The position numbers and the translations under genes were made by a program. Under the pieces are notes generated by a model. The model had not been told where the DNA came from and did not search any database. It saw only the letters and a program-made list of their open reading frames with translations. Source: Haliotis rubra (taxonomy: Eukaryota). From it: a stretch of DNA of 64,000 nt. This document shows, piece after piece, positions 1 through 64,000 of this stretch. The stretch is taken from the NCBI RefSeq assembly GCF_003918875.1, contig NW_025765736.1, positions 1,364,001-1,428,000 of the forward strand. Reading direction: 5' to 3'. Within the stretch, counting starts at the first letter, position 1. Every line of letters starts with the position of its first letter.

Positions 1-716
1 TTTAAATGGGCTTGTTTGTTACTATTAAAATTATATATATTCAGAGACTAAGCGTTAGTCTGGTCAAGGATCTGCAATACGCTGTACAAAGCTGCTTTCG
101 TATAAGTACTTGTAGACCAACGCTCAGTCTCTGAATAATTTTGATAGTAGTAATAAACCAATTTCAACTGAAAAGGAACCCAGTGAGATGGGCGATTCAG
201 AACCCGAATCTGAGCATATCTAAGTTTCATTTAGGGCTTTAGCATTGCAGGGAGGGCAAGGCAGTAGGGGAAATAATCTGGTTCAGAGACTTTGAGACAG
301 ACTAGCGTGTCTGAAACATAAAATCAAATCGGATACGGGTTCGAATCTGATTTGCCCTGGCGTTTTGGCCCTCAAGAAAGTAGTAAACATCTGAGAGCGT
401 TATCTCTGAGACTGCACGACTGTTTACAAGGCGTAAAATAATACTTTCATCGGAAATGGTTCATGACATATCTTTAGAATTCTATGATTTTATGAAAATA
501 GCACACTACAACTAATATTTTGAGCTTTTATTCTAAGATTCAAGCGTGCGTGTGATTATATGAGGATTAATATTAAAACAAAAGGAATGGGTCTCACACG
601 CTGTTCTCGCTTTGAGTATCGAATCACGTTCTTCGGCGTGACGGGCTAGCTCCTTGCATGCCTGGCTAAAATGGTTTCCATAGAAACAAGGACAACAAAG
701 ATGTATTTTTTCATAT

Positions 717-749
717 TTTATTGTAATCCTATTGAGGGATTTATCACAG
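717..749 (-). promoter_or_regulatory. Hes copy 1 3' UTR K-box (CTGTGATA) plus AATAAA
   Basis: Plus-strand tatcacag at 742-749 and tttatt at 717-722. Equivalent K-boxes at 7592-7597, 15117-15124, 23369-23376, 32053-32060 and 43176-43183. Confidence 0.7.
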
Positions 750-862
750 TTGTTATGGCAGCACTCAGGGGTCAGACGTTTGGTGGATCGATGAAATGAA
801 TATATATGTATATCAAACTGAATATAGACACATGTACAAAACAAGTCCATTTATGGAAGAGT

Positions 863-2482
863 TCACCAGGGTCTCCATGGTACCTGTTGTTCCGTCTTGA
901 TTTGTTGGGAGTAGGACCACGTGCTCTGAAGCCACGCCCTAACCCTCGAGTCTTTGTTGACCATTTCTGTTGGCACTTTACAGAGTTCTGAATCTGAGAA
1001 GCTGGAGGAGGGATAGTGAGCCGTTCCACGGCTGGACTGTTTGGTTATATCAGGAGAACCAGCATATCCACTGTCTGATAAACTGTTGTCTTCCTTCACA
1101 GGGGAAGTGTCCACTGTCCTACTCATGTACGCATGGGCAGCCGGATGTGGATATTGGGAATTGTAGGAAGGTACTGCACTCAGTCTCTCATAGCAGTTCC
1201 TTGTGTATGACGTCACAGCCTCTGTTGGTGACGTCACGGGTAAGTGCTGAATCTGTGTCATACGTCGAGAGATGTGTTTTCTCAGCTGACGATGTACATT
1301 GTCAGACACACCGGGAAGAGACTGGATGTAGGAGAGGATTTCTTCAGCACATTTGGAGAAGCCATGTTGGAATCTGACTTGAACAGCTTCTTTCACGTGT
1401 TGATGTGTTGTGTTGATCTTCCTGACATTCCTCAGATAATCTACAGTCGTCTCCAGGATCTCAGCCTTCTCCATTTTGTCAAAGTTGGGGTCCTGGCAAC
1501 ATAAGAAAACAATAAGTAACCAAGGCATACTTTAAGTAAAAATATCAGGAATTAAAACGTATTTTAGAATATTATAACCAATAACACACCCGCACTCATA
1601 CGCGCACACTGGAGTAAATATGTATACTATCCCAAGAAAGAAACGCATAGGCATTTTGTATTTTTTTAAATCTATTATTTACCAATTGTGTTCAAACAAT
1701 CGTCAAAATATGTAACGAAAGTGCTGATAACATGATTTTACACAATTGCACAAGTAAAAAATCGACTTTGCCTGAAAATGTTGATTTTGATTTCTTACAA
1801 GAATTAAAAAGGCATCGCCACAACGCAACAGAAATCACCTTCCAGTTGAAATTGTGCAGCAAAGAGCATGCACTGTCTAACTATAAAAATCTAGATTACT
1901 TTCGGAAATCGGCATCCGTTTTGAAGGAGTTTCAAGGTCAAATTGAATGCACAATAATAATAACAACTGAACTAGCATGTAATCATGTTAACTGTTTATT
2001 CTTATACAAGTAAAAAAATATTTTAACTTTTTTATATTTTCAACGGAAGTACTTACGTTTCGTTGTTGATCTCCGCACACGATGTCTTTGATGTCTAACA
2101 GACTCTGGTTTATTCTGGCCCGTCGCCGTTTTTCAGCCATTAGTTTTCGACCCTGGATGATAAAGAGATTGATTAATGATAAATAAAACTTAACATTAGT
2201 TCGCCCCAAATGTACAATGATTATTAGTTTTCAACGCTGAAGATAAATTACATCAGAAAAACAGTTTGCAAGTGAAGACTTGGGAGAGTGGAAACAACAT
2301 CAATTTCACATGAATATGAAATTAGCCACGTGCTTCGGTTGTAAACATGCACTTATAATTTACAATTTGTTAACCGTCGATTTGAAGTTTGCTAAGACAG
2401 GAGTGAATATTTAAGTCAGTCTTACCTTTCTTCGGCCCATGTATTCGCTATCAGATTCCATATTATGATAATAAGATTCCAT
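863..2482 (-). CDS. Hes: Hes/hairy-E(spl) family bHLH-Orange repressor, copy 1 (~260 aa; exons 2426-2482, 2057-2152, 863-1492)
   Basis: Spliced by hand using GT-AG phase-0 introns: MESYYHNMESDSEYMGRRK | GRKLMAEKRRRARINQSLLDIKDIVCGDQQRN | DPNFDKMEKAEILETTVDYLR...FQHGFSKCAEEILSYI (Orange)...WRPW*. The 96-nt middle exon is typical of Hes genes. Confidence 0.95.
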
Positions 2483-2815
2483 GAATGGGATGTGTTCAGT
2501 TCTGAGGGACAAGTTAGTGTGATGGAACGCTGCCTGCCCGACCCGCCTTTATACCCCCGACATTCCCCTACCCACGCTAATCTATGCACAGTTATGTTTT
2601 GACATCTGAATAGCCCGGTGCGATCCGATACACGCAGCCAATCAGCGCACGCCTTGGTAAGTGGTGGCACGCGCCGACTCGCGTTAAACTTCACCCGGAG
2701 ACAGATGTTCTTCTCATGACCCGACAGCGATGATATTCTTCAGGAGCAGAGGCCATCTTGCTTAGCGTGACACGAGGAGTTACGACAAAGAGCACCCGGC
2801 CTGTCAACAATCTGC
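2483..2815 (-). promoter_or_regulatory. Hes copy 1 5' UTR and proximal promoter
   Basis: TATAAA at 2548-2553 (minus), CCAAT at ~2638, TGGCACGCGCC at 2665-2675, Su(H)-like TTCTCATG at 2711-2718, N-box CACGAG at 2771-2776. Near-identical in all six copies. Confidence 0.8.
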
Positions 2816-4170
2816 CTCATTATCATCTTGTATTTCATTCAATGAAAGTTTATTTCCACCTATTTGAAGCGTGACACGAGCTGTGTCGCATTCCGTCGCC
2901 TACCGTTACCTGCACTGAAAATACGTCAAACACTCATGGCCATGTTATATACAAATCATAGTGTTATCTGAATGGCACAACACATACTAATCATTACTCT
3001 AATTGAAAGTAATCATTGCTCAACCTTTTTGTCATTTGGAACAGTATGAATTGTTCAAAAACTGGACGAAATAACAATTTGACATCCTTTTGCGAAATAT
3101 AACTATTGTATAAAAGCTGAGCAACAAGGAAGTTCTTTAATTAATAACTTATTTTGTCATCACGTTTTTAAATTTTCGGAAAGCATCATCGAAGACATTC
3201 TTTGAGCATATTTCGATTTGATAGTTACACAATGTAATGACTTCCTACTTGCTGACATGACACTTGATTATAATATTTATTTGTGATGTGTGTGTGTTAT
3301 GGGGTTTTGGGTTTTGGTTTTGGTTTTCTTTGGGTTTTTTATTGTTGTTGTTTATAGATTATATTTTCACGCTATAAAGTCGACAATAATAAGATTCTAA
3401 ATTAACTCGCGAAGTGTTTCTTTTGTATTCATATTTAACAAAATAGACATGTCCACCTTTTTTGCCTAAAACATGCCTTGATATTTTCACTTACCAATAG
3501 TAACGTTTCATTGTATGAATTATTATAATTGTATAGCAGGTCAAGGTCGGTTTCACGGTTATTCCGAGCTGTTTTACGTGTGATATAAAAGTCGGAAACT
3601 ACAAGAATGTTTGCTGAAGGACTTTCTTGCCAACACAACCATCAAACTGTCTGATGACCTTATCAGCAACATCCAATTATCATATGACAAAAGAGACTCG
3701 TTAGTGTCACAACAAGAACACAATGAGAGTCTTAATAGTCCTCGTTAGTAACACAAGGTTGATGCATAGTAAACGTCCGTCCCTGGCCAACAGGACCGTG
3801 TCAAGACACTTACTATACTCCAGACGGCGCCATGCTCATTATTTTTCCATCTAGCATAAGCTGTTTTTAAACATCACAACTAATAACTTATAAAAACACT
3901 TACACCCAATTAACACACACACACACCTCTTAAAAACACATTTCCTCCTAATGTCCTAGGAAATTAAAGTTTACATTTGAAAATTGGATTTGGGTGAAAA
4001 ATGCAAATATTATCAAAACGTCACTAGATGGAAACAGGCCCCCAAAAACTGTAAGATTATGGTTCATTTGTAAGACAAAATTATAATACTTGTATCTGAT
4101 CGCCCAATAACTATTCCTTGTTTTATGTGGAACTACCGTCACACATATGGGAATAAGGACACACACACAC

Positions 4171-4950
4171 AAATTTTCTTTGGGGTAACCTTTGGGCTTT
4201 TAGAAGAAAAAGAAACCTTAATTTTAAAATTCATAAAAAGTTAGCCAATGTTGATCTTGAGCACTTTATTTCCCCCACTAATAGTTTTAACTCCAGGTTT
4301 ATTGTACAAAGTGTTATGCAGAAATTATTTGATACTTATAGACATGAGTGGAAGGAATCGGTAGGGAATACCTGTGGTCCATCTAAACAGGGGGCAAATA
4401 AGCTACGCTTTTATGGTACTTTTAAGGATGTTTATACCCCAGAACTTTACGTAACTCATCCCATGCCCCGCCCATACAGAAGTGCATATGCTAAGTTCAG
4501 ATCCGGCACTGCACCAATTAATATTGAGCTGGGTAGATACAACAATATTCCACTCAACGACAGAAAATGTTTTTATTGTAAACACTGTGTTGAAGACGAA
4601 GTTCATGTTTTAATTAATTGTCCGGTTTATAGGGATGAACGTTTTAGTCTTTTAAATACTTGTGATAGCCTATGTCAGAATTTTAGTAATCTTACTGATA
4701 TACAAAAAACTGCAATATCTGTTTTATAGCTGCCAAAACCTGCCATGTTGTTTTAAAAAGGAGAAAATCCGTATTATATAACTTTTAATTATTGTTATTC
4801 ATAATACATGTACATGCAATTTTTAAAGAATTTTAGTCTTTCATAATTCCGTATGGAATGGCCCTATGTAAATATATGTTTAATTAGTTTGTATATATGT
4901 ATAACAGGGGTGAGACTTTAATAAATAATCTGTCTGTCTGTCTGTCTGTC
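4171..4950 (+). mobile_element. 5'-truncated non-LTR retrotransposon (RTE-X-like C-terminus)
   Basis: ORF 4316-4729 KLRFY..FK...KFRSG...IELGRY...C-x2-C...EDEVH.LI.CP.Y...R is a LINE ORF2 C-terminal zinc-knuckle region. It ends in AATAAA plus a (CTGT)n tail and is flanked on both sides by (AC)n. Confidence 0.8.
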
Positions 4951-6120
4951 ACACACACACATTACAACAGTACAAAACTGTTCTGATTCATTTTTACTGA
5001 TTCTACGATTGTTAATGTCTCAGATTAATTAATACACTCACGATCTTGTGAACACCCGGTGTCAACACTATGTTAAAAGGATTCATCAACATATGTACAT
5101 GATAAAATCGGAATGGTACAATCGATTCATTTTGTGGAGATTGTGTTTGGTTATTGAACTGACTTTGTTGCTTTCATTTGCATGTACACCGAAATAAAAT
5201 ACATATATTAAAATAAAATAAATATGAGACTTGTTATTATGTCAAAGATACATTCCTGTTCCTATTATTGATGTTAAGCAAATGTTTGTTCAACGAAAAA
5301 CAAGACAAGTGTGATTACCAAACTATATTTCATATTTAGGAAATACCTTTTGAAATAGAACATTGTGTTTTATATTGTTTTGGGTTTTTTATTTAACGTG
5401 ATCAATTCTAATTTATTATTATATATGTATTGACGGTTTGATTTTATTTCACCTGAATATTTGTTTAGTGGAAGTAAAAGTGAAGATGAGTCATATATTC
5501 TGTGTTCGTGTTCAAACAGAAAGAAACCGTAATTGATGAGTGATGATATATACACAAAATTTGTAGGTGTATTTTATCTCGCTCAGGATAATTAAGTATC
5601 CCAAAGACGCTGTTTTTGAAGGAAAATAAAGAATATATATCCAGACTAGGTAACTCTAAATTCTAGACCTTTAATGTTTTTCAATTTCTGAATTAAACGA
5701 ATCCAATCAACAACATTAACATGTAAATACATGCATATGTACATATCAAATCCCATTAAATCGATATGCAGGAAAGGACATATTGGAAAAGCGCCTCGGA
5801 ATCAGTATTGGCTGAGTGATGGTTTAGATTTTCCAAGTGATTTTGCAAATGGGAAAGTGGACAATACGAGATATTTGTAAACATCAGTTTCATAGGCGAC
5901 GCATGAAATTGAGGAAATAGCCACTTCAAAACGCGTTCCTTATGACAGGAAAAAAATATTGTACATCAGTAAACATAACAAACACGTCTATCAGCTGGTT
6001 AGTCCTCCCACGGGCCTTGTTCCGCCAGGGTGACACCTCAATGGAAATTGCAATTATCTACGATTACAGTATTGTATCGGCCCGCATCCCACCGCATGCC
6101 GTCATATTGATTCCGGGTGT

Positions 6121-6210
6121 ATCGCGATGTGACACTTCGCGTCGTCACGCGCTAGTAGCGTCACGTGACATACGGGCACCTGCGGTGATTAGTGTCACAA
6201 CTTCCGGTTA
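6121..6210. promoter_or_regulatory. Conserved distal module A (unit 1)
   Basis: TGTGACAC..GTCACGC..GTCACGTGACATACGGGCACCTGC.GTGATTAGTGTCA; recurs once per Hes unit amid unalignable flanks. Confidence 0.7.
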
Positions 6211-7730
6211 CCCCAGTTCGAGGCGTGCAAGCAGGCGCTCGGTGGACACCCAGCTCAATGAAACCACTATGTCAATATTTACAATATTTGTGGTTCCATT
6301 TGTGTGTGAATTATGAAGGAATCATATTGCTTTCATGGACATTTTCGGGTGGATATTATAGCGCCTTTTTTCTGCCAAGTTTCCCATTACCCACAAGCGA
6401 TTGTGTTTCGGGGGGAAAGAGAGACGAGTTCATATCTTATCATTATTACCTGTATATGGGTATTTATAGAGCGCTATAGTCCATCCCGTTTACATGCATG
6501 CTCAAAGCGCATATATCTATTCATAAATAATGGGTTGTATGCATCCATATGTATTATCTTCCAAGAATTTATATTTTATATGTTTACACGTTTTTATTTT
6601 ATCCTGTATTATCTGAAACTGCGGGAGACATTTAGATCGTATTGTAGCGCCATTAACATTTTATTTTTGTGTGTTTTGTACGAGAACACGTCCCGAGAAC
6701 GTCCGTGCCCCGAACTTCATGAAACTATTTGAAATATGTTATGTAACACAATAGAATGAAATGGCGAAGCACCTGAGCGATAATGGTTCAAGAACAGTCA
6801 TTGTGCTCATGAAGATAATCAAACCTGGGATTGAGTATGAAACACTCTACCTATGCATCCCTGTAGACTAGAGAAAGAAACTATTGGAATCTGTACCCAT
6901 TCGTTATATTTGATTTCGCAGCGACAGGTTCGTGAAATCTAAAAGACCCGGTGCTTTTTATCAACGTTGTTTGAGAAACTGTAACTTGGAATCGAAAGAA
7001 CCATCATACGTAACAGACGATTGCAGAAATAAATTGCGCTAAACTGCCTGGCAAAATGTATCCACTTCCAGTCTTAGAAAACTTATGCTCAGTATTCGTT
7101 TACCAGGATAGCAGTGTAACGAATAATACTGAGCCTAGGTTTACTTAGACTGTATCCACTTTAACACTGAATTTGACAAAACCGAAAATAAATGTTGTTA
7201 GACAAAACAAAATCCGTATGAAATACATCTCCATCTGATAACTATTTCTTGTTTGTGTTACTTTCGCCAAACGTGTGTGTGGTCTTTCTTTTGCTCGACA
7301 ATATTTTGACAAAATGTTTACACATTTGATCCAGCTGAGGTGCTGCAAATATTATACTGTTTTCCGTAGTATGTGTATTTAGTGTGGTATACACCACTTT
7401 CGCAACATGTCCAATCAATCTGTTTAAAATTGCATTATGCAACCGAAATACGGCATTAGCGAAACCAAAGTAAGACGACGACAAACTATCGACGACAGTT
7501 TTATTCCGGTTATCCACTGAATGGACCAAGTCTGCAATAAACTAAACATGAGACGTTTGTAAATAATTCATTTATTTATATATTTATATTCATCACATTG
7601 TGTATTATACCACAGACAATATATATGAATGTTTATATATAGAATAAGCACTGTACGATGCGTGTTTTGAATACTTATACACGTATATAACTGTACACGA
7701 CAAACAAGTCTATGTTATACATGGAGCCGC

Positions 7731-8924
7731 TCACCAGGGCCTCCATGGAACCTGTTGTTCCGTCTTGATTTGTTGGGAGTAAGACCACGTGCTCTGGAGC
7801 CACGCCCTAACTCTCGAGTCATCAAAGTTTTTATGGATTCTGCTTGACTCGATTTTACAAAGTTCTGAATCTGAGAGATTGGAAGGGTGATAGTGTCCAG
7901 TTCTGTGGGTGGACTGTTTGGTTATATCAGGAGAACCAGCATATCCACTGTCTGAGAAACTGTTGTCTTCCTTCACAGGGGAAGTGTCCACTCTCCCGCT
8001 CATGTACGCATGTGCAGCCGGATGTGGATACTGGGAATTGTGGGAAGGTTCTGCACTCAGTCTCTCATAGCAGTTCCTTGTGTATGACGTCGTATCTTCT
8101 GTTGATGACGTCACGGGCACCTGCTGAATGTGTGTCATACGTCGAGAGATGTGTTTTCTCAGCTGACGATGTACATTGTCCGACACTCCCGGCACAGACT
8201 GGATGTAGGAGAGGATTTCTTCAGCACATTTGGAGAAGCCATGTTGGAATCTGGCTTGAACTGCTTCTTTCACGTGTTGATGTGTTGTGTTGATCTTCCT
8301 GACATTCCTCAGATAATCTACAGTCGTCTCCAGAATCTCAGCCTTCTCCATCTTGTCATAGTTGGGATCCTGGAAAATTATAAAATAACATGAAATTAAG
8401 AGATTGAATTGCTAGGTGTAAATTGAATGCACAATGTGACTAAACTAGCAGGTTTATCATGTTAACTGTTTATTCTTATACAAGTAAAAAAATATTTTAA
8501 CTTTTTTTATATTTTCAACGGAAGTACTTACGTTTCGTTGTTGAGCTTCACATACGATGTCTTTGATTTCTGTCAGACTCTGGTTGATTCTGGCTCGTCG
8601 CCGTTTTTCAGCCATTAGTTTTCGACCCTGAAGAAAAACACATCAGAATGTAACGAAAAATTGAAGGTACACACAATGAAAGTTACAGATGTGAAGGTTA
8701 CTGTTATGAAGTTGACAAAGCAGTGACTTTATGCTTCAAAAACGACTCTATTCCCATTTTACCATGAATATTCAAACTAGCCACGTGTCTCAGATGTAAA
8801 CAGGTTCAGGTAATGTACAGGTTGTTAACAGTCTGTATGAAACCTATCACAGAAGACTGCTGCTTACCTTTCTTCGGCCCATATATTCACTCTCTGATTC
8901 CAGGTTGCTGAGATATGATTCCAT
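7731..8924 (-). CDS. Hes: Hes family bHLH-Orange repressor, copy 2 (~263 aa; exons 8868-8924, 8532-8627, 7731-8369)
   Basis: MESYLSNLESESEYMGRRK | GRKLMAEKRRRARINQSLTEIKDIVCEAQQRN | DPNYDKMEKAEILE...WRPW*. Splice sites are canonical and exon lengths are multiples of 3. Confidence 0.95.
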
Positions 8925-9255
8925 GACTGAGGTATGTTCAGCTGTGAGAGACAAGTTAGTGTGATGGAACGCTGCCTCTCCGACCCGCCTTTATACCCCC
9001 CGACATTCCCCTACCCACGCTAATGTATGCACAGTTATGTTTTGACATCTGAATAGCCCGGCGCGATCCGATACACGCAGCCAATCAGCGCACGCCTGGG
9101 TAAGTGGTGGCACGCGCCGGCTCGCGTTAAACTTCACCCGGAGACAGATGTTCTTCTCACGAATCGACAGGGATGATCTTCTCCAGGGGCAGAGGCCATC
9201 ATGTTTGGCGTGACACGAGGAGTTACGTGGCCGAGCACCCGGCCTGTCAACTGTC
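8925..9255 (-). promoter_or_regulatory. Hes copy 2 proximal promoter
   Basis: Same block; TGGCACGCGCC at 9108-9118; consensus CSL/Su(H) site TTCTCACG at 9154-9161. Confidence 0.8.
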
Positions 9256-11126
9256 TAGTGTTTGGTTCAGTCAATTGTTTTAATCCTATTTGGAACGTGG
9301 AACGTGCCCATTCTGTCGTGTGCCGCCGTCAGGAATTTAACAGTGGTTACATGCAAATACAAACACAATACTGGCAAAAACTATTATCAGTTTCTACATG
9401 TTATACAATCAAATATAACGTTAACGTGTCTTAATCAATTTCGCAGCCATTCTTTTCAGTTCTACGACACATAACAATACATTGAACACGTGTTTTTTGT
9501 GATCCGTTTCCACTTTTAATTGTGATTCTTAAATTTCGACATTACATGTACCAGGATCATGTACAGGGCTGTTAACACTGATTAATCCACTGTCGCTGTC
9601 GCCACAAGGATCACGTTGCCGAGTATACGGAACAGTCACCTGTTCTTTAGCTAACAAATGGAATGAACTTTAAACTAACATAATTGTACTAAAACAAGGG
9701 CAAAGTGCAGGCTATTTAATCAACACTTATATGTGTCGCCTCCCTGGAAGTATTAATCTAAAACGATGTAAATATGTACATTATTGTATCATATATATAC
9801 ACGTAATGTATCATTTTGTTAATGTTTTACGCATTGTCTGTGTTTTCACGTAAATTAGGAATTAGTCGAGTTGTATAATGTATTTGTGTATGGTTTATGA
9901 GTCTACTGGAGACACTCGAATTGAATCTTTCTCTTTCAGGCTTTATTATGGGACACACTAGCTAATATATAAAGTCTTCTTTAAAAACGATACATGTTTA
10001 CAGGAAACATCCTCAGTTTTAAAATATAAAGTTCCTCAGTACGTAATTGATACGAATATCATGATTTTTATGATTAAATGCATTGTGACTTAGTGGTGAA
10101 TAAATATTATTTCCTCCAGAAAACAAAAGACTGTATACAGTCTCTGTCATGAAATCTGTGAACACGTGATGTTGTTTCGGTTGAAGATATACTCTCTCTG
10201 ATTCAATTTTGTTTCATGTTAATCATCCTCAGGTCTTCTACCTAAAGTACTAGTATCTGTACTTTACCGAAAAAGTGTAATCCCAAATATAACACGTGTT
10301 ACATCTTGAGATTATCCACGTGTTGACCTGTTAATCTGCATTAATCCACTGTGGCTGTCGCCATGAAGATGAGGTCGTCAGACACGTTTATATTATTTGT
10401 AAATCTGACTAATATCTGAAATCTACTTGACTCAAGACGCGCTTTTAATAAAAGTTTAATCTGTGTATATTGGAACAAACGTCGTTACATTATTGTTTCA
10501 GTGGGGAGGGTACCGTCCATCATTAGCATAATTCTGTACATGAGATAAGTAGCCAGACAACTTTATTGTTTGGAAATCGACTGACTAACATATGAAGATG
10601 AGAAGGGAGAAACAGTGGTGAGTCAGGGCTGTTACTCACCTCCGTGTCAATTAATATAAGTGTGTGTATTTCTCATTAGGACACATATCACACACAGAAA
10701 CCTTTCCAGTATTTCACCATTGTGAAATGGTGCGTCATTCTTCACTCAGACGTCGGGCCAGACACGGTTTGGATACCGATTATGTGTCAAATAATGATTC
10801 CTATAATCACAGTCTGGTAATTAACCATCTACTCAATATGGTCATCAGTGCCAGGACTTTCACTTAATGTGTCATTATTAGACTGGACGCGTGTCCTCAA
10901 TGGAAGCATTCCAGTTAAAATGTATTGTTTTTCAGTGAGTAAATATATGTGTGGGGCGCTCAGTAGTCGAATAAGACATATGATGTACTCGATAAATCAA
11001 AAACATATTAAAAGCACTTCAGGCGACAAGCATACTGAATTTATCACGACAGTACTTACACACGAGTACAGATGTACACGTGTTTCATGCAATTGTGTGC
11101 TTAATCGTAATGTCAGTTTCTTTTTG

Positions 11127-11710
11127 TAGACACGTGGTGAGACAACAAATATTTTGTCCGTGATGAAGGGAAACAGTTTCCACGCAGTAATATGACTCCA
11201 AACTGATTCTTAAACAAAAGCGTTCACAGATATATCCTGCATTTTGTTGTAACCTGTTCAATTGTTATCTTAAAATAATTTATTCTTTACTCTGTGCCTT
11301 AAAACGAGTACTTACAAGCTTAAGTATTTAATACTCATATTTAATGTTCATAATACTGTACTGTCGTCGTTTGTGATTGTTATAGGTGCTTGATATGAAC
11401 TACTATTTTCAGGAACAGACAGTTAGCTGTCAACTATTCACATGTTTCATGCCATCGTATACTTCACCATAATATTTGGTTCTCTTTGTTTTGGAGACAC
11501 ACGGTGAGACACAACAATTTTTTCTGTCCGTGATAAAGGAAAACAGTTTCCACACAAATCGTTTCTTAAACACCAGCTTTCACAGATATATCGCAATCAC
11601 CGCCTGTATTTTGTTGTAACTTTCTTAATCGTGTTATCCTAAACTATTTTATACTATACTTTGTGCTTTAAAACCAAAATTTACAACCTGCTACTATTCA
11701 CATTTAATGC
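11127..11710. repeat. Local ~200-bp direct duplication
   Basis: 11127-11350 and 11495-11710 share GGTGAGACA..TGTCCGTGAT..AAACAGTTTCCAC..TTCACAGATATATC. Confidence 0.65.
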
Positions 11711-12382
11711 TCATTCTATTCTACTTTAATTATTCAATACCAAATTATTGTATTTTGGGCCAGTGACTTTTATATTGAATAAAACTGCCCGTCTGTCCTG
11801 TTTATTCATGTTAACATTACCTTGGAATAACCCTAAATAAATAAATATTCACTTGAAATATGTGTGAAGATCCGGGTTTGAATTGACCATAAGCAACCCG
11901 GCAATGTCTTTAGAGTCAACTGACATGATTGGGTGGTCAGCCTCGCTGTCTTGGTTGATGCATGTCAAGCTCCTGGTGACAGTCACCGGAGTGTCTATTC
12001 CAGACTGTGTTGATCACAAACCAGTCGTACAGCTGGCATATTGCGGGCTGCGGCGTAAAACAATAACCGGCAAACACAGATTATATATAGAGAGAATGAA
12101 CGGCATGAGTAGTACAGATATGGGTTCATTTTAAAATCAATCAAATTAATAACTTGTATTGATACATATTCGACATTCACGCTTAAGAAAAAAAACTGTT
12201 ATGGTAACATTTCCTAAAAAATCTATCATCAGTGATAAAATACATATATGTTGTTTTTTTGTATCAAAAATACAATACATTATCTAATATTTCAAAATAT
12301 TATGAAATACATATTTTTGCGTAGTCACAAATGCACCAATTTTAACATTACAACGTTACAAGTCTTACAGTTCCATTCAGCT

Positions 12383-12577
12383 TAGTCTCTCGTACAGACC
12401 CTGAAGCAAATATATCCAAGAAAGCCCACACAAGTCTAGAAAATGTGGCAAGTCTAGATTTCCTCAGCTTCTGAACATGAAGAAAGTCTCAGGGCTCCTT
12501 TTCATTATATATTTTTTTTTTTACTATGAACTTTTTTCAGTAAAATATGTTCATTTCAGAGACTAGTTGTTAGTCTA
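12383..12577. mobile_element. MITE family 2 (TAGTCT...TAGTCTA, 9-bp TSD)
   Basis: TSD CATTCAGCT at 12374-12382 and 12578-12586. Other copies at ~21940-22113, 29652-29819, 31273-31462 (TSD GTCTAGATG/GCCTAGATG) and 35173-35369. Confidence 0.85.
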
Positions 12578-12634
12578 CATTCAGCTCTCCAACTGGCTCA
12601 TACAGTGTTCAACATAAAGTGTGATTATTCTCAA

Positions 12635-12960
12635 TCAATTTCCCCGTCTCATTGAGTGAAAAAACTCCATTAGTGTCAACACCTCACAACACTGTCTGTT
12701 GTAAACACCAGGATATATCACAGATCATTATGACGTCACACAGAGATCTCTGACGTAACGTCATTGTTCACTGTCACCCATCCAGTGATGGAAACTGTTT
12801 GTAATGGTCAGTCTGGTGAAGAACCCCTCTGGGCTGGACAAAACAGCTGATTGAGAATAATTGGCTGACAAGGTATCAAAAATTACACATGCTGTGTTTT
12901 GTTCCAAGTTAAGCCTGTTTGGACACATTTACAATGTGTGGATACTTTCACACGTGGACG
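12635..12960. promoter_or_regulatory. Conserved distal module B (CRE/Sox), unit 2
   Basis: TGACGTCA at 12731-12738, TGACGTAA, CATTGTT, CAGCTG; paralogs in units 3, 5 and 6. Confidence 0.65.
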
Positions 12961-13129
12961 AAACCGGGGTGAAGGTTGACAAGACTTGTTGTGGAATGTC
13001 TCAGAAATAGATATAACTGGATATTGTGGATTCTGGATTTACCTAGTTGAGTGAAAAGAACGATTTTTTTATGTTTACCCAACTCTGCATTAGCATCCGA
13101 CCATGTGCATTTTCCCACTCTTTGTAGAG

Positions 13130-13285
13130 AAGGTGGCGCCCCCTGTCGGAATAATTAGCGGTTTCTTAATGACCGTCAAATGACACTACCGACAGTGCCT
13201 TTCAGCGACTATTAATGGGACAACTGATTATAATTATCACACAATGCGGGTGATTATTTGACACGAAGTGTTATCATAATGTTAT
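13130..13285 (-). promoter_or_regulatory. Conserved module C with CTCF-like motif, unit 2
   Basis: Minus-strand CCGACAGGGGGCGCCA at 13134-13149, plus a conserved TAATT/TGACACTA/TGATTA block. Confidence 0.6.
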
Positions 13286-13375
13286 CTGTTATCATAATAG
13301 TATCTGTTATCATAATATATTTTATCATAATATTATCTTTTATCATAACATTATCTTTTATCATAATATTATCTT
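13268..13375. repeat. Minisatellite (TTATCATAAT-based)
   Basis: About six imperfect units expanded from the end of module C. Confidence 0.7.
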
Positions 13376-13773
13376 GGTGAAAGTGCCACCATACACCTGT
13401 TAGGGATAACGGTTCATAGCACCTCGCAGAATTGCCAGGAAAGGGGGGAATAACGGTTCCAAACGATTGACGGATTATTGTACTGTGGTTAACGTTAATA
13501 CCATGTCATTCAGATAATATACCGATTGAACTTGCAGACAATACAATGATTGTTGTCAAACGATGAAACCGCATCAAACCGTCAAACTGATGACCTGGTT
13601 GAACTCACTCGTGCATGGGGGTGAACTTTCGTTAGTGCACGATAATCTTAGGCTCAGTGCTGAATATAACAACCGGAGTTTGCCTGAGGCACGTGCCTTC
13701 AGTAATGACCCCTCAAATAATATCACAGCATTAATTTTGGACTATAGGTCACATTCCTTCATTACTCTTCAAT

Positions 13774-13875
13774 GTATCGCGATGTGACACTCCGCGTGGT
13801 CACGCTCCAGTACAGTCACGTGACATACGGGCACCTGCTGTGATTAGTGTCACAACATCGACTGTCCCAGTTCAA
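13774..13875. promoter_or_regulatory. Conserved distal module A (unit 2)
   Basis: Same motif string; GCACCTGC at 13831-13838. Confidence 0.7.
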
Positions 13876-14861
13876 GACGTGGAAGCACTGGCGGAGGTCG
13901 TTCACGTGGATTTTATATACTTTTTGTGTGTTTATTGTTTGTGTCTGTTCAGAAGGAGTTTGGACAGTGGTGTGCTTTAATGGCGATACTGGACATCAAG
14001 TCGACACCCAGGTATATAGAGAGTTTAAAACATGGAGTTTTCGCCTGCAACTGAAACCCAGCGGGTCTGTCCAACCTGTCTTACCTACTGATTCAGTAGA
14101 AACAGTTAAATTTAGATTTCTTTTGAAATTGAACATGTATTTTACATGGCGACCTTCGGTGGTCAATCGACTGCCTATCACACAAAACTGAATTATGGTA
14201 CAGACCAGTAAACCCGTGAAGATCAGGGTTAGAATTGGTCTTCAGCACATGTCATCGTATCCCAATTGCGTAGCGATTCTCATGCTGTTGACCACTGGAG
14301 TGTCTAGACCAGACTCGATTATTTACATATTGCTGGAATACTGCCGAGTGCGGCGTTAAACAACAACCAAACAGACCAGTAATCCCAGTTCACAATGGAT
14401 TACAGTCAACTTTTCAACAGTTACTGTGTAAGGTTTAACGGCGATGTGTCGGAGAATTCACTGTCGACCGTATGAGTGATTATTGGTGATGACACTTTAA
14501 CCATGACAGAAGCGTTAAAGTCAGTTATTTCAGATTAGGTCGAATGCTTCAAGTGTTGTTAGGGATGTCAGTCGATATGATTTGACTTTAGTTCGATGTC
14601 GTAGCTATCAAAAGGAAGATTTAAAGGAAGCTTATACTAAGTCTAAGTATAAATATACCTTTCCGATCAAGTGGAAGTTTTACCCCTTCAATAACGACGG
14701 AGGGAAAAGAAGAATAAAAAGCTAATGATATATTATGTAATAACTTGCGGTCATCAAATATCGACACTTCAATCCCCAAAACGTGGCAGATCTCAATTCC
14801 TGGAAACCTATTCTGATCAAGGTGTACACAAGTACATATATACCAGTACACCTTGATTAGA

Positions 14862-15023
14862 GTGAGTGAGTTTAGTTTTACGCCGCTTTTAGCAATATTC
14901 CAGCAATATCACGGCGGGGGACACCAGAAACGGGCTTCACACATTGTTCCCATATAGGGAATCGAACCTGGGTCTTCAGCCTGACGAGCGGACGCTTTAA
15001 CCATTAGGCTACCCAACCGCCCC
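14862..15023 (-). mobile_element. tRNA-derived SINE family 1
   Basis: Minus strand: box A TAGCCTAATGG, box B GGTTCGATTCC, tail GCGGCGTAAAACTAAACTCACTCAC. Confidence 0.85.
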
Positions 15024-15216
15024 CCTTCATTAGAACAGGTACATTGTTTGTGTAAACAATTACAACAATGGAACGTAGATGTTTATAAATTATATTTCTT
15101 TAATCAACAAACAATATATCACAGCCCATATATGAGAAGTGTCCTGAATATAAAGCACTATCATGACGTAATCACATGATACAAAATCACAACCATTGTT
15201 CCTAATAAAGTTCAGT

Positions 15217-15246
15217 CAGAGACCGTATACCGATATATGGTCTCTA
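15217..15246. mobile_element. TIR-only remnant (probable excision footprint) of the P-like element
   Basis: CAGAGACCGTATACCGATATATGGTCTCTA flanked by GTTCAGT/GTTCACT; absent from the paralogous copy-4 3' UTR. Confidence 0.7.
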
Positions 15247-15261
15247 GTTCACTGTAGTATT

Positions 15262-16524
15262 TTACCAGGGTCTCCATGGAACCTGTTGTTCTGTCTGAAT
15301 CTGCTGTGAGTAGGACCACGTGCTCTGGAGCCACGATCTAACTCTCGAGTCTTTGTCAACCATTTCTGTTGGCACTTTACAGAGCACTGAATCTGAAAAG
15401 CTGGATGAGGGATAGTGTCCAGTTCTGTGGGTGGACTGTTTGGTAATATCAGGAGAACCAGCATATCCACTGTCTGAGAAGCTGTTGTCCTCCTTCACAG
15501 GAGAAGTGGCCATATATGCATATGCAGTCGGATGTGAATGCTGGGTATTGTGGGAAGGTTCTGCACTCAGTCTCTCATAGCAATTTCTTGTGTTTGACGT
15601 CACAGCCTCTGTTGTCAAGGGCACCTGTTGAATATGTGTCATACATCGAGAGATGTGTTTTCTCAGCTGACGATGTACATTGTCCGACACTCCCGGCAGA
15701 GACTGGATGTAGGAGAAGATTTCTTCAGCACATTTGGGAGAAGCCATGTTGGAATCTGGCTTGAACTGCTTCTTTCACGTGTTGATGTGTTGTGTTGATC
15801 TTCCTGACATTCCTCAGATAATCTACAGTCGTCTCCAGAATCTCAGCCTTCTCCATCTTGTCATAGTTGGGGTCCTGGGAAAATAAGAGATCAATAAGTA
15901 ACCAAGGCATACAACATGAAATAGAAGAAATTTTTAAAAACTCGTAGAAAACGTGAGCTCCTGTTGTGAACATTGAATTATGATTAGATTAGTTTTAAAA
16001 ATCAAGAAATTAAAACATTGCATTGCTACGTGTACATTTAAAACATATACTAACAACTAACCATGTAAACTGTGTAATTTTATACAAAATAAAATGAGGT
16101 TTTTTTCATATTTTAAGCTGATGTACTTACGTTTCGTTGTCGAGCGCCACATACGATGCCTTTGATTTCTGTCAGACTTTGGTTGATTCTGGCTCGCCGC
16201 CGTTTTTCAGCCATTACTTTTCGACCCTGCAGAAAAACATATCAGAATGTAACAACAAATCGAAGGAATCACAATGAAAATTTCAGGTTACTGTTATGAA
16301 GTTGACAAAGCAGAGATTTTATGTTCTAAAACCGACTGGGACACAATCTATTCCCATGTTACCATGAATATTCAAATTAGCCACGTGTCTCAGATGTAAA
16401 CAGGTTCAGGTAGCGTACAGGTTGTTAACAATCTATTTAAAACTTATCATAGAAGACTGATGCTTACCTTTCTTCGGCCCATATATTCACTCTCTGATTC
16501 CAGGTTGTAAAAGTGAGATTCCAT
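15262..16524 (-). pseudogene. Hes: Hes copy 3, frameshifted (exons 16468-16524, 16131-16226, 15262-15874); pseudogene, truncated bHLH-only allele, or sequencing error
   Basis: Extra G at 15736-15738 (catttGGGagaag versus catttGGagaag in the other five copies) gives ...FQHGFSQMC* with the stop at 15725-15727. The downstream frame stays open to WRPW, and promoter and splice sites are intact. Confidence 0.85.
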
Positions 16525-16812
16525 GACTGAGGTGTGTTCAGCTCTGAGAGACAAGTTGGTGTGATGGAACGCTGCCTCCCCGACCCGCCTTTATACCCCC
16601 CGAACTTCCCCTACCCACGCTAATCTATGCACAGTTATGTTTTGACATCTGAATAGCCCGGCGCGATCCGATACACGCAGCCAATCAGCGCACGCCCAGT
16701 TGGCGTGGAGGCACGCGCCGGCTCGCGTTAAACTTCACCCGTAGACAGATGTTCATTTTTACTCCGCGTGACACGAGGAGTTACGTGGATGAGCACCCGG
16801 ACTGTCAACAAT
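16525..16812 (-). promoter_or_regulatory. Hes copy 3 proximal promoter
   Basis: Same block; GGCACGCGCC at 16710-16719; the segment carrying the Su(H)-like site is deleted. Confidence 0.75.
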
Positions 16813-18979
16813 CTGCCTGTCAACGATCTTGTATTTCATTGAGCTAAAGTTAATTTTACCTGTTTGAAGCGTGACACGGGCTATGTCGCATTCCGTCGCC
16901 TACCGTTACCTTGACCTGTAACCAACTGCAAGAGAATCATTAATGCACGGAGGACAGGTGCTTTTCACTTTGCTGCCGTGCATGGAACCACAATGCATAC
17001 ATGCATCCATCTGTCCGTCCGTAGGTCCTAATATCCACCAACATATCCACACACACGCAAGCGTAGAAATCATTTGAAACACTAAATGAAACAGTGTATT
17101 TATCGGTACAACTCCATTTATCAAGAATGTATATTATTTCTTTAAAAACTTCTTATCGTGACATCTTTTTTAAACAAAAATCTGTATAAGATCTCTGCCA
17201 TGAATCCCGCTAACACCCGGTGTCATTGTCAGCATTAAACGGTTACTGTTTATGCTTCAACGTTGACAACCTTCAGATAATGAAAGTGTTAATCCGTATT
17301 AATCCTCTGTAGCTGTCGCCATGAAGATGGGGTCGTCAGACACGTATTCATTATTTGGAAATCTAATTGTAATATTTTACATCGACTTGAAATTTGACAT
17401 GTACTTTGGGTAAAAGTCCTCTTTTGTGCGCAAAATTATCGTTTCAGTTGGGGAACATGATATCATTCGGGTTATCCTCAAACCACTGTGGCAGGGTTTG
17501 GCTATGGCTTTGACGCATCCCGCATTATAGATGAGATAAGTAGAGAGACAATTTTTTGTTTGGAAATCACTGACTTATATGATATATTTACAGCATTAAT
17601 GTTTCTCTAGATCTGTGTTGTGTCGATGAGATAAACATTTGTCAAATGAAACAGTGGTGAGGCAGGGCTGTTACTCACCTCCATGTCAATTTATGTAAGA
17701 GTGTCAGTTACTCACTCCGAGTTATTCATGTACACAGGCCACTACTTTTAATGTTTTACAAATCCCTTATGCCATTCTAAACTCAGACGTCGGGCCAGAC
17801 ATGGTTTGGATAGCGATTATGTGTCAATAATAATACTTATAATTACAGTCTGGTATGGCTATAAGTGTCAGAACACTTGGATAATGTGACTCTTTTCGTG
17901 TCCCCTTATTGAAGCAAATACATTGTTTAAATACGGACGTTAAGGTGCTGGGTTCCGCTCCACCCACCACTTATTTTCAAATTCAAAATTCATACAAAAA
18001 TAAAATATGCAATCCTAACACCCCCTTCAGGTTGCCCAATATTTCGCTCACCTCTCTTTGCATCAAGCACTGAATGGCCTGGACTAACGCTCAGTCTCTG
18101 AATGTATATAATTTTAATTGAAACAAATAACCCAATCTGAATTGAAACAGAGCTTGCCTGGCAGCTGGACTTGGGAGATTCAGAATCTGATGAAACCTAG
18201 ACTTGCTTCATTTAGGGCATTAGCATGGCAGAATGGGTTTCGCGGAATGGAAAATAATACGGCACAGGGACTACTGTAAGACTAAATCGCCTGGCGAGAG
18301 CGAGAGCGAAATAATGTCGGAAAGCGCAAGTAAAATCTCCAAATCATCATCATTATCATCATCATTGGTGCTAGGTGTCCTGTTTGCGAACAGAATTTTA
18401 ACTAGGGATGGAATACTGTTCCAGCATCTAACCTCAACATGAAAGCGATAATAATTGCATGCTTAAGAAAAATTCCATCTGCTTCTGGAGACGATAGTAT
18501 GGCTTCAATATAAACAAATCTTTGAAGTTAAGAATCAAAATGTAAAACTATAAATACTAATTATGTTTTTTTAGTTAATTACAATATTCTTTCATATTCA
18601 TAAGTGCATCCGTGTTTCTGATTTCACAATGACAGTTTTGCAAAATACATACTTCACATTTCTGATGACAATGAAGATTTCAAAGAGCTAAAACGGCTCC
18701 TACTGAAACTGGTTTCTTCAAGGCAACACCATTCAAGACCCTAATAAACATTTTAAACATTGGACATATGTCAATCAAAGGGTACTGACAGATTTGAAAG
18801 CGGTTTTAATTTAGTCTGTAATGAAAAAGAATTGATAAAAAAACTCTTTAATACAATTTGCCCTGGGTATGATAATACACTGCACTCGTTTTCGTTCGAT
18901 ATGATTTTTATGAACTCGAATATTTCCTCACTAGTTTCCTAAAATGGTTTCCCACGAGTGTGGTTGACGTATATCTTTC

Positions 18980-19255
18980 CGTGTCAACACTCTGTGTGTC
19001 ATAAACACGAGGGTATATCACAGATCATTATGACGTCACACAGAGATCTGTGACGTAACGTCATTGTTCACTGTCACCCATCCAGTGATGGAGACTGTTT
19101 GTAATGGTCAGTCTGGTAAAGAACCCCTCTGGGCTGGACAAAACAGCTGATTGAGAATAATTGGCTGACAAGGTATCAAAAATTACACATGCTGTGTTTA
19201 TTCCAAGTTAAGCCTGTTTGGACACATTTACAAGATGGGGACCCTCCCACACGTA
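18980..19255. promoter_or_regulatory. Conserved distal module B, unit 3
   Basis: Near-identical to 12675-12950; TTCCCACG at 18949-18956 adjacent. Confidence 0.65.
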
Positions 19256-20080
19256 CAGAACAGTTGTGAAAGTTAGTTGTGGCCTTTGACCACATATGTA
19301 GGCTGGAATTTACCGTGTGAAAATGGACTCATACTTGAAACTGGGGAAGGTACAGAAAACATTATAAGACGTTTTGCAGATGATAGTCAATACATATAAT
19401 GATCTGACAATAAAAATGCTATCAAACAGGATTAAATCTCGTAATCCAAAACAGAATTTATAAAGAATGATTATGGAGTCAAGTTAGTTCAATTGTAAAA
19501 GCAGTTATGAATTTTTCTCTGACACGACTGGTCATTTAGTTAGCATATCAGCGAAGTACTTTGAAGGGTTACTCTGGTGATAAGCTTTTGTCGAGGAAAC
19601 CATTAGAACCAGTACACGTCTTTTATGTTGCCAATAAACAACTGTTGTCATAGCAACAAAACAATAATTAAACTATAATTAAAATAATTAAAACAATAAT
19701 TAAACTTTAAGCAATAATTAAACTATAATTAAAACAATAACTAAACTTTTGTCGAGGAAACCATTAGAACCAGTACACGTCTTTTAGGTTGCCAATAAAC
19801 TGTTGTCATAGCAACAAAATACAAACAAGAAAATACGTACTCATTTATTTACCCTATATTTACATTATAATTGATGACATTGATTGACATCTCCCTCACT
19901 TCCACTACCAGGTTTACACAGTTTGCGAAATAGATATGTCTAAAACATACTGATTTTAGAAAGACTAATTATGTTTACCCTGTCTCTGCACTAACAAGAA
20001 CATAACCATGGCCCAGCTCATTACTTGCGTTGTGATACCTTTGCGATCTGTCGACTGGAGAACATAAAAAGGAATATACA

Positions 20081-20214
20081 TATACTGGACAAAAATATTT
20101 AGGGATATATGTAAATTTTGAAATTATGAATAATGATGTATTTATTCATTGGCACATTTGATAAAATATCAATCATAAAAATACCAATATCCCTAACTTG
20201 TTTTGTCCAGTATA
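20081..20214. mobile_element. TA-flanked MITE
   Basis: TATACTGGACAAAA...AGGGATAT / ATATCCCT...TTTTGTCCAGTATA inverted ends. Confidence 0.65.
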
Positions 20215-20736
20215 GTATACACATATCTCAGTGAGTCATGTTTAAGTAGGTTTAATAATGTATGATCAATATGAATCAATAATGTTATGATTCAGTACGG
20301 TTTATCACATTAAATATGATTTAATAAGTTCAGTATCATCAATATGAATCAATATAATTCAAACCGCAAATATGATCCAATAATGTTCAATTTGGTCAAT
20401 ATAATAGAATCAAGTCTAACTGCATGCTGTACCAATTTTTTAGATTCGATGTCTAGGTTTTTATCTTGTTACATTAACCTCACTGAGAAAGTGAATAATT
20501 CAAAATGATATGATGATGATGATGCTGATGATGATGATGATGATTTAGTGTTTAACGTTGGCTTCTGGCTGTAGCCAATGTCGCCGACGGGGTATGTGGG
20601 AGCTAATGTAATAATTAATATGTTTATAATAAGGAATAAACCACCATACCCACAAAAATGTAAATGAAGTGGCGTTAACGTACCAGAATTTGGAATAGAA
20701 ACGTTTACAAAATGAGAAACCTAACGCACCTAATAA

Positions 20737-21180
20737 ATACCAAATTGACGGACAAATTGACAGCGTGAACACTAGATACAATTCGAAATGGCTCACTCGC
20801 ATATTGCCACCTGTCGAATACAGTGTTTCACACGATGTCCAGTCAGTTTGGTGAATAACTTCGTGACACTGACACCGTGTTGAAAACAATCGGTTTTTTT
20901 TTGTCACGTGTAATAACTGATTGTCCAGTCAACGCTCCGGACGTTGCAGGAACCATCTGCTGGGCACTGCGACCTTGTGCATCGGAATGCGACCACGTGC
21001 AGGTCCCCGCTGCTTGAAGAAAAGGTGGCGCCCCCTATCGGAATAATTAACGGTTTCCTTATGACCCGCAACTGACACTAACGACTTGGCCTTTCAGCAA
21101 CTACTTATGGGACAACTGATTGTAATTATCAGACAGTGCAGGTGATTATTTGACACCAAACTGTTATCATAATAATGTCA
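20737..21180 (-). promoter_or_regulatory. Conserved module C (extended), unit 3
   Basis: Minus-strand CCGATAGGGGGCGCCA at 21026-21041; the whole ~440 bp is an inverted copy of 27390-27820. Confidence 0.6.
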
Positions 21181-21483
21181 CATAAAGATGCAGCTCACAA
21201 CGAAGCATAGACAGTGGTATTGATGGTTGAGAAAGACTAACTTCTTACAAAAATGTATATTTACAATGGTCTCTTTGAACATTGGATTTAGGGTTAACCC
21301 ATTTTAATCTGTTTCTTGTGTAGCATGTGTTATACATTTACCTTAACTTTTCTGCTACTTAGATTGCATTTACCCATTTTGTTTACCCTTTTCATAGGAC
21401 ATTGATTCATCTCAAAGATATACATATTTCTTATCCAAACCGTAACTTTTCAATCATATATATTTATTTATCTATGTAGCCCC

Positions 21484-21728
21484 GACCCGTGAAGATCCGG
21501 GTTAGAATATTGATTTTCAGTAACCTATGCATGTCGTAAGAGGCGACTAACGGGATCGGGTGGTCAGGCTCGCTGACTTGGTTGACACGTCATCTGTTCC
21601 AAATTGCGCAGATCGATGCTCCTGCTGTTGATCACTGGATTGTCTGGTCCAGATCCGATTATTTACAGACCGCCGCCATATAGCTGGAATATTGCTGAGT
21701 GCGGCGTAAAACTCAACTCACTCACGCA
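21484..21728 (+). mobile_element. SINE family 2
   Basis: GACCCGTGAAGATCCGGG...GTCGTAAGAGGCGACTAA... with the same 3' tail as family 1; TSD CTATGTAGCCCC. Confidence 0.85.
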
Positions 21729-22324
21729 CTATGTAGCCCCGACCGTAGTATCACCATGACAATCTTTATAACAAAAACTAGCTATTTTAATCAATATGTT
21801 TACATTTTGTTGATTTTGTTTATTACCTATTGTTCCATTAAAATATCAAGACAAACATCCTCAATAGAATCTTAACTTGATGCAAGAGTTGGGTTGGATT
21901 CCTTGTTTCAATTTATTCACCAGGGTCTGGGGGATAGTAGTTAGTCATACAGACCCTGAAACAAATACATCCAAGAAAACCCATGGAAGTCTAGATTTCC
22001 GCAGTTTCAGGAATTGAAGAAAGACTTTGGGCTTTTTCTGTTATATTTCATGATTATTTCATATGAACAGTTTATATTAGCCATTTTCATTTCAGAGGCT
22101 ATAAGTTAGTCTAGAGACATAGATGAGGGATCAAATACGACAGACCTGATTTATCAGCGAATCAATCACAGTCTGGAGACTGTTTGCTTTCAAAAGCTGT
22201 CAATGTAAAGTACTTATATGCAGGCGACATTCGTGGGAAATGCCCAAGGAACCGACCTTCTGTACAAGTTTTAACATCCCAATGATAATTCCCAACATTC
22301 CCCCACTCCCCTCCTTAATGTACA

Positions 22325-22425
22325 GCGATGTGACACTTCGCGTTGTCACGCTCGGGTACGGTCACGTGACATACGGGCACCTGCCGTGATTAGTGTCACA
22401 ACTTCGACTGTCCCAGTTCGAGGCT
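22325..22425. promoter_or_regulatory. Conserved distal module A (unit 3)
   Basis: Same motif string; GCACCTGC at 22377-22384; CGTGGGAA at 22232-22239 nearby. Confidence 0.7.
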
Positions 22426-23470
22426 TGGAGACGCTGTGTGGAGGTCGTTCATGACTACCCTGTGTGGATTATATATACTTTCATGTGTGTTTTCATTGTT
22501 TTTGTACATTCAGATGGAGTTTGGACTGAATTGTGTCTTATTGGAAATACTTAATTGGATTACACCCCACGACCCAGACATGAAAAGCGATGCAATCTTT
22601 TATAAAATGTTTCAAACATGGAGAAGTGTGGCAGCAGACATCTGCAAAGCAGCCGGACTGGATTTCATAAACCAATTTGATTTAATTCTTTAATGTTTAA
22701 TTTCTGGTGAACGAATTAATACAATATTGGGTGCTTTGTCAACGTTCCGTGTCCGCTTCGAAATGGCACATATACACGACCATGTCATATTACATGTAGT
22801 TTATTCGCCAACGATACGTTGCCAGTCAACAAAACGATATTTTATTTTTATCGATGGATGGCCATGTTTTGTGGAAGCAAATGGTCAATTGCGTACCTCA
22901 ATGGATACCGTCATGCCCGACCGTTCATTACACCAAATATATCACTGTTTGATATTGGCTGATATGTTCATGAACGGCGTGAATCTCTGGGTTTATTGCA
23001 TTGCATCTGTTAAAATGGAGCGTTTCATTACCACAACGATCAATATGCCGACTCATTGAGCATCTTTGATGACGTCACATTGAAGAAGAAATTATAGGAT
23101 ATTTATATACCGCACATATCCACGCAACTAGTACATGCTCAAGACGCTGATTTTTTTCCCCTCGATCACTGGATGTCTATCTCAACGGCACATCGTATTA
23201 TCAATCTCAACTCCCTGGGGACCATACAAATGAAATACGTCTCAAGTATAGACATTAGTATTTTCATCAGGTGTGTTGTATATGTTGTACAGATACCCCA
23301 GTGACCCTTAAAAATATTTCAACGAACAAAATAACTAAATAATGTTTATTTTATCAACAAATGTATGTTATCACAGTCAGTATCATATATGAAATGTCCA
23401 ATAAACAAAGCACTATTATTACGTATACAAAATCACAACCATTGGTCCTAATAAAGTTCACTGTAGTATT

Positions 23471-24646
23471 TTACCAGGGTCTCCATGGAACCTGTTGTTC
23501 TGTCTGAATCTGCTGTGAGTAGGACCACGTGCTCTGGAGCCACGATCTAACTCTCGAGTTTTTGTCAACCATTTCTGTTGGTACCTTACTGAGCACTGAA
23601 TCGGAAAAGCTGGATGAGGGATAGTGTCCAGTTCTGTGGGTGGGCTGTTTGGTAATATCAGGAGAACCAGCATATCCACTGTCCGAGAAACTGTTGTCTT
23701 CCTTCACAGGAGAAGTGCCCATGTACGCATGTGCAGCCGGATGTGGATACTGGGAAGTGTAGGAAGGTACCGAATGTAATCTATCTTCCATTGGTGACGT
23801 CACGGGTACCTGCTGAATATGTGTCATATGTCGAGAGATGTGTTTTCTCAGCTGACGATGTACATTGTCTGACACTCCCGGCAGAGACTGGATGTAGGAG
23901 AGGATTTCTTCAGCACATTTGGAGAAGCCATGTTGGAATCTGGCTTGAACTGCTTCTTTCACGTGTTGATGTGTTGTGTTGATCTTCCTGACATTCCTCA
24001 GATAATCTACAGTCGTCTCCAGAATCTCAGCCTTCTCCATTTTCTCAAAGTTGGGGTCCTGGGAAAATAAGAGATCAATAAGTAACTAAGGCATACAACA
24101 TGAAATAGAAGAAATGTTTAAAAACTCGTAGAGTTCCTGTTGTGAACATTGAATTAAAATTAAATGTAATTATTATTTCCTTAAGATTTATACAGCTAAA
24201 ACGCTAGAATTCCAGTTAGTGAAACATTGGCTAGCTACTTACATTTTGTTGATGTCCCGCACATACGATGCCTTTGATTTCTGACAGACTCTGGTTGATT
24301 CTGGCTCGTCGCCGTTTTTCAGCCATTAGTTTTCGACCCTGGAGGAAAAAAACACCAAAAATATAATATCATGTTTTCAGGTTTGCATACAATATTTCGG
24401 AGTATTTCGGGCATTGTGTATTCAATATTTCAGAGTATGAAAATGCATGTTATGAAAAAACTCCCGTTGAAAGTTTTGAAAAATGATGTAAATTCAAGGA
24501 ATATGCAACGAACCGCGTGTTTCAGTTGTAAACAAGCACAGTTCAGCTTCAGCATATGATATTTTTCATAACAGTAAACAAGTGCTTACCTTTCTTCGGC
24601 CCATATATTCACTCTCTGATTCCATGTTGTGAAAGTGAGATTCCAT
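23471..24646 (-). CDS. Hes: Hes family bHLH-Orange repressor, copy 4 (~246 aa; exons 24590-24646, 24243-24338, 23471-24058)
   Basis: MESHFHNMESESEYMGRRK | GRKLMAEKRRRARINQSLSEIKGIVCAGHQQN | DPNFEKMEKAEILE...WRPW*. Confidence 0.95.
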
Positions 24647-24970
24647 GACTGAGGTGTGTTCAGCTCTGAGAGACAAGTTGGTGTGATGGAACGCTGCCTC
24701 TCCGACCCGCTTTTTATACCCCCCGACATTCCCCTACCCACGCTAATCTAGGCACAGTTATGTTTTGACATCTGAATAGCCCGGCGCGATCCGATACACG
24801 CAGCCAATCAGCGCACGCCTTGGTAAGTGGTGGCACGCGCCGACTCGCGTTAAACTTTACCCGTAGACAGATGTTCTTCTCATGACCCGACAGGGATGAT
24901 ACTCTTCAGGAGCAGAGGCCATCTTGCTTAGCGTGACACGAGGAGTTACGTGGACGAGCATCCGGCCTGT
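24647..24970 (-). promoter_or_regulatory. Hes copy 4 proximal promoter
   Basis: Same block; TGGCACGCGCC at 24831-24841; interrupted distally by a MITE. Confidence 0.8.
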
Positions 24971-25168
24971 TAGACTAATGCTTAGTCTCTGAATATATAT
25001 AATTTTGATAGTAACAAACAAGTCCATTTAAATTGAAAAGGATCCCTAGGGAGTCCAGAGATTCCTGAACCTGAGGAAATCTAGACTTGCTTTATTTAGG
25101 GCTTGAGCACTGCAGAGAGGCTTGGCAGTAGGGAAAATAATGTAGTTCAGGGACTGTGAGACAGGCTA
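24971..25168. mobile_element. MITE family 1 (TAG...CTA, 9-bp TSD) inserted in the Hes copy 4 promoter
   Basis: TSD CCGGCCTGT at 24962-24970 and 25169-25177; empty site visible in the other promoters. Other copies at ~112-304, 18080-18285, 26895-27081, 32835-32987, 41350-41488 and 45315-45425. Confidence 0.85.
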
Positions 25169-27389
25169 CCGGCCTGTCAACATTCTGTCTAGTGTTTCAG
25201 TCAATAAAAGTTTCAATCTATTTTAAATAGGGCGTGCTACGTCGCCTACAGTTACCCGGGTGGGCTGGTGACGATGATATCATTTACAACAGGAGACACT
25301 CTTCTACTGCCGTTCTGTTGTACAAATAATGTACCGTTATTGGTATATCCTCTGTATTCGTGTTCATCTAGATTCGATCAAAGCTGTAGATATGTGTTAA
25401 AAAATAAATCGCATTATCAATATCATGCCGATGTCCTTAATGGGTTTTTGCTGGACATATTTTGTCTCATGAGATTTGTGTGAAAATATATTGTAAGCAC
25501 CTCAATACCGAGCTGATATCAAAATACACAACGGTTAATATATCATGCTCTTAACAATGATAAATACATGCATTCCGGCAGGGTGACCGCGGGTGAAATC
25601 CTGCTTGGTCATTACACTGAACACAAAACGAACACTTTCACCACTGTGCCAACCTGTAGTTCTTTACTGATATTACTGTTTCAGTAAGTTGAGTTTTAAA
25701 ATTTGATTTCAAAATAGTACTATTGAGCTACTCGCCTACCTTTGAAGAACAACATCGGTAAAAACGTAAATATGGCAGGTTCTTTAATACATCCAATACA
25801 TGTGAAGACAGCTAAATTATTTATTCTATTAATATTTTATATATATTTTATAATATTGAGTGTTCCATTTGAAATAGTTTGCCTCATTCCATATTTACCT
25901 TTCGGTGTTTTTCGAACTTTATTTTGTAGGCTACGTTTTCTTCAGTAGTTTCTTTATCTCAACGAAATGAAAATTGTTTACTCTGGAGTCACTTAGTCGT
26001 TCTTAATCCGTCTCATTAGATAATATAAGAAGAACAAGCGTGGCGCCACTGGAAGCACGGGACTATAATCCTGTCACTTGATCGTTTTCTTATAATAACA
26101 GTATATGTACAATAAGTAGGTGATCCTGAAAGACGGTAGCACAGGACAATCGCAACATCTTGTTTAGCAGTTAAAGGAAACAGTGAAGGAAACAAAACCA
26201 TTATAAATTTTATATAGAGAGAAAGAGAGAAATATTTTATTCTGGTGTCATTATATCTAGTGACATTAATTATCTCCATCATCTTTCACGTTCATGGCGG
26301 CGTTTGTTTAATGTACAATGCACTCTCTTTTCCGCGCCCGCCATATAGCTGGAATATTGCTGAGCGCGGCGTATAACTAAACTCATTCACTTGTCCACGC
26401 ATTCTGATGTACACTCCAGTGTGATCTGTTTGGTTGGCATTTTGGAAATTGATGAATAATAAGAAAGGTACAATACTTTATGGATAACAACTTCTTATTT
26501 ATATTATAATGCAACTTTTCTGTATAGATCCTTTTAACGTTGGGAAGTAAGAGTGACAAGCAAACGCCGCATCTTCACATGTAGCTTCCTACGTTCACAT
26601 GTATTATCAACAACTCTCTGTATCTCGGAATCCTCTCCCAGACCCTGGCATTACATGACAAATGCAGACAGACGTCGCCAGTGTAGAGTAGATTGACTCT
26701 GCTCAGATAAACAATTGTTCTGGTTTCAATTTGAATTTCACTTTTCAGTTTGCAAATACTTATCGATGAAGGAGATATGTTAGATTGGGTTGCAAGTCAG
26801 TCGGTGGCATATTCTGTACGTTTTAGAAGAATATATCCTTGTCCAACTTCCTTAAGTGGCATTTAGACGCTGGTATGATGAAGATGAGCACTTTTTATGT
26901 CTGAATATATATAATTTTGATAGTAACAAACAAGCCCATTTATATTGAAAAGGAGCCCTAGGGAGACCAGTGATTCAGAACCTGAGGAAATCTAGACTTG
27001 CTTTATTTAGGGCTTTAGCACTGCAGAGAGGGCTTGGCAGTAGGGAAAATAATGTGGTTCAGGGACTGTGAGACAGACTAATAGCATAACATACGGCCAT
27101 CGTTGACATATGGGACACTGTAAGATCCATGACACATACACATTATATCAGTAATAAAATATGATAACGCATACAGCCATACACACACACACACACACAC
27201 ACTAGATGCGACGTTTCGGTGTAGATCATAGCACCGTTTTCAAGCAAATGTCATCATTTATCAAGGCCCAGCTTCCTCATTCTTCCACATGCTCTGTCTG
27301 AACCATCGCAGTCCTAGCAACGCCGGTTCAGACAGGGTGGACTGTATTCTACATCGCTATTGACAATTTTATGTTGCCACTTTCGCACC

Positions 27390-27820
27390 ACACATTATTA
27401 TGATAACAGTTTGGTGTCAAATAATCACCCGCATTGTCTGATAATTACAATCAGTGGCCTCAAGTAGTTGCTGAAAGGCCAAGTCGTTAGTGTCAGTTGC
27501 GGGTCATAAGGAAACCGTTAATTATTCCGATAGGGGGCGCCACCTTTTCTTCAAGCAGCGGGGACCTGCACGTGGTCGCATTCTGATGCACAAGGTCGTA
27601 GTTTCTAGCAGATGGTTCCTGCCATGTTGACCGGACAATCAGTTATTACACGTGACCAAAACTGATTGTTTTCAACACGGTGTCAGTGTCACAAAATAAT
27701 TCTTCAAACTGACTGGACATCGCGTGAAACACTGTATTCGACAGGTGGCAAAAAATATGAGCGAGATATTTCGAATTGTATCTAGTGTTCACGCTGTCAA
27801 TAAAACCATCAATTTGGTAA
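27390..27820 (+). promoter_or_regulatory. Conserved module C (extended), unit 4
   Basis: Plus-strand CCGATAGGGGGCGCCA at 27527-27542; E-boxes CACGTG, CAGATG and CAGGTG. Confidence 0.6.
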
Positions 27821-29130
27821 CTTGTTTGAGTGGCATTTTAGAAGTTGGGACGTGCAATATTGAACAAACTTTATGGATAACACAAAGAAGTTGTTATCCA
27901 TAAAGTTTTCCAATATTGTCATTTTGGTATTTCTTAAATCTATATTGTTTCTTATATTGACTTATTAACTTTCTGTTAACGTGGCAATACAAGACTGAGA
28001 CATTGCATCTGTGAAATTAGGATTCAATTTCAGAAAGCGGGCAAAGAGACATGTGCTTCAACGATTTGAATCAAACTTACTGTTTTGCCAACATCCCTAA
28101 ACCAACCATCCCGAATTACTTTTTCAACGGAGAAGGTTTTGCCTTTGGTCATAAGTATCGAAAATAATTAAATAAGTTTCATAAATTCCTAAAAACGATT
28201 GATGCCGTCTGATATACTGAAGATGTAATGTTAACATTCATTTTAAATGTTATACAGCATATGTCATCTTAACATTTCATGAAAAACGGGTCTTTTTTTT
28301 CTTTTAAGTTTTTTAATTGACTGAATCCCTTCTCAATGTCCATACACGCATAGGGATATAAATATATAGTTTCCTATGTCCAATTCAAAGTTCGTGATTA
28401 TTGATACAGATATGAACATCCCGCTGCGTTTCCTAATAATAATTAACTGTACAATATTGTATAATAAATGATTAATATAGTCAAACGTCGAGGTGTTCCA
28501 GGGTTCGACACAAACGCCAAATGATGACAAAGTAAGGAATGGACCAAACCTTTACTTCGAGGCAGCCGTTCGACACGTCATAATTTCGACATAACTGTGT
28601 GTGTGAATGGAGGAAAGAAATTCACAGGAAAAAGTCACAGAAAAGTCACAGGAAAAAGTCACAGAACAAAGTCACAGGAAAAAAGTCACAATACAAGAAG
28701 ACAATGGGTTGTAAAATTACCAAAAAACTCTATCTAACTGTTTCTTAATTAAATCGATTTTGCGTTTATTACTTTGATTATGCTTGTTACTATAGTAGTA
28801 ACTGGGTTGCTTCGCAAATATATCTGTATTTAAATTCAGTACATGTATTGTAAAGCTACGTTGAAGGTCCCGGGTGTAACGGTATTTCTCGCGCCTAACA
28901 CTACCCCAATCTGTCTGTAAATTTCAATACCAGTGTAAACATTCCTTCAAACTGTAGGCCATCATCGGGTCATAAAACGTCTTGTTGATAATGTCTGACA
29001 CGACTTATAGACAAGGATGAGTAATGGAGGACGCGAGATGTCAAAATGCCACGCGCCAGTGATGTCTTCCAAACAGTCGGAAACATGATACCCACTCTCA
29101 TCCCTCTCGCTTCACTATCCACGCGAAGAC

Positions 29131-29240
29131 CGTGGGAATGTTCCAGAGATAGCCTTCAATAGACCCCGCGTGACACTTCGCGTCAGCACGCGCTGTGAGG
29201 TCACGTGAACATACGGGCACCTGCTGTGATTAGTGTCAAC
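29131..29240. promoter_or_regulatory. Conserved distal module A (unit 4)
   Basis: Same motif string; CGTGGGAA at 29131-29138, GCACCTGC at 29217-29224. Confidence 0.7.
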
Positions 29241-30064
29241 TTCTCCCGGTAGGGTTCGGGTGTGGTGCGCTTTGTGTCTTTTACGCTCGTTTTGCGGAAA
29301 ATTACCATCGTAAAATTAACTATGATTGGTTTGAAGGAATGTGTGCCTATTTAGGTCTACGACTTGGATTTGGGTAACATCTGGAGGATTAAGGTGCCTG
29401 ATTTTATCTGTGATAGCACTGTACACTGTGGAGCCCTCACAGGTTGCGCTCTTTTCACTGTCGTAAAATTAAAGTAATTGCAATCTGTGAAACTCATTTT
29501 TTGTTTAACAGGATATAATAAATGTTGTGATATTCAAGGTTAAATATTAATAAGTCATTGTCAGTTAGTTCTGGAGAAATGAGTTATAAGGAAGTGAATA
29601 ACGGTATCAGCAGGTGAGTTTCAATGACTTGTCCATGTGTTGGTATCCAAGGAGTCTGTCATACAGACCCCGAAACAGATATATCCAAGAAAGCCCATGC
29701 AAGTCTGAAAATGAAAACATTCTCTGGGATGTTTTTCATTATATTTTATGATAATGTTTTATAAACAGTTTTTCCCCAGTACAATATGTTCATTTCAGGG
29801 ACTAGATGTTATAGTCTAGTAGCCTAGTTACGACGACAGATATTGATAATGTCAATCACTGGATTATTATTGATTATATGGTCATCTAACTTAAATATTA
29901 CTGAGTGGGGCAACCAGACAAGCAAACATGCATGTGATGGCTTCCGTGTACTGCTTGAAAAACACTCGATATGCAGTATTTGTATTTCTGTTCCGTTCAT
30001 GACAGCACGTTCCAATGAGGGCGTTTACTGTTATACTCTAATTAACTCGCATTTTAACTCACCT

Positions 30065-30342
30065 GGTCCCGATTTCTCGAAACAAACTTAAGTCTGACTT
30101 TTGACTTAAGTTAGAGTTCTACTTAAATTTGAGACAATGCAGGAAAATGCATTTCCCAGAATAAACTGAAATCGATATTAAACTCAAACATAGTAAACAA
30201 TTTGAGTTTGGAGGATAGATTACTTAGGTTCTTTGGGCTTTTTTTATTTTACAAATGCACTTGAGTTACAAATTCAGCTGTGTCTAATTGTCAAACTCAG
30301 TTTGAAATTTGAGTTAAAAGTTTGTTTCGAGAAATCGGAGCC
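30065..30342. mobile_element. PIF/Harbinger-type MITE
   Basis: TIR GGTCCCGATTTCTCGAAACAAACTT / AAGTTTGTTTCGAGAAATCGGAGCC with CTG flanks. Smaller similar elements at ~49815-49933 and 57619-57722. Confidence 0.65.
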
Positions 30343-31618
30343 TGGTTTTAGAAAGTGTAACCTGCAAACGCATTGTTTTTAAGAACAGTTTATCACGTAT
30401 ACATAACGACACGTACTCCTTCCTTAATTAGACATGTCCAGTTAGTGTATCCTATGGTAGAAAGGGGTAGTCCAGTGGTTATAGTATTGGTTTATCCCGC
30501 TGCAGGTCAGGTTTGAATCGCAACTCCATGTGGTTGGTTGGTTTGTTGTTTAACGCCGCCCTCAGCAATATTCCAGTTATATGACGGCGGTCTAAAATAT
30601 CGAGTCTGGATCAGACAATCCAGTGATCAACATCATGACGCCCATCCACAACACGTTCGTAGCACTATGCCATTCGTAAGCCTATGGTAAAGTATAGAGA
30701 CATACTGATTATATATAGGATAGCGTTTGTAAGTTTAATCCAATGTGCAGCAAAAAACTCATAACGGGAACGATGGAATGGAAATAAGAAAAACGCAATG
30801 ATATACATTGTTTATTTTATAACACAGGTAAAGAGCACTTCACTTCAAATATTATTTATTATATCGAGCCAAAAGTTTAATTTTAAAGTTTTTTTTATAG
30901 TTCTGAAGTGAAAGTTTTCAAATGTAGTTTGAACAACATGTGTCGCTAGCTGGGTTCGAAACCAAATCGTATTCCGGGAAACTGAACTGAGCAGGCGGTT
31001 AGGATTGGATAATTATTTGTATTATTTCAATAAGTGAAAACCTAGTAGAGAATTCTGCAATGACTTCCCATTTAAAAATGGTGAAACAGTCACATTTCGT
31101 CAACCACCAAAGGACCAGTTATGTTATTGCAGGCTGCTGAATAACCTTGCTCCAAGGCTGTATAGTAGGCTATCCTGCCAAGAGGCAAGTCTAGATAAGC
31201 GGACCCCAGTGTTTTAGAAATTATTATTTAAACTCCTTTTTTTTACCTTAGAGATTTGTGCAAGTCTAGATGTAGACTAACAACTCGTCTCTGAAATGAA
31301 CATATTTTACAGAAAAAAAATCGTGGGAAAAAAAATATAATAAAAAGGAGCCCTGAGACTTTCTTCATTTTCAGAAGCTGTGGCAACCTAGACTTGACAC
31401 ATTTTCTAGACTTTCGTGGGATTTCTTGGGTATATTTGCTTCAGGGTCTGTATGACAGACTAGCCTAGATGCTGACCTGACCAGTTTGTTTGATGAAAGA
31501 AAACCTAATCAGCAGCGGGTTGGTTGTTCTGGGTGTTTGTGTTTTAAATATGGATAACACAAAGGTCGAGTGAAATTCTAAATAATAATAACAGCCTTCC
31601 ACCAACCATACAATTTGT

Positions 31619-31886
31619 GGGTGAGTGAGTGAGTTTAGTTTTACGCCGCACTCAGCAATATTCCAGCTATATGGCGGTGGTCTGTAAATAATCGAGTCTG
31701 GACCAGACAATCCAGTGATCAACAGAATGAGCATCGATCTGCGCAATTGGGAAACGATGACATGTGTCAACCAAGTCAGCGAGCCTGACTACCCGATCCC
31801 GTTAGTCGCCTCTTACGACAAGCGTAGTCGCCTTTTGTAGCAAGCGTGAGTTGCTGAAGACCTATTCTACCCCGGATCTTCACGGG
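31619..31886 (-). mobile_element. SINE family 2
   Basis: Reverse copy with 13-bp TSD CCATACAATTTGT. Confidence 0.85.
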
Positions 31887-32084
31887 CCCATACAATTTGT
31901 ATTCCAACCAACTACGTCTGTCAATTTCGATGCTGTTTTCTTGCATTCTGTGACATCAACCTAGTTGCCTGGTAACCTTTAGTAATATGTAGAACTAACA
32001 CATGGTTTCATTATGCATGATTTATTACATATATGCAAGTTTCGCACAACAATATCACAGCCGGGGGAAAGCGTCAAATAAATA

Positions 32085-33703
32085 TCACCAAGGCCTCCAT
32101 GGAGATTGTTGTTCCATCTTGATGTGTTGGGAGTAGGACCACGTGCTCTGGAGCCACGCTTTTACTCTCGAGTCTTTGTTTACCATTTCTGTTGGTACTT
32201 TACAGAGTTCTGAATCTGAGAGACTTGATGACGGGTAGTGTACCGAACCTTGGGTGGGCTGTTTGGTAAAATCAGGAGAACCAGCATATCCACTGTCAGA
32301 GAAACTGTTGTCTTCCTTCACAGGGGAAGTGCCCATGTACGCATGTGCAGTCGGATACTGATACTGGGAATTGCGGGAAGGTACTGCACTCAGTCTCTCA
32401 TAACACTGTCTTGTGTTTGACGTCATATCCTCTGTTGATGTCACGGGTACCTGTTGAATATGTGTCATACGTCGAGAGATGTGTTTTCTCAGCTGACGAT
32501 GTACATTGTCCGACACTCCCGGCAGAGACTGGATGTAGGAGAGGATTTCTTCAGCACATTTGGAGAAGCCATGTTGGAATCTGGCTTGAACAGCTTCTTT
32601 CACGTGTCTATGTGTTGTGTTGATCTTCCTGACATTCCTCAGATAATCTACAGTCGTCTCCAGAATCTCAGCCTTCTCCATCTTGTCATAGTTGGGGTCC
32701 TGGGGAAATTGGAAGAATATAAATATGAGTTCATGTCATATATTGTGTAAATGAGAAACATACTGTACAGGTGTCAATAAGTCATTATACAAATAATTCA
32801 TCTAGGACATATTTATAAACAATTTGATTTAAACAAAAAACGATTTTAAATTGAAAAGGAGTCCCAGTCGGATGGGAACTTCAGAACCTGTTGAAATCTA
32901 GACTTGCTTAATTTAGGGCATTGGCATTGCAGAGAGGGCTGGGCAGTAGGGAAAATAATGTGGTTCAGAGACTGTGAGACGGACTAATATCTTCGTACAC
33001 CAAATGAAATGTTGCTTACAATATCAATGACCAGATTGCCACATATATATAACTGGTATTATCAGGTCAGGTGTCGGAGATGCACTATGAACACAGTAAA
33101 CACCACAAAGAGCTACTTACATTTTGTAGTTGTGGCGCGCACACGATGCCTTTGATTTCTGTCAGACTCTGGTTGATTCTGGCTCGTCGCCGTTTTTCAG
33201 CCATTAGTTTCCGACCCTGAAGAAAACCATATGAAATTGAAACAACAAATCTAAGGAACGCACAGTGAAAGTTTGAGGACACTGTGGTAAATGTTATGAG
33301 ATTTAATATTCTAAATAAACCGTTAGTTTTTTTAACCTGTTTTTGTTTAAAAAGGCATTCTGTTGTAAATATAAACAATGTGAATATAAATTAATGTATC
33401 TTTGCCTCAGAAGCGATTGTAAAGGGTTATTTTCGAGAAATACATTTGGATTTGAAACGCATTTAGAAGTTGGACGAACATGACACGTTTTTCTGGATAA
33501 CAAATTCTTGTTATTCTTTATACATTTCAGAGCTAATTCTTACTTCATCATTCGTGAAAATGTAATTAGTCACGTGGTGATGTAACTAGACAACATCTTC
33601 CAATTTAAAGCCCTTGACACATAATATACCTGTTTGAAAATAAATCAGTTACCTTTCTGTGGCCCAGATATTCCGATTCTGTGTGACTATCGAATGAATC
33701 CAT
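32085..33703 (-). CDS. Hes: Hes family bHLH-Orange repressor, copy 5 (~253 aa; exons 33653-33703, 33121-33216, 32085-32699)
   Basis: MDSFDSHTESEYLGHRK | GRKLMAEKRRRARINQSLTEIKGIVCAPQLQN | DPNYDKMEKAEILE...QSPWRPW*. Confidence 0.95.
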
Positions 33704-33995
33704 GACTGAGATATGTTCAGCTCTGAGAGACAAGTTGGTGTGATGGAACGCTGCCTCCCCGACCCGGCCTTTATACTACCGACATTCCCCTACCCACGCT
33801 AATCTATGCACAGTTATGTTTTGACATCTGAATAGCCCGGCGCGATCCGATACACGCAGCCAATCAGCGCACGCCTTGGTAAGTGGTGGCACGCGCCGGC
33901 TCGCGCTTAATTTCACCCGGAAGCAGATGTGGTTTCCATGACCTCTCGAAAGTCTGACACTTGATGTAATATTCAAGTGCAGCCGGCCTGTCAAC
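33704..33995 (-). promoter_or_regulatory. Hes copy 5 proximal promoter
   Basis: Same core; TGGCACGCGCC at 33887-33897; distal part diverged (no GCGTGACACGAG). Confidence 0.75.
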
Positions 33996-35659
33996 GCGCC
34001 TTTAATGAGTGTTTGTATATGGCACGTACGATAGCTGAAGCTTTAAAGAAACAATTTTACATACCCATAAATTCTTCTTTAAGAAAAGAATTCATAACCT
34101 CATTACTTGACTAATATCTAGAATTCATAAATTTTGTTTTATATTCTTGAGCACAAACATTTCTGGTGTCCCCAGCCGTGACATTGCTGGAATATTGCTA
34201 AAAGCGGCGTAAAACTGAACTCACTCACTTGAACACAAAACGCTGATGGCATCATATAGCATGAATCGAATAATGTTTTGAAACAAACAAAAAAAGGATT
34301 GCTTTTAGAAGTCATCGGGTGTGATTAATCCCTATTAATCTTCTTAATCTGTCGCGAGACAGATTATCTTGTAATGTTCCAGACTGTAAACAAGCTTACT
34401 ACCTTCAGTCTGCTAAACCAATTATGATTCAGTTCCTATGCTCATCTAACATACACACGTACATTCATGCAAGTATTTTAACACAGTTTTCTTTTAATGT
34501 AAAGAATAGAAACCGGTTTATCGTCTCCATCTAGAACAGATCTGTAAAGACTGGATACTTACAGTTTACTTGAGTGGATTACAATATTTATGGTCTAGCA
34601 TATGTTATGAAGATAGGCGTTTATTCACAATCTGTCTTCTGTGAGAACGGTTTCGCTGCGTTTTATCTTGACATTTAAACACTAAACCCCTAAATGATTC
34701 AAGTTGAGATTTTCCCCAGGTTTCGGATATATTTTACCCGGTAGTTGTTGCGTATGGCTCCATCAACCTCTATGTACATACATGTATTGGTTTGCAACGG
34801 AACTTATGAGAACAATGCTGCGATTCAATAGTCTTCCATAATTCAGTTTTAAAAGCTTCTGTACATTTATACATATATGTATAACATATGTTTGTCTGTT
34901 ATACAGAATTGGTAATATAACTAGAGTCTGCCACATATCCACGCAAACCAAGAAACTCATGTTCAGTTCGGTCACTAAAAGTGAGTGTCATTCTTCAATA
35001 GATCGCAATTTTCTAATGCTAACATAATCATAACATATTGAAAGATATCAAGTGCATGCCAATAATGGTTTAGTCGTAGTTCTTATTAGACCATGTCAAC
35101 GATGAAGTACAAATTAAAACGTTATTATTTCAAACAAAAACAGCCTGTTTACACACTGCTGCATGTAAACACTAGACTATCAACTAGTCTCTGAAATGAA
35201 CATATTTTACTGAAAAAAAGTTCATCGTAAAAAATATATATATATAATGAAAAGGAGCCCTGAGACTTTCTTAATTTTCAGAAGCTAAGGAAATCTAGAC
35301 TTTCCACATTTTCTAGACTTGCGTAGCCTTTCTTGGATATATTTGCTTCAGGGTCTGTACGACAGACTAGTACAACACTGACATTGAATGCAAATTTTGG
35401 ACTGTATCTGACGCTTGGATTAGGCATGTAACATGCTCTGTTGAAGACAAATAAGCATCAAAGATATTGATTTATAATATTTTAAAATGATTGTGAATAT
35501 TAGAAAATGTAGGTGAAGTAAACAGAGAATTCACGTTCGTAAAAATTCAGAAGTGTAATGTCTTATTTATCTTTCAGTATTGTCATCCACGGCAGTTCAA
35601 ATAATAAACACGACCCTATTCCTCTACACCAATAAAGCAACAACGTGATCTCACCCCGA

Positions 35660-35810
35660 CATTATTATGATAACAGTTTGGTGCCAAATAATCACCTGCA
35701 CTGTCTGATAATTACAATCAGTTGTCCCATAAGTAGTTGCTGAAAGGCCAAGTCGTTAGTGTCAGTTGCGGGTCAAAACCGTTAATTATTCCGATAGGGG
35801 GCGCCACCCC
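35660..35810 (+). promoter_or_regulatory. Conserved module C, unit 5
   Basis: Plus-strand CCGATAGGGGGCGCCA at 35791-35806. Confidence 0.6.
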
Positions 35811-35964
35811 CCGAGCAAGCAGCATGCACAGACACGTGTGGACGTGATCTACGTATGTACAGATGTGCATTTGACACGGATGTTTTAGTTCAATTTTAGA
35901 TCAATTTTAGTTGAATCCGTATTGTTTTGTATTGTGAAATGACATTAAATTTCTGTAATAAATG

Positions 35965-36125
35965 TTATACTGTATTTGGGATTACACTTTCACAGTAAAG
36001 TACAGATTCTAGTACTTTTGTTGAGTTGCGTCCCATCCGGGATTCGAACCCACGCCGTCAGAGTCAGGTACCTCGCCAGCACACAAAGTCAGCCGCCTAA
36101 TCCGCTCAGCCACCTCGACTTTCAC
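35965..36125 (-). mobile_element. tRNA(Ser/Leu)-derived SINE-like element
   Basis: Minus strand GTCGAGGTGGCTGAGCGG...GTGGGTTCGAATCCC. Its 3' part recurs at ~10245-10300 and twice at 49440-49570. Confidence 0.6.
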
Positions 36126-37749
36126 TAATATATTTCGCAATAATTTAGCACGTGGGACTAAAAACATAAACTGAAGTGGTACACCTGGTATTGTGGGATT
36201 ATTTAAATGTAAAAACAAACAAATATCATGTGCTTTTTGTGCAACACATTCACAATGTTTGTGACTTGTAATTAAAAAACACGTTTCAAATTATTTACGT
36301 TTTGTTTTTGGGAGCAAAATTACAGGCGTGCACTTTCTTTCCTTCGTCAGTATATGTTCGTTTTCGTTATTCTTTTCTTCTCCTTGTGAAAACATAGAAA
36401 ATGCAACCCATGTTCCCTATCAAGCCATGGGAAACATGATATATACCGGAATCTATTTCCAACCAGTGTTACACTTCCGAAGGAGTGCCACGATAACATG
36501 TTATCAGTTTGAACTTTGACTTCAGATCATGTACACGATCCAGTGGTTAAGTTTTCGCAGATATACTGGTTCCTTTCGACCAAACGCAGATAGTTGATAA
36601 TGCATACGTACTGTGTATATATAAAATATGACTCCCCTATGAAACGCATGTTGTTATCGGGTCGCGTGCCCTACACTATCGGGTCGACCTTGGGGTCAAG
36701 TGAAGATAGTGAAAGGGGACTAAGTCAGAAGCACTAGATGACATCGTCTTCAACTAGATTTGGAGTATATGTGATTCAGTCCAGACGATACCGTTGTGCA
36801 AAACATTTTGTGATAAATGGAACTGGAAGAGCTTTACTTTACCTCACATGACTACATTTTACCCAGATCATACCCAACAAAAGTTATTGGTATGTTGATG
36901 GAACGTTTTTTCTCTGAACGTCCATTGTGATATAAAACACAATGTTGATCTGGAAATATGTCTTCTCTATGAGCGAAAACATTATAGAATGAATGAATGA
37001 AAAACTTTATACAATGAATGAGTGACACCAGAAATGGGCTTCACACATTTTACCCATGTAGGGAAATACAGTGAAGGAAGGAAGGAATTAGCGAAAACCT
37101 TATAGAATGAATGAATGAATGAATGAATGAATTTATACCATGAATGAGTGAATGAGTGAGTTTGATTTTACGCCGCTTTTAGAAATATTCCAGCAATATC
37201 ACGGCGGGGGACACCAGAAATGGGCTTCACACATTTTACCCATGTGGGGAAATACAGTGAATGAATTTAATTTGTCTGTTTTTGTATCCAGTTCTTGTGT
37301 ATTTTGTTTAAATGATATATGTACTGGTGAGGTATTGATATAAGCAGAGTTCTGCTTGTTTACCGAACCAGATTCTTTAGGGATAAAAATATGTTTAAAC
37401 CACAATGAATGAAGGAATGAATGGAGGAAGGAACGAATGAGCGAAAACCTTATAGAATGAATGAATGAATGAATGACACAAAATATACAAACAATACTAT
37501 GATAGGCAAATGACTGACGAATTTAAAGTTCTGTATACTGATCGGGAATCTACCAACATGTTGGACTGCTATAGTTCACAATGAGTAATGAGTGATAATT
37601 CAATGTCGCATTTGTATATACCACACGATGGAAACCAACTATCGGACGAACCTGACTGGACTTGTTAAATCCCCCGTGCCCTAATCTACTTTTAATGTCG
37701 TTATCAAATAAGGGGATCTTATCTCATTTTAACCAAATTTGTCAACTAT

Positions 37750-37972
37750 CAGTTAGATTGTCCGGACCAGCGAGACTCAACGCCGGAGAGGCCATTTACA
37801 GACAATCTTCATCACTGGATGGGTGGGCGTGAACAATGGTATTACGTCATTGTCTCAGTGTGACGTCACAGCAGTGTGTGATATATCCTTGTAGTGTTAT
37901 AATGACGGTAAGTGTCGTGGGGTGTTGACACTAATGGACTTACTCCGCTCTGTCGGACGGGGAAATCAACTA
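37750..37972. promoter_or_regulatory. Conserved distal module B, unit 5 (inverted)
   Basis: Reverse complement aligns to 48373-48600; TGACGTCA at 37861-37868. Confidence 0.6.
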
Positions 37973-39353
37973 AAGAGGTCTTCAACACTTCATTAGACAG
38001 TTATGGAGACGGGGACATTTGTTGATAGGGACAATTGGGGATGACTTGTAAATAAACGAGGTATCAGGGCCAACAAGTGTTCAATGCTTGTTTTATTTAT
38101 CTAGCGTCACAGAAGCGTAATATACAGTTGTCTATTGACCCTGTTGTAATTTGACACTGAAATATTTGTTGGGCTGGCATTGTCGTGGTTCCAATACGAC
38201 ACCTCATTAGACTGACATAAAGCTTTCACGTAAACTCAGCAACAGCGTTTGTAACACACAAATAAGAAACCGAATTTTTAAAGGCATATAAAAAATCCTA
38301 AGTGTTAATGTCCTTTATTCAAATTGTTTAAAAACGCAGTTTTCAATTCATATTGTCGTTTCAAGGACATATGAATCATATTTATGTTAATGTATTATAC
38401 AATAATATTACATTGCACGTGCATATATTTTATTAAAAAAAATTATTTAAATTTAAATACAGTATACATAGACTTTGACAGATGGAACATATTCTGAAGT
38501 CTTTGCAAGTATTTAATTATGTAGAGTTAGATATAGGTAAATCAGTCCCAAAACTACAATTGACGTGATGTAAACTGTAGGCAAAACGTAAGCATAGAAT
38601 ATTCAACAGTGATTTTTAATAGAAAATAGTTCCTTCTCAAAACTGGAAGAAACTCATTCATACTAATGGTTTCCAGTTTTTTAGTCGATGAAAATGCTTG
38701 TCTATGAAACTTAATATTTGACTGACATGGACATCAGAAAGATGACATTCAAACGAAATATCTGTTTTAAACACTTACGCAAGCAACACAAAATATTTAA
38801 ATACTCACAGATAAAGAATATATTTTTACTAAATTTACCCACATAACACCTGTGTGTTGAGTCAGAAATCAAAAAGACATGCACATGTTAATTGTAAAGT
38901 ATTTGCCATACATTTATGTTGTTGATTTGTCGACTGAAAGGGGAATGTTTTATGTGGGTTTCTACATCTCTACTGATGACATGATTGCGTTTATCAGTCG
39001 ATTCTGTCTTGAAGAGATACGTTTTGGACATTCTATCAAGCAATGATAATAGTTTTCAGTTGGTGAACCAAAATGAACTTGATAGCGATCTGGCATCCAT
39101 TGCCATGATAAACATTACTTCGGGAGACACTGCAGGTGGTGGTTTATTACCGAGGTGTCCATTATGAGCGGTGGGGACTGGTATCAGGTGGGGGGTGTCA
39201 TTCAAAACACACCTTGTTTTGGGGTTTGTTGTCACAAATGACTAATCGTGTTCAAAGGGTACGGAAATTAAAAAAAGAGGAATTTACCTGCAACAGTATA
39301 TTCTGCTCATTTCTACTGTATGCCTTGACTTTAGGTTTATCAAACTTTGGGTT

Positions 39354-39478
39354 ATATACTCATGCCAATAATGGTTGTCACCCCATTTTTGTTAATTGGA
39401 GAGGGGTGTGGGGTGTGAGGTGTGTGTGTGGGGGGTGGGGGTGGGGAGGGGTGAGAACCATTATTGGCATGAGTATAT
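39354..39478. mobile_element. Tc1/mariner-type MITE
   Basis: ~30-bp TIR TACTCATGCCAATAATGGTTGTCACCCC with TA flanks; second copy at 47132-47232. Confidence 0.75.
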
Positions 39479-40794
39479 TGTTGAAAATAGGCATGCATCT
39501 TACGGCCATTGTATTTGACTATGATTATCTCGGACACAGTCAAATACATTTTTGTGTTTAAAAACAAGTTCAAATGTTGACATCTTGGCTCAACGCCATT
39601 TGAAAATAGCGGCTCCGAATACAAATTAACCCTTTACATATGTACAGTGAGTAAGGGACTTAAAATTTAAAATTTCATTGGCATTTCAGACATATCGTGA
39701 ATATGAAAGCTATATATTGATAAATATCATTCTTAACGATAATAATACTTGTCAACAAAGGACAGTAAAATAACTAGAATATCACATATTTATATTAAAA
39801 ACAAACAAGTAACATTTCAGGTTAATGGTGAAGGAGTACGTATATACTCAGAGATGTTGTGATCCTAACAGTAAAGAAGAAGGGGGGTGGACAAAATCCC
39901 AACTGGACAAAATGCCATAGCACCAAATTTCTTTGCACTTTAGACAAAATCCCACACCAAACTAACAAACAAAGGACAAAATCCTATTTATTTTAATCAT
40001 GTTTTTTTTATGACAGAGGCCAGTGAGCTAAGTATATAGTAGAATGTTTTGATGTTTTCACGAATGAGTTAAAAGAGAGTTATCAATAAAACTCTCTTCC
40101 TTATATGTGTATCACTTCCAAATGCCATTCAGTTCTATAACATGGCATAAAATGCACACACCTTTGACAAAATATCAGAGATGGCTGGGTCATAAGTAAA
40201 AAACGAGCGACAATTTACGAAACCGTATTTTGCATATACAGAAAGTGAGGCAGTTCCCACCTAAGACTAACATTTCATCACAGAAATGATGTATATATAT
40301 TAACCTAGAATATAATTAGAAGCGACAAAACCCTTTCCACATTCATAAGAAATCTCTGCTAAAAGCAGAGTCGATTGTGACTGTCATGAGCATATACTTG
40401 TTTCAGCCTTACAGACGCATGATGTTGTTTGTAAACAAATTGCGTCTGGACCAGACAATCCAGTGGTTGTCACCATGCGATACGATGAAAGAGCATGTGT
40501 TTATGAATCACTATGAAATAGTGATGATACCAGGTGTTCGCGAAAAGATGGTTATAATCGGAACAGGGCTAAGGTAATCAAGATTCGTCTCTGATTGGGT
40601 CTGAAAATACATGTGGCATTTTGGTGAATTTTACAATACTGTGATGCTGACGTATTCCATATATTGGGTGGTAAACCACAAAGAACGTTCAGTTCCCCTC
40701 CAAAAGTGTTTACTCACTGGAATAAAGCCGGCGACGAATACATCAGTGTCACCTTCAAATAAAACATTTTGCCGATGTGTTGCATTTCAAAACA

Positions 40795-41123
40795 CAATAC
40801 CCCAGCCAACATTCCTCCACTCTCACAGTCATCAGCCCGCTATAAAACCCCGTTGATGATGTTGTGACACGCCGGAACAATGACAGTGACGGATGGCGGG
40901 CACGAGGTGTCAAGTCGACAAGCGCCATCGACGCCCATCGTTATTGGATACATCCACTCAACCATGGGCAACACAACCACCATTAGCTCGGAGCGCTCCT
41001 CTCGGTAAAATGTCTCCCGTTATCTCGCGTGTGTACTATCGTCACGTGTGCCGTGATAAGAGGGCAAGTGCACTGATTTAGTGTCACGTGATCCTATTAG
41101 GGGAAGTCCCGTGGGGAATCCCC
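40795..41123. promoter_or_regulatory. Module E plus diverged module A (unit 5)
   Basis: ~170 bp almost identical to 48848-49015, followed by GGGCAAGTGCACTGATTTAGTGTCA and two kB-like sites. Confidence 0.6.
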
Positions 41124-42687
41124 GACACTGACAGTTGCAGATAATGTTTATCACACAAGTGTCAGTCGACTGGGGGAACTTTAAATGTCCTATTAATTGT
41201 TAGATGATGCGAAATTCGAGCTTCATTTAATAAACATTATGGCTCACCTTTTGTAACCTGCAGCTAGGGACATATTTAATAAAATAAATCATCCACATTA
41301 TGTAATTCGATCCACAATCGATCACACTATATATATATATTATATATAAAAATCCATTTAAATTGAAAAGGAGTCCCAGTCAGATGGGAAATTCAAAACC
41401 TGAGGGAATCTAGACTTGCTTCTTTTGGGGTTTTAGGGAGGGCTAGGCAGTAGGGAAAATATTGTGGTTCAGGGACGGAGACAGACCACTCATTCTCCAC
41501 CCATCCTCAGCCAGATGGTTGAAAAAATTGTATGCTGTTGAGTTCCCTACACTTGAAAACTGGATTTGACCAAAGCTTACATACCGTTACGTAACGTTAC
41601 TAGGCTGTAGCGTTAATCGTTTTGGTCCAAACCCCATCTATGATATCCGTGTGAAATATGCTGACGTACAAAAGAAAGTACACATCATTTTAGGGGGATT
41701 ATTTTCGAAAACACCGATCTTGATACACGTCACAAACAATGTGAACATCACATTATGTACACTAAATGTTCTGACTGGGAGAATAATAACACAGTACAGG
41801 TGTGTACTTCTATGTACGTCAGTGTACACCACCATCTAATAACTATTCCATGTTTGTTTTACCTTCAACCACCATCAATCGTAGAAGCACATTTTCTTTT
41901 GGACTGCTATATAATGTTTGTATTTAACTTTAAGCATAACTTAAATCCATGTTTGTCAACGATCTGGAGTTGAGTTATCGCCATGTTCATACATCTGATA
42001 AAAACAAATCCATTCCAAGCTCCTTGCAGCTCGTTCTAGGGTTCCTTTGTAGCATAATGCTATTAACCCATGCAAAGAGACGAAAGAAACTTTACCTCTG
42101 TGTTTCATTTCATCATGATAACTGAAAATATCAAAGTTTCGACATAATATCTCAGATATGAGGATATTACCCTATTGAACCATTTACCTCATTTTGCCAC
42201 AAAAATCCCAACCACAGACTGTTGCATGATTGAGTGAGTGAATTTAGTTTTACGCCGCTTTTCGCAATATTCAAGCAAGATCACGGCGAGAGATACCAGA
42301 AATGGGATTCACACACTGTACCCATGTGGGGAATCGAACCCGGGTCTTCGGCGTGACGGGCGAGTACTGTAACAAGTAGGCTACCCCACTGCCCCGTTGA
42401 ATGAATGAGTGGTATGTATTTACAGTTTTCAGTTACATACAAAACACAAACTGGTATACGTTTCCCCTCAGATTTAACCAACATGTTTTGTGGTAAATAC
42501 ACCCTAGCTTAGATATGGGAATAAATATACATCAACGTACTATGAATGGAATTATTCATTTTGATCTATTTGTATTCAACGCGATTTCATGCAGTGAAAG
42601 AAAATGGCATTTGATCACTGATACAACATCCCCATACAGTTTGTGGTTGTCTGTGACATGTTCCGTTGGTGATGATATCAAACTTAA

Positions 42688-42853
42688 CTGACTGAATGAG
42701 TTTGGTTTTACACCGCTTTTAGCAATATTCCAGCAACATCACGGCGGTGGACACCAGAAATGGGCTTCACACATTGTACCCATGTGGGAATTCGAACCCG
42801 GGTCTTCGGCGTGACGAGCCAACGCTTTAACCATTAGGCTACCCTACCGCCCC
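42688..42853 (-). mobile_element. tRNA-derived SINE family 1
   Basis: Full length; 14-bp TSD GATATCAAACTTAA. Neighbouring copies at ~42230-42395 and 42990-43124. Confidence 0.9.
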
Positions 42854-43215
42854 GATATCAAACTTAAGTCTATAGTCTCCATATGTACGAGCGGTTCGAA
42901 CCGGCATTCTCGGCTGGAACGCACAAACTACTGGATTAGCTGTTTCCTCTGTGACTCTGTGAGAAACCTAGAGAAAAGATATGTAAGGTTTCAGCAATTT
43001 TCCTGCAATATCACGGCGGGGGACACCAGAAATGGGATTCACACATTTTACCCATGTGGGGCATTGAACCCGGGGCTTCTGTGTGACGAAGAAACGCTTT
43101 ATCTACTGGGCTACCCCACCGCCCTCAAAATATATATAGAACAATAAATCAGTGTAGCGTTAGATTTTATTCAGGTATCACAGATTATGGCACTTTATAG
43201 AGACAGCAACACTCA

Positions 43216-44189
43216 TCACCAGGGCCTCCATGGAACTTGTTGCTCCGTCTTGATTTGTTGGGAGTAAGACCACGTGCTCTGGAGCCACGCCCTAACTCTC
43301 GAGTCATCAAAGTTTTTATGGATTCTGCTTGACTCCATTTTACAGAGTTCTGAATCTGAGAGATTGGAAGGGTGATAGTGTCCAGTTCTGTGGGTGGACT
43401 GTTTGGTAATATCAGGAGAACCAGCATATCCACTGTCTGAGAAGCTGGTGTCTTCCTTCACAGGGGAAGTGTCCACTGTCCCGCTCATGTACGCATGTGC
43501 AGCCGGATGTGGATACTGGGAATTGTGGGAAGGTACTGGATTCAATCGTTCGTAGCACTGACTCGTGTATGACATCACATCCTCTGTTGATGACGTCACG
43601 GGCACCTGCTGAATGTGTGTCATACGTCGAGAGATGTGTTTTCTCAGCTGACGATGTACATTGTCCGACACTCCCGGCACAGACTGGATGTAGGAGAGGA
43701 TTTCTTCAGCACATTTGGAGAAGCCATGTTGGAATTTGGCTTGAACTGCTTCTTTCACGTGTTGATGTGTTGTGTTGATCTTCCTGACATTCCTCAGATA
43801 ATCTACAGTCGTCTCCAGAATCTCAGCCTTCTCCATCTTGTCATAGTTGGGGTCCTGGGGAAAATGGAAGAATAACTATAAGTACATGTTGTGTGGAGGG
43901 TATACAATCATAGTAACTGTAAAAATATGACTCCTATAGTAATTGTATTTAATTTTTTATATAATAAACCAAAATACTTAAGTGAAATTATCAAGGTATT
44001 AAGAAATATTACACAATATTTGACTTTAAAAGTTCCACTTACATTTTGTTGTTGCGCCCCACAGACAATTCTTTTGATGTCCAATAAACTCTGGTTGATT
44101 CTGGCTCGTCGGCGCTTTTCTGCCATCAATTTTCGGTCCTTTCTCCCTCCCATATTGTCCGATTCCGTGTATCTGTCGAATGATTCCAT
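43216..44189 (-). CDS. Hes: Hes family bHLH-Orange repressor, copy 6 (~261 aa; two exons, 44043-44189 and 43216-43854; intron 1 absent)
   Basis: MESFDRYTESDNMGGRKDRKLMAEKRRRARINQSLLDIKRIVCGAQQQN is continuous, followed by one GT-AG intron, then DPNYDKMEKAEILE...WRPW*. Confidence 0.95.
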
Positions 44190-44516
44190 GACTGAGGTGT
44201 GTTCAGCTCTGAGAGGCAAGTTGGTGTGATGGAACGCTGCCTCTCCGACCCGCTTTTATACCCCCCGACATTCCCCTACCCACGCTAATCTATGCACAGT
44301 TATGTTTTGACATCTGAATTGCCCGGCGCGATCCGATACACGCAGCCAATCAGCGCACGCCTTGGTAAGTGGTGGCACGCGCCGGCTCGCGTTAAACTTC
44401 ACCAGGAGACAGATGTTCTTCTCATGACCCGACAACGATGATATTCGTCAGGAGCACCGGCCATCTTGCTTAGCGTGACACGAGGAGTTACGTGGACGAG
44501 CACCCGACCTTTCAAC
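44190..44516 (-). promoter_or_regulatory. Hes copy 6 proximal promoter
   Basis: Same block; TGGCACGCGCC at 44373-44383. Confidence 0.8.
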
Positions 44517-45440
44517 AAGTATTATTTGTAAATTTCTACTGAGAACGTGTCCCGTTGTGCCGTCACTGAGAATCTAACGTTCCGACATGCCGTTATTTTC
44601 ACCTTTGGTTTGAGACTTAACGGAAAGTGCGCGAAACGCATCTTCCTATTTTTAAGTAGATGAAAACATTTACCATTGACAAAGTTAAGCTTTTACATCA
44701 ATTTCAACCACGACATACGAGTGAAATTTTGTTGTAGGCTGCCGTCAGCTCTCAGCAAACTCTGACTTAAAAAATTATAGAAAAATATATAGAAAGGGTC
44801 AATTTTCGTGTGTTACTTGACCGCGCAGTGCAACCGTTTGTATGCATGAGACATACATTATTATTATTAAAAATTATTTTTACAGGCATACTGTTCACAA
44901 TCATCGTCGGATAAATTGTAATTTGTATACTACTTATAATATAATTTGTTTGGAGAACTGTTGCCACATTACGTTATCTTTTAGGCCAATGAAATACGTT
45001 TAAACGAAAAAAGAAATTGCTAATTTCGTGAGTAGGATGGTCAGAACGAAACTGACACAGAAAAGCCTCTAATGACAAAGTTTATGACTTTGGAGAAAGT
45101 TTTACTGCGGTAGCAAATACTTGGAAAATCTTGTCTGTAGACATTTCATTACTATTTGATGTACTGAAGGTACTGACATATTTACATGCCAGAGTAAAGC
45201 CTTAAAAGATTACTACGTCACTGATATAACTACGCCCATATTAAATCCATATTGTTTTGAACTTCCCCTTCATCCACTCCTTTCTGTTTATCAAAAGACC
45301 TATATGAAGAAAGTCTTTCACAGGTTCTGAATTTCCCATCTTACTGGGGCTCCTTTTGTCAAATTAAAATAACATATTTGTTTATATCAAAAGTATATTG
45401 ATGCAGAGACTAAGCACAAGTCTACCCTTATTATTCTATG

Positions 45441-45442
<2 letters not shown>

Positions 45443-45491
<49 letters not shown>
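45443..45491. repeat. (TA)n microsatellite
   Basis: Seen directly; also (TGA)n at 20512-20544 and (AC)n at 27180-27202. Confidence 0.9.
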
Positions 45492-45492
<1 letters not shown>

Positions 45493-46479
45493 CCTATTTT
45501 TACATTTGAAATAAACACACATGAGCAAATCCATATAAAACATGTCTACTTTTGTTAAACCCATGTAGCACTCGCAATGGCAACAAGGAGGCGATTTAAT
45601 CCTAATTAATCCTGTTAATCAGTCGCCAAGTTAATTAAGTAACAACACCTTGTTAGACTCAACAGACTAGTGTCACGGTAGTCACAGTACTGCACTAGGT
45701 TCACACGTCGCCTAATATAGCAATGATTTGTCATAGAAACGAAAACTACTGAAACCTATATGGCCACGGACAGCTGGATCAATTCCACCGGAGGGTCTTG
45801 TTAAATATCCAATCTCTCAGCAGCAGCAACAATGTCAGTTTCGAAATTTCGGTTTATGGATTCGATAACCGGCAACAACATGGTTCAACTATACATAGTT
45901 TGAAATATGTTTATGTGTTTTTGATAGATTTCAAATTTTAGATTATTGCCCTCACCTGCACGAACACACACACACACACACACCACACACACCCACACCA
46001 CACGCACGCACGCACAGACAAACACACGCGTGTGTGTGTGTACCTTGTGATCGAATTGTTATTTAACGTCATATTGAACTGTTTGTTTACCTCGTGATCG
46101 AATTATTCCGTTGTGTCATATCGAACTGTTTGTTCAGGGTGATTGAACTCCTTCAAAATTGTGGAAATGAAAAGATCACGTGGAATTTTTATATGAAACG
46201 TTTAAATCTTTAAGTTATATTTTCCAAATGACACATGACCATTTGTTTGACTGTTTTTAACACCACCACTTGACTAGGCCTAAATTGGGTTCAACGTGAC
46301 TTTGGCGGGAGTTATTTCCAAAACAGTCATTATTTTTGTGTCGATATGTTTCAGGTTCAGCACGCTGGAGTGGTCTCCGTAAAATACATGTCAGTACAGA
46401 CGAAGTGAAATCTGGCAGATCCTGAACCCTCCAGACCGTAAACTGTAAACATTTCCGTGTCAGATCAACAGTTCAATTG

Positions 46480-46700
46480 TATGATAATTGCTATCAAATG
46501 TATGATAAATAGCCCGAATACGGAAAGTCGTTAGTGTCAATTCCGCCGGATAATATCCCCGTTAATTAATCCCGCTTGGCGGCGACTGGGGGTTTAATCA
46601 TGTCACGTGACCCAGCACCATCTGGGCCAAGATTCGTGAAGCGGGACGCTACAGCAAGCACGTGCATGTGTACGGCTAGTGGTCAACACGTGACTGGACG
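46480..46700 (+). promoter_or_regulatory. Diverged module C, unit 6
   Basis: AAGTCGTTAGTGTCA...CCGTTAATT followed by CCGCTTGGCGGCGA (46572-46585) at the CTCF-motif position; several CACGTG. Confidence 0.45.
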
Positions 46701-47873
46701 TTGGTCAATTAGTGTCATCGACAGTTTGTTATGCGATGGAATGTTTGCAGCAGAAACTGTCAGGTCGAAGGGTTCCTTTCGAATGTAACGTCCTCACCTG
46801 CTGAATATATCGTTGTCACCAGCTGAATCATTCATCGTCACCTGCTAACATATCCACCCAGAAATATAGTACACTGTTCTCTGGATCCCCCGTAACGTCA
46901 AAATATCTAAAAGATCTACCTTTTATATATGCAGACAAATATTCACTTCATTTTTTGCCTTTTTCTGCCGAAACTGAAAACAATAAATCTTTGGTTTAGT
47001 TTGTATTATCTTTATAATTTCGTTTATTTTTCGTCAAATTGGATAGCATTTAGTTTTTTTTATCAATATATAGTCAACATTTATGTTATAGCTTATGATA
47101 TTTAGTCAATACTTCATTGATATTTTGTTTATATACTCATGCCAATAATGGTTGTCACCCCCTTCAATTTTTTTAATTGGAGAGGGGGTAGGGGTGTGGA
47201 GGGGGGTGACAACCATTATTGGCATGAGTATACTTAGTGAGTGAGTGAGGTTAGTTTTACGCCGCAATCAGCAATATCGTTTATACTTAGTGAATATTTA
47301 GTTAATTGTTAGCGAATATTTCTTTTATTAGTTAAAATTTAATAACTGGGTTCATAAATATCTTATGTCAATGTTTCCAAAGTTGAAGCGTTGGACTTGG
47401 TTAAAGGTTCAAGCGTTTGCTGGTCACACCGGAAGCGTGGGTTCGAACTCACATGTGTGTACAATGTTCGAAGCCCATTTCTGGTCTTTCTATAAGCGGC
47501 ACAAAACAGTCTTCATTTATTTGAATAATCGTTAACTAGAGCGTCTAGAAAGGATTTCCAGAAAGGATCTCGTATAATGGGCATATGTGTTTTTAATTAT
47601 GTTCATTTACACTAATTTAATCAAGTTTAGTATATAAATTTTGGTCGTTGTTTGGATTATGTCTATGTTTTGTTTTGTTTTTTAAATTTAAACCTTTTCA
47701 GTTCGTTTGCGAAATTTATCACAGTGAGTCAGCCAGCCTGATATCGAACGTTTAAAAATACAACCATCTGGTTTATGCGTGTTTATTCCATGGAAAATGA
47801 ACATATACTTGGTAGGAAAAAATACAAGCTTTGCTGGTTTATTTAAATGCCTCTCCGGATAGCATCGTTTACA

Positions 47874-48039
47874 CTGACTGACTGAGTTTGGTTTTACGCC
47901 GCTTTTAGCAATATTCCAGCAACATCACGGCGGGGGACACCAGAAATGGGCTTCACACATTGTGCCCATGTGGGGATTCGAACCCGGGTCTTCGGCGTGA
48001 CGAGCCAACGCTTTAACCATTAGGCTACCCCACCGCCCC
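47874..48039 (-). mobile_element. tRNA-derived SINE family 1
   Basis: Full length; 13-bp TSD AGCATCGTTTACA. Further copies or fragments at ~34160, 37140, 49285, 59228, 62245 and 63062. Confidence 0.9.
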
Positions 48040-48372
48040 AGCATCGTTTACATGCTACATAGAGTCAAGGAAAACAGTAAAAAACAAAATCATCAGAAAT
48101 AATGCTCATATACGAGTGGGTATAAAATAATGCCCACTGAATTGATCAAGCAGTGACACAGGGGTTTAGGTACCTGTATGCTATATGGTATTTTTCCAAA
48201 TGCTTCAAATTAAACAAATCTGTATAAATACTTATATAAGCCTCGACAATCAGGCGCCCGCCTGGGATAAGTGGAAGTGTCCTGGTGTCGCTGATAGTGT
48301 TACAAGTAAACACTTGACTTAAACTTATTTAATCCAGTGTTTATAACTATTCTTGTATGAATGAAACGCGTG

Positions 48373-48600
48373 TGGTTGATCGCCCCGTCCGACACAGCGG
48401 AGTAAGTCCATTAGTGTCAACACCCTCAACACTTGCCGCCATTATAACACTACAAGGGTACCACATATCATTATGACGTCACGCTGAGATCCGTAACGTA
48501 ACGTCATTGTTCACCGCCACCCATCCAGTGATGGAGATTGTTTGTAATGGTCAGTCGGGTGAAGAACCCGCCAGGCTGGACAAAACAGCTGATAGTTAAC
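48373..48600. promoter_or_regulatory. Conserved distal module B, unit 6
   Basis: CCATTAGTGTCAACAC...TGACGTCA (48474-48481)...CATTGTTCAC...CCATCCAGTGATG. Confidence 0.65.
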
Positions 48601-48847
48601 AAATTCGATGAAACGAGATTGAGTAATTGACAACTATATTACAACAGAAAAGAAGAAAGAGCTTGTACATTTTATCATCCCTGATGAAACGACTACGGTC
48701 ATTTTATTGCAGCTGAATGTAGCAAGCCTTGGTTTTTATTCGCCCAGACAAAATTCTACTCGCCTCGGGCCGAGCGTTAATTTTTATCACTGAAAGGGGT
48801 GCGTTTCAGTGCCACAGCTAAGATCCACAAGTTGAAATGTTAGTCTC

Positions 48848-49128
48848 AATACCCCAGCAAACATTCCTCCACTCTCACTGTCATCATCCCGCTATAAAAC
48901 CCCGTTGATGATGTTGTGACACGCAGGAACAATGACAGTGACGGATGGCGGGCACGAGGTGTCAAGTCGACATGCGCCATCGACGCCTACCGTTATTCGA
49001 TATATTCACTCAGCCAGGTATTTTAACTTCCATTAGCTCAAAGCGCCCCTATCTGAAATGGCCTCCTGGTATCACGTGACACTTGGGTCCCCACGCTCAA
49101 CGGGCACCTGCACTGATTTAGTGTCATG
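48848..49128. promoter_or_regulatory. Module E plus diverged module A (unit 6)
   Basis: Paralog of 40795-41092; GCACCTGC at 49104-49111. Confidence 0.6.
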
Positions 49129-51011
49129 GTTGATGTAGCTGCCGGACCCCCCGGGCTGGGGAGATGGACAGATATGGATTACCCTCATTGTAATCTATGA
49201 TGGTCTGTTCAGTGTTTGTCTAGGGGGCCATTGATTTGAAACTTGTCATGATCGAGTTGATATCAGCCGTCATCGGTATTGAGAGAGTGAATGAGTATGG
49301 TTTTACGCCGCTTTTAGCAATTTTCAAGCAATATCACGACGGGGGACACCAGAAATTGGCTTCACGCATTGTACCCAGGCGGGGAATCGAACCCGGGTCT
49401 TCTATGAATACACAATGCCATTTAGAAAGTGGTCAAATGTGACACATTATATTTGGGATTACACCTTACCAGTAAAGTACAGATTCTGTTTTTTTGGTTA
49501 GGTGGGACTCAAAAGTACCAGAATCTGTGCTTTACTGATAAAGTGTAATCCCAAACATAACATGTGTCACCGAGTCTTCTACGCTTACACCACTAAGCTA
49601 CCCCAATGTCTTTAACAGAGAGAAGGGATTGGGTGGGGATCTGAAGGAAGACGTCATTCGGGGGTGGGGAAGGCGCACCTGACCTTTCTCAAGAATACGA
49701 ATAATGTTAATATGGACACAAAATATAGTTTGTGTCACTCTTTTTGTGATAAGCTTTCAACCATGATAACAATTACTTATGTAACAACGTTCTTTGATTT
49801 CGAGCTTTTCTCCCTGGGCATCCTTTCACAAAGCACTAAGGTGATCGTAAGTCACTAAGGTAACCTTGGTCCATGTTAAAGAATGGGAGTTAAGGTTAAC
49901 CTAAGTAAAGGTTGCTTCGTGAAAGGAGCCCCAGGTAACGTCTCGACAGGAACAAACAACTTAAGAGCTGTTCAAATGGCTTTTAGTACATCGAACGGTT
50001 ATATAACGAAAGGTTCTGTTAGTATGCCTGACAGTCTGGGAGCTCAGTGACATCCGAAATGTCTAGTTCTGTCCAACAAACCGTTTCCCGACTTCGGACT
50101 TCGCTCTTTGTTTGATCTTCCAAACTTTTCCACGTCAAGTTATTTGATATACATGTATTCATCAAATGACCAGATCGCAACGATTTCACCGGGCCATCTA
50201 AATATTTCACAGTTAGAGTTACATCGCATGCATATGTTTAAAAAACGACCAATTATTTACCATTACTAAAATAATTGGCTAACATAGATGACAAAGCTAA
50301 ATTACGATAGCATTTTTTTCAAGTTTTAAGTGTATGTGCACTAGTTTGATCTATTGGATGGTCACGTGAGAAGGTTTGGGAGAACTGAGTCACCGCGCTG
50401 GCTGCAACCGATTTAAAAATATACGATAGTACCAGAAAGCGATGTAACGAACGTATGCTAATTGTGCTCAACCGTTGCGAAATTGTCGTTGTTATTGTTT
50501 TGTGTCGATGTTAGTTTGTTTTCTTAAATTTTAAGGGGGCAAGTGTATTCAATCGACTAATTGTTGGGTGAGTCGAAGACTAACGCTTAGTCTCTGAATA
50601 TATATCATTTTGATAGTAAATAATAAACCCATTTAAATTGAAATGGAGCCCTAGATGACCCGAGATTTAGAACCTGGAGAAATCTAGACTTGCTTCATTT
50701 ATGGCTTTAGATTTGGATTGTAGGGGAAAAAGTCCTCGGTACAAATGTACCGGAAAACAAGTACTCATGAGAAAGTCCTATTGTAATAAAATCCTATTCA
50801 TTCATCAACTTTGATGTCAAAGATTTTAGAAAAAAACATTCATAACTCACACATATGGGTTATGAAATAGATAAATTGATCTTTTATCATTTGTTTTTGT
50901 TCACTGATTATGTTGTGATTTGAGTTAATTACATTGTAAGCCAGTGTTTCATCTTATTGATTAGAGTAAGAAAATTAACTAGACTGGTTTCAGTTTGTAG
51001 TGTAAGGTATA

Positions 51012-51252
51012 GTGAGTGAGTGAGTTTTACGCCGCACACAGCAATATTCCAGCTATATGGCGGCGGTCTGTATATAATCGAGTCTGGACCAGACAATCCA
51101 GTGATCAACAGCATGAGCATCGATCTGCGCAATTGGGAACCGATGACATGTGTCAACCAAGTCAGCGAAACTGACCACCCGATCCCGTTTGTCGCCTTTA
51201 CTACAAGCATGGGTTACTGAAGATCAATATTCTAACTCGGACCTTCACGGGT
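51012..51252 (-). mobile_element. SINE family 2
   Basis: Reverse copy nested in the 50.6-52.7 kb complex. Confidence 0.8.
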
Positions 51253-51871
51253 ATCCTAGTATATGATGATTAGGGGACATTACAGTCTGACGGTGCCAAG
51301 GTCTAACACTCCTTGAGTTACCCCCATGTTATATTTGTATGTCTTTATAGTCCAAGGCCAAAGCTACAAAAGTCTTTTAGGATCTCTCAGCAGCAGTAAA
51401 TATGTTATCCAGTAACTAGTATGACACCTCCACTCTCCACAGAGGGTAACAGGTTACTAAAAACAAACAAGGTTTACCCCACTGTTGAAACAGTGTCCAC
51501 GTGTTCATAAACCACCTGCATGAGTATTAACCACATGGTCTAATGGTAGGTGACCGAAACTGGTGTTCAACATGGTCAAGATATGCAGTATAGGTGGATA
51601 AGGCCGCGTGTATCATATTACCTGATTTTGATTGTACGACTGTGGAGAATCGAACCCAGGTTTTCGCTGTGGCGAGCGATCACTTTAACAACTAGGCTAC
51701 CCCAGTGAGTGATGAGTGAGTGAGTTATATTTCAACCTGTAAACTTGAATGAGGAACAAAAGCTCGAACTGTCACTGGTGCTAGATGCTTACCACTATGG
51801 TGTAACCCCCGACCATGGAATGGAACTGACAAAAAAACAATAGTAACTCGAGAAAGTCAGGAATCAAAACA

Positions 51872-52596
51872 GGCTGTAGGAAAAAAAGTCCTCTGGATAA
51901 AAAGTCCTCGGTACAAAAGTACCGGAAAAAGCACTCCGGGAAAAAAAGTCCTATTGTAATAGAAACTATTTATTCATCAACTTTGATGTCAAAGATATTA
52001 GAAAAAACATTCATAACTCACACCTATGGGTTATTAAATAGATAAATTGATCTTTTATCTTCACATGTGTCCATGCACGTATTTGTTCACTGATTATGTT
52101 GTGATTTCAGTTGATTACATTGTAAGCCAGTGTTTCTTCTAATTGATTAGAGTAAGAAGATTAACTAGACTGGTTTCAGTTTGTAGTGTAAGGTATAACT
52201 ATGTATCCCAGTACAACATCAGTAACGATTCCACCATGGAAGTTATTCAGACCAACAAGGGTGGTTTGAAGCTAGTCTTGGATGGGTATATGTACACCAA
52301 TCACGTAAGTAGAAAAGCCAAGATTGTTTGGAAATGTAGTCGTAAGTCCAGTATGAACTGCCAGGGCCAACTGTTGACCAACATTGAAAACAGAAATCCA
52401 GAGCTGAGCAAACCCCATAACCATTCTCCTGATGAGACATGAAAAGTCTATAAACGCTATGAAAAACTAAAAAAAAAAATTTTATTCAAAAATTCCTTTT
52501 TCAAAATAGGACTTTTTTTCCTGTGGACTTTTTTTCCAAGGCAAATTTTGGACTTTTATGGGGTACTTTTTTCCGAGGACTTTTTGTCCGGACACA
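51872..52596 (+). mobile_element. Mutator-like (MULE) deletion derivative with FLYWCH fragment
   Basis: Long inverted ends built of GGAAAAAAGTCC repeats. ORF 52236-52442 TNKGGLKLVLDGYMY...WKC...C...HNH is a FLYWCH zinc finger. The left arm is duplicated at ~50715-51010. Confidence 0.7.
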
Positions 52597-52958
52597 TAGC
52601 ATTGCAGGAAGGGCTAAACTGTAGGGAAAACTATGTGATTAAGGGACTGTTAAGGGACAGTAAGACAGACTAGGTGAGTCGCAGAAAAAGATATCTGGTA
52701 GTGTGTTTGGATGGTTCGTCATGACTGCACTGATTTCAGAGTATGAGCTGGAGATTTTATGAGCGCTTCAAGAAATTCGTATTACGTACATCGAAGATAG
52801 TTGCCAATTAACTGCACTAAAGCCTTAAACCCTTTCTGCAGAATGTAACAAAGCTGATAATAAGTACACTGAAAACATGATTATAGACTAGTGTTGCTGG
52901 ACCCCGAATACTGAGTCACTTTGATTACTTAACTTTGATGTAGATGAATGAATAAAAC

Positions 52959-55103
52959 CAGAGACCATATCCCCCTCATTTCCTTCTGTAGCTGACGTTT
53001 TGAGTATTTAGCTACAGCACCTCCACGTACACGGAGAAATAATTCCACAATGAAGTCCTAGACTTTGAGCTTCAGTCCATCCTCACAGGAGAGTAATTTG
53101 TCCCAGTAGTAGGAGACCATGTAGCTTGACATTACTGTCTCTTTAAGTTTATCACATAAGAGAGAGGAGGCGCACAACTGAGAAAGTTGAACATGCTTTC
53201 TAATTTCAATTTCAAATGACCTTATAAGTAGAAAGAAATTGCCACAAGGGAATTTTAGACCCCCTCTGTTCATTTTCTCTGTCCACTTACTAAACCTGAC
53301 AATGTACTCTTCTTTGGAAGTTGCATCAGAAATTAAAAAGAGTTCTCCAAGGTGTTGCTCTATATCCATTCCAAAGATAGCCGTTTTCTTCAATAGAGCA
53401 TGCAGTATCCAGATATATAGTACAACACTGCCTGGTCATTGTCACTGATTGCTGATGCTGTTTGATGCGACTGTTTCTGACTGGATTCTGACAGGTGCTT
53501 TAGCATGTTCCTCAAGATGCGATCCAACAAGCATTGTGCAAAGATGTGGATAATCCTGTGTGATTCACTTGTCACTTCGACCAAAATGTTGAGAATGTCT
53601 GATTGCAAGTCTTCATTCAGTGGCATCTGATGAAATTTCATCAATAACTGTTTTCTGTCAGACGAAAGGGAACAACTTTTTTCCAAACTTGTCAAAAACT
53701 GAATGGAATTCCGGATTTCTGTGAACTGTTGGTCTGTCGCTGCATTCTTTTGCAACAGCCACAAGATGAGGGCCATTCAATGAACATGAAGCGTCGTTCA
53801 TAGGGTCAAGGATTATTGTTGAAAAAGACTTTGGTAGGACTTCTGTGAGAATACCCCGCATGTCGGCATCTGTTGGCAAGAAAACTGGGGTGTTTTCCTC
53901 TTTACTGTGAGTATCCGTCCTGTCTGCTGAAGGGGGGTTGTCTTTGTTTTTGACAGTGGAGCCCAGTCGATGTTCATGTGCTAAAATGAAAACAGGTATT
54001 GACATATTCAAGTGATGCATATTGACTGATGACATAGCATTAATGTGAGAGTTTGATCGGACTTCACCACAGATAATCAATATATAAATTGTGTGAAATG
54101 TAAGAGAAAGTAGGTTAATTCATGGCAGTTGCTGAGGTATACATTTAATATGAAGGAAATAGTGGAATTACCGGTAAGAAATGGTGGCCTGAGATAAATC
54201 ATTCAAATATATTATTGATTTCACTAATGTGAAGTGAAAACATGCTAATGGTGACAACCGGGCTGAAACAACATGTACTTATCTGAGGAATGTGTATAGT
54301 TTGATCAGTTTATGATCAGTGTCACTGTTGGAAGAAATGTGTTAAAATTGTGTACATTTTGTAAATACTGAAGATGCCTTAAGACAATAGCATATCATTA
54401 TTTGATTTAACAAATCGGAGCTTGTATATATACTCTGATACATTGAATAAATTGAATGCTTACCTTTAATATCTGATCTGTTGTGTTTCTTGGTAACATG
54501 ACCACGAAAGCCCCCGATACTCCGGTAGGTTTTTCTGCAGAATGGACGAGCATTTTGCTATGTATTCTCTTTCCCGTGATGATTAGGAGAGGTGGTTGAC
54601 GGAGCTTTGTCATCTTCAGATCTGTCAAAGTACATGTCATCACCGCCAAAGCCAAAGCAATCTTCATCACTCAGACGTTCAGTGTCATAATCTGTATATT
54701 CGCCAAATAGTAAGTCTAAATCCAAATTGGAATCGTCCCAGTGAATAAAGTCGTCCATATCGAAGATAATGGTAAAGTAACATGTTCGTTTTTCCCTTAT
54801 AAAGGGACGTACATCCGACAGCAAAAACATTGTTTACAGAAATGTCGGAAGTGTAAACAGTCTACATGTGCGTCTGTGCGGGGATGAAGGGAATTAACTC
54901 TTGACACTAAAACATTGTGTAATATGTTTCACCTGATTACGGAAGTCCAGTGTTGAGGGAATCTGCGCATGTGCTACGCATCTGGACCACAGCCAGGGAA
55001 AACACCGCAGGGGTTCACGGGGTATCGTTTGCACTCATTATCGCGACAGTGATGGTTAATGATAAAGTACTGCTGAGGCCTGTCCCTCGGTATATGGTCT
55101 CTG
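52959..55103 (-). mobile_element. P-superfamily-like DNA transposon (defective)
   Basis: TIRs CAGAGACCATAT / ATATGGTCTCTG; 7-bp TSD ATAAAAC at 52952-52958 and 55104-55110. Contains a disrupted spliced ORF with a degenerate C2H2 finger and a YYISGY...RGGLKFP motif like the P/THAP9 C-terminus. Confidence 0.75.
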
Positions 55104-55682
55104 ATAAAACAAACACAACGGAAAATGGAAACGACAATCCTAAAAGTAAATACAAGAAAATAAACCCATTTATTCAGGAAAAATAATTCTTTCTTGAGTG
55201 AAAACAGTTGACAATCAAAACATTAATCGTTCGCATTTAGTCATTCGCCACACCTCGGAATTCCAGACATTCGGCGTTTAGCAATACTCACTCACCCATT
55301 CAAGACTCTGTGGCCAATAGTAGTTTGGAAAAATCACGAGGTATCGACGTAATGTGTAGCACAGTGACGTTGATCGTAAACGTTAAGACTGGCGAACACA
55401 GAAGTTGCCCAACATATGCAATTTATAATACTGTAGCACACAACCTTTCATTTTATAAAAAGCTGCATAAAAAGTTTCATAACACGGTTACGAGTTTATT
55501 AATATACATACACATTTAATGGTCTGGCCTTGCTTTGACCTCGAACTTGGAGAAGATGTTTTTGAACGACCGAGTCCTTTCATGTCATTACATTTTACAC
55601 ACAAAGAAACATCGGCAACGGTTCAATGCCGACAAAAAACAAACACATATAACGTCACTGGTTAAACTCTTCCGTGAAGAGG

Positions 55683-58430
55683 CTACGGAAGCTCCAGGAG
55701 ATCTTTGTCTTCATACACTCTCTGCGTGATGTCATAAAGAGGCTGACCGGAAGTCACCACCTCTCCGAGCGTGCGCATAACGGATTCATAGTCTTGTTTA
55801 CACATGACGTCAATCAGGCTCTTTTTCGAGGGAAGCATGTACATCGCTACTCCGGCCATTTTCCGGAGGATCCATGTATTGAATCGGGACAAAGTCTGGT
55901 TATAAACTTCAGAAGCTATCACAGAAGATTTCTCGTTTTCTTCCCCTGTCCTTAATCGAGACATAAAAACCAGAATAAATTCCAAAGCTCGATGTAACCT
56001 CAGCAACGTCCTTGACCCTGACTTCAGATTGCCCCTAATGACCTTCGTAAGGTCATGGTCGACCTCGTGTTGGATCATCGACTGCACTGTGACGTAGTGG
56101 ACTTCGTCAGCCGCCAGGTGCTCGTTTAGAATTCTGATTTTGTCTTCCAAGTCCCTCGCAACAAAACCAAACAATGTGCCGGTGAGCTTGAAAAATCTGG
56201 AAAAAGATATACGTTCAAAAATAATTATTCAACTCAATTTAGCAATAACTGGTGAATAATAGTGCAGTCATAAATTTGTCATATGACCTTGACCTTAATA
56301 ATCGAGTTACAATTCGGAGACACGGGTGGAGCACATTCGTGACCCACTCGTGTTATTCCGGGACAAGCCGAATAGCTTCTTGGAGGTTACGGAAAGAGGC
56401 GAGTGGTGACGAATGGGGTGGAGCAGTCCCCCAGAACCCCACAATCTGCTATGCGGAGTTGCGCCCCTTAGGTGTGTCAAGAACAGTGGATAGTTGGTTC
56501 GAATCCCAGTTCTTCACGAGTACTAGGTCTAACAGTCATACACCGTGGGTTTCAGCAAAGCTGTAACTGTCTCAGACATGTACTCAGACTCCGACATTCA
56601 ATTGACACACGACAGACATGACTGTTCAAAGGGCATTAACTTAAACCCTCTCGCTCGATTTTCTCTTAATGGTAGACGCTAACAACATAGGATCGACCCG
56701 TGAAGATCCGGGTAAGAATTGATCTTCAGTAACCCATGCTTGTCGTAATAGGCCACTAACAGTATCAGGTGGTCAGACTCGCTGACTTGGTTGACACGTG
56801 CCATCGTATCCCAATTGCGTAGATCGATGCTCATGCTGTTGATCACTGGGTTGTCTGGTCCAGACTCGATTATTTACAGACTGCCGCCATATAGCTGGAA
56901 TATTGCTGAGTGCGGCGGAAAACTAAACTCACACACGTATTTACAACATGGGCTCTGAAAAATGGTGATAAAGACGTATACATCAATGACATCACACATT
57001 GAAATCTACATCTCCCGAATAATGACATACATTACACTTGAATCTTTGTGACATCGAGAGGGGTTCGTTCACATGTGTAGCCGGTCACAGTAGAGCAGGA
57101 TCTGAGTCGCCTTATCTTGTCTCCGGGCATGCGATGAATTCCTTCCTTGTTGGCCAAACGTGAATCATCACTGAATCGTGTTCCCATGCTGACGTATTAC
57201 ACTACCTTATTCCGCGTTCATTCTTATATACAATACCCTTTCGAGACATCAGCTTAGTTTAACACCGGTTTCATCAGCATTCAGTTATCGTCAACGTCGT
57301 CATGTCGTAGATGTTCAGGGTTTGGTATCGGGAGGTCATCGGTAATATTATCGGTATTATCATCGCAGCAAATCTTAAAGTAATGAGCTGGGTTCCCCAC
57401 TGACTTCAACAAAGTTTCAGCAATATTGAAGCAGCGTTTTAAATTAACTTTGGCCATTAGGCCCAGAGACGACTGAAAACCACTCGGACCCACAGCTTTT
57501 GTTTTCTGCAGGTCCTTATGGCCGACAGCTTTTCCATCCCCAATAACTAAGAGTATTATTTCCATATTAAAATATAGGGCCTACACATTCTGATCAGATC
57601 CCACAAGTTTTTATGGTTCTGGGTGCCGTTGTACAAAGCAGTCTTTGCGCTAAGGTGACCATAACTCCCATAGACTTAAGGTAGTGTTAGCGCTAAGGTT
57701 GTTTCGTACAACGGCACCCTGGGTCCTTAGGGCCTGCTAACCGCCTCCGTGGTGTAGTGATAAGAGCGTCCGCCCGGAGAGCGGAAGGTCGCGGGTTCGA
57801 TCCCCGACCGTGTCATACCAAAAGACGTTAAAATATGGTATTTGTTGGTCCCTGCCTGGCGCTCGGCATTAATGGGTACAACAAGGATTGGTCGGCTCGG
57901 AGTCAGTATAGTGTGTCTGACTGGGGTATTCATGCTTCACTGCGGCATGGTATCTCAGTGGGCTACCACTATAAAACCAGCTTAAGTCTGGGCTAGTACA
58001 AGCAGCCGCACATACACATACACACGCATGCACGTCGTCATATGAGCGAAATATTCTCAAGCACGACGTAAAACCCAATTTCACCTCACCATCTTAGGGC
58101 CTGCAGCCTTTCAGGGTTAAGGGCAAACGCTGGATTGAAGCGAAGTACCCATTAAATGGACTCACAAGTAGTTTCCATGTGGGGAATCGAACCCTGACCC
58201 TACCGTTCCCTGAGATTGTCTGACATATTTTACAACCAACTGATAATAACTAGACCCAAAATAAGACATTGGGCCATGACTCGAGAAGTGTGTGTTTACC
58301 TGCACATTTCCGTGAACGCCCTTAGGTACTCCCTCAACACCAACGTATCGTCGCTCTGGCGACATCGCTGAAAAGCTTCTAAAACAACCACCAGATCAAA
58401 ATCCTTCTTCTTCGTGTCAAACGTTGCCAT
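55683..58430 (-). CDS. CPTP: Ceramide-1-phosphate transfer protein (GLTP domain), paralog A, 214 aa; exons 58300-58430 and 55683-56196
   Basis: Exon 1 (not in the ORF track) reads MATFDTKKKDFDLVVVLEAFQRCRQSDDTLVLREYLRAFTEMCR with a phase-2 GT donor. Exon 2 reads FFKLTGTLFGFVARDLEDKI...SGSRTLLRLHRAL...LLELP*, matching CPTP/GLTPD1 hallmarks. Confidence 0.92.
56696..56935 (+). mobile_element. SINE family 2 (in CPTP-A intron)
   Basis: Full copy; decayed copies at ~11865, 14213, 30530, 58915 and 62410. Confidence 0.8.
57738..58092 (+). mobile_element. tRNA-derived SINE family 3 (central domain resembling Meta-SINEs)
   Basis: Box A/B head (GGTGTAGTGA...GGGTTCGATCCCC), GTCATACCAAAAGAC...GCATTAA core, 12-bp TSD CTTAGGGCCTGC. 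Decayed copy at ~58695-58915. Confidence 0.8.
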
Positions 58431-61400
58431 GTCTGTCAATAACTCATCCGTGAGTGGACGAACTTATGTGACCATAACCTGAATAGATTCTGATGACTTC
58501 TTGTCGTCATACAGTGAGTGAAGGGAGGTAACTGCAATCGTTGATTGTATATACCGGAACTCAGTGAGTTTGTGCACCTCATTAACGGATGCTTCGAAAC
58601 TGCTGTGACGCACAACACTTGAATTAACGCACCCGTTACTTTTGGACATCTGTTTGGATTCATCCTGATTATGATATAGTCGCAGACTGTGCCAGGCCGA
58701 CGCTCTGGTATAAAGGACAGAGCGCCTGCCTGGAAAACCGACAGTCTGTAGTTCGATCCTTGGTTGCGTTGTACCAAAAATGTTGAAAGATGGCACATGC
58801 TATTCACGAAGGGAAAGAACCGGTCTACCCGAACCAGGATTCTGTGTCGGGGTGGGGTGTACATGTTTAACTGCGGCATTATACCTCTGCAGAGTAGCCT
58901 TGTATCTATAAAACTGAGTGAGTGAGTTTAGTTTTACGCCGCACTCAGAAATTTTTCAGCTATGTGGTGGCGTTGTGTAAATATTCGAGTCTGGACCAGA
59001 CAATCCAGTGATCAACAGCATGAGCATCGATCTGCGCAATAGAACTGCATTAGTGGGGACAAGTAAAGGCAGCGAGGTTCACACATACGTGCATGCACGT
59101 TACAATATAAGTCACAAACTCTAAATTAAAAATTTTCATAACCAATTATGATTGTTTATATATGTTATAATAGATACAACATTCGCTTAATGATCTTTAT
59201 TATAAAAAAAACAATCGAATGGAGTCCAGTGAGTGAGTGAATGAGTGAGTGAGTATGGTTTTACGTCGCTTTCAGAAATCTTCCAGGAGGCGGGGATAGA
59301 AATGGGCTTCATACGTTGAACCCATGTTGCGAATTGAACCCGGGACTTCAGCGTGACGAGCGAACGCCTTAACCACTAGGCTACCCCACAGCCCCCAAAA
59401 TGAGCCCCGAGACTGTTCATTTTCAGCAACTGCGCCAATCAAAACTTGCCAACTGTTATGCACCGGTGTTGGCCATTTTGTATATATATTTCCACGGCCT
59501 GGATCACAGAATAACAACAGATGTACGTGTGATCTTATGGCTGTATTAATACAGCATATCCAACAAAAAACGGAATAAAAATCACAAACATTCAATAAGA
59601 ATTTAAAAAATATTTATTCATAAAATAATCATGTCTAGTGATAAAACAAACGGATTCTCACGAGCAACAAGAAAAAATACATTATGATTGGTCGTGTTTC
59701 TCGGTTAAACGGGACTTGTAAATTCGTGATGAACAGTGAGTGACAAACACGGTATCGTCACGGCGTGTCGGAGTAATATTGGCAGGCGCCCCTGAGTAAC
59801 ATATATATCACAATTTTACAAAACAAATATCATATAGGACGGCACTTGGATTACAACCAACGACCAGCAGATCCTGTCGACAAAGGGACACAACTCTGCC
59901 ACAATGTGCCCCCCCCAGGGCCACGGTTGTTGGTTATAAATACAGTAAAATAGCTAACACGCTTATAACGAACTGACGGATATAACGAACTGACGGATAT
60001 GACGAACAGACGGATATATCGAACTGATGGATATAACGAACTGTTTTTGGTTACATATTTTAGCCGAAATGCGTTTAACACAATACAGATATAACGAACT
60101 ACAATGAGTGGTCCTTATGAGTATCATATGTATATATATATATGGAATACTATCATCAAATCACTATAATCTTGCATATTGTTTGGCAATATGAAGTGAT
60201 GAGAGGAAAGAGGTAGGTGACGTTAAGATATTGACAACAACCTAGGTTTTGCTGCAGATATCACTTGAAGCCGTGCCTCTCAGATGTCAGGTTCACATGA
60301 GCTGCCAACTTCAAGACATTGTAATTAATACAAAATGTCAAACTGTGACATTTGCTTCGTGTATATTTTTGGGAAATCTTTAACCTTTAAATAATATCTT
60401 ATTCCCCGGCAGTTCACTTTGGTGATCACACTATTCTGAGTTAACCGGGACATAGGATTCTATGGAGGTTGTATACCACAGCAACTAACGCGTGGCATTT
60501 CAGGATATATACCCGCCAATACACACATCGTACTGCTAGCGAGTACACACTAACCAATCGTGACCTGTCGTGACCGTTCGTGTCATTCCGGCAAAACCTC
60601 GAGGAAGTATCCAAAGAAACGATCGAGAAATGACAACGAAAATGGTCACTTGGGAAAAGGGAAAAACAATCTCATTTGAAAAATGTATTTCGACAAAAGA
60701 ATCCCTTCTTTTAAATGTTTGTAAAACATATACATTTCATCCAATAAAATACCTGAGTTATAGTCATAAAAGTTGTTCCGAACTAATTTTCACCAGAAGG
60801 CCTGTTTGGGTATGTCTGTGCTACTTAAAGTAGAAGTTTTGTTCCCGATTCATGGCAATGTCCATGCATCCCGAGATTGAAACAAAACCCAATTCGTTTG
60901 TCCGGGATTGAGCCGAGAGGTGACGAAAGGCCAAGTAGTTACGGAAAACAGTATTTGTGACCCACTCGTGTTATTCCGGGACAAGCCAAAATTTCTTGGA
61001 GGTTACGGAAAGAGGCGAGTGCTGACGAGTGGGCCAGTGGTGGGCGAGTGGTGACAATTAGCCATACGGCAAACTTCGTCTTTTCCGGTTCATGTGAGTG
61101 AGTGGGTCGACATTTATCGTCGCACAGGCGATATTGTAACCAAATTCAGTCGCAATTTACAATTTCGAATTCCAAAATGAAAAGATAAACTTTGTATCTT
61201 AGTTGTAAATACAAGGAACTACCGTCAATGGCCCAGTTCCGACAAAACCCGTCACGTATTATGGCGCTGTTTCAAACAAAACTGTTGAGACAATGGAGGG
61301 TCTGGCCTTGCTTTGAGTGGATGTTTTTGAGCTACAAAGTCTCGTAATACCATTAAGAACACCGGCCACGGTTCGGTTCCAACCAAAACAGAAATATAAA

Positions 61401-61432
61401 ATGGCACTGGTTAAAACTCTTCCGTGAAGAGA

Positions 61433-61946
61433 CTATGGCAGCTCCAGGAGATCTTTGTCTTCGTACAGTCTCTGCGTGATGTCATAAAGAGGCTGACCGG
61501 AAGTCACCACTTCTCCGAGCGTGCGCATAACGGATTCATAGTCTTGTTTGCACATGACATCAATCAAGTCCTTTTTCGATGGTAGCATGTACATTGCCAA
61601 TCCGGCCATTTTCTGGACAACCCACGGGTGGAATCGGGACAAAGTCTGGTTGTAGACTTCAGAAGCTATCGCAGAAGACTTCTCGTTCTCGTCTCCGGTC
61701 CTAAGACGAGACATGAAAGCAAGGATAAATTCCAAAGCTCGATGTAACCTTAGCAACGTCCTTGACCCTGACTTCAGATTGCCCTTTTTTACCTTTGTAA
61801 AGTCATGGTCGACCTCGTACTGCAGCATGGACTGGACTGAAGTGTAGTGTATCTCGTCAGCTGTCAGATGCTCGTTTAGAATTCTGATTTTGTCTTCTAA
61901 GTCCATCGCAACAAAACCAAACAATGTACCGTTGAGCTTGAAAAAT
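61433..61946 (-). CDS. CPTP: CPTP paralog B, last coding exon (first exon not found in the window)
   Basis: Acceptor at 61947-61949; FFKLNGTLFGFVAMDLEDKI...SGSRTLLRLHRAL...FHPWVVQK...LLELP*. Highly similar to paralog A exon 2. Confidence 0.9.
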
Positions 61947-64000
61947 CTGGAAAAAGAGATATTTAAAAAGAATATAAATTAAATATAATCCATCTTATCG
62001 TGATAATTGTTTTACGCTCCTTTTGGCAATAATCCAGTGGCAACACCAAATATGGGATTCACTTACTGTACACCTATAGTTGGGAATTGAACCTGGTCCT
62101 TAAGAGAGTGAGTGAGTTAAAATTTAAAGTCACTTTTGGAATATTTCAGCCATATCGTGACTACCTGGTCCTTAAGCGTAACGAAATGCACACGCTAACT
62201 AACCGTTCACATACTCCTGATTGCGACAAATACCCTGACTGTAGTGAGTGAGTGAGTGAATGAGTTTTACGCCGCTTTTAGCAATATTCTAGCTATATCA
62301 CGGCGGGGGACACCAGAAATCGGCTTCAAATGACTAAGACCAACAGCGAACGTTGTTGATGCGATAAATGAAATAAATCTATGTTTCCTTCAACGAAGAG
62401 TGGACGAGATTGGGTGGTCAGGCTCGCTGACTAGGTTGACACATATTATCGTATCACAACTGCGTAGCATCGATGCTCATGCTGTTGATCACTGCATTGT
62501 CTGGCCCAGACTAGATTATTTACAGACTGCCGTCATATAACTGGAATATTGCTCAACGAAGAGTGAGTGAGTATGCTGGAATATTGCTAAAAGCGGCGTA
62601 AAACCAAACTCAGTCAGTCAACGAAGAGCTTCAAATATTTCCATGTTGATGGTGAGATGTATAATGAATAATTGTACATACATCACACGTCAATGCATAT
62701 GAATACATAATCATACCCTTTACAAAAGTTGGTTTTACTTTGTGAAATGGTTTTATATGCTACTTTTTGTAATATGGCAGGGACACCAGAAATCATCTTC
62801 ACACACTGTCCCCGAGCGGAGATTCGAACCCGGACCAGATTTTAACCACTACTTCCACCGTGAAGTGAATGTTATACGCTGCACGTATATCGTAAAGTAT
62901 ACACCGTATGACTACAGTTCCGGCGCATGGATAGCCCAGTCAATTAAGGTGACGCAGTTCGCTGTTTAGAGTTGCGTCCCTTGGGTACACCAGACACCTA
63001 TGGTTATGAGATCGAACCCCTGTTATGTTTCAGGGTTTGTCAGCAACATGCCCGTGCATGTCAGTGAGTGAGTTTAGTTTTACGCCTTTAACAATATTCC
63101 AGCAATATCATGGCGGGGGACACCAGAAACGGGTTTCACAACACATTGAACCCATGTCGGGAATCGAACCCAGGTGTTCGGTGTGACGAGCGAACGCTTT
63201 AACCACTACTAGGCTACCTTACCGCTTGTGGCAGTGACTGATTGCAAGATTAACATTTTATATGACGAGGCGGTACGTTTTAGGTTCGAGTAGGCGGTGT
63301 TAGAGTGAAAAAAAAATGTCGGTGGGGTGGGGGGTTCGGGGGAGAGGTTGGCTGGGCAATAAAGTTAGAAGGGTCGGTTGGGCGACGAGTAACGCAGAAA
63401 AGAAAAGACTAAAATGCACACTATTGGGTTGTTTCAATGGCGTGTCATCGCACAACACAATTTGTACATCACGTGAGTTTTTGTACTAATTTATAGCTGG
63501 AATACACATGTTCAGGGCCTAGGGTAAATTGGTGATAGTTCAGTGTAAACAAGAACATTATTTGGACATGGAAAAATACAACGGAATGTTAGGAGGGTTA
63601 TATCACACACTGATTTGAGCCGTGTCAGCAATTGTGAAGATTACAAGCCCCAACCACAAACGGAGGGTCAACACTACGATTTGTATTAATAGTGGCTTAA
63701 ATTGATATATAATGTGACTTAGTTGTGTTGCCTTCAGCAATAGTACATAATAAACACGAAAATATTGATACTACGCCAACAGAACGACCTAAGTATAACC
63801 ATGGTTAGGGCGGCCTTTTCCCGTCAACTTGCCCTAATCGAGTATACGCAATCACCGCTGTTACTGCAGAAACACATTCCCCGACCCCCCTCGCTTACCG
63901 CAGTGTAGGCAACAGAATCTGACCGTGGAACTGTTTAACTGGGTCAAAGAAAGTCCTGGCCACGAGAAAACTTGTGATCAGATCAATTGAAACAGCAGGA

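What the first reader, a model, noticed from the sequence alone, without database searches (positions are those of the whole stretch)
717..49128. A six-gene Hes array that looks like an independently built Enhancer-of-split-type complex
Seen: six same-strand Hes paralogs at 7-11 kb spacing. Each duplicated together with a promoter, up to five distal conserved modules and a 3' UTR K-box, while the rest of the spacers are unalignable. Known: the arthropod E(spl) complex combines clustered bHLH-Orange-WRPW genes with CSL and proneural input, autorepression and K-box miRNA control. Inference: this intron-bearing, proline-less cluster in a probable mollusc uses the same multi-layer logic and seems tuned for high-dose, short-lived repressor pulses. 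The array may continue left of the window.
Basis: partly seen in the sequence, partly recalled or inferred. Interest (0 to 1): 0.85.

Follow-up and report, generated by a model that had tools for sequence, protein, structure and literature searches.

The report
Seven-gene abalone Hes tandem array
The window holds six of seven tandem copies of a gastropod-specific Hes repressor gene in the blacklip abalone; such arrays are a known kind, but each copy keeps an ancient promoter and a microRNA seed-match site that also sits behind the Hes genes of six other molluscs sampled.

Summary
The window is Haliotis rubra. It carries six minus-strand bHLH-Orange-WRPW genes with start codons 6.4-10.5 kb apart. 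A seventh copy lies about 8.7 kb to the left. H. asinina has the same seven genes in the same order.

Deviations from the finding:
- g3 carries a 1-base frameshift that the reads could not confirm or dismiss.
- g6 lacks intron 1.
- g2 lacks the K box.

Five families of spacer modules are real: they coincide with peaks of at least 90% identity between the two species. Other shared spacer blocks are high-copy transposons.

The array arose independently of arthropod E(spl). It expanded a proline-less gastropod Hes subfamily that is a single gene beside a CPTP-like (GLTP-domain) gene in Gigantopelta.

Several "E(spl)-like" layers were inherited, not newly built. The promoter layout is shared with Gigantopelta. 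A K-box match lies within 800 nt of the stop codon in six of seven other mollusc Hes genes.

Hes-type sites (CACGTG, CACGCG) are enriched about 2.5-3.4-fold. CSL sites are not enriched, and no paired site exists.

Exon 3 shows gene conversion. Expression, Notch dependence and pulsing remain untested.

Tandem Hes clusters in molluscs are already published. I rate this a new member of a known kind, of moderate interest.

The parts
863..2482 (-). g1: Hes gene, 3 exons (2426-2482, 2057-2152, 863-1492), 260 aa; identical to P0007
7731..8924 (-). g2: Hes gene, 3 exons (8868-8924, 8532-8627, 7731-8369), 263 aa. Exon 3 is 95% identical to that of g6. No K box.
15262..16524 (-). g3: Hes gene, 3 exons (16468-16524, 16131-16226, 15262-15874). 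One extra base in the GGG run at 15736-15738 shifts the frame inside the Orange domain. The frame is otherwise open as far as WRPW.
23471..24646 (-). g4: Hes gene, 3 exons (24590-24646, 24243-24338, 23471-24058), 246 aa; identical to P0019
32085..33703 (-). g5: Hes gene, 3 exons (33653-33703, 33121-33216, 32085-32699), 253 aa
43216..44189 (-). g6: Hes gene, 2 exons (44043-44189, 43216-43854), 261 aa. Intron 1 is precisely absent; the H. asinina orthologue is likewise compact (959-bp gene) with the fused GGRKDRK junction.
2483..2823 (-). Core promoter of g1. Equivalent blocks: 8925-9251, 16525-16811, 24647-24970, 33704-33943, 44190-44518. Motifs in order: CAGATG E-box, class C site GGCGCGTGCC, CCAAT (ATTGG), second CAGATG, GCGTGGG, then TATAAA 71 nt before the ATG.
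742..749 (-). K box CTGTGATA in the g1 3' UTR. Others: 15117-15124 (g3), 23369-23376 (g4), 32053-32060 (g5), 43176-43183 (g6). In each case the site starts 12-34 nt upstream of the start of the first poly(A) signal.
6118..6233 (-). Module M-E. Other copies: 13773-13887, 22319-22427, 29170-29243. Core blocks TGACACTAATCAC, CAGGTGCCCGTATG and TCACGTGAC are invariant in 8 of 8 copies across the two species. Located 3.3-5.8 kb upstream of g1-g4.
40795..41027 (-). Module M-A. Other copies: 48844-49076 and L001:4664-4820. About 170 bp are nearly invariant. Located upstream of g5, g6 and g0.
40318..40550 (-). Module M-B. Other copy: L001:5610-5842.
18989..19274 (-). Module M-C. Other copies: 12643-12977, 48384-48645, 37728-37977 (inverted) and L001:6161-6437. 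Contains a near-invariant TGACGTCA (CRE-type) palindrome.
20738..21178 (.). Module M-D. Other copies: 13086-13280, 27392-27819 (inverted) and 35658-35808 (inverted). Its conserved core includes a CTCF-like CCGATAGGGGGCGCC.
55683..56174 (-). Flank: large exon of a CPTP/GLTP gene. A second copy lies at 61433-61924. A GLTP-domain gene also neighbours the single Gigantopelta Hes gene.

Best explanation
What it is (shown). This is a seven-member tandem array, six members of which lie in the window, of a proline-less, gastropod-specific subfamily of Hes (hairy/E(spl)-type bHLH-Orange-WRPW) repressor genes in Haliotis rubra.

How it arose (shown). It grew by tandem duplication of a single ancestral gene that lay next to a CPTP-like (GLTP-domain) gene. 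That state survives in Gigantopelta. The expansion happened before H. rubra and H. asinina split.

What each unit kept (shown). Each unit retains the ancestral compact core promoter: E-boxes, a class C Hes site, CCAAT and TATA. Each also retains a very short 3' UTR with one 8-mer match to the miR-2 seed (the K box). The distal modules were partitioned among the units.

How it is maintained (shown). All seven orthologue pairs are under purifying selection (omega 0.13-0.30). Exon 3, and probably the promoter, undergo gene conversion.

How it most likely works (inferred). The proteins recruit Groucho through WRPW. They bind the enriched, conserved CACGCG and CACGTG sites in their own promoters, first introns and modules. 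This would give auto- and cross-repression across the array. miR-2-family microRNAs would trim the transcripts. Unit-specific enhancers would decide where each copy is switched on. Notch/CSL input, if present, would act through single sites that differ between copies, not through the paired sites typical of E(spl).
For: - Identity and domains.
- Gene models.
- Seventh gene.
- Collinear seven-gene array in H. asinina.
- All array genes form one clade inside a gastropod clade (SH-aLRT 99) with Gigantopelta, Aplysia, Lymnaea and Bradybaena.
- The basic region RKG[RK]KL[LM]AEK is shared by that clade, whereas 128 of 146 other representatives (134 of which have a residue in that column) have Pro.
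- A single Gigantopelta Hes gene lies next to a GLTP-domain gene.
- The promoter's motif order is shared with Gigantopelta.
- Cross-species conserved peaks coincide with the modules.
- CACGTG occurs 47 times against 13.9 expected and CACGCG 23 times against 9.4 (0 of 100 shuffles reach either count). In the spacers, 15 of 25 CACGTG and 15 of 22 CACGCG sites are conserved in H. asinina.
- The K box is present in 12 of 14 3' UTRs. A K-box match lies within 800 nt of the stop in six of seven other mollusc Hes genes.
- Omega is 0.13-0.30, and paralogue dS (0.09-0.40) is no higher than orthologue dS (0.23-0.39).
- An AU test rejects the positional-orthologue clades for g2 (p = 6e-5) and g6 (p = 1e-3) in exon 3.
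Against: - No expression data were obtained. The runs laid were contigs, with no clear RNA signal.
- DNA binding by a Leu-for-Pro basic region is untested.
- CACGTG and CACGCG are also bound by other bHLH and bHLH-PAS factors, so their enrichment does not prove autoregulation.
- miR-2 was not shown to be present or expressed in Haliotis here. It is inferred from PMC3384581, which places the origin of mir-2 before the protostome ancestor.
- 12 of the 47 CACGTG sites are coding duplicates.
- The clades tested by AU were named after the tree had been seen.
Confidence: 0.7

Rival explanations
1. It is a true functional analogue of the E(spl) complex. Most copies would be direct, rapid CSL/Notch targets co-activated by proneural bHLH factors.
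For: - A canonical CGTGAGAA lies about 255 nt before the ATG in five of seven H. asinina promoters and in H. rubra g2.
- Four cross-species conserved YGTGRGAA sites sit in or beside M-E (29131-29138), beside M-C (18949-18956), in the g2 promoter (9154-9161) and in M-A (L001:4500).
- E-boxes are invariant or nearly so: CAGATG twice in the promoter and GCAGGTG in M-E.
- The K box is present, as in E(spl).
Against: - YGTGRGAA is not enriched: 14 sites against 9.7 expected, and 12 of 100 shuffles reach 14.
- There is no paired Su(H) site anywhere in either species.
- The promoter site reads CATGAGAA in four H. rubra copies and is absent from g3 and g5.
- The 700 bp upstream of the Gigantopelta gene hold no RTGRGAA.
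- No candidate Bearded-class gene was seen.
Confidence: 0.3
2. It is a Notch-independent 'hairy-like' battery. The copies would be pre-pattern or timing repressors driven only by their modular enhancers (CRE, homeodomain and E-box inputs), with copy number serving sub-functionalisation rather than dosage.
For: - The nearest named relatives are annotated 'protein hairy' or 'hairy-like'.
- Modules are partitioned among the units: A, B and C upstream of g0, g5 and g6; E, D and C upstream of g1-g4.
- M-C carries a near-invariant TGACGTCA, and M-D carries TAATTA-type sites.
- CSL motif evidence is weak.
Against: - Some canonical single Su(H) sites are conserved between species.
- The near-identical core promoters, and the gene conversion, argue for a shared rather than a divergent output.
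- There are no expression data.
Confidence: 0.35
3. It is an assembly or haplotype artefact: collapsed or falsely duplicated copies of one or two genes.
For: Exon 3 of g2 and g6 are 95% identical. The Illumina-derived contig at single-copy depth differs from the window in the g3 introns.
Against: - An independent chromosome-level H. asinina assembly has the same seven genes in the same order, with alignable orthologous spacers.
- Paralogous spacers and introns are mostly unalignable.
- Flanking unique sequence has single-copy depth.
Confidence: 0.01

Closest known systems
Lineage-specific tandem Hes clusters of lophotrochozoans (Gazave et al. 2014, PMC4172395; Bao et al. 2017, PMC5381572)
   Same: These are same-family paralogues made by local tandem duplication. 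Hes clusters were reported in all 14 genomes surveyed, and explicitly in gastropod, bivalve, brachiopod and annelid genomes.
   Different: This case has seven same-strand copies of one proline-less gastropod subfamily, with 1:1 positional orthologues between two Haliotis species. It also shows gene conversion and has a mapped regulatory anatomy. None of that is described in the passages of those papers that I read.
Arthropod Enhancer of split complex (Dearden 2015, PMC4575448; PMC3261227)
   Same: Both have clustered bHLH-Orange-WRPW repressor genes, K-box motifs in short 3' UTRs, Hes-type sites near the promoters and E-boxes.
   Different: This array is not orthologous to the complex. No Bearded-class genes were seen, introns are present, and there is no paired Su(H) site. 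No Brd box occurs and no GY box occurs in the array's 3' UTRs. The basic region lacks proline.
Human HES-1 (PDB 2MH3) and canonical Hes genes
   Same: The bHLH aligns over residues 17-76 (E = 2e-10). The Orange domain and WRPW are present. From my own knowledge, not tested here, the two introns lie at the positions of HES1 introns 1 and 2.
   Different: The array has Leu/Val where HES-1 has the basic-region proline. The loop is shorter, and the third Hes intron is absent. Haliotis keeps separate canonical Pro-containing Hes genes elsewhere (P0173).
Drosophila K-box / miR-2-family regulation of Notch targets (Lai et al. 1998 and Lai et al. 2005, cited in PMC4575448; PMC3384581)
   Same: The motif is the same 8-mer, cTGTGATa, complementary to the miR-2 seed, and it lies in the 3' UTRs of Hes-type genes.
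   Different: Here it is seen in molluscs, as a single site just upstream of the poly(A) signal. No microRNA data or repression data exist for this case.

Membership tests
Hes (hairy/E(spl)) bHLH-Orange repressors | bHLH domain (PF00010) | tested here: met
   The g6 exon alone scores 19.4 bits. The full proteins carry a precomputed PF00010 hit. HES-1 structure 2MH3 matches at E = 2e-10.
Hes (hairy/E(spl)) bHLH-Orange repressors | Orange domain (PF07527) | tested here: met
   31.2 bits against a cut-off of 25.3.
Hes (hairy/E(spl)) bHLH-Orange repressors | C-terminal WRPW | tested here: met
   All six copies, and g0, end in WRPW followed by a stop codon.
Hes (hairy/E(spl)) bHLH-Orange repressors | Proline in the basic region | tested here: not met
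   The array has Leu (Val in g3) where 128 of 146 other representatives (134 with a residue in that column) have Pro. The substitution is shared with Gigantopelta, Aplysia, Lymnaea and Bradybaena.
Arthropod E(spl) complex | Descent from the insect/crustacean E(spl) bHLH genes | tested here: not met
   The array genes form one clade within a gastropod clade (SH-aLRT 99). The complex is restricted to insects and crustaceans (PMC4575448). No Drosophila sequence was identified among the tree's rows.
Arthropod E(spl) complex | Bearded-class genes interspersed with the bHLH genes | tested here: inconclusive
   The spacer ORFs tested have no Pfam hit, and the spacer conservation runs in several frames and on both strands. 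Very small Brd-like ORFs cannot be excluded.
Arthropod E(spl) complex | Paired Su(H) sites, with proneural E-boxes, in the promoters | tested here: not met
   No head-to-head TGRGAA pair with a 10-24 nt spacer exists in either species. Single sites only were found. E-boxes are present.
Arthropod E(spl) complex | K box, Brd box and GY box in the 3' UTRs | tested here: inconclusive
   The K box is present in 12 of 14 UTRs. No Brd box and no GY box occurs in any of them.
Arthropod E(spl) complex | Transcriptional dependence on Notch | not testable with these tools
   This needs inhibitor or knock-down experiments.
miR-2-family (K-box) targets | Conserved seed match in the 3' UTR | tested here: met
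   The 8-mer is conserved in six of seven orthologue pairs. A 7-8-mer lies within 800 nt of the stop in six of seven other mollusc Hes genes. For the first five, the product of position probabilities is about 1e-9; this figure was computed post hoc.
miR-2-family (K-box) targets | Presence of the microRNA, and repression by it | not tested
   mir-2 is inferred to pre-date the protostome ancestor (PMC3384581). No Haliotis small-RNA data were examined.

The most novel reading that the evidence does not exclude
The K-box link between the miR-2 family and Hes genes may not be an arthropod E(spl) speciality. It may instead be an old protostome regulatory connection, shared at least by molluscs and arthropods, that the abalone array simply inherited, together with a core-promoter layout fixed since before Vetigastropoda and Neomphalina split. 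The resemblance to E(spl) would then be deep homology of regulatory links sitting on top of independent gene duplications.
Probability: 0.4. Interest if true: 0.65.

Novelty: new member of a known kind. Interest (0 to 1): 0.45.

Why it matters
Independent tandem Hes arrays are common. What is rarely available is a case where the regulatory parts can be read directly from two species and an outgroup. This locus offers that.

It has seven copies with an almost frozen core promoter. Five enhancer-like module families are partitioned among the units. Gene conversion acts on the coding exon. One copy (g2) has naturally lost the K box, which makes it a built-in control.

If the K-box link extends across molluscs, as the seven other Hes genes sampled here suggest, microRNA control of Hes genes by the miR-2 family may be far older than the fly complex in which it was discovered.

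The locus also raises a question about DNA binding. A Hes subfamily without the hallmark basic-region proline is here surrounded by CACGCG and CACGTG sites.

Tried and rejected
- The read test of the g3 frameshift was inconclusive. Every contig across 15736 lacks the extra base. However, those contigs have depth 804 against about 140-160 for the flanks, and they carry the paralogues' letters at 15699 and 15717. They are therefore collapsed multi-copy contigs, not g3 itself.
- The same call gave no usable RNA evidence. The 'RNA?' run covers only the conserved part of exon 3 plus traces over intron 1 and the promoter.
- Two abalone and whelk microRNA papers held nothing on miR-2 in Haliotis.
- Rfam and tRNA scans of the window found nothing.
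- Overall Su(H) enrichment was rejected, and so was a paired Su(H) site.
- Conserved spacer ORFs as possible Brd-like genes were rejected. They have no Pfam hit, and conservation runs in all frames.
- The Haliotis promoter and modules gave no nucleotide BLAST match in the Gigantopelta or Aplysia loci beyond exons and the CPTP-like gene. The shared promoter layout was found only by reading the motifs.
- I did not pursue motif guesses such as GCM-like, EGR-like, TEAD-like or XRE-like sites. They are recall-based leads only.
Full report
**Observation.** The window carries six minus-strand genes. Each encodes a bHLH basic region (RK[LV]MAEKRRRARIN), a helix 2 (KMEKAEIL), an Orange domain and a terminal WRPW. 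All splice sites are GT..AG, and the models give proteins of 246-263 aa. g1-g5 have three exons. In g6, exons 1 and 2 are fused exactly at the intron 1 position. Start codons lie at 2482, 8924, 16524, 24646, 33703 and 44189, so the spacing is 6.4-10.5 kb. Pfam finds Hairy_orange (31.2 bits against a cut-off of 25.3) and HLH. The closest solved structure is human HES-1.

g3 has one extra base in a short run at 15736-15738. It shifts the frame inside the Orange domain, and the downstream frame stays open as far as WRPW.

**Organism and extent.** g2's exons 2-3 (residues 20-263) are identical to the Haliotis rubra protein P0001. That annotated isoform carries g3's first exon instead of g2's own. 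g1 and g4 are identical to annotated H. rubra proteins. A further H. rubra paralogue, P0015 (274 aa), lies on the same contig about 8.7 kb to the left of the window, downstream of g1. The array therefore has seven members, which I call g6 to g0 in the direction of transcription.

H. asinina chromosome CM074541.1 has seven genes in the same order and on one strand. Its g6 orthologue is a compact 959-bp gene with the same fused GGRKDRK junction, and its g3 is intact. Orthologous spacers align along their whole length (HSPs of 72-85% identity). This rules out an assembly artefact and places all the duplications before the two species split.

**Origin.** I searched 1.8 billion representative proteins with a profile of the family. 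Full-length similarity was found in only a handful of sequences; for the remaining hits only the bHLH-Orange region aligns. In a tree of 170 sequences, all Haliotis array genes form one tight clade. That clade sits inside a 29-row clade (SH-aLRT 99) that also holds Gigantopelta 'hairy-like', Aplysia 'protein hairy', Lymnaea and Bradybaena.

This clade shares the proline-less basic region, whereas 128 of 146 other representatives (134 with a residue in that column) have the proline. The loss of the proline is therefore an old trait of a gastropod subfamily, not a novelty of the array. Haliotis also keeps canonical Pro-containing Hes genes elsewhere.

In Gigantopelta the gene is single within ±10 kb and sits next to a GLTP-domain gene orthologous to the window's two CPTP-like copies. 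It also points to an expansion in the Haliotis lineage. The array is thus unrelated by descent to arthropod E(spl), which is restricted to insects and crustaceans and is defined by the linkage of bHLH genes with Bearded-class genes (PMC4575448).

**Promoter.** A block of 230-340 bp ending at each ATG is 91-93% identical among H. rubra paralogues. Across the 14 promoters of the two species, the following are invariant or nearly so:
- an E-box (CATCTG)
- the class C site GGCGCGTGCC
- ATTGG (CCAAT)
- a second E-box (CAGATG)
- GCGTGGG
- TATAAA, 71 nt before the ATG

The single Gigantopelta gene has the same elements in the same order and at similar spacing, except that its second E-box position reads CAAGTG. 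The constraint is therefore ancient, and homogenisation alone does not explain it.

Homogenisation does also occur. About 255 nt before the ATG, five H. asinina promoters and H. rubra g2 read CGTGAGAA, a canonical Su(H) site. Four H. rubra promoters share CATGAGAA instead. A species-specific change shared by paralogues is the signature of gene conversion.

**Distal modules.** Self-comparison of the window and comparison with the left flank define five families in collinear order:
- M-A, M-B and M-C lie upstream of g0 and g5. g6 has M-A and M-C.
- M-E, M-D and M-C lie upstream of g3 and g2.
- M-E and M-D lie upstream of g4.
- M-E alone lies upstream of g1.

This split matches the two types of N-terminal exon. 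In pairwise spacer alignments between the species, overall column identity is 53-60%. Peaks of at least 90% identity coincide with these modules, with the promoters and with two of the K-box regions.

The M-E core is invariant in all eight copies. It combines CAGGTG (GCAGGTG in seven of the eight), TCACGTGA and CGCGTG-type motifs. M-C holds a near-invariant TGACGTCA. M-D holds a CTCF-like motif and occurs in both orientations.

Other shared spacer blocks are transposons. They occur in both orientations and outside the array. Two of them have read depths of 10^5-10^7, against about 150 for neighbouring unique sequence including M-E.

**Motif statistics.**
- CACGTG: 47 sites against 13.9 expected. 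CACGCG: 23 against 9.4. In both cases 0 of 100 shuffles reach the observed count.
- 43 of the 47 CACGTG sites lie inside the array, and 12 of them are coding duplicates.
- In the spacers, 15 of 25 CACGTG sites and 15 of 22 CACGCG sites are conserved in H. asinina.
- Intron 1 of g1, g2, g3 and g5 also holds a CACGTG.
- YGTGRGAA is not enriched: 14 sites against 9.7 expected, and 12 of 100 shuffles reach 14.
- Four of nine spacer YGTGRGAA sites are conserved, all within conserved peaks.
- No head-to-head pair of Su(H) sites exists in either species.

On motif evidence alone, auto- or cross-regulation by Hes-type proteins is the best-supported layer. CSL input is the weakest.

**K box.** CTGTGATA occurs 12 times in the window against 2.5 expected, and 11 of the 12 are on the gene strand. 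It lies 22-138 nt after the stop codon and starts 12-34 nt before the start of the first poly(A) signal. This holds for six of the seven genes in both species. Among the copies aligned (g1-g6), the flanking sequence is unalignable except between g3 and g4. g2 lacks the motif in both species.

I then looked behind the stop codon of seven other mollusc Hes genes:
- Solemya: CTGTGATA at +43
- Pecten: CTGTGAT at +62
- Patella: TGTGATA at +88
- Gigantopelta: TGTGATA at +92
- Lymnaea: CTGTGATA at +541, 54 nt before a poly(A) signal
- Aplysia: CTGTGATA at +798, 28 nt before a poly(A) signal
- The canonical H. rubra Hes gene: only a site at +1039

Locus-wide densities are 0.07-0.26 per kb per strand. 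For the first five loci, the product of the probabilities of a site lying that close is about 1e-9. That figure was computed post hoc. The K box was therefore inherited by the array, not acquired by it. mir-2 is thought to pre-date the protostome ancestor, and its family members share one seed (PMC3384581). I did not verify the microRNA in Haliotis.

**Selection and conversion.**
- Exon 3 of orthologue pairs gives dS 0.23-0.39 and omega 0.13-0.30. For g3, omega is 0.25.
- Paralogue dS within H. rubra (0.09-0.40) is no higher than orthologue dS, although the duplications are older than the species split. This indicates concerted evolution.
- In exon 3 trees, g2 and g6 group by species (support 100/99 for the H. 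asinina pair).
- An AU test rejects the positional-orthologue clades for g2 (p = 6e-5) and for g6 (p = 1e-3). These groups were named after the tree had been seen.
- g3 and g4 show the same tendency without significance. g0 and g5 group by orthology.
- g2 and g6 lie 35 kb apart.

**g3.** The omega value shows no relaxation of constraint, and the H. asinina orthologue is intact. The read test was inconclusive because the contigs across the site are collapsed multi-copy contigs. In the g3 introns, the only contig at single-copy depth differs from the window by several substitutions and indels. Local assembly error is therefore plausible. I put the odds of a real, recent frameshift against an assembly error at roughly even.

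**Mechanism (inferred).**
- WRPW proteins of this family recruit Groucho. This is established knowledge of the family.
- The DNA-contact residues of the basic region are retained apart from the proline.
- The conserved class B and class C sites in the promoters, first introns and modules fit negative auto- and cross-regulation.
- The genes are compact (1.0-1.6 kb). Their inferred 5' UTRs are about 40 nt and their 3' UTRs about 60-180 nt, each with one seed match. This is compatible with fast turnover, but nothing here measures it.
- The DSGYAGSP motif is nearly invariant in Haliotis and absent from Gigantopelta.

**Comparison and novelty.** Independent tandem Hes duplications are described as the rule in animals. 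Clusters are explicitly reported in gastropods, bivalves, brachiopods and annelids (PMC4172395, PMC5381572, PMC8166818, PMC8429573). The genes here are already annotated. The array is thus a new member of a known kind.

What goes beyond the passages I read:
- the 1:1 seven-gene orthology between two Haliotis species
- gene conversion in exon 3, between g2 and g6 35 kb apart
- the core-promoter layout conserved with Gigantopelta
- the five module families
- the proline-less gastropod subfamily
- the K box behind the Hes genes of six of seven other molluscs sampled

The scan's earlier notes on this window agree with what I found on three points: the proline, the promoter without a paired Su(H) site, and the CTCF-like motif.

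Noticed in passing
L006:13402+92; L008:12949+88; L009:7680+43; L010:8119+541; L007:13005+798; L012:6462+62: A K-box (miR-2 seed) match lies behind the stop codon of Hes genes in Gigantopelta, Patella, Solemya, Lymnaea, Aplysia and Pecten. In Aplysia and Lymnaea it sits 28 and 54 nt before a poly(A) signal. The three proline-less orthologues share an AAAGC-N5-6-TGTGATA context.
   Followed up: partly
window 15736-15738: g3 has one extra base (GGG where the paralogues have GG), which shifts the frame in the Orange domain. The contigs of all four runs lack it, but they are collapsed paralogue contigs. The H. asinina orthologue is intact and omega is 0.25.
   Followed up: partly
window 16468-16524 and 8532-8627: The annotated H. 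rubra protein P0001 ('isoform X2') joins the first exon of g3 to exons 2-3 of g2. This implies either a 7.8 kb splice across g3 or an annotation artefact.
   Followed up: no
window 44043-44189: Intron 1 is precisely absent from g6. The H. asinina orthologue is likewise compact (959-bp gene) and, like the H. rufescens protein P0002, carries the fused GGRKDRK junction. The loss therefore appears to be old.
   Followed up: partly
window 7731-8389 and 43216-43876: Exon 3 of g2 and g6 are 95% identical although the genes lie 35 kb apart. The same pair groups by species in H. asinina, which indicates long-range gene conversion in both lineages.
   Followed up: yes
window 14860-15023 and 14246-14361, with many other copies: Two short dispersed repeats reach contig depths of 10^6-10^7 and 10^5-10^6, against about 150 for unique sequence. 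They are very high-copy SINE- or MITE-like elements. ARAGORN finds no tRNA in them.
   Followed up: partly
window 15873-16490: In run X1, the only contig at single-copy depth differs from the window by 10 substitutions and 23 gap positions in the g3 introns, including an 11-base deletion at 16016 and a 10-base insertion at 16039. This reflects either a second haplotype or local assembly error.
   Followed up: no
window 13086-13280, 20738-21178, 27392-27819, 35658-35808: Module M-D keeps a CTCF-like CCGATAGGGGGCGCC and an ACCCGCAT (GCM-type) motif. Its orientation flips between the g5-g4 and g4-g3 spacers. It is 88-94% identical between the two species.
   Followed up: partly
window 55683-56174 and 61433-61924; 52143-52442: There are two tandem CPTP/GLTP gene copies, 86% identical over about 620 bp. 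Between them and the array lies a FLYWCH zinc-finger ORF, probably from a transposon.
   Followed up: no
L011:6619+410: The canonical, Pro-containing H. rubra Hes gene has a GY-box heptamer (GTCTTCC) 410 nt after its stop codon. It has no K box before +1039.
   Followed up: no

Follow-up and report, generated by a model that had tools for sequence, protein, structure and literature searches.

K-box octamers beside the polyA signals of a tandem abalone Hes cluster as candidate miR-2-family target sites

The window analyzed here, a stretch of 64,000 nucleotides from Haliotis rubra (NCBI RefSeq assembly GCF_003918875.1, contig NW_025765736.1, positions 1,364,001 to 1,428,000 of the forward strand), contains six abalone genes of the Hes type (bHLH-Orange-WRPW) arranged in tandem on the minus strand, together with two GLTP genes. 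All six Hes copies have WRPW as their C-terminus and share a three-exon gene model, for which copy 1 is the worked example. A Pfam search matched HLH and Hairy_orange in copy 6, with the HLH match on a single exon scoring 19.9, slightly under the cut-off of 20.7. The nearest relatives of the cluster proteins are Haliotis proteins named "enhancer of split / HES-1-like" (74–95% identity), and the sequences indicate that the cluster is an abalone-specific tandem expansion, independent of the fly one. A search of sequencing runs turned up none recorded as RNA for this species. RNA contigs from four probable RNA runs of related abalone, compared over positions 300–3200, gave a splice junction in copy 1 from 1492 to ~2058–2076. 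We take these spliced contigs to mean that Hes genes are transcribed in related abalone; within 300–3200 they covered coding exons only, with none over the copy 1 UTR.

Similarity among the copies is high up to the end of the coding sequence. The coding ends adjoining the UTRs are 69%–97% identical among copies, and the coding parts of copies 2 and 6 and of copies 3 and 4 are 97% identical, a clear sign of gene conversion. These conversion tracts stop at the stop codon. We note that the 3' UTRs listed below are predicted, as their placement rests on polyA signals and on T/GT-rich sequence 3' of the hexamers.

866..1492, minus strand: final coding exon of copy 1, from the Orange domain to WRPW (located by tblastn with Haliotis Hes proteins)
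717..862, minus strand: copy 1 predicted 3' UTR (stop codon 865-863, AATAAA 722-717)
742..749, minus strand: copy 1 K-box, perfect 8-mer CTGTGATA, 114 nt past the stop codon and 19 nt before AATAAA
7571..7730, minus strand: copy 2 predicted 3' UTR, ending in AATAAA 7576-7571
7608..7615, minus strand: copy 2 decayed K-box CTGTGGTA, one A-to-G change from the octamer
7592..7597, minus strand: copy 2 TGTGAT 6-mer, 15 nt before the hexamer, absent from the H. asinina orthologue
15099..15261, minus strand: copy 3 predicted 3' UTR, ending in ATTAAA 15104-15099
15117..15124, minus strand: copy 3 K-box, perfect 8-mer, 12 nt before ATTAAA, identical in the H. asinina orthologue
15186..15191, minus strand: copy 3 second TGTGAT core, retained by copy 4 and the two H. 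asinina orthologues
15176-15171, minus strand: copy 3 further TGTGAT core
23345..23470, minus strand: copy 4 predicted 3' UTR, ending in AATAAA 23350-23345
23369..23376, minus strand: copy 4 K-box, perfect 8-mer, 18 nt before AATAAA
23432..23437, minus strand: copy 4 second TGTGAT core, homologue of the copy 3 second core
32021..32084, minus strand: copy 5 predicted 3' UTR (64 nt; AATAAA 32026-32021)
32053..32060, minus strand: copy 5 K-box, perfect 8-mer, 25 nt past the stop codon and 26 nt before AATAAA
43166..43215, minus strand: copy 6 predicted 3' UTR (50 nt; AATAAA 43171-43166)
43176..43183, minus strand: copy 6 K-box, perfect 8-mer, 33 nt past the stop codon and 4 nt before AATAAA

The K-box octamer CTGTGATA was found intact on the mRNA strand of five of the six copies (1, 3, 4, 5, and 6). 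The original prediction had located these octamers and the copy 2 core correctly at every coordinate, and had placed them 4–26 nt 5' of an AATAAA or ATTAAA signal, which agrees with the gaps we obtained (19, 15, 12, 18, 26, and 4 nt in copies 1 to 6). The extra TGTGAT cores that it had reported in copies 3 and 4 are also present (15191-15186, 15176-15171, and 23437-23432), and the second core reads CTGTGAT in H. asinina copy 4. Neither the Brd-box (AGCTTTA) nor the GY-box (GTCTTCC) occurred within 320 nt 3' of any of the six stop codons.

The further claim that all six UTRs retain a K-box held for five copies and failed for copy 2. The A-to-G change in its CTGTGGTA would place a G:U wobble at microRNA position 3, and the same position has decayed further in the H. 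asinina orthologue. The separate TGTGAT core of copy 2 is unconserved, and since a UTR as long as this one should contain about 0.05 such 6-mers (an estimate from base composition), it is weak evidence alone. "All six" was therefore an overstatement, and five of the six genes have a maintained site. As copy 2 and its orthologue lack the site, any such control is not obligatory for the Hes family.

The octamer is far more frequent in these UTRs than chance predicts. Across 673 nt of total predicted 3' UTR, five CTGTGATA copies were observed against 0.015 expected. In an unbiased k-mer census, it was the sole 8-mer in at least four of the six UTRs, and TGTGAT was the sole 6-mer in all six. None of 5000 dinucleotide-preserving shuffles produced an 8-mer common to five of six UTRs; when copy 4, which resembles copy 3, was dropped, an 8-mer in four of five UTRs was reached by two of 5000. 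The whole window holds 12 copies of CTGTGATA compared with 2.5 expected, a number reached by no shuffle. The remaining seven copies all lie outside Hes UTRs:

8845: CTGTGATA in intron 1 of copy 2
12716 and 19016: CTGTGATA in two copies of one intergenic repeat
13721 and 47717: CTGTGATA in other non-coding sequence
29408, plus strand: CTGTGATA in other non-coding sequence
55917: CTGTGATA in GLTP coding sequence

Comparison among paralogues and with H. asinina showed that the K-box is more strongly conserved than the UTR sequence around it. Once the octamer is masked, the UTRs cannot be aligned between copies, copies 3 and 4 excepted, which bears out the earlier description of them as mostly dissimilar. 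Short islands of similarity next to the K-box were seen only in the pairs 1/6 and 3/5. H. asinina has seven tandem orthologues, six of which carry the 8-mer 4–26 nt before AATAAA; the copy 1 K-box is unchanged there, and the seventh paralogue, with an unrelated UTR, nonetheless carries the 8-mer. Between the Haliotis rubra window and H. asinina, K-box columns were identical at 40 of 40 positions, against 357 of 521 (69%) in the rest of the UTRs (P ~3e-7). The bases directly before and after the octamer vary freely across nine independent sites, so the conserved block coincides exactly with the 8 nt of an 8mer site. Judged from these alignments, K-box and polyA signal are kept together as a single conserved module, and the remaining UTR is too diverged to align.

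The same arrangement occurs in distant snails. The hairy genes of Aplysia, Biomphalaria, and Bradybaena have UTRs of 640–1570 nt, and each contains one perfect 8-mer, 20–42 nt before the first AATAAA. These three heterobranch genes and the Haliotis cluster form one well supported gastropod clade (100/99), and Aplysia and Biomphalaria have in common a conserved island surrounding the K-box. In Gigantopelta, a Hes gene adjoins GLTP, as in the abalone window, and has TGTGATA at +92. The original prediction had called for a comparison with background frequency, and besides the excess within the window, CTGTGATA was present in eight of 12 gastropod Hes UTRs, compared with three of 12 at most for the other 1679 of 1680 8-mers of the same base composition. 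These patterns suggest that the K-box is likely of gastropod-wide antiquity.

No K-box was found in the sampled Hes genes of the bivalves Dreissena and Mya or the nemertean Lineus, and Patella was ambiguous. A Hes-alignment scan of metagenome contigs yielded 14 loci, one with a WRPW stop, and the site was absent in its 145 nt downstream, too little to be informative. A contig from a more distant relative broke off at the stop codon and offered no UTR. We regard it as possible, although doubtful, that the pairing of Hes genes with the K-box is conserved between phyla, with the bivalve and nemertean absences reflecting secondary losses or the sampling of a single paralogue from each.

The octamer CTGTGATA is the exact complement of miR-2 nucleotides 1–8 (UAUCACAG) and thus forms a canonical 8mer site. 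The mollusc miR-2 seed is ATCACAG, identical to that of the fly microRNA family (PMC12691275), and a miR-71/miR-2 cluster has been described from the gastropod Biomphalaria (PMC11353429). miR-2a was recorded in at least five of eight mollusc species, in a study set that included H. rufescens and left the positive species unnamed (PMC11067994). A search with Rfam gave no match in the window, so no microRNA gene lies there. We put at roughly 75% the probability that the CTGTGATA octamers are selectively maintained miR-2-family target sites at the 3' end of short Hes 3' UTRs. That the K-box is a miR-2-family seed match under selection, as originally proposed, is well supported by H. asinina, its seventh paralogue, and the heterobranch hairy genes. 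Since five of six abalone Hes genes and three distant snails share the octamer and polyA layout, a microRNA brake of the fly type probably also works on gastropod Hes genes. The octamer would lie inside the mature Hes mRNA, and miR-2 would be expressed in this abalone. Argonaute loaded with miR-2 would then bind the octamer and bring in the machinery for deadenylation and decay, leaving the Hes mRNA less abundant and shorter-lived, as with the K-box in Drosophila Enhancer-of-split genes.

An unlikely alternative is that the octamer is a site for an RNA-binding protein or an upstream auxiliary cleavage/polyadenylation element instead of a miR-2 target, its place 4–42 nt before the hexamer then reflecting 3'-end formation or tail control. 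The tie to the polyA signal is tight even in the long heterobranch UTRs, and by our estimate chance would produce this placement with a probability of ~0.008 in the Haliotis lineages and of ~1e-3 or less in the heterobranchs. Folding likewise predicted no raised accessibility of the octamer, with a mean unpaired probability of 0.14–0.45, under each UTR's own mean, which counts against the miR-2 reading. However, the conserved positions are exactly the eight that would pair with miR-2 nucleotides 1–8, and nearness to the end of the UTR is a known feature of effective microRNA sites. The octamer was also absent near the 3' ends (polyA signals or UTRs) of the window's two GLTP genes, a small sample (n = 2 genes) that speaks against a general 3'-end element, and a general polyadenylation element was rejected on this basis. 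A Pumilio/FBF or CFIm (UGUA) reading was rejected separately for consensus misfit, as the octamer lacks the known UGUA upstream element and departs from the Pumilio/FBF consensus.

It is very improbable that the octamer is functionless, a leftover of the paralogues' common origin or a product of gene conversion. The genes are tandem duplicates with conversion in their coding parts (97% in copies 2/6 and 3/4), and the flank similarity by the K-box in copies 1/6 and 3/5 shows common descent of the site. The 8-mer is perfect, though, in UTRs whose other sequence can no longer be aligned; it is unchanged between two Haliotis species that differ elsewhere in the UTRs, and it recurs in heterobranch orthologues. 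Spread by conversion is further contradicted by tracts that end at the stop codon. We give equally little credence to a DNA-level element (such as a binding site for a transcription factor, or a portion of a downstream enhancer or terminator) falling in the 3' UTR by chance, since the octamer does occur in the repeated intergenic element (12716, 19016), but all Hes-associated copies are on the sense strand between stop codon and polyA signal, the antisense octamer was found in none of the 12 gastropod Hes UTRs, and this orientation and position suit an RNA element.

Reading the octamers as miR-2-family sites invites comparison with known systems. In Drosophila, Enhancer-of-split bHLH genes and genes of the Bearded family have the K-box (cUGUGAUa) in their 3' UTRs, where miR-2/6/11/13/308 bind it (Lai, Burks and Posakony 1998; Lai 2002; Lai, Tam and Rubin 2005, cited via PMC4575448). 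The abalone sites resemble the fly K-box in octamer, strand, and 3' UTR location, and the gene class is also alike, consisting of Hes-type bHLH-Orange-WRPW repressors in a tandem cluster. The abalone cluster differs in belonging to another phylum and in having arisen by an independent, lineage-specific gene expansion. Its K-box stands without an accompanying Brd-box or GY-box, there are no Bearded-type genes, and abalone and snails, unlike the fly, usually have one site, within ~40 nt of the polyA signal.

Vertebrate Hes1/her genes are controlled by miR-9, which acts on a site in their 3' UTRs (review: PMC3834235). This is similar to the abalone candidate in that a microRNA acts on a short-lived Hes transcript via the 3' UTR, but both the microRNA and the site are different. 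To our knowledge, miR-2 is absent from vertebrates. By analogy, the miR-9 case supports the view that Hes genes can come under microRNA control repeatedly. Within molluscs, reporter-supported miR-2 targets are EcR, RXR, and Runt in Pinctada (PMC12691275) and IkB2 in Crassostrea (PMC4941716). These share seed-based 3' UTR targeting with the abalone candidate, but include no Hes or hairy gene.

The fly Enhancer-of-split K-box is the textbook case behind the discovery of seed-based targeting, and we know of very few microRNA-target relationships shared between animal phyla. As far as we found, the K-box has previously been described only in arthropods; our literature search, which mostly did not cover subscription journals, returned no report of a Hes gene with a K-box from molluscs, annelids, or other spiralians. 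Purifying selection on the octamer in the Hes genes of abalone and distant snails offers a concrete, testable case beyond arthropods, and it is relevant to whether Notch-pathway effectors came under microRNA control ancestrally or on several occasions. If the relationship were true across phyla, the Hes K-box would join the few microRNA-target pairs conserved between them. The close coupling of site and polyA signal is a further regularity, with a possible effect on deadenylation, and miR-2 becomes a candidate regulator of mollusc Hes dosage in larval neurogenesis and shell-field patterning. The coding part of copy 3 carries a 1-nt frameshift, an extra C near 15735 that may reflect a pseudogene or an assembly error, and it counts against the miR-2 reading that the K-box of this copy is kept despite the broken reading frame in this assembly.

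Five of the six tandem Hes-type (bHLH-Orange-WRPW) genes on the minus strand of the abalone window, copies 1, 3, 4, 5, and 6, carry the K-box octamer CTGTGATA on the mRNA strand of their predicted 3' UTRs, which are 50–163 nt long across the six copies. The motif lies 4–26 nt upstream of a polyadenylation hexamer (AATAAA, but ATTAAA in copy 3), and T/GT-rich sequence follows the hexamer in every copy. On re-checking the window, all positions given for motifs and hexamers in the original prediction were correct. Its claim that all six UTRs retain the K-box held for the five copies named but not for copy 2, where the octamer is missing and two related sequences were found:

7597–7592, minus strand: TGTGAT, the core only
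7615–7608, minus strand: CTGTGGTA, one mismatch to the octamer

The H. asinina orthologue of copy 2 has neither octamer nor TGTGAT core in its UTR, so the 6-mer is not conserved; CTGTGGTA is, as judged from its sequence, a relic of the K-box. A second TGTGAT core near the UTR start of copies 3 and 4 is kept in all four genes when both H. asinina orthologues are counted, with CTGTGAT in H. asinina copy 4.

Haliotis asinina (GCA_037392515.2) has seven tandem Hes genes, ordered as in the window, and a perfect octamer lies 4–26 nt upstream of AATAAA in six of them. The seventh gene, positioned beyond the window start, has the octamer in a UTR unrelated to all others. In the five alignable H. rubra/H. 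asinina pairs, K-box columns were identical at 40 of 40 positions, compared with 357 of 521 (0.69) at the remaining UTR positions, an excess with P of about 3e-7 (about 1e-4 if background identity is 0.8).

Related genes were collected by protein search from the Gigantopelta Hes gene, yielding Hes/hairy proteins of gastropod, bivalve, nemertean, and other origin. In a maximum-likelihood tree, with biased sampling and a root placed for drawing only, the Haliotis cluster, Gigantopelta, the Patella cluster, and heterobranch "hairy" genes formed one clade (support 100/99). Three heterobranch hairy genes each have just one octamer ahead of the first AATAAA:

Aplysia: octamer at +798 after the stop codon, first AATAAA at +826
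Biomphalaria pfeifferi: octamer at +587, first AATAAA at +637
Bradybaena: octamer at +1515, first AATAAA at +1564

A conserved island of ~35 nt, common to Aplysia and Biomphalaria, surrounds the octamer. Just downstream of the heterobranch K-box is an imperfect CTGTG-type repeat, CCTGTGACATA in the Biomphalaria hairy locus (L009, 7650–7665) and CTGTGTAA in that of Bradybaena (L010, 13662–13672); this second repeat may be a decayed tandem site. The Gigantopelta Hes gene has the 7-mer match TGTGATA at +92. Patella has a single octamer at +299, downstream of AATAAA at +63 and +93, and its site is ambiguous. In a control comparison of all 1680 8-mers sharing its base composition, CTGTGATA was the most widespread, present in 8 of the 12 gastropod Hes UTRs examined; the runner-up occurred in 3 and the antisense octamer in none of the 12. 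No 7- or 8-mer match was found upstream of the first AATAAA in the Hes genes of Dreissena, Mya, and Lineus. The original prediction had proposed that K-box control of Hes genes was ancestral to protostomes or convergent. What stands is narrower: the site is likely of common ancestry within gastropods, as far as these UTR comparisons indicate, and an origin ancestral to all protostomes is possible but rather unlikely; the sampled bivalve and nemertean genes do not support it.

The octamer is exactly complementary to UAUCACAG, nucleotides 1–8 of the miR-2 family. Across nine independent sites (five in the window, one in the seventh H. asinina gene, and three in heterobranchs), the single bases before and after it vary freely, so the conserved block is exactly as long as a canonical 8mer site. 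The mollusc miR-2 seed is ATCACAG (PMC12691275), a miR-71/miR-2a/2d/2b cluster has been described in the gastropod Biomphalaria (PMC11353429), and the family has been dated to before the protostome ancestor (PMC3384581). Given the comparative and seed evidence, we consider the Hes octamers most likely to be maintained, putative miR-2 target sites. By analogy with the Drosophila K-box, binding of miR-2 at the octamer would lead to repression, and the sites would limit Hes mRNA level and lifetime. Predicted accessibility at the octamer was lower than the UTR average, and an Rfam search of the window returned no match.

The nearest known system is miR-2 family control of Enhancer-of-split through the K-box in Drosophila, where the same motif mediates transcript repression according to work cited in PMC4575448. 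The two systems share motif, strand, location, and gene class, but Haliotis belongs to another phylum with an independent gene expansion, its copies lack the Brd-box and GY-box, and its site keeps a fixed place close to the polyA signal. In vertebrates, miR-9 controls Hes1, indicating that microRNA control of Hes can arise with a different microRNA. In the literature covered, outside which many subscription journals lie, no report of a K-box in any spiralian Hes gene was found.

Octamer and hexamer are never more than ~40 nt apart. We estimate that uniform placement would give such closeness with a probability of ~0.008 in the Haliotis UTR lineages that are independent, and of at most about 1e-3 in the heterobranchs, whose UTRs are long. 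MicroRNA sites near UTR ends have greater efficacy, which the position of the K-box may reflect; alternatively, two elements under selection, a short spacer apart, may have survived as one module, and nothing more. This tight spacing is also the main argument for reading the octamer as an element that is bound by a protein and takes part in 3'-end formation. However, the octamer lacks UGUA and does not match the Pumilio/FBF consensus, both glycolipid-transfer-protein (GLTP) genes in the window are without it, and its boundaries coincide with the extent of microRNA pairing.

Paralogy was also considered. Once octamer and hexamer are masked, copies 3 and 4 are the one pair that still aligns (z = 34), and the remaining pairs score close to the shuffled range. 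The exceptions are short islands right by the K-box, in copies 1/6 and 3/5. Over the final 150 coding nucleotides, the copies are 69–97% identical. Since UTRs have diverged while coding ends are similar and islands persist at the K-box, the site derives from a common ancestor and has been kept while its surroundings were replaced; paralogy does not explain its retention. The coding 3' ends of copies 2 and 6 (7731–8030 and 43216–43515) are 97% identical, as are their last 150 nt, next to unrelated UTRs, and likewise for copies 3 and 4; gene-conversion tracts seem to end at the stop codon.

Base composition predicts 0.015 octamers in 673 nt of UTR, where five were observed. In the window there are 12, where 2.5 are expected, and 12 was reached in 0 of 100 shuffles. 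In a k-mer census blind to the K-box, CTGTGATA was the sole 8-mer in at least four UTRs and TGTGAT the sole 6-mer in all six. None of 5000 dinucleotide-preserving shuffles gave an 8-mer common to five of six UTRs; with copy 4 left out for its evident likeness to copy 3, four of five UTRs shared one in 2 of 5000. Seven octamers in the window are outside, and unrelated to, the Hes UTRs:

intron 1 of copy 2: one
an intergenic repeat (family D9), two copies: two
other non-coding places: three, one of them on the plus strand
GLTP coding sequence: one

The D9 element (12684–12899 and 18984–19199, upstream of copies 2 and 3) is a 95% identical intergenic duplication with two ACGTCA-type (CRE-like) motifs and one CTGTGATA.

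The six WRPW-ending minus-strand ORFs share 74–95% identity with Haliotis proteins that NCBI lists as "enhancer of split / HES-1-like"; H. rubra gives the top match, identical for none. Pfam matched Hairy_orange in copy 6 frames, with HLH slightly below the cut-off. When a full-length H. rubra protein served as tblastn query, one three-exon model fitted all six copies:

exon 1: 19 residues
exon 2: basic/helix-1
last exon: helix 2 through WRPW

Contigs of probable RNA runs from related abalone join 1492 to ~2058–2076 across copy 1 intron 2, indicating that cluster genes are spliced and expressed in relatives; none of them reaches a 3' end. In copy 3, a C run near 15735 is one C too long (15730–15740, minus strand; GGCTTCTCCCAAATG versus GGCTTCTCCAAATG in copies 1 and 4), which disrupts the reading frame where the Orange domain begins, with the K-box still present. 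The frame is intact in the H. asinina orthologue; the additional base marks copy 3 as a young pseudogene or else may be an assembly error. The cluster is followed by two tandem GLTP genes, at 55.7 and 61.4 kb:

55683–56174, minus strand: GLTP exon
61433–61924, minus strand: GLTP exon

In the deep-sea snail Gigantopelta, too, the sole Hes gene adjoins a GLTP gene, so this neighbourhood is conserved.

Other sequences occur in and around the UTRs. CATATAT is present in copies 1–5 (e.g., 15134–15128 and 32036–32030). Copies 2, 3, and 4, like the seventh gene of H. asinina, contain AGTGCTT. Both 7-mers may be additional common motifs or mere AT-rich composition. The copy 3 UTR holds a palindromic insertion of ~35 nt (~15210–15253), absent from copy 4 and the H. 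asinina copy 3 orthologue. Repeat family D3 has nine copies of ~167 nt, two of which (14857–15023 and 42959–43125) come immediately after the copy 3 and copy 6 polyA sites; a copy follows the copy 6 gene in H. asinina as well, and the repeat looks tRNA-derived and SINE-like.

What the first reader, a model, noticed from the sequence alone, without database searches (positions are those of the whole stretch)
13134..46587. CTCF-like motif between Hes paralogs, with an orientation flip around copy 4
Seen: CCGA(C/T)AGGGGGCGCCA in module C on the minus strand at 13134 and 21026 and on the plus strand at 27527 and 35791. Weaker plus-strand matches lie at 46572 (CCGCTTGGCGGCGA) and 3817 (ACTCCAGACGGCGCCA). 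Known: this matches the bilaterian CTCF core, and motif orientation directs loop extrusion in vertebrate clusters such as the protocadherins. Inference: per-gene insulation, with copy 4 sitting between divergent sites as at a domain boundary. This would be a rare test case for CTCF orientation grammar in a spiralian.
Basis: partly seen in the sequence, partly recalled or inferred. Interest (0 to 1): 0.7.

Follow-up and report, generated by a model that had tools for sequence, protein, structure and literature searches.

The report
Conserved intergenic element in abalone Hes cluster
The four CTCF-like motifs are real, but each is one small box inside a strongly conserved 150-450 bp non-coding element that sits between tandem Hes genes in four abalone species, most likely a shared regulatory module, and comparison between species does not support an orientation-based CTCF insulator grammar.

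Summary
Observation confirmed. CCGAYAGGGGGCGCCA occurs exactly at 13134(-), 21026(-), 27527(+) and 35791(+). These are the only matches to a CTCF core consensus in the 64-kb window.

The four hits are not independent. All lie in one repeat, "module C", which has five copies between six same-strand Hes genes of Haliotis rubra. One partial stray copy lies elsewhere in the genome.

Module C is a constrained non-coding element. Its ~200-bp core is 97% identical between H. rubra and H. asinina orthologues, against 57-75% for the flanks. The order of three antisense then two sense copies, flipping at the Hes4 orthologue, recurs in all four abalone species examined.

The CTCF-like word family is about 8-fold over-represented in the H. 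rubra genome, so a CTCF-type site is plausible. Within the module, however, the box is only averagely conserved. It has been lost independently about five times, while neighbouring blocks (GTTAGTGTCA, TAATT) never change. Only H. rubra keeps both boxes flanking Hes4 intact.

Published data for echinoderms, flies and an annelid show no CTCF orientation pattern.

Best reading: a duplicated multi-site cis-regulatory element with a semi-dispensable CTCF-like box. The flip is an old inverted duplication. Function was not tested.

The parts
46414..46744 (+). 'Up' copy of module C, about 2 kb upstream of Hes6. It is diverged (about 68% identical to the other copies). The box position reads CCGCTTGGCGGCGA at 46572, which is not a CTCF-consensus match.
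   Evidence: Profile HMM hit, E=4.5e-52; blast; alignment with orthologues in H. rufescens and H. asinina. The H. rufescens orthologue has CCGCTAGGTGGCGCCA.
35643..35885 (+). Module C copy M65 (short form), antisense to the genes and 1.7 kb upstream of the Hes5 start. Box at 35791-35806.
   Evidence: The box is intact in all four species.
27373..27819 (+). Module C copy M54 (long form, about 440 bp), antisense to the genes and 2.4 kb upstream of the Hes4 start. Box at 27527-27542. The core 27392-27590 is 97% identical to the H. asinina orthologue.
20738..21186 (-). Module C copy M43 (long form), in the same sense as the genes and 2.3 kb downstream of the Hes4 3' end. Box at 21026-21041. With M54 it forms a 443-bp, 89%-identical inverted repeat around Hes4.
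12909..13289 (-). Module C copy M32, in the same sense as the genes and 2.0 kb downstream of the Hes3 3' end. Box at 13134-13149 (C variant). It carries a GTGGGAA (Su(H)-like) word not seen in the other copies.
23470..24970 (-). Hes copy 4, the gene flanked by the inverted pair of modules.
   Evidence: Hairy_orange domain in the last exon; paralogue alignment over 23470-24970.
863..44518 (-). Span of the six tandem Hes genes, all on the minus strand: Hes1 863-2911, Hes2 7731-9251, Hes3 15261-16911, Hes4 23470-24970, Hes5 32085-33943, Hes6 43216-44518.
3817..3832 (+). ACTCCAGACGGCGCCA, a chance partial match that is not part of the element.
   Evidence: No module similarity above shuffled controls; no HMM hit; at least 2 mismatches to the consensus.

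Best explanation
Module C is a constrained non-coding element of the abalone Hes cluster. It has a ~150-200 bp core and extends to ~440 bp in two copies. One copy lies in each of five successive intervals from GLTP-Hes6 to Hes3-Hes2. It spread with the tandem gene duplications and is older than the split of the four Haliotis species compared. I read it as a multi-factor cis-regulatory module, either an enhancer or silencer or possibly an enhancer-blocker, that acts on the neighbouring Hes genes. Its invariant blocks carry homeodomain-type TAATTA, TALE-type TGTCA and GATA-type TGATAA words. The long form adds E-boxes and N-boxes (CACGTG, CAGATG, CAGGTG, CACAAG). The CTCF-like box CCGATAGGGGGCGCC is one further site next to a TAATTA word. 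It is probably bound by CTCF or another multi-zinc-finger protein, and it can be lost from individual copies. The orientation flip most likely reflects one ancient inverted duplication of the module across Hes4. That produced a symmetric inverted repeat at +2.4 and -2.3 kb, and the 'gene + sense module' unit was then duplicated in tandem. The copies are still partly homogenised by gene conversion. Shown here: the anatomy, copy number, conservation, the flip being ancestral, decay of the box, and genome-wide enrichment of the word. Inferred: regulatory function, which factors bind, and how the flip arose.
For: The family is confined to the cluster: a direct DNA search of the 1.38-Gb genome finds only four copies, and the model and HMM searches add the diverged 'up' copy plus a stray 1.1-kb duplicate of it. 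The M54 core is 97% (H. rubra vs H. asinina) and 95.5% (H. rubra vs H. rufescens) identical, while flanks are 57-75% and unalignable respectively. The same order of antisense, antisense, antisense, then sense, sense, flipping at the Hes4 orthologue, holds in H. rufescens, H. cracherodii and H. asinina. The spacing is also the same in H. asinina (2.4 kb upstream, 2.2 kb downstream). The element is non-coding: indels of 5, 14 and 37 bp. It shows no Rfam hit and no stable or covarying RNA structure. GTTAGTGTCA and the TAATT word are invariant in all 19 aligned copies. The box fits the CTCF core consensus, and that word family is about 8-fold enriched genome-wide, mostly in unrelated flanks. The box is intact in 12 of 17 copies, far more than neutral decay would leave. 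Paralogues cluster by lineage in a tree, which indicates gene conversion, including between the inverted pair.
Against: There is no functional data of any kind. No ATAC, ChIP or Hi-C data were available, and no RNA run holds the element. The transcription-factor assignments rest on short consensus words recalled from general knowledge, not on matrix scans. Gene conversion inflates similarity between paralogues, so only the cross-species comparison speaks for constraint. Whether H. rubra encodes CTCF was not tested here; the literature reports CTCF orthologues in three molluscs (PMC10658182, citing Heger 2012). A 97%-identical 200-bp block is unusually strong conservation for an ordinary enhancer, so another function cannot be excluded.
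Confidence: 0.6

Rival explanations
1. The boxes are CTCF sites that insulate each Hes gene, and their orientation (two reverse, then two forward) makes copy 4 a loop-extrusion domain boundary of the vertebrate type.
For: The box is a good consensus match, and such matches lie only inside the modules in the 64-kb window and in every orthologous locus fetched. The word family is enriched genome-wide with the canonical Y at the next position. Module orientation is conserved in four species. CTCF-like motifs are enriched at squid TAD borders (PMC9023564).
Against: The box is broken in one of the two Hes4-flanking modules in each of H. rufescens (GGGGGAGCC), H. cracherodii (AGGGTGCGC) and H. asinina (four substitutions within 10 bp), although the rest of each module is intact. 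Box conservation is only average within the core: 60 of 141 10-mer windows are better conserved. There is no module between Hes2 and Hes1. The conserved block is about 10 times longer than a CTCF footprint. No orientation pattern is seen in echinoderms or flies (PMC13317027), or in the annelid Dimorphilus, where the motifs are mostly in promoters (PMC7854359).
Confidence: 0.07
2. The module has no function of its own. It is ordinary intergenic DNA that looks conserved because the copies are kept alike by gene conversion among tandem and inverted repeats.
For: Paralogues cluster by lineage rather than by position. Species-specific substitutions are shared by M54 and M43 in H. asinina and in H. 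rubra.
Against: Conversion within a genome cannot explain identity between species. The M54 core is 97% (H. rubra vs H. asinina) and 95.5% (H. rubra vs H. rufescens) identical while adjacent DNA is 57-75% identical or unalignable. Several 10-mers are invariant in all 19 copies, including the old 'up' paralogue.
Confidence: 0.1
3. The core is a small non-coding RNA gene, or the promoter or first exon of an unannotated transcript.
For: Very high conservation of about 150 bp. Its orientation is independent of the Hes genes. Two low-depth contigs (depth about 2) in runs guessed to be RNA cover 27388-27519.
Against: No Rfam family matches. Folding z-scores are -0.27 and -1.2. The consensus structure has 5 pairs and essentially no covariation. 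No run on record as RNA holds the element. Depth-2 contigs in runs of uncertain type are compatible with contaminating DNA.
Confidence: 0.07
4. Module C is a remnant of a low-copy mobile element that inserted in both orientations.
For: It occurs in both orientations. One partial copy lies on another contig.
Against: There are only five cluster copies plus one stray. The stray is part of a 1.1-kb segmental duplicate that also includes non-module flank. No terminal inverted repeats are shared by the copies. The copies sit at orthologous positions and orientations in four species. No ORF is present.
Confidence: 0.03

Closest known systems
Conserved non-coding elements and shared enhancers of tandem developmental gene clusters (for example the intergenic enhancers of the Drosophila E(spl) complex and vertebrate Hes/Her clusters)
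   Same: Short intergenic blocks conserved far above their flanks. They sit between tandem bHLH-Orange repressor genes and are dense in homeodomain, GATA and E-box or N-box words. They function independently of orientation.
   Different: Here one element family is repeated once per intergenic interval, is homogenised by gene conversion, and forms a symmetric inverted repeat around one gene. No activity data exist. The classical paired Su(H) site architecture was not found in the core.
CTCF binding sites (bilaterian core CCASYAGRKGGCRSY) at vertebrate clustered loci such as protocadherin promoters and Hox boundaries
   Same: The box is a 14-15 bp match to the core. There is one site per intergenic interval. 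The orientation switches inside the cluster. The motif family is enriched genome-wide in this species.
   Different: Binding is unknown. The box is embedded in a much longer conserved block. It has been lost repeatedly from individual copies. Orientation-dependent looping has not been shown in any non-vertebrate (PMC13317027, PMC7854359).
CTCF motifs in open chromatin of the annelid Dimorphilus gyrociliatus (PMC7854359)
   Same: A spiralian whose genome has abundant canonical CTCF motifs in regulatory DNA, usually as single motifs, with no directional arrangement between neighbours.
   Different: There the motifs are mostly at promoters. Here they lie 1.7-4 kb from the nearest transcription start, inside a distal element.

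Membership tests
CTCF binding site | Sequence matches the CTCF core consensus | tested here: met
   All four sites match CCNNYAGRKGGCRC exactly, and they are the only such matches in 64 kb. The consensus came from general knowledge. No position weight matrix was available.
CTCF binding site | The organism encodes a CTCF protein | not tested
   No CTCF reference sequence could be obtained without typing one from memory. The literature reports CTCF orthologues in three molluscs and in squid (PMC10658182, PMC9023564).
CTCF binding site | The motif family is used genome-wide (over-represented, with canonical flanking preference) | tested here: met
   1,522 matches against about 160-210 expected on both strands. 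The backwards control gave 97 against about 130-160 expected. Of 20 sampled sites, 17 have unrelated flanks, and the next base is Y in 16 of 18 independent sites.
CTCF binding site | The motif is conserved more than the surrounding sequence | tested here: not met
   The 10-bp core of the box is average for the module, with 60 of 141 windows better conserved. It is broken in 5 of 17 copies, while GTTAGTGTCA and TAATT never change. It is still far better kept than neutral flanks.
CTCF binding site | Occupancy by CTCF (ChIP, CUT&Tag or footprint) | not testable with these tools
   No such data set was found for abalone.
Orientation-dependent loop-extrusion boundary (vertebrate type) | A divergent pair of intact sites at the boundary, conserved between species | tested here: not met
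   Module orientation is conserved in four species. However, both Hes4-flanking boxes are intact only in H. rubra. One of the pair is broken in each of H. rufescens, H. cracherodii and H. asinina.
Orientation-dependent loop-extrusion boundary (vertebrate type) | An insulation minimum or loop anchors in contact maps | not testable with these tools
   No Hi-C or Micro-C data were accessible.
Conserved non-coding cis-regulatory element | Cross-species conservation well above the flanks at an orthologous position | tested here: met
   Core identity is 97% and 95.5%, against flanks of 57-75% or unalignable. Positions and orientation are orthologous in four species.
Conserved non-coding cis-regulatory element | Not coding and not a structured RNA | tested here: met
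   Indels are not multiples of three and there is no ORF. There is no Rfam hit. Fold z-scores are -0.27 and -1.2. There is no covariation.
Conserved non-coding cis-regulatory element | Open chromatin and reporter activity | not testable with these tools
   No ATAC or reporter data.
Transposable element | Many dispersed copies with terminal repeats or target-site duplications | tested here: not met
   Six copies in 1.38 Gb, five of them in this cluster. No shared terminal inverted repeats.

The most novel reading that the evidence does not exclude
The box is a genuine binding site for CTCF, or for another cohesin-docking multi-zinc-finger protein of spiralians. Under this reading, the conserved arrangement of three antisense then two sense modules splits the Hes cluster into two regulatory sub-domains with Hes4 at the hinge. 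That would be the first orientation-dependent CTCF-type architecture outside vertebrates. The naturally broken boxes in sister species would serve as built-in loss-of-function alleles.
Probability: 0.06. Interest if true: 0.8.

Novelty: new member of a known kind. Interest (0 to 1): 0.36.

Why it matters
Spiralian gene regulation is poorly mapped. This locus offers a compact, well-defined test object. It has a 150-200 bp near-invariant element repeated once per interval in a Hes cluster, with both orientations present. Natural variants in sister species have lost only the CTCF-like box. The locus can therefore separate three questions experimentally: whether the element is an enhancer, whether CTCF binds it, and whether orientation matters. 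The roughly 8-fold genome-wide excess of the canonical CTCF word in abalone is a useful pointer that a CTCF-type motif is in use in gastropods. Still, the element is a conserved non-coding element of a familiar kind. The comparative evidence argues against the more exciting orientation-grammar reading.

Tried and rejected
- **RNA gene.** Rfam over the whole window found nothing. Single-sequence and alignment folds showed no signal.
- **Expression.** The run search found no RNA holder. Laying contigs showed only relatives' DNA, plus two depth-2 contigs in runs of uncertain type. This is not evidence of transcription.
- **Transposon.** Copy number and the terminal-repeat search were both negative.
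- **Degenerate sixth copy between Hes2 and Hes1, around the 3817 site.** Local alignment scored no better than shuffles and there was no HMM hit.
- **Other genomic CCGAYAGGGGGCGCC sites.** There are three, all in unrelated contexts.
- **Bacterial promoter/terminator scan.** Irrelevant for a eukaryote and disregarded.
- **Heger et al. 2012.** The paper is not held in the library, so CTCF presence in molluscs is cited second-hand.
- **Search for the H. rubra CTCF gene.** Not done. No reference protein was available by id, and I did not type one from memory.
- **Proper CTCF matrix scan.** Not possible because no matrix is held. An IUPAC consensus from general knowledge was used instead.
Full report
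**Observation.** The pattern CCGAYAGGGGGCGCCA matches exactly at 13134-13149(-), 21026-21041(-), 27527-27542(+) and 35791-35806(+). Shuffles expect 0.01 matches. A CTCF-type core consensus, CCNNYAGRKGGCRC, finds these four sites and nothing else in the 64-kb window. The same holds for CCNNYAGRKGGCGC with one mismatch allowed. The four sites align with each other over much more than the motif. They therefore descend from one ancestral sequence and do not count as four independent occurrences.

**Setting.** Six ORFs with a Hairy-Orange domain, all on the minus strand, mark the last exons of six tandem Hes genes. Self-comparison gives the gene spans:

| Gene | Span |
|---|---|
| Hes1 | 863-2911 |
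| Hes2 | 7731-9251 |
| Hes3 | 15261-16911 |
| Hes4 | 23470-24970 |
| Hes5 | 32085-33943 |
| Hes6 | 43216-44518 |

A duplicated GLTP gene lies beyond Hes6. A protein search returns a 100% match to a Haliotis rubra protein, with 73-93% matches in H. rufescens, H. cracherodii and H. asinina.

**The element.** A smaller second shared piece is listed under things noticed in passing. A profile HMM built from all copies finds five copies in the window:

| Copy | Coordinates | Form |
|---|---|---|
| up | 46414-46744(+) | diverged |
| M65 | 35643-35885(+) | short |
| M54 | 27373-27819(+) | long, about 440 bp |
| M43 | 20738-21186(-) | long, about 440 bp |
| M32 | 12909-13289(-) | intermediate |

- There is no copy between Hes2 and Hes1.
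- The weak site at 46572 sits at the box position of the diverged "up" copy.
- A direct DNA search of the 1.38-Gb genome finds only four copies.
- A sequence-only covariance model finds the five copies plus one partial copy on contig C2424. That copy belongs to a 1.1-kb segmental duplicate of window 46481-47634, with no Hes gene within 20 kb.
- M54 and M43 are 89% identical over 443 bp in inverted orientation. They lie almost symmetrically around Hes4, 2.4 kb upstream of its start and 2.3 kb downstream of its end.

**Comparison with other species.** I fetched the orthologous clusters of H. rufescens (L005, L006, L009), H. cracherodii (L041, L008) and H. asinina (L012, L011, L040, L007, L010).

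- All three have the same layout, read in the direction of the genes. After GLTP (seen directly in H. rubra and H. asinina) come the antisense module copies, three where the upstream end was fetched, then the Hes4 orthologue, then two or three sense copies.
- The H. asinina pair around the Hes4 orthologue also lies at 2.4 and 2.2 kb.
- The flip is therefore ancestral to these species. It is not specific to H. rubra.
- For the M54 orthologues, the core 27392-27590 is 97% identical between H. rubra and H. asinina. The flanks are 57% and 75% identical.
- Against H. rufescens the core is 95.5% identical and the flanks do not align.
- The element is therefore under purifying selection.
- A tree of the long copies groups paralogues by lineage. 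This shows gene conversion among copies, including the inverted pair. Conversion explains part of the similarity between paralogues. It cannot explain conservation between species.

**What the element is not.**
- It is not coding. Copies differ by indels of 5, 14 and 37 bp, and there is no ORF.
- It is not a known or structured RNA. There is no Rfam hit. Folding z-scores are -0.27 and -1.2. The alignment fold gives 5 pairs with no real covariation.
- No run on record as RNA holds it. Laying contigs gave only relatives' DNA and two depth-2 contigs in runs of uncertain type.
- It lacks transposon hallmarks.

**The CTCF-like box.**

*In its favour:*
- It fits the core consensus.
- The word family CCNNYAGRKGGCGC occurs 781+741 times in the genome. 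Markov models of order 1-4, trained on 264 kb of this genome, expect about 80-106 per strand. The backwards control occurs 52+45 times against 64-80 expected.
- Of 20 sampled genomic sites, 17 lie in unrelated flanks.
- The next, unselected base is T or C in 16 of 18 independent sites, as in the canonical motif.
- So a CTCF-type word does seem to be in use in abalone. One falling by chance inside a 200-bp conserved core is unlikely.

*Against its being the point of the element:*
- In 17 aligned copies the 10-bp core of the box is only averagely conserved for the module. 60 of 141 10-mer windows are better conserved.
- GTTAGTGTCA and the TAATT word are invariant in all 19 copies aligned, including the old "up" paralogue.
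- The box is intact in 12 of 17 copies. Its breaks are shown below.

| Copy | Sequence at the box | Change |
|---|---|---|
| H. rufescens M54 | GGGGGAGCC | broken |
| H. cracherodii M43 and its recent duplicate | AGGGTGCGC | broken |
| H. asinina M43 | CCGATTGGTCGTGCC | four changes in 10 bp, within an otherwise intact core |
| H. asinina M32 | not recorded | two changes |
| "up" copy, H. rubra and H. asinina | not a consensus match | lost; H. rufescens keeps a textbook CCGCTAGGTGGCGCC |

In each of the three other species, one of the two boxes flanking the Hes4 orthologue is broken. The "divergent pair around copy 4" exists only in H. rubra.

**Literature.**
- CTCF orthologues are reported in three molluscs, and CCCTC-like motifs are enriched at squid TAD borders. 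No directionality has been established there (PMC10658182, PMC10658181, PMC9023564, PMC13652810).
- In echinoderms, CTCF motifs at domain borders show no orientation pattern. Those authors conclude that the vertebrate mechanism is derived, as also appears in flies (PMC13317027).
[quoted passage not shown] It is mostly in promoters, usually single, and shows "no clear directional arrangement", including in the Hox cluster (PMC7854359).
- An abalone genome paper with Hi-C data does not address CTCF binding (PMC13544226).

**Interpretation.** The best-supported reading is that module C is a constrained, duplicated, multi-site cis-regulatory element of the Hes cluster. The following rests on my reading of short consensus words, not on a matrix scan. 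The invariant blocks carry homeodomain-type (TAATTA, twice), TALE-type (TGTCA, twice) and GATA-type (TGATAA, twice) words. The long form adds bHLH E-boxes and N-boxes (CACGTG twice, CAGATG, CAGGTG, CACAAG), which fits cross-regulation among bHLH factors. The CTCF-like box is one further site. It is plausibly bound by CTCF or another multi-zinc-finger protein, is under selection in most copies, and is dispensable in some. I did not test it, but it is a reminder that CTCF need not be the binder. The flip is most simply explained as one ancient inverted duplication of the module across Hes4, followed by tandem duplication of the "gene + sense module" unit. An element that works independently of orientation would tolerate that. 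Nothing in the comparative data requires, or supports, an orientation grammar.

**Verdict.** The element is a new member of a known kind, a conserved non-coding element in a developmental gene cluster. It has some unusual features: near-invariance over about 200 bp, one copy per interval, and a conserved symmetric inverted pair around one gene. The naturally broken boxes in sister species make it a convenient experimental object.

Noticed in passing
G000:C2424:353540-354620 (loci L047, L050): A 1.1-kb segmental duplicate of window 46481-47634 (84-96% identical). It carries two thirds of the 'up' module and lies on another contig, with no Hes gene within 20 kb.
   Followed up: partly
window 6118-6233, 13765-13990, 22311-22551: A second shared intergenic piece ('module D'), 79-86% identical between copies, about 1-1.5 kb downstream of the 3' ends of Hes2, Hes3 and Hes4. 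It is absent downstream of Hes5 and Hes6. The 13765-13990 and 22311-22551 copies also align to H. asinina and H. rufescens.
   Followed up: no
whole genome G000: The CTCF-type word CCNNYAGRKGGCGC is about 8-fold over-represented (1,522 matches). One variant, CCGGTAGAGGGCGC, recurs often and probably sits in a repeat family. Three of 20 sampled CCACCAGGTGGCGC sites share a repeat.
   Followed up: partly
L005:6473-6646 (H. rufescens 'up' module): This orthologue carries a textbook CTCF core, CCGCTAGGTGGCGCC. H. rubra and H. asinina read CCGCTTGGCGGCGAC at the same place. Because the paralogues share the H. rufescens states, this is most simply a loss in the H. rubra + H. asinina lineage.
   Followed up: partly
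window 26900-27080 and 27760-27927: Very high-copy dispersed repeats. Contig depths reach 10^4-10^6 in relatives' DNA runs. They directly flank M54, and the second abuts the end of the long module.
   Followed up: no
window 35990-36110: A tRNA-derived, SINE-like sequence (the complement of a GGTTCGAATCC-type B box) about 100 bp beyond the end of M65 (35885).
   Followed up: no
window 55608-56225 and 61358-61973: Two copies, 86% identical, of a glycolipid-transfer-protein (GLTP) exon upstream of the Hes cluster. H. asinina has GLTP in the same position.
   Followed up: no
window 20738-21186 versus 27373-27819, and orthologues: Concerted evolution between the inverted pair. H. asinina M54 and M43 share species-specific substitutions (for example GGGCAAG and CATAGGAAAACC) that the H. 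rubra pair lacks. In the tree, the North Pacific species' modules group by lineage.
   Followed up: partly
window 13075-13110 (M32): Only this copy carries GTGGGAA, a Su(H)/CSL-type core word, just 3' of the box. The others read GCGGGGA at that place.
   Followed up: no
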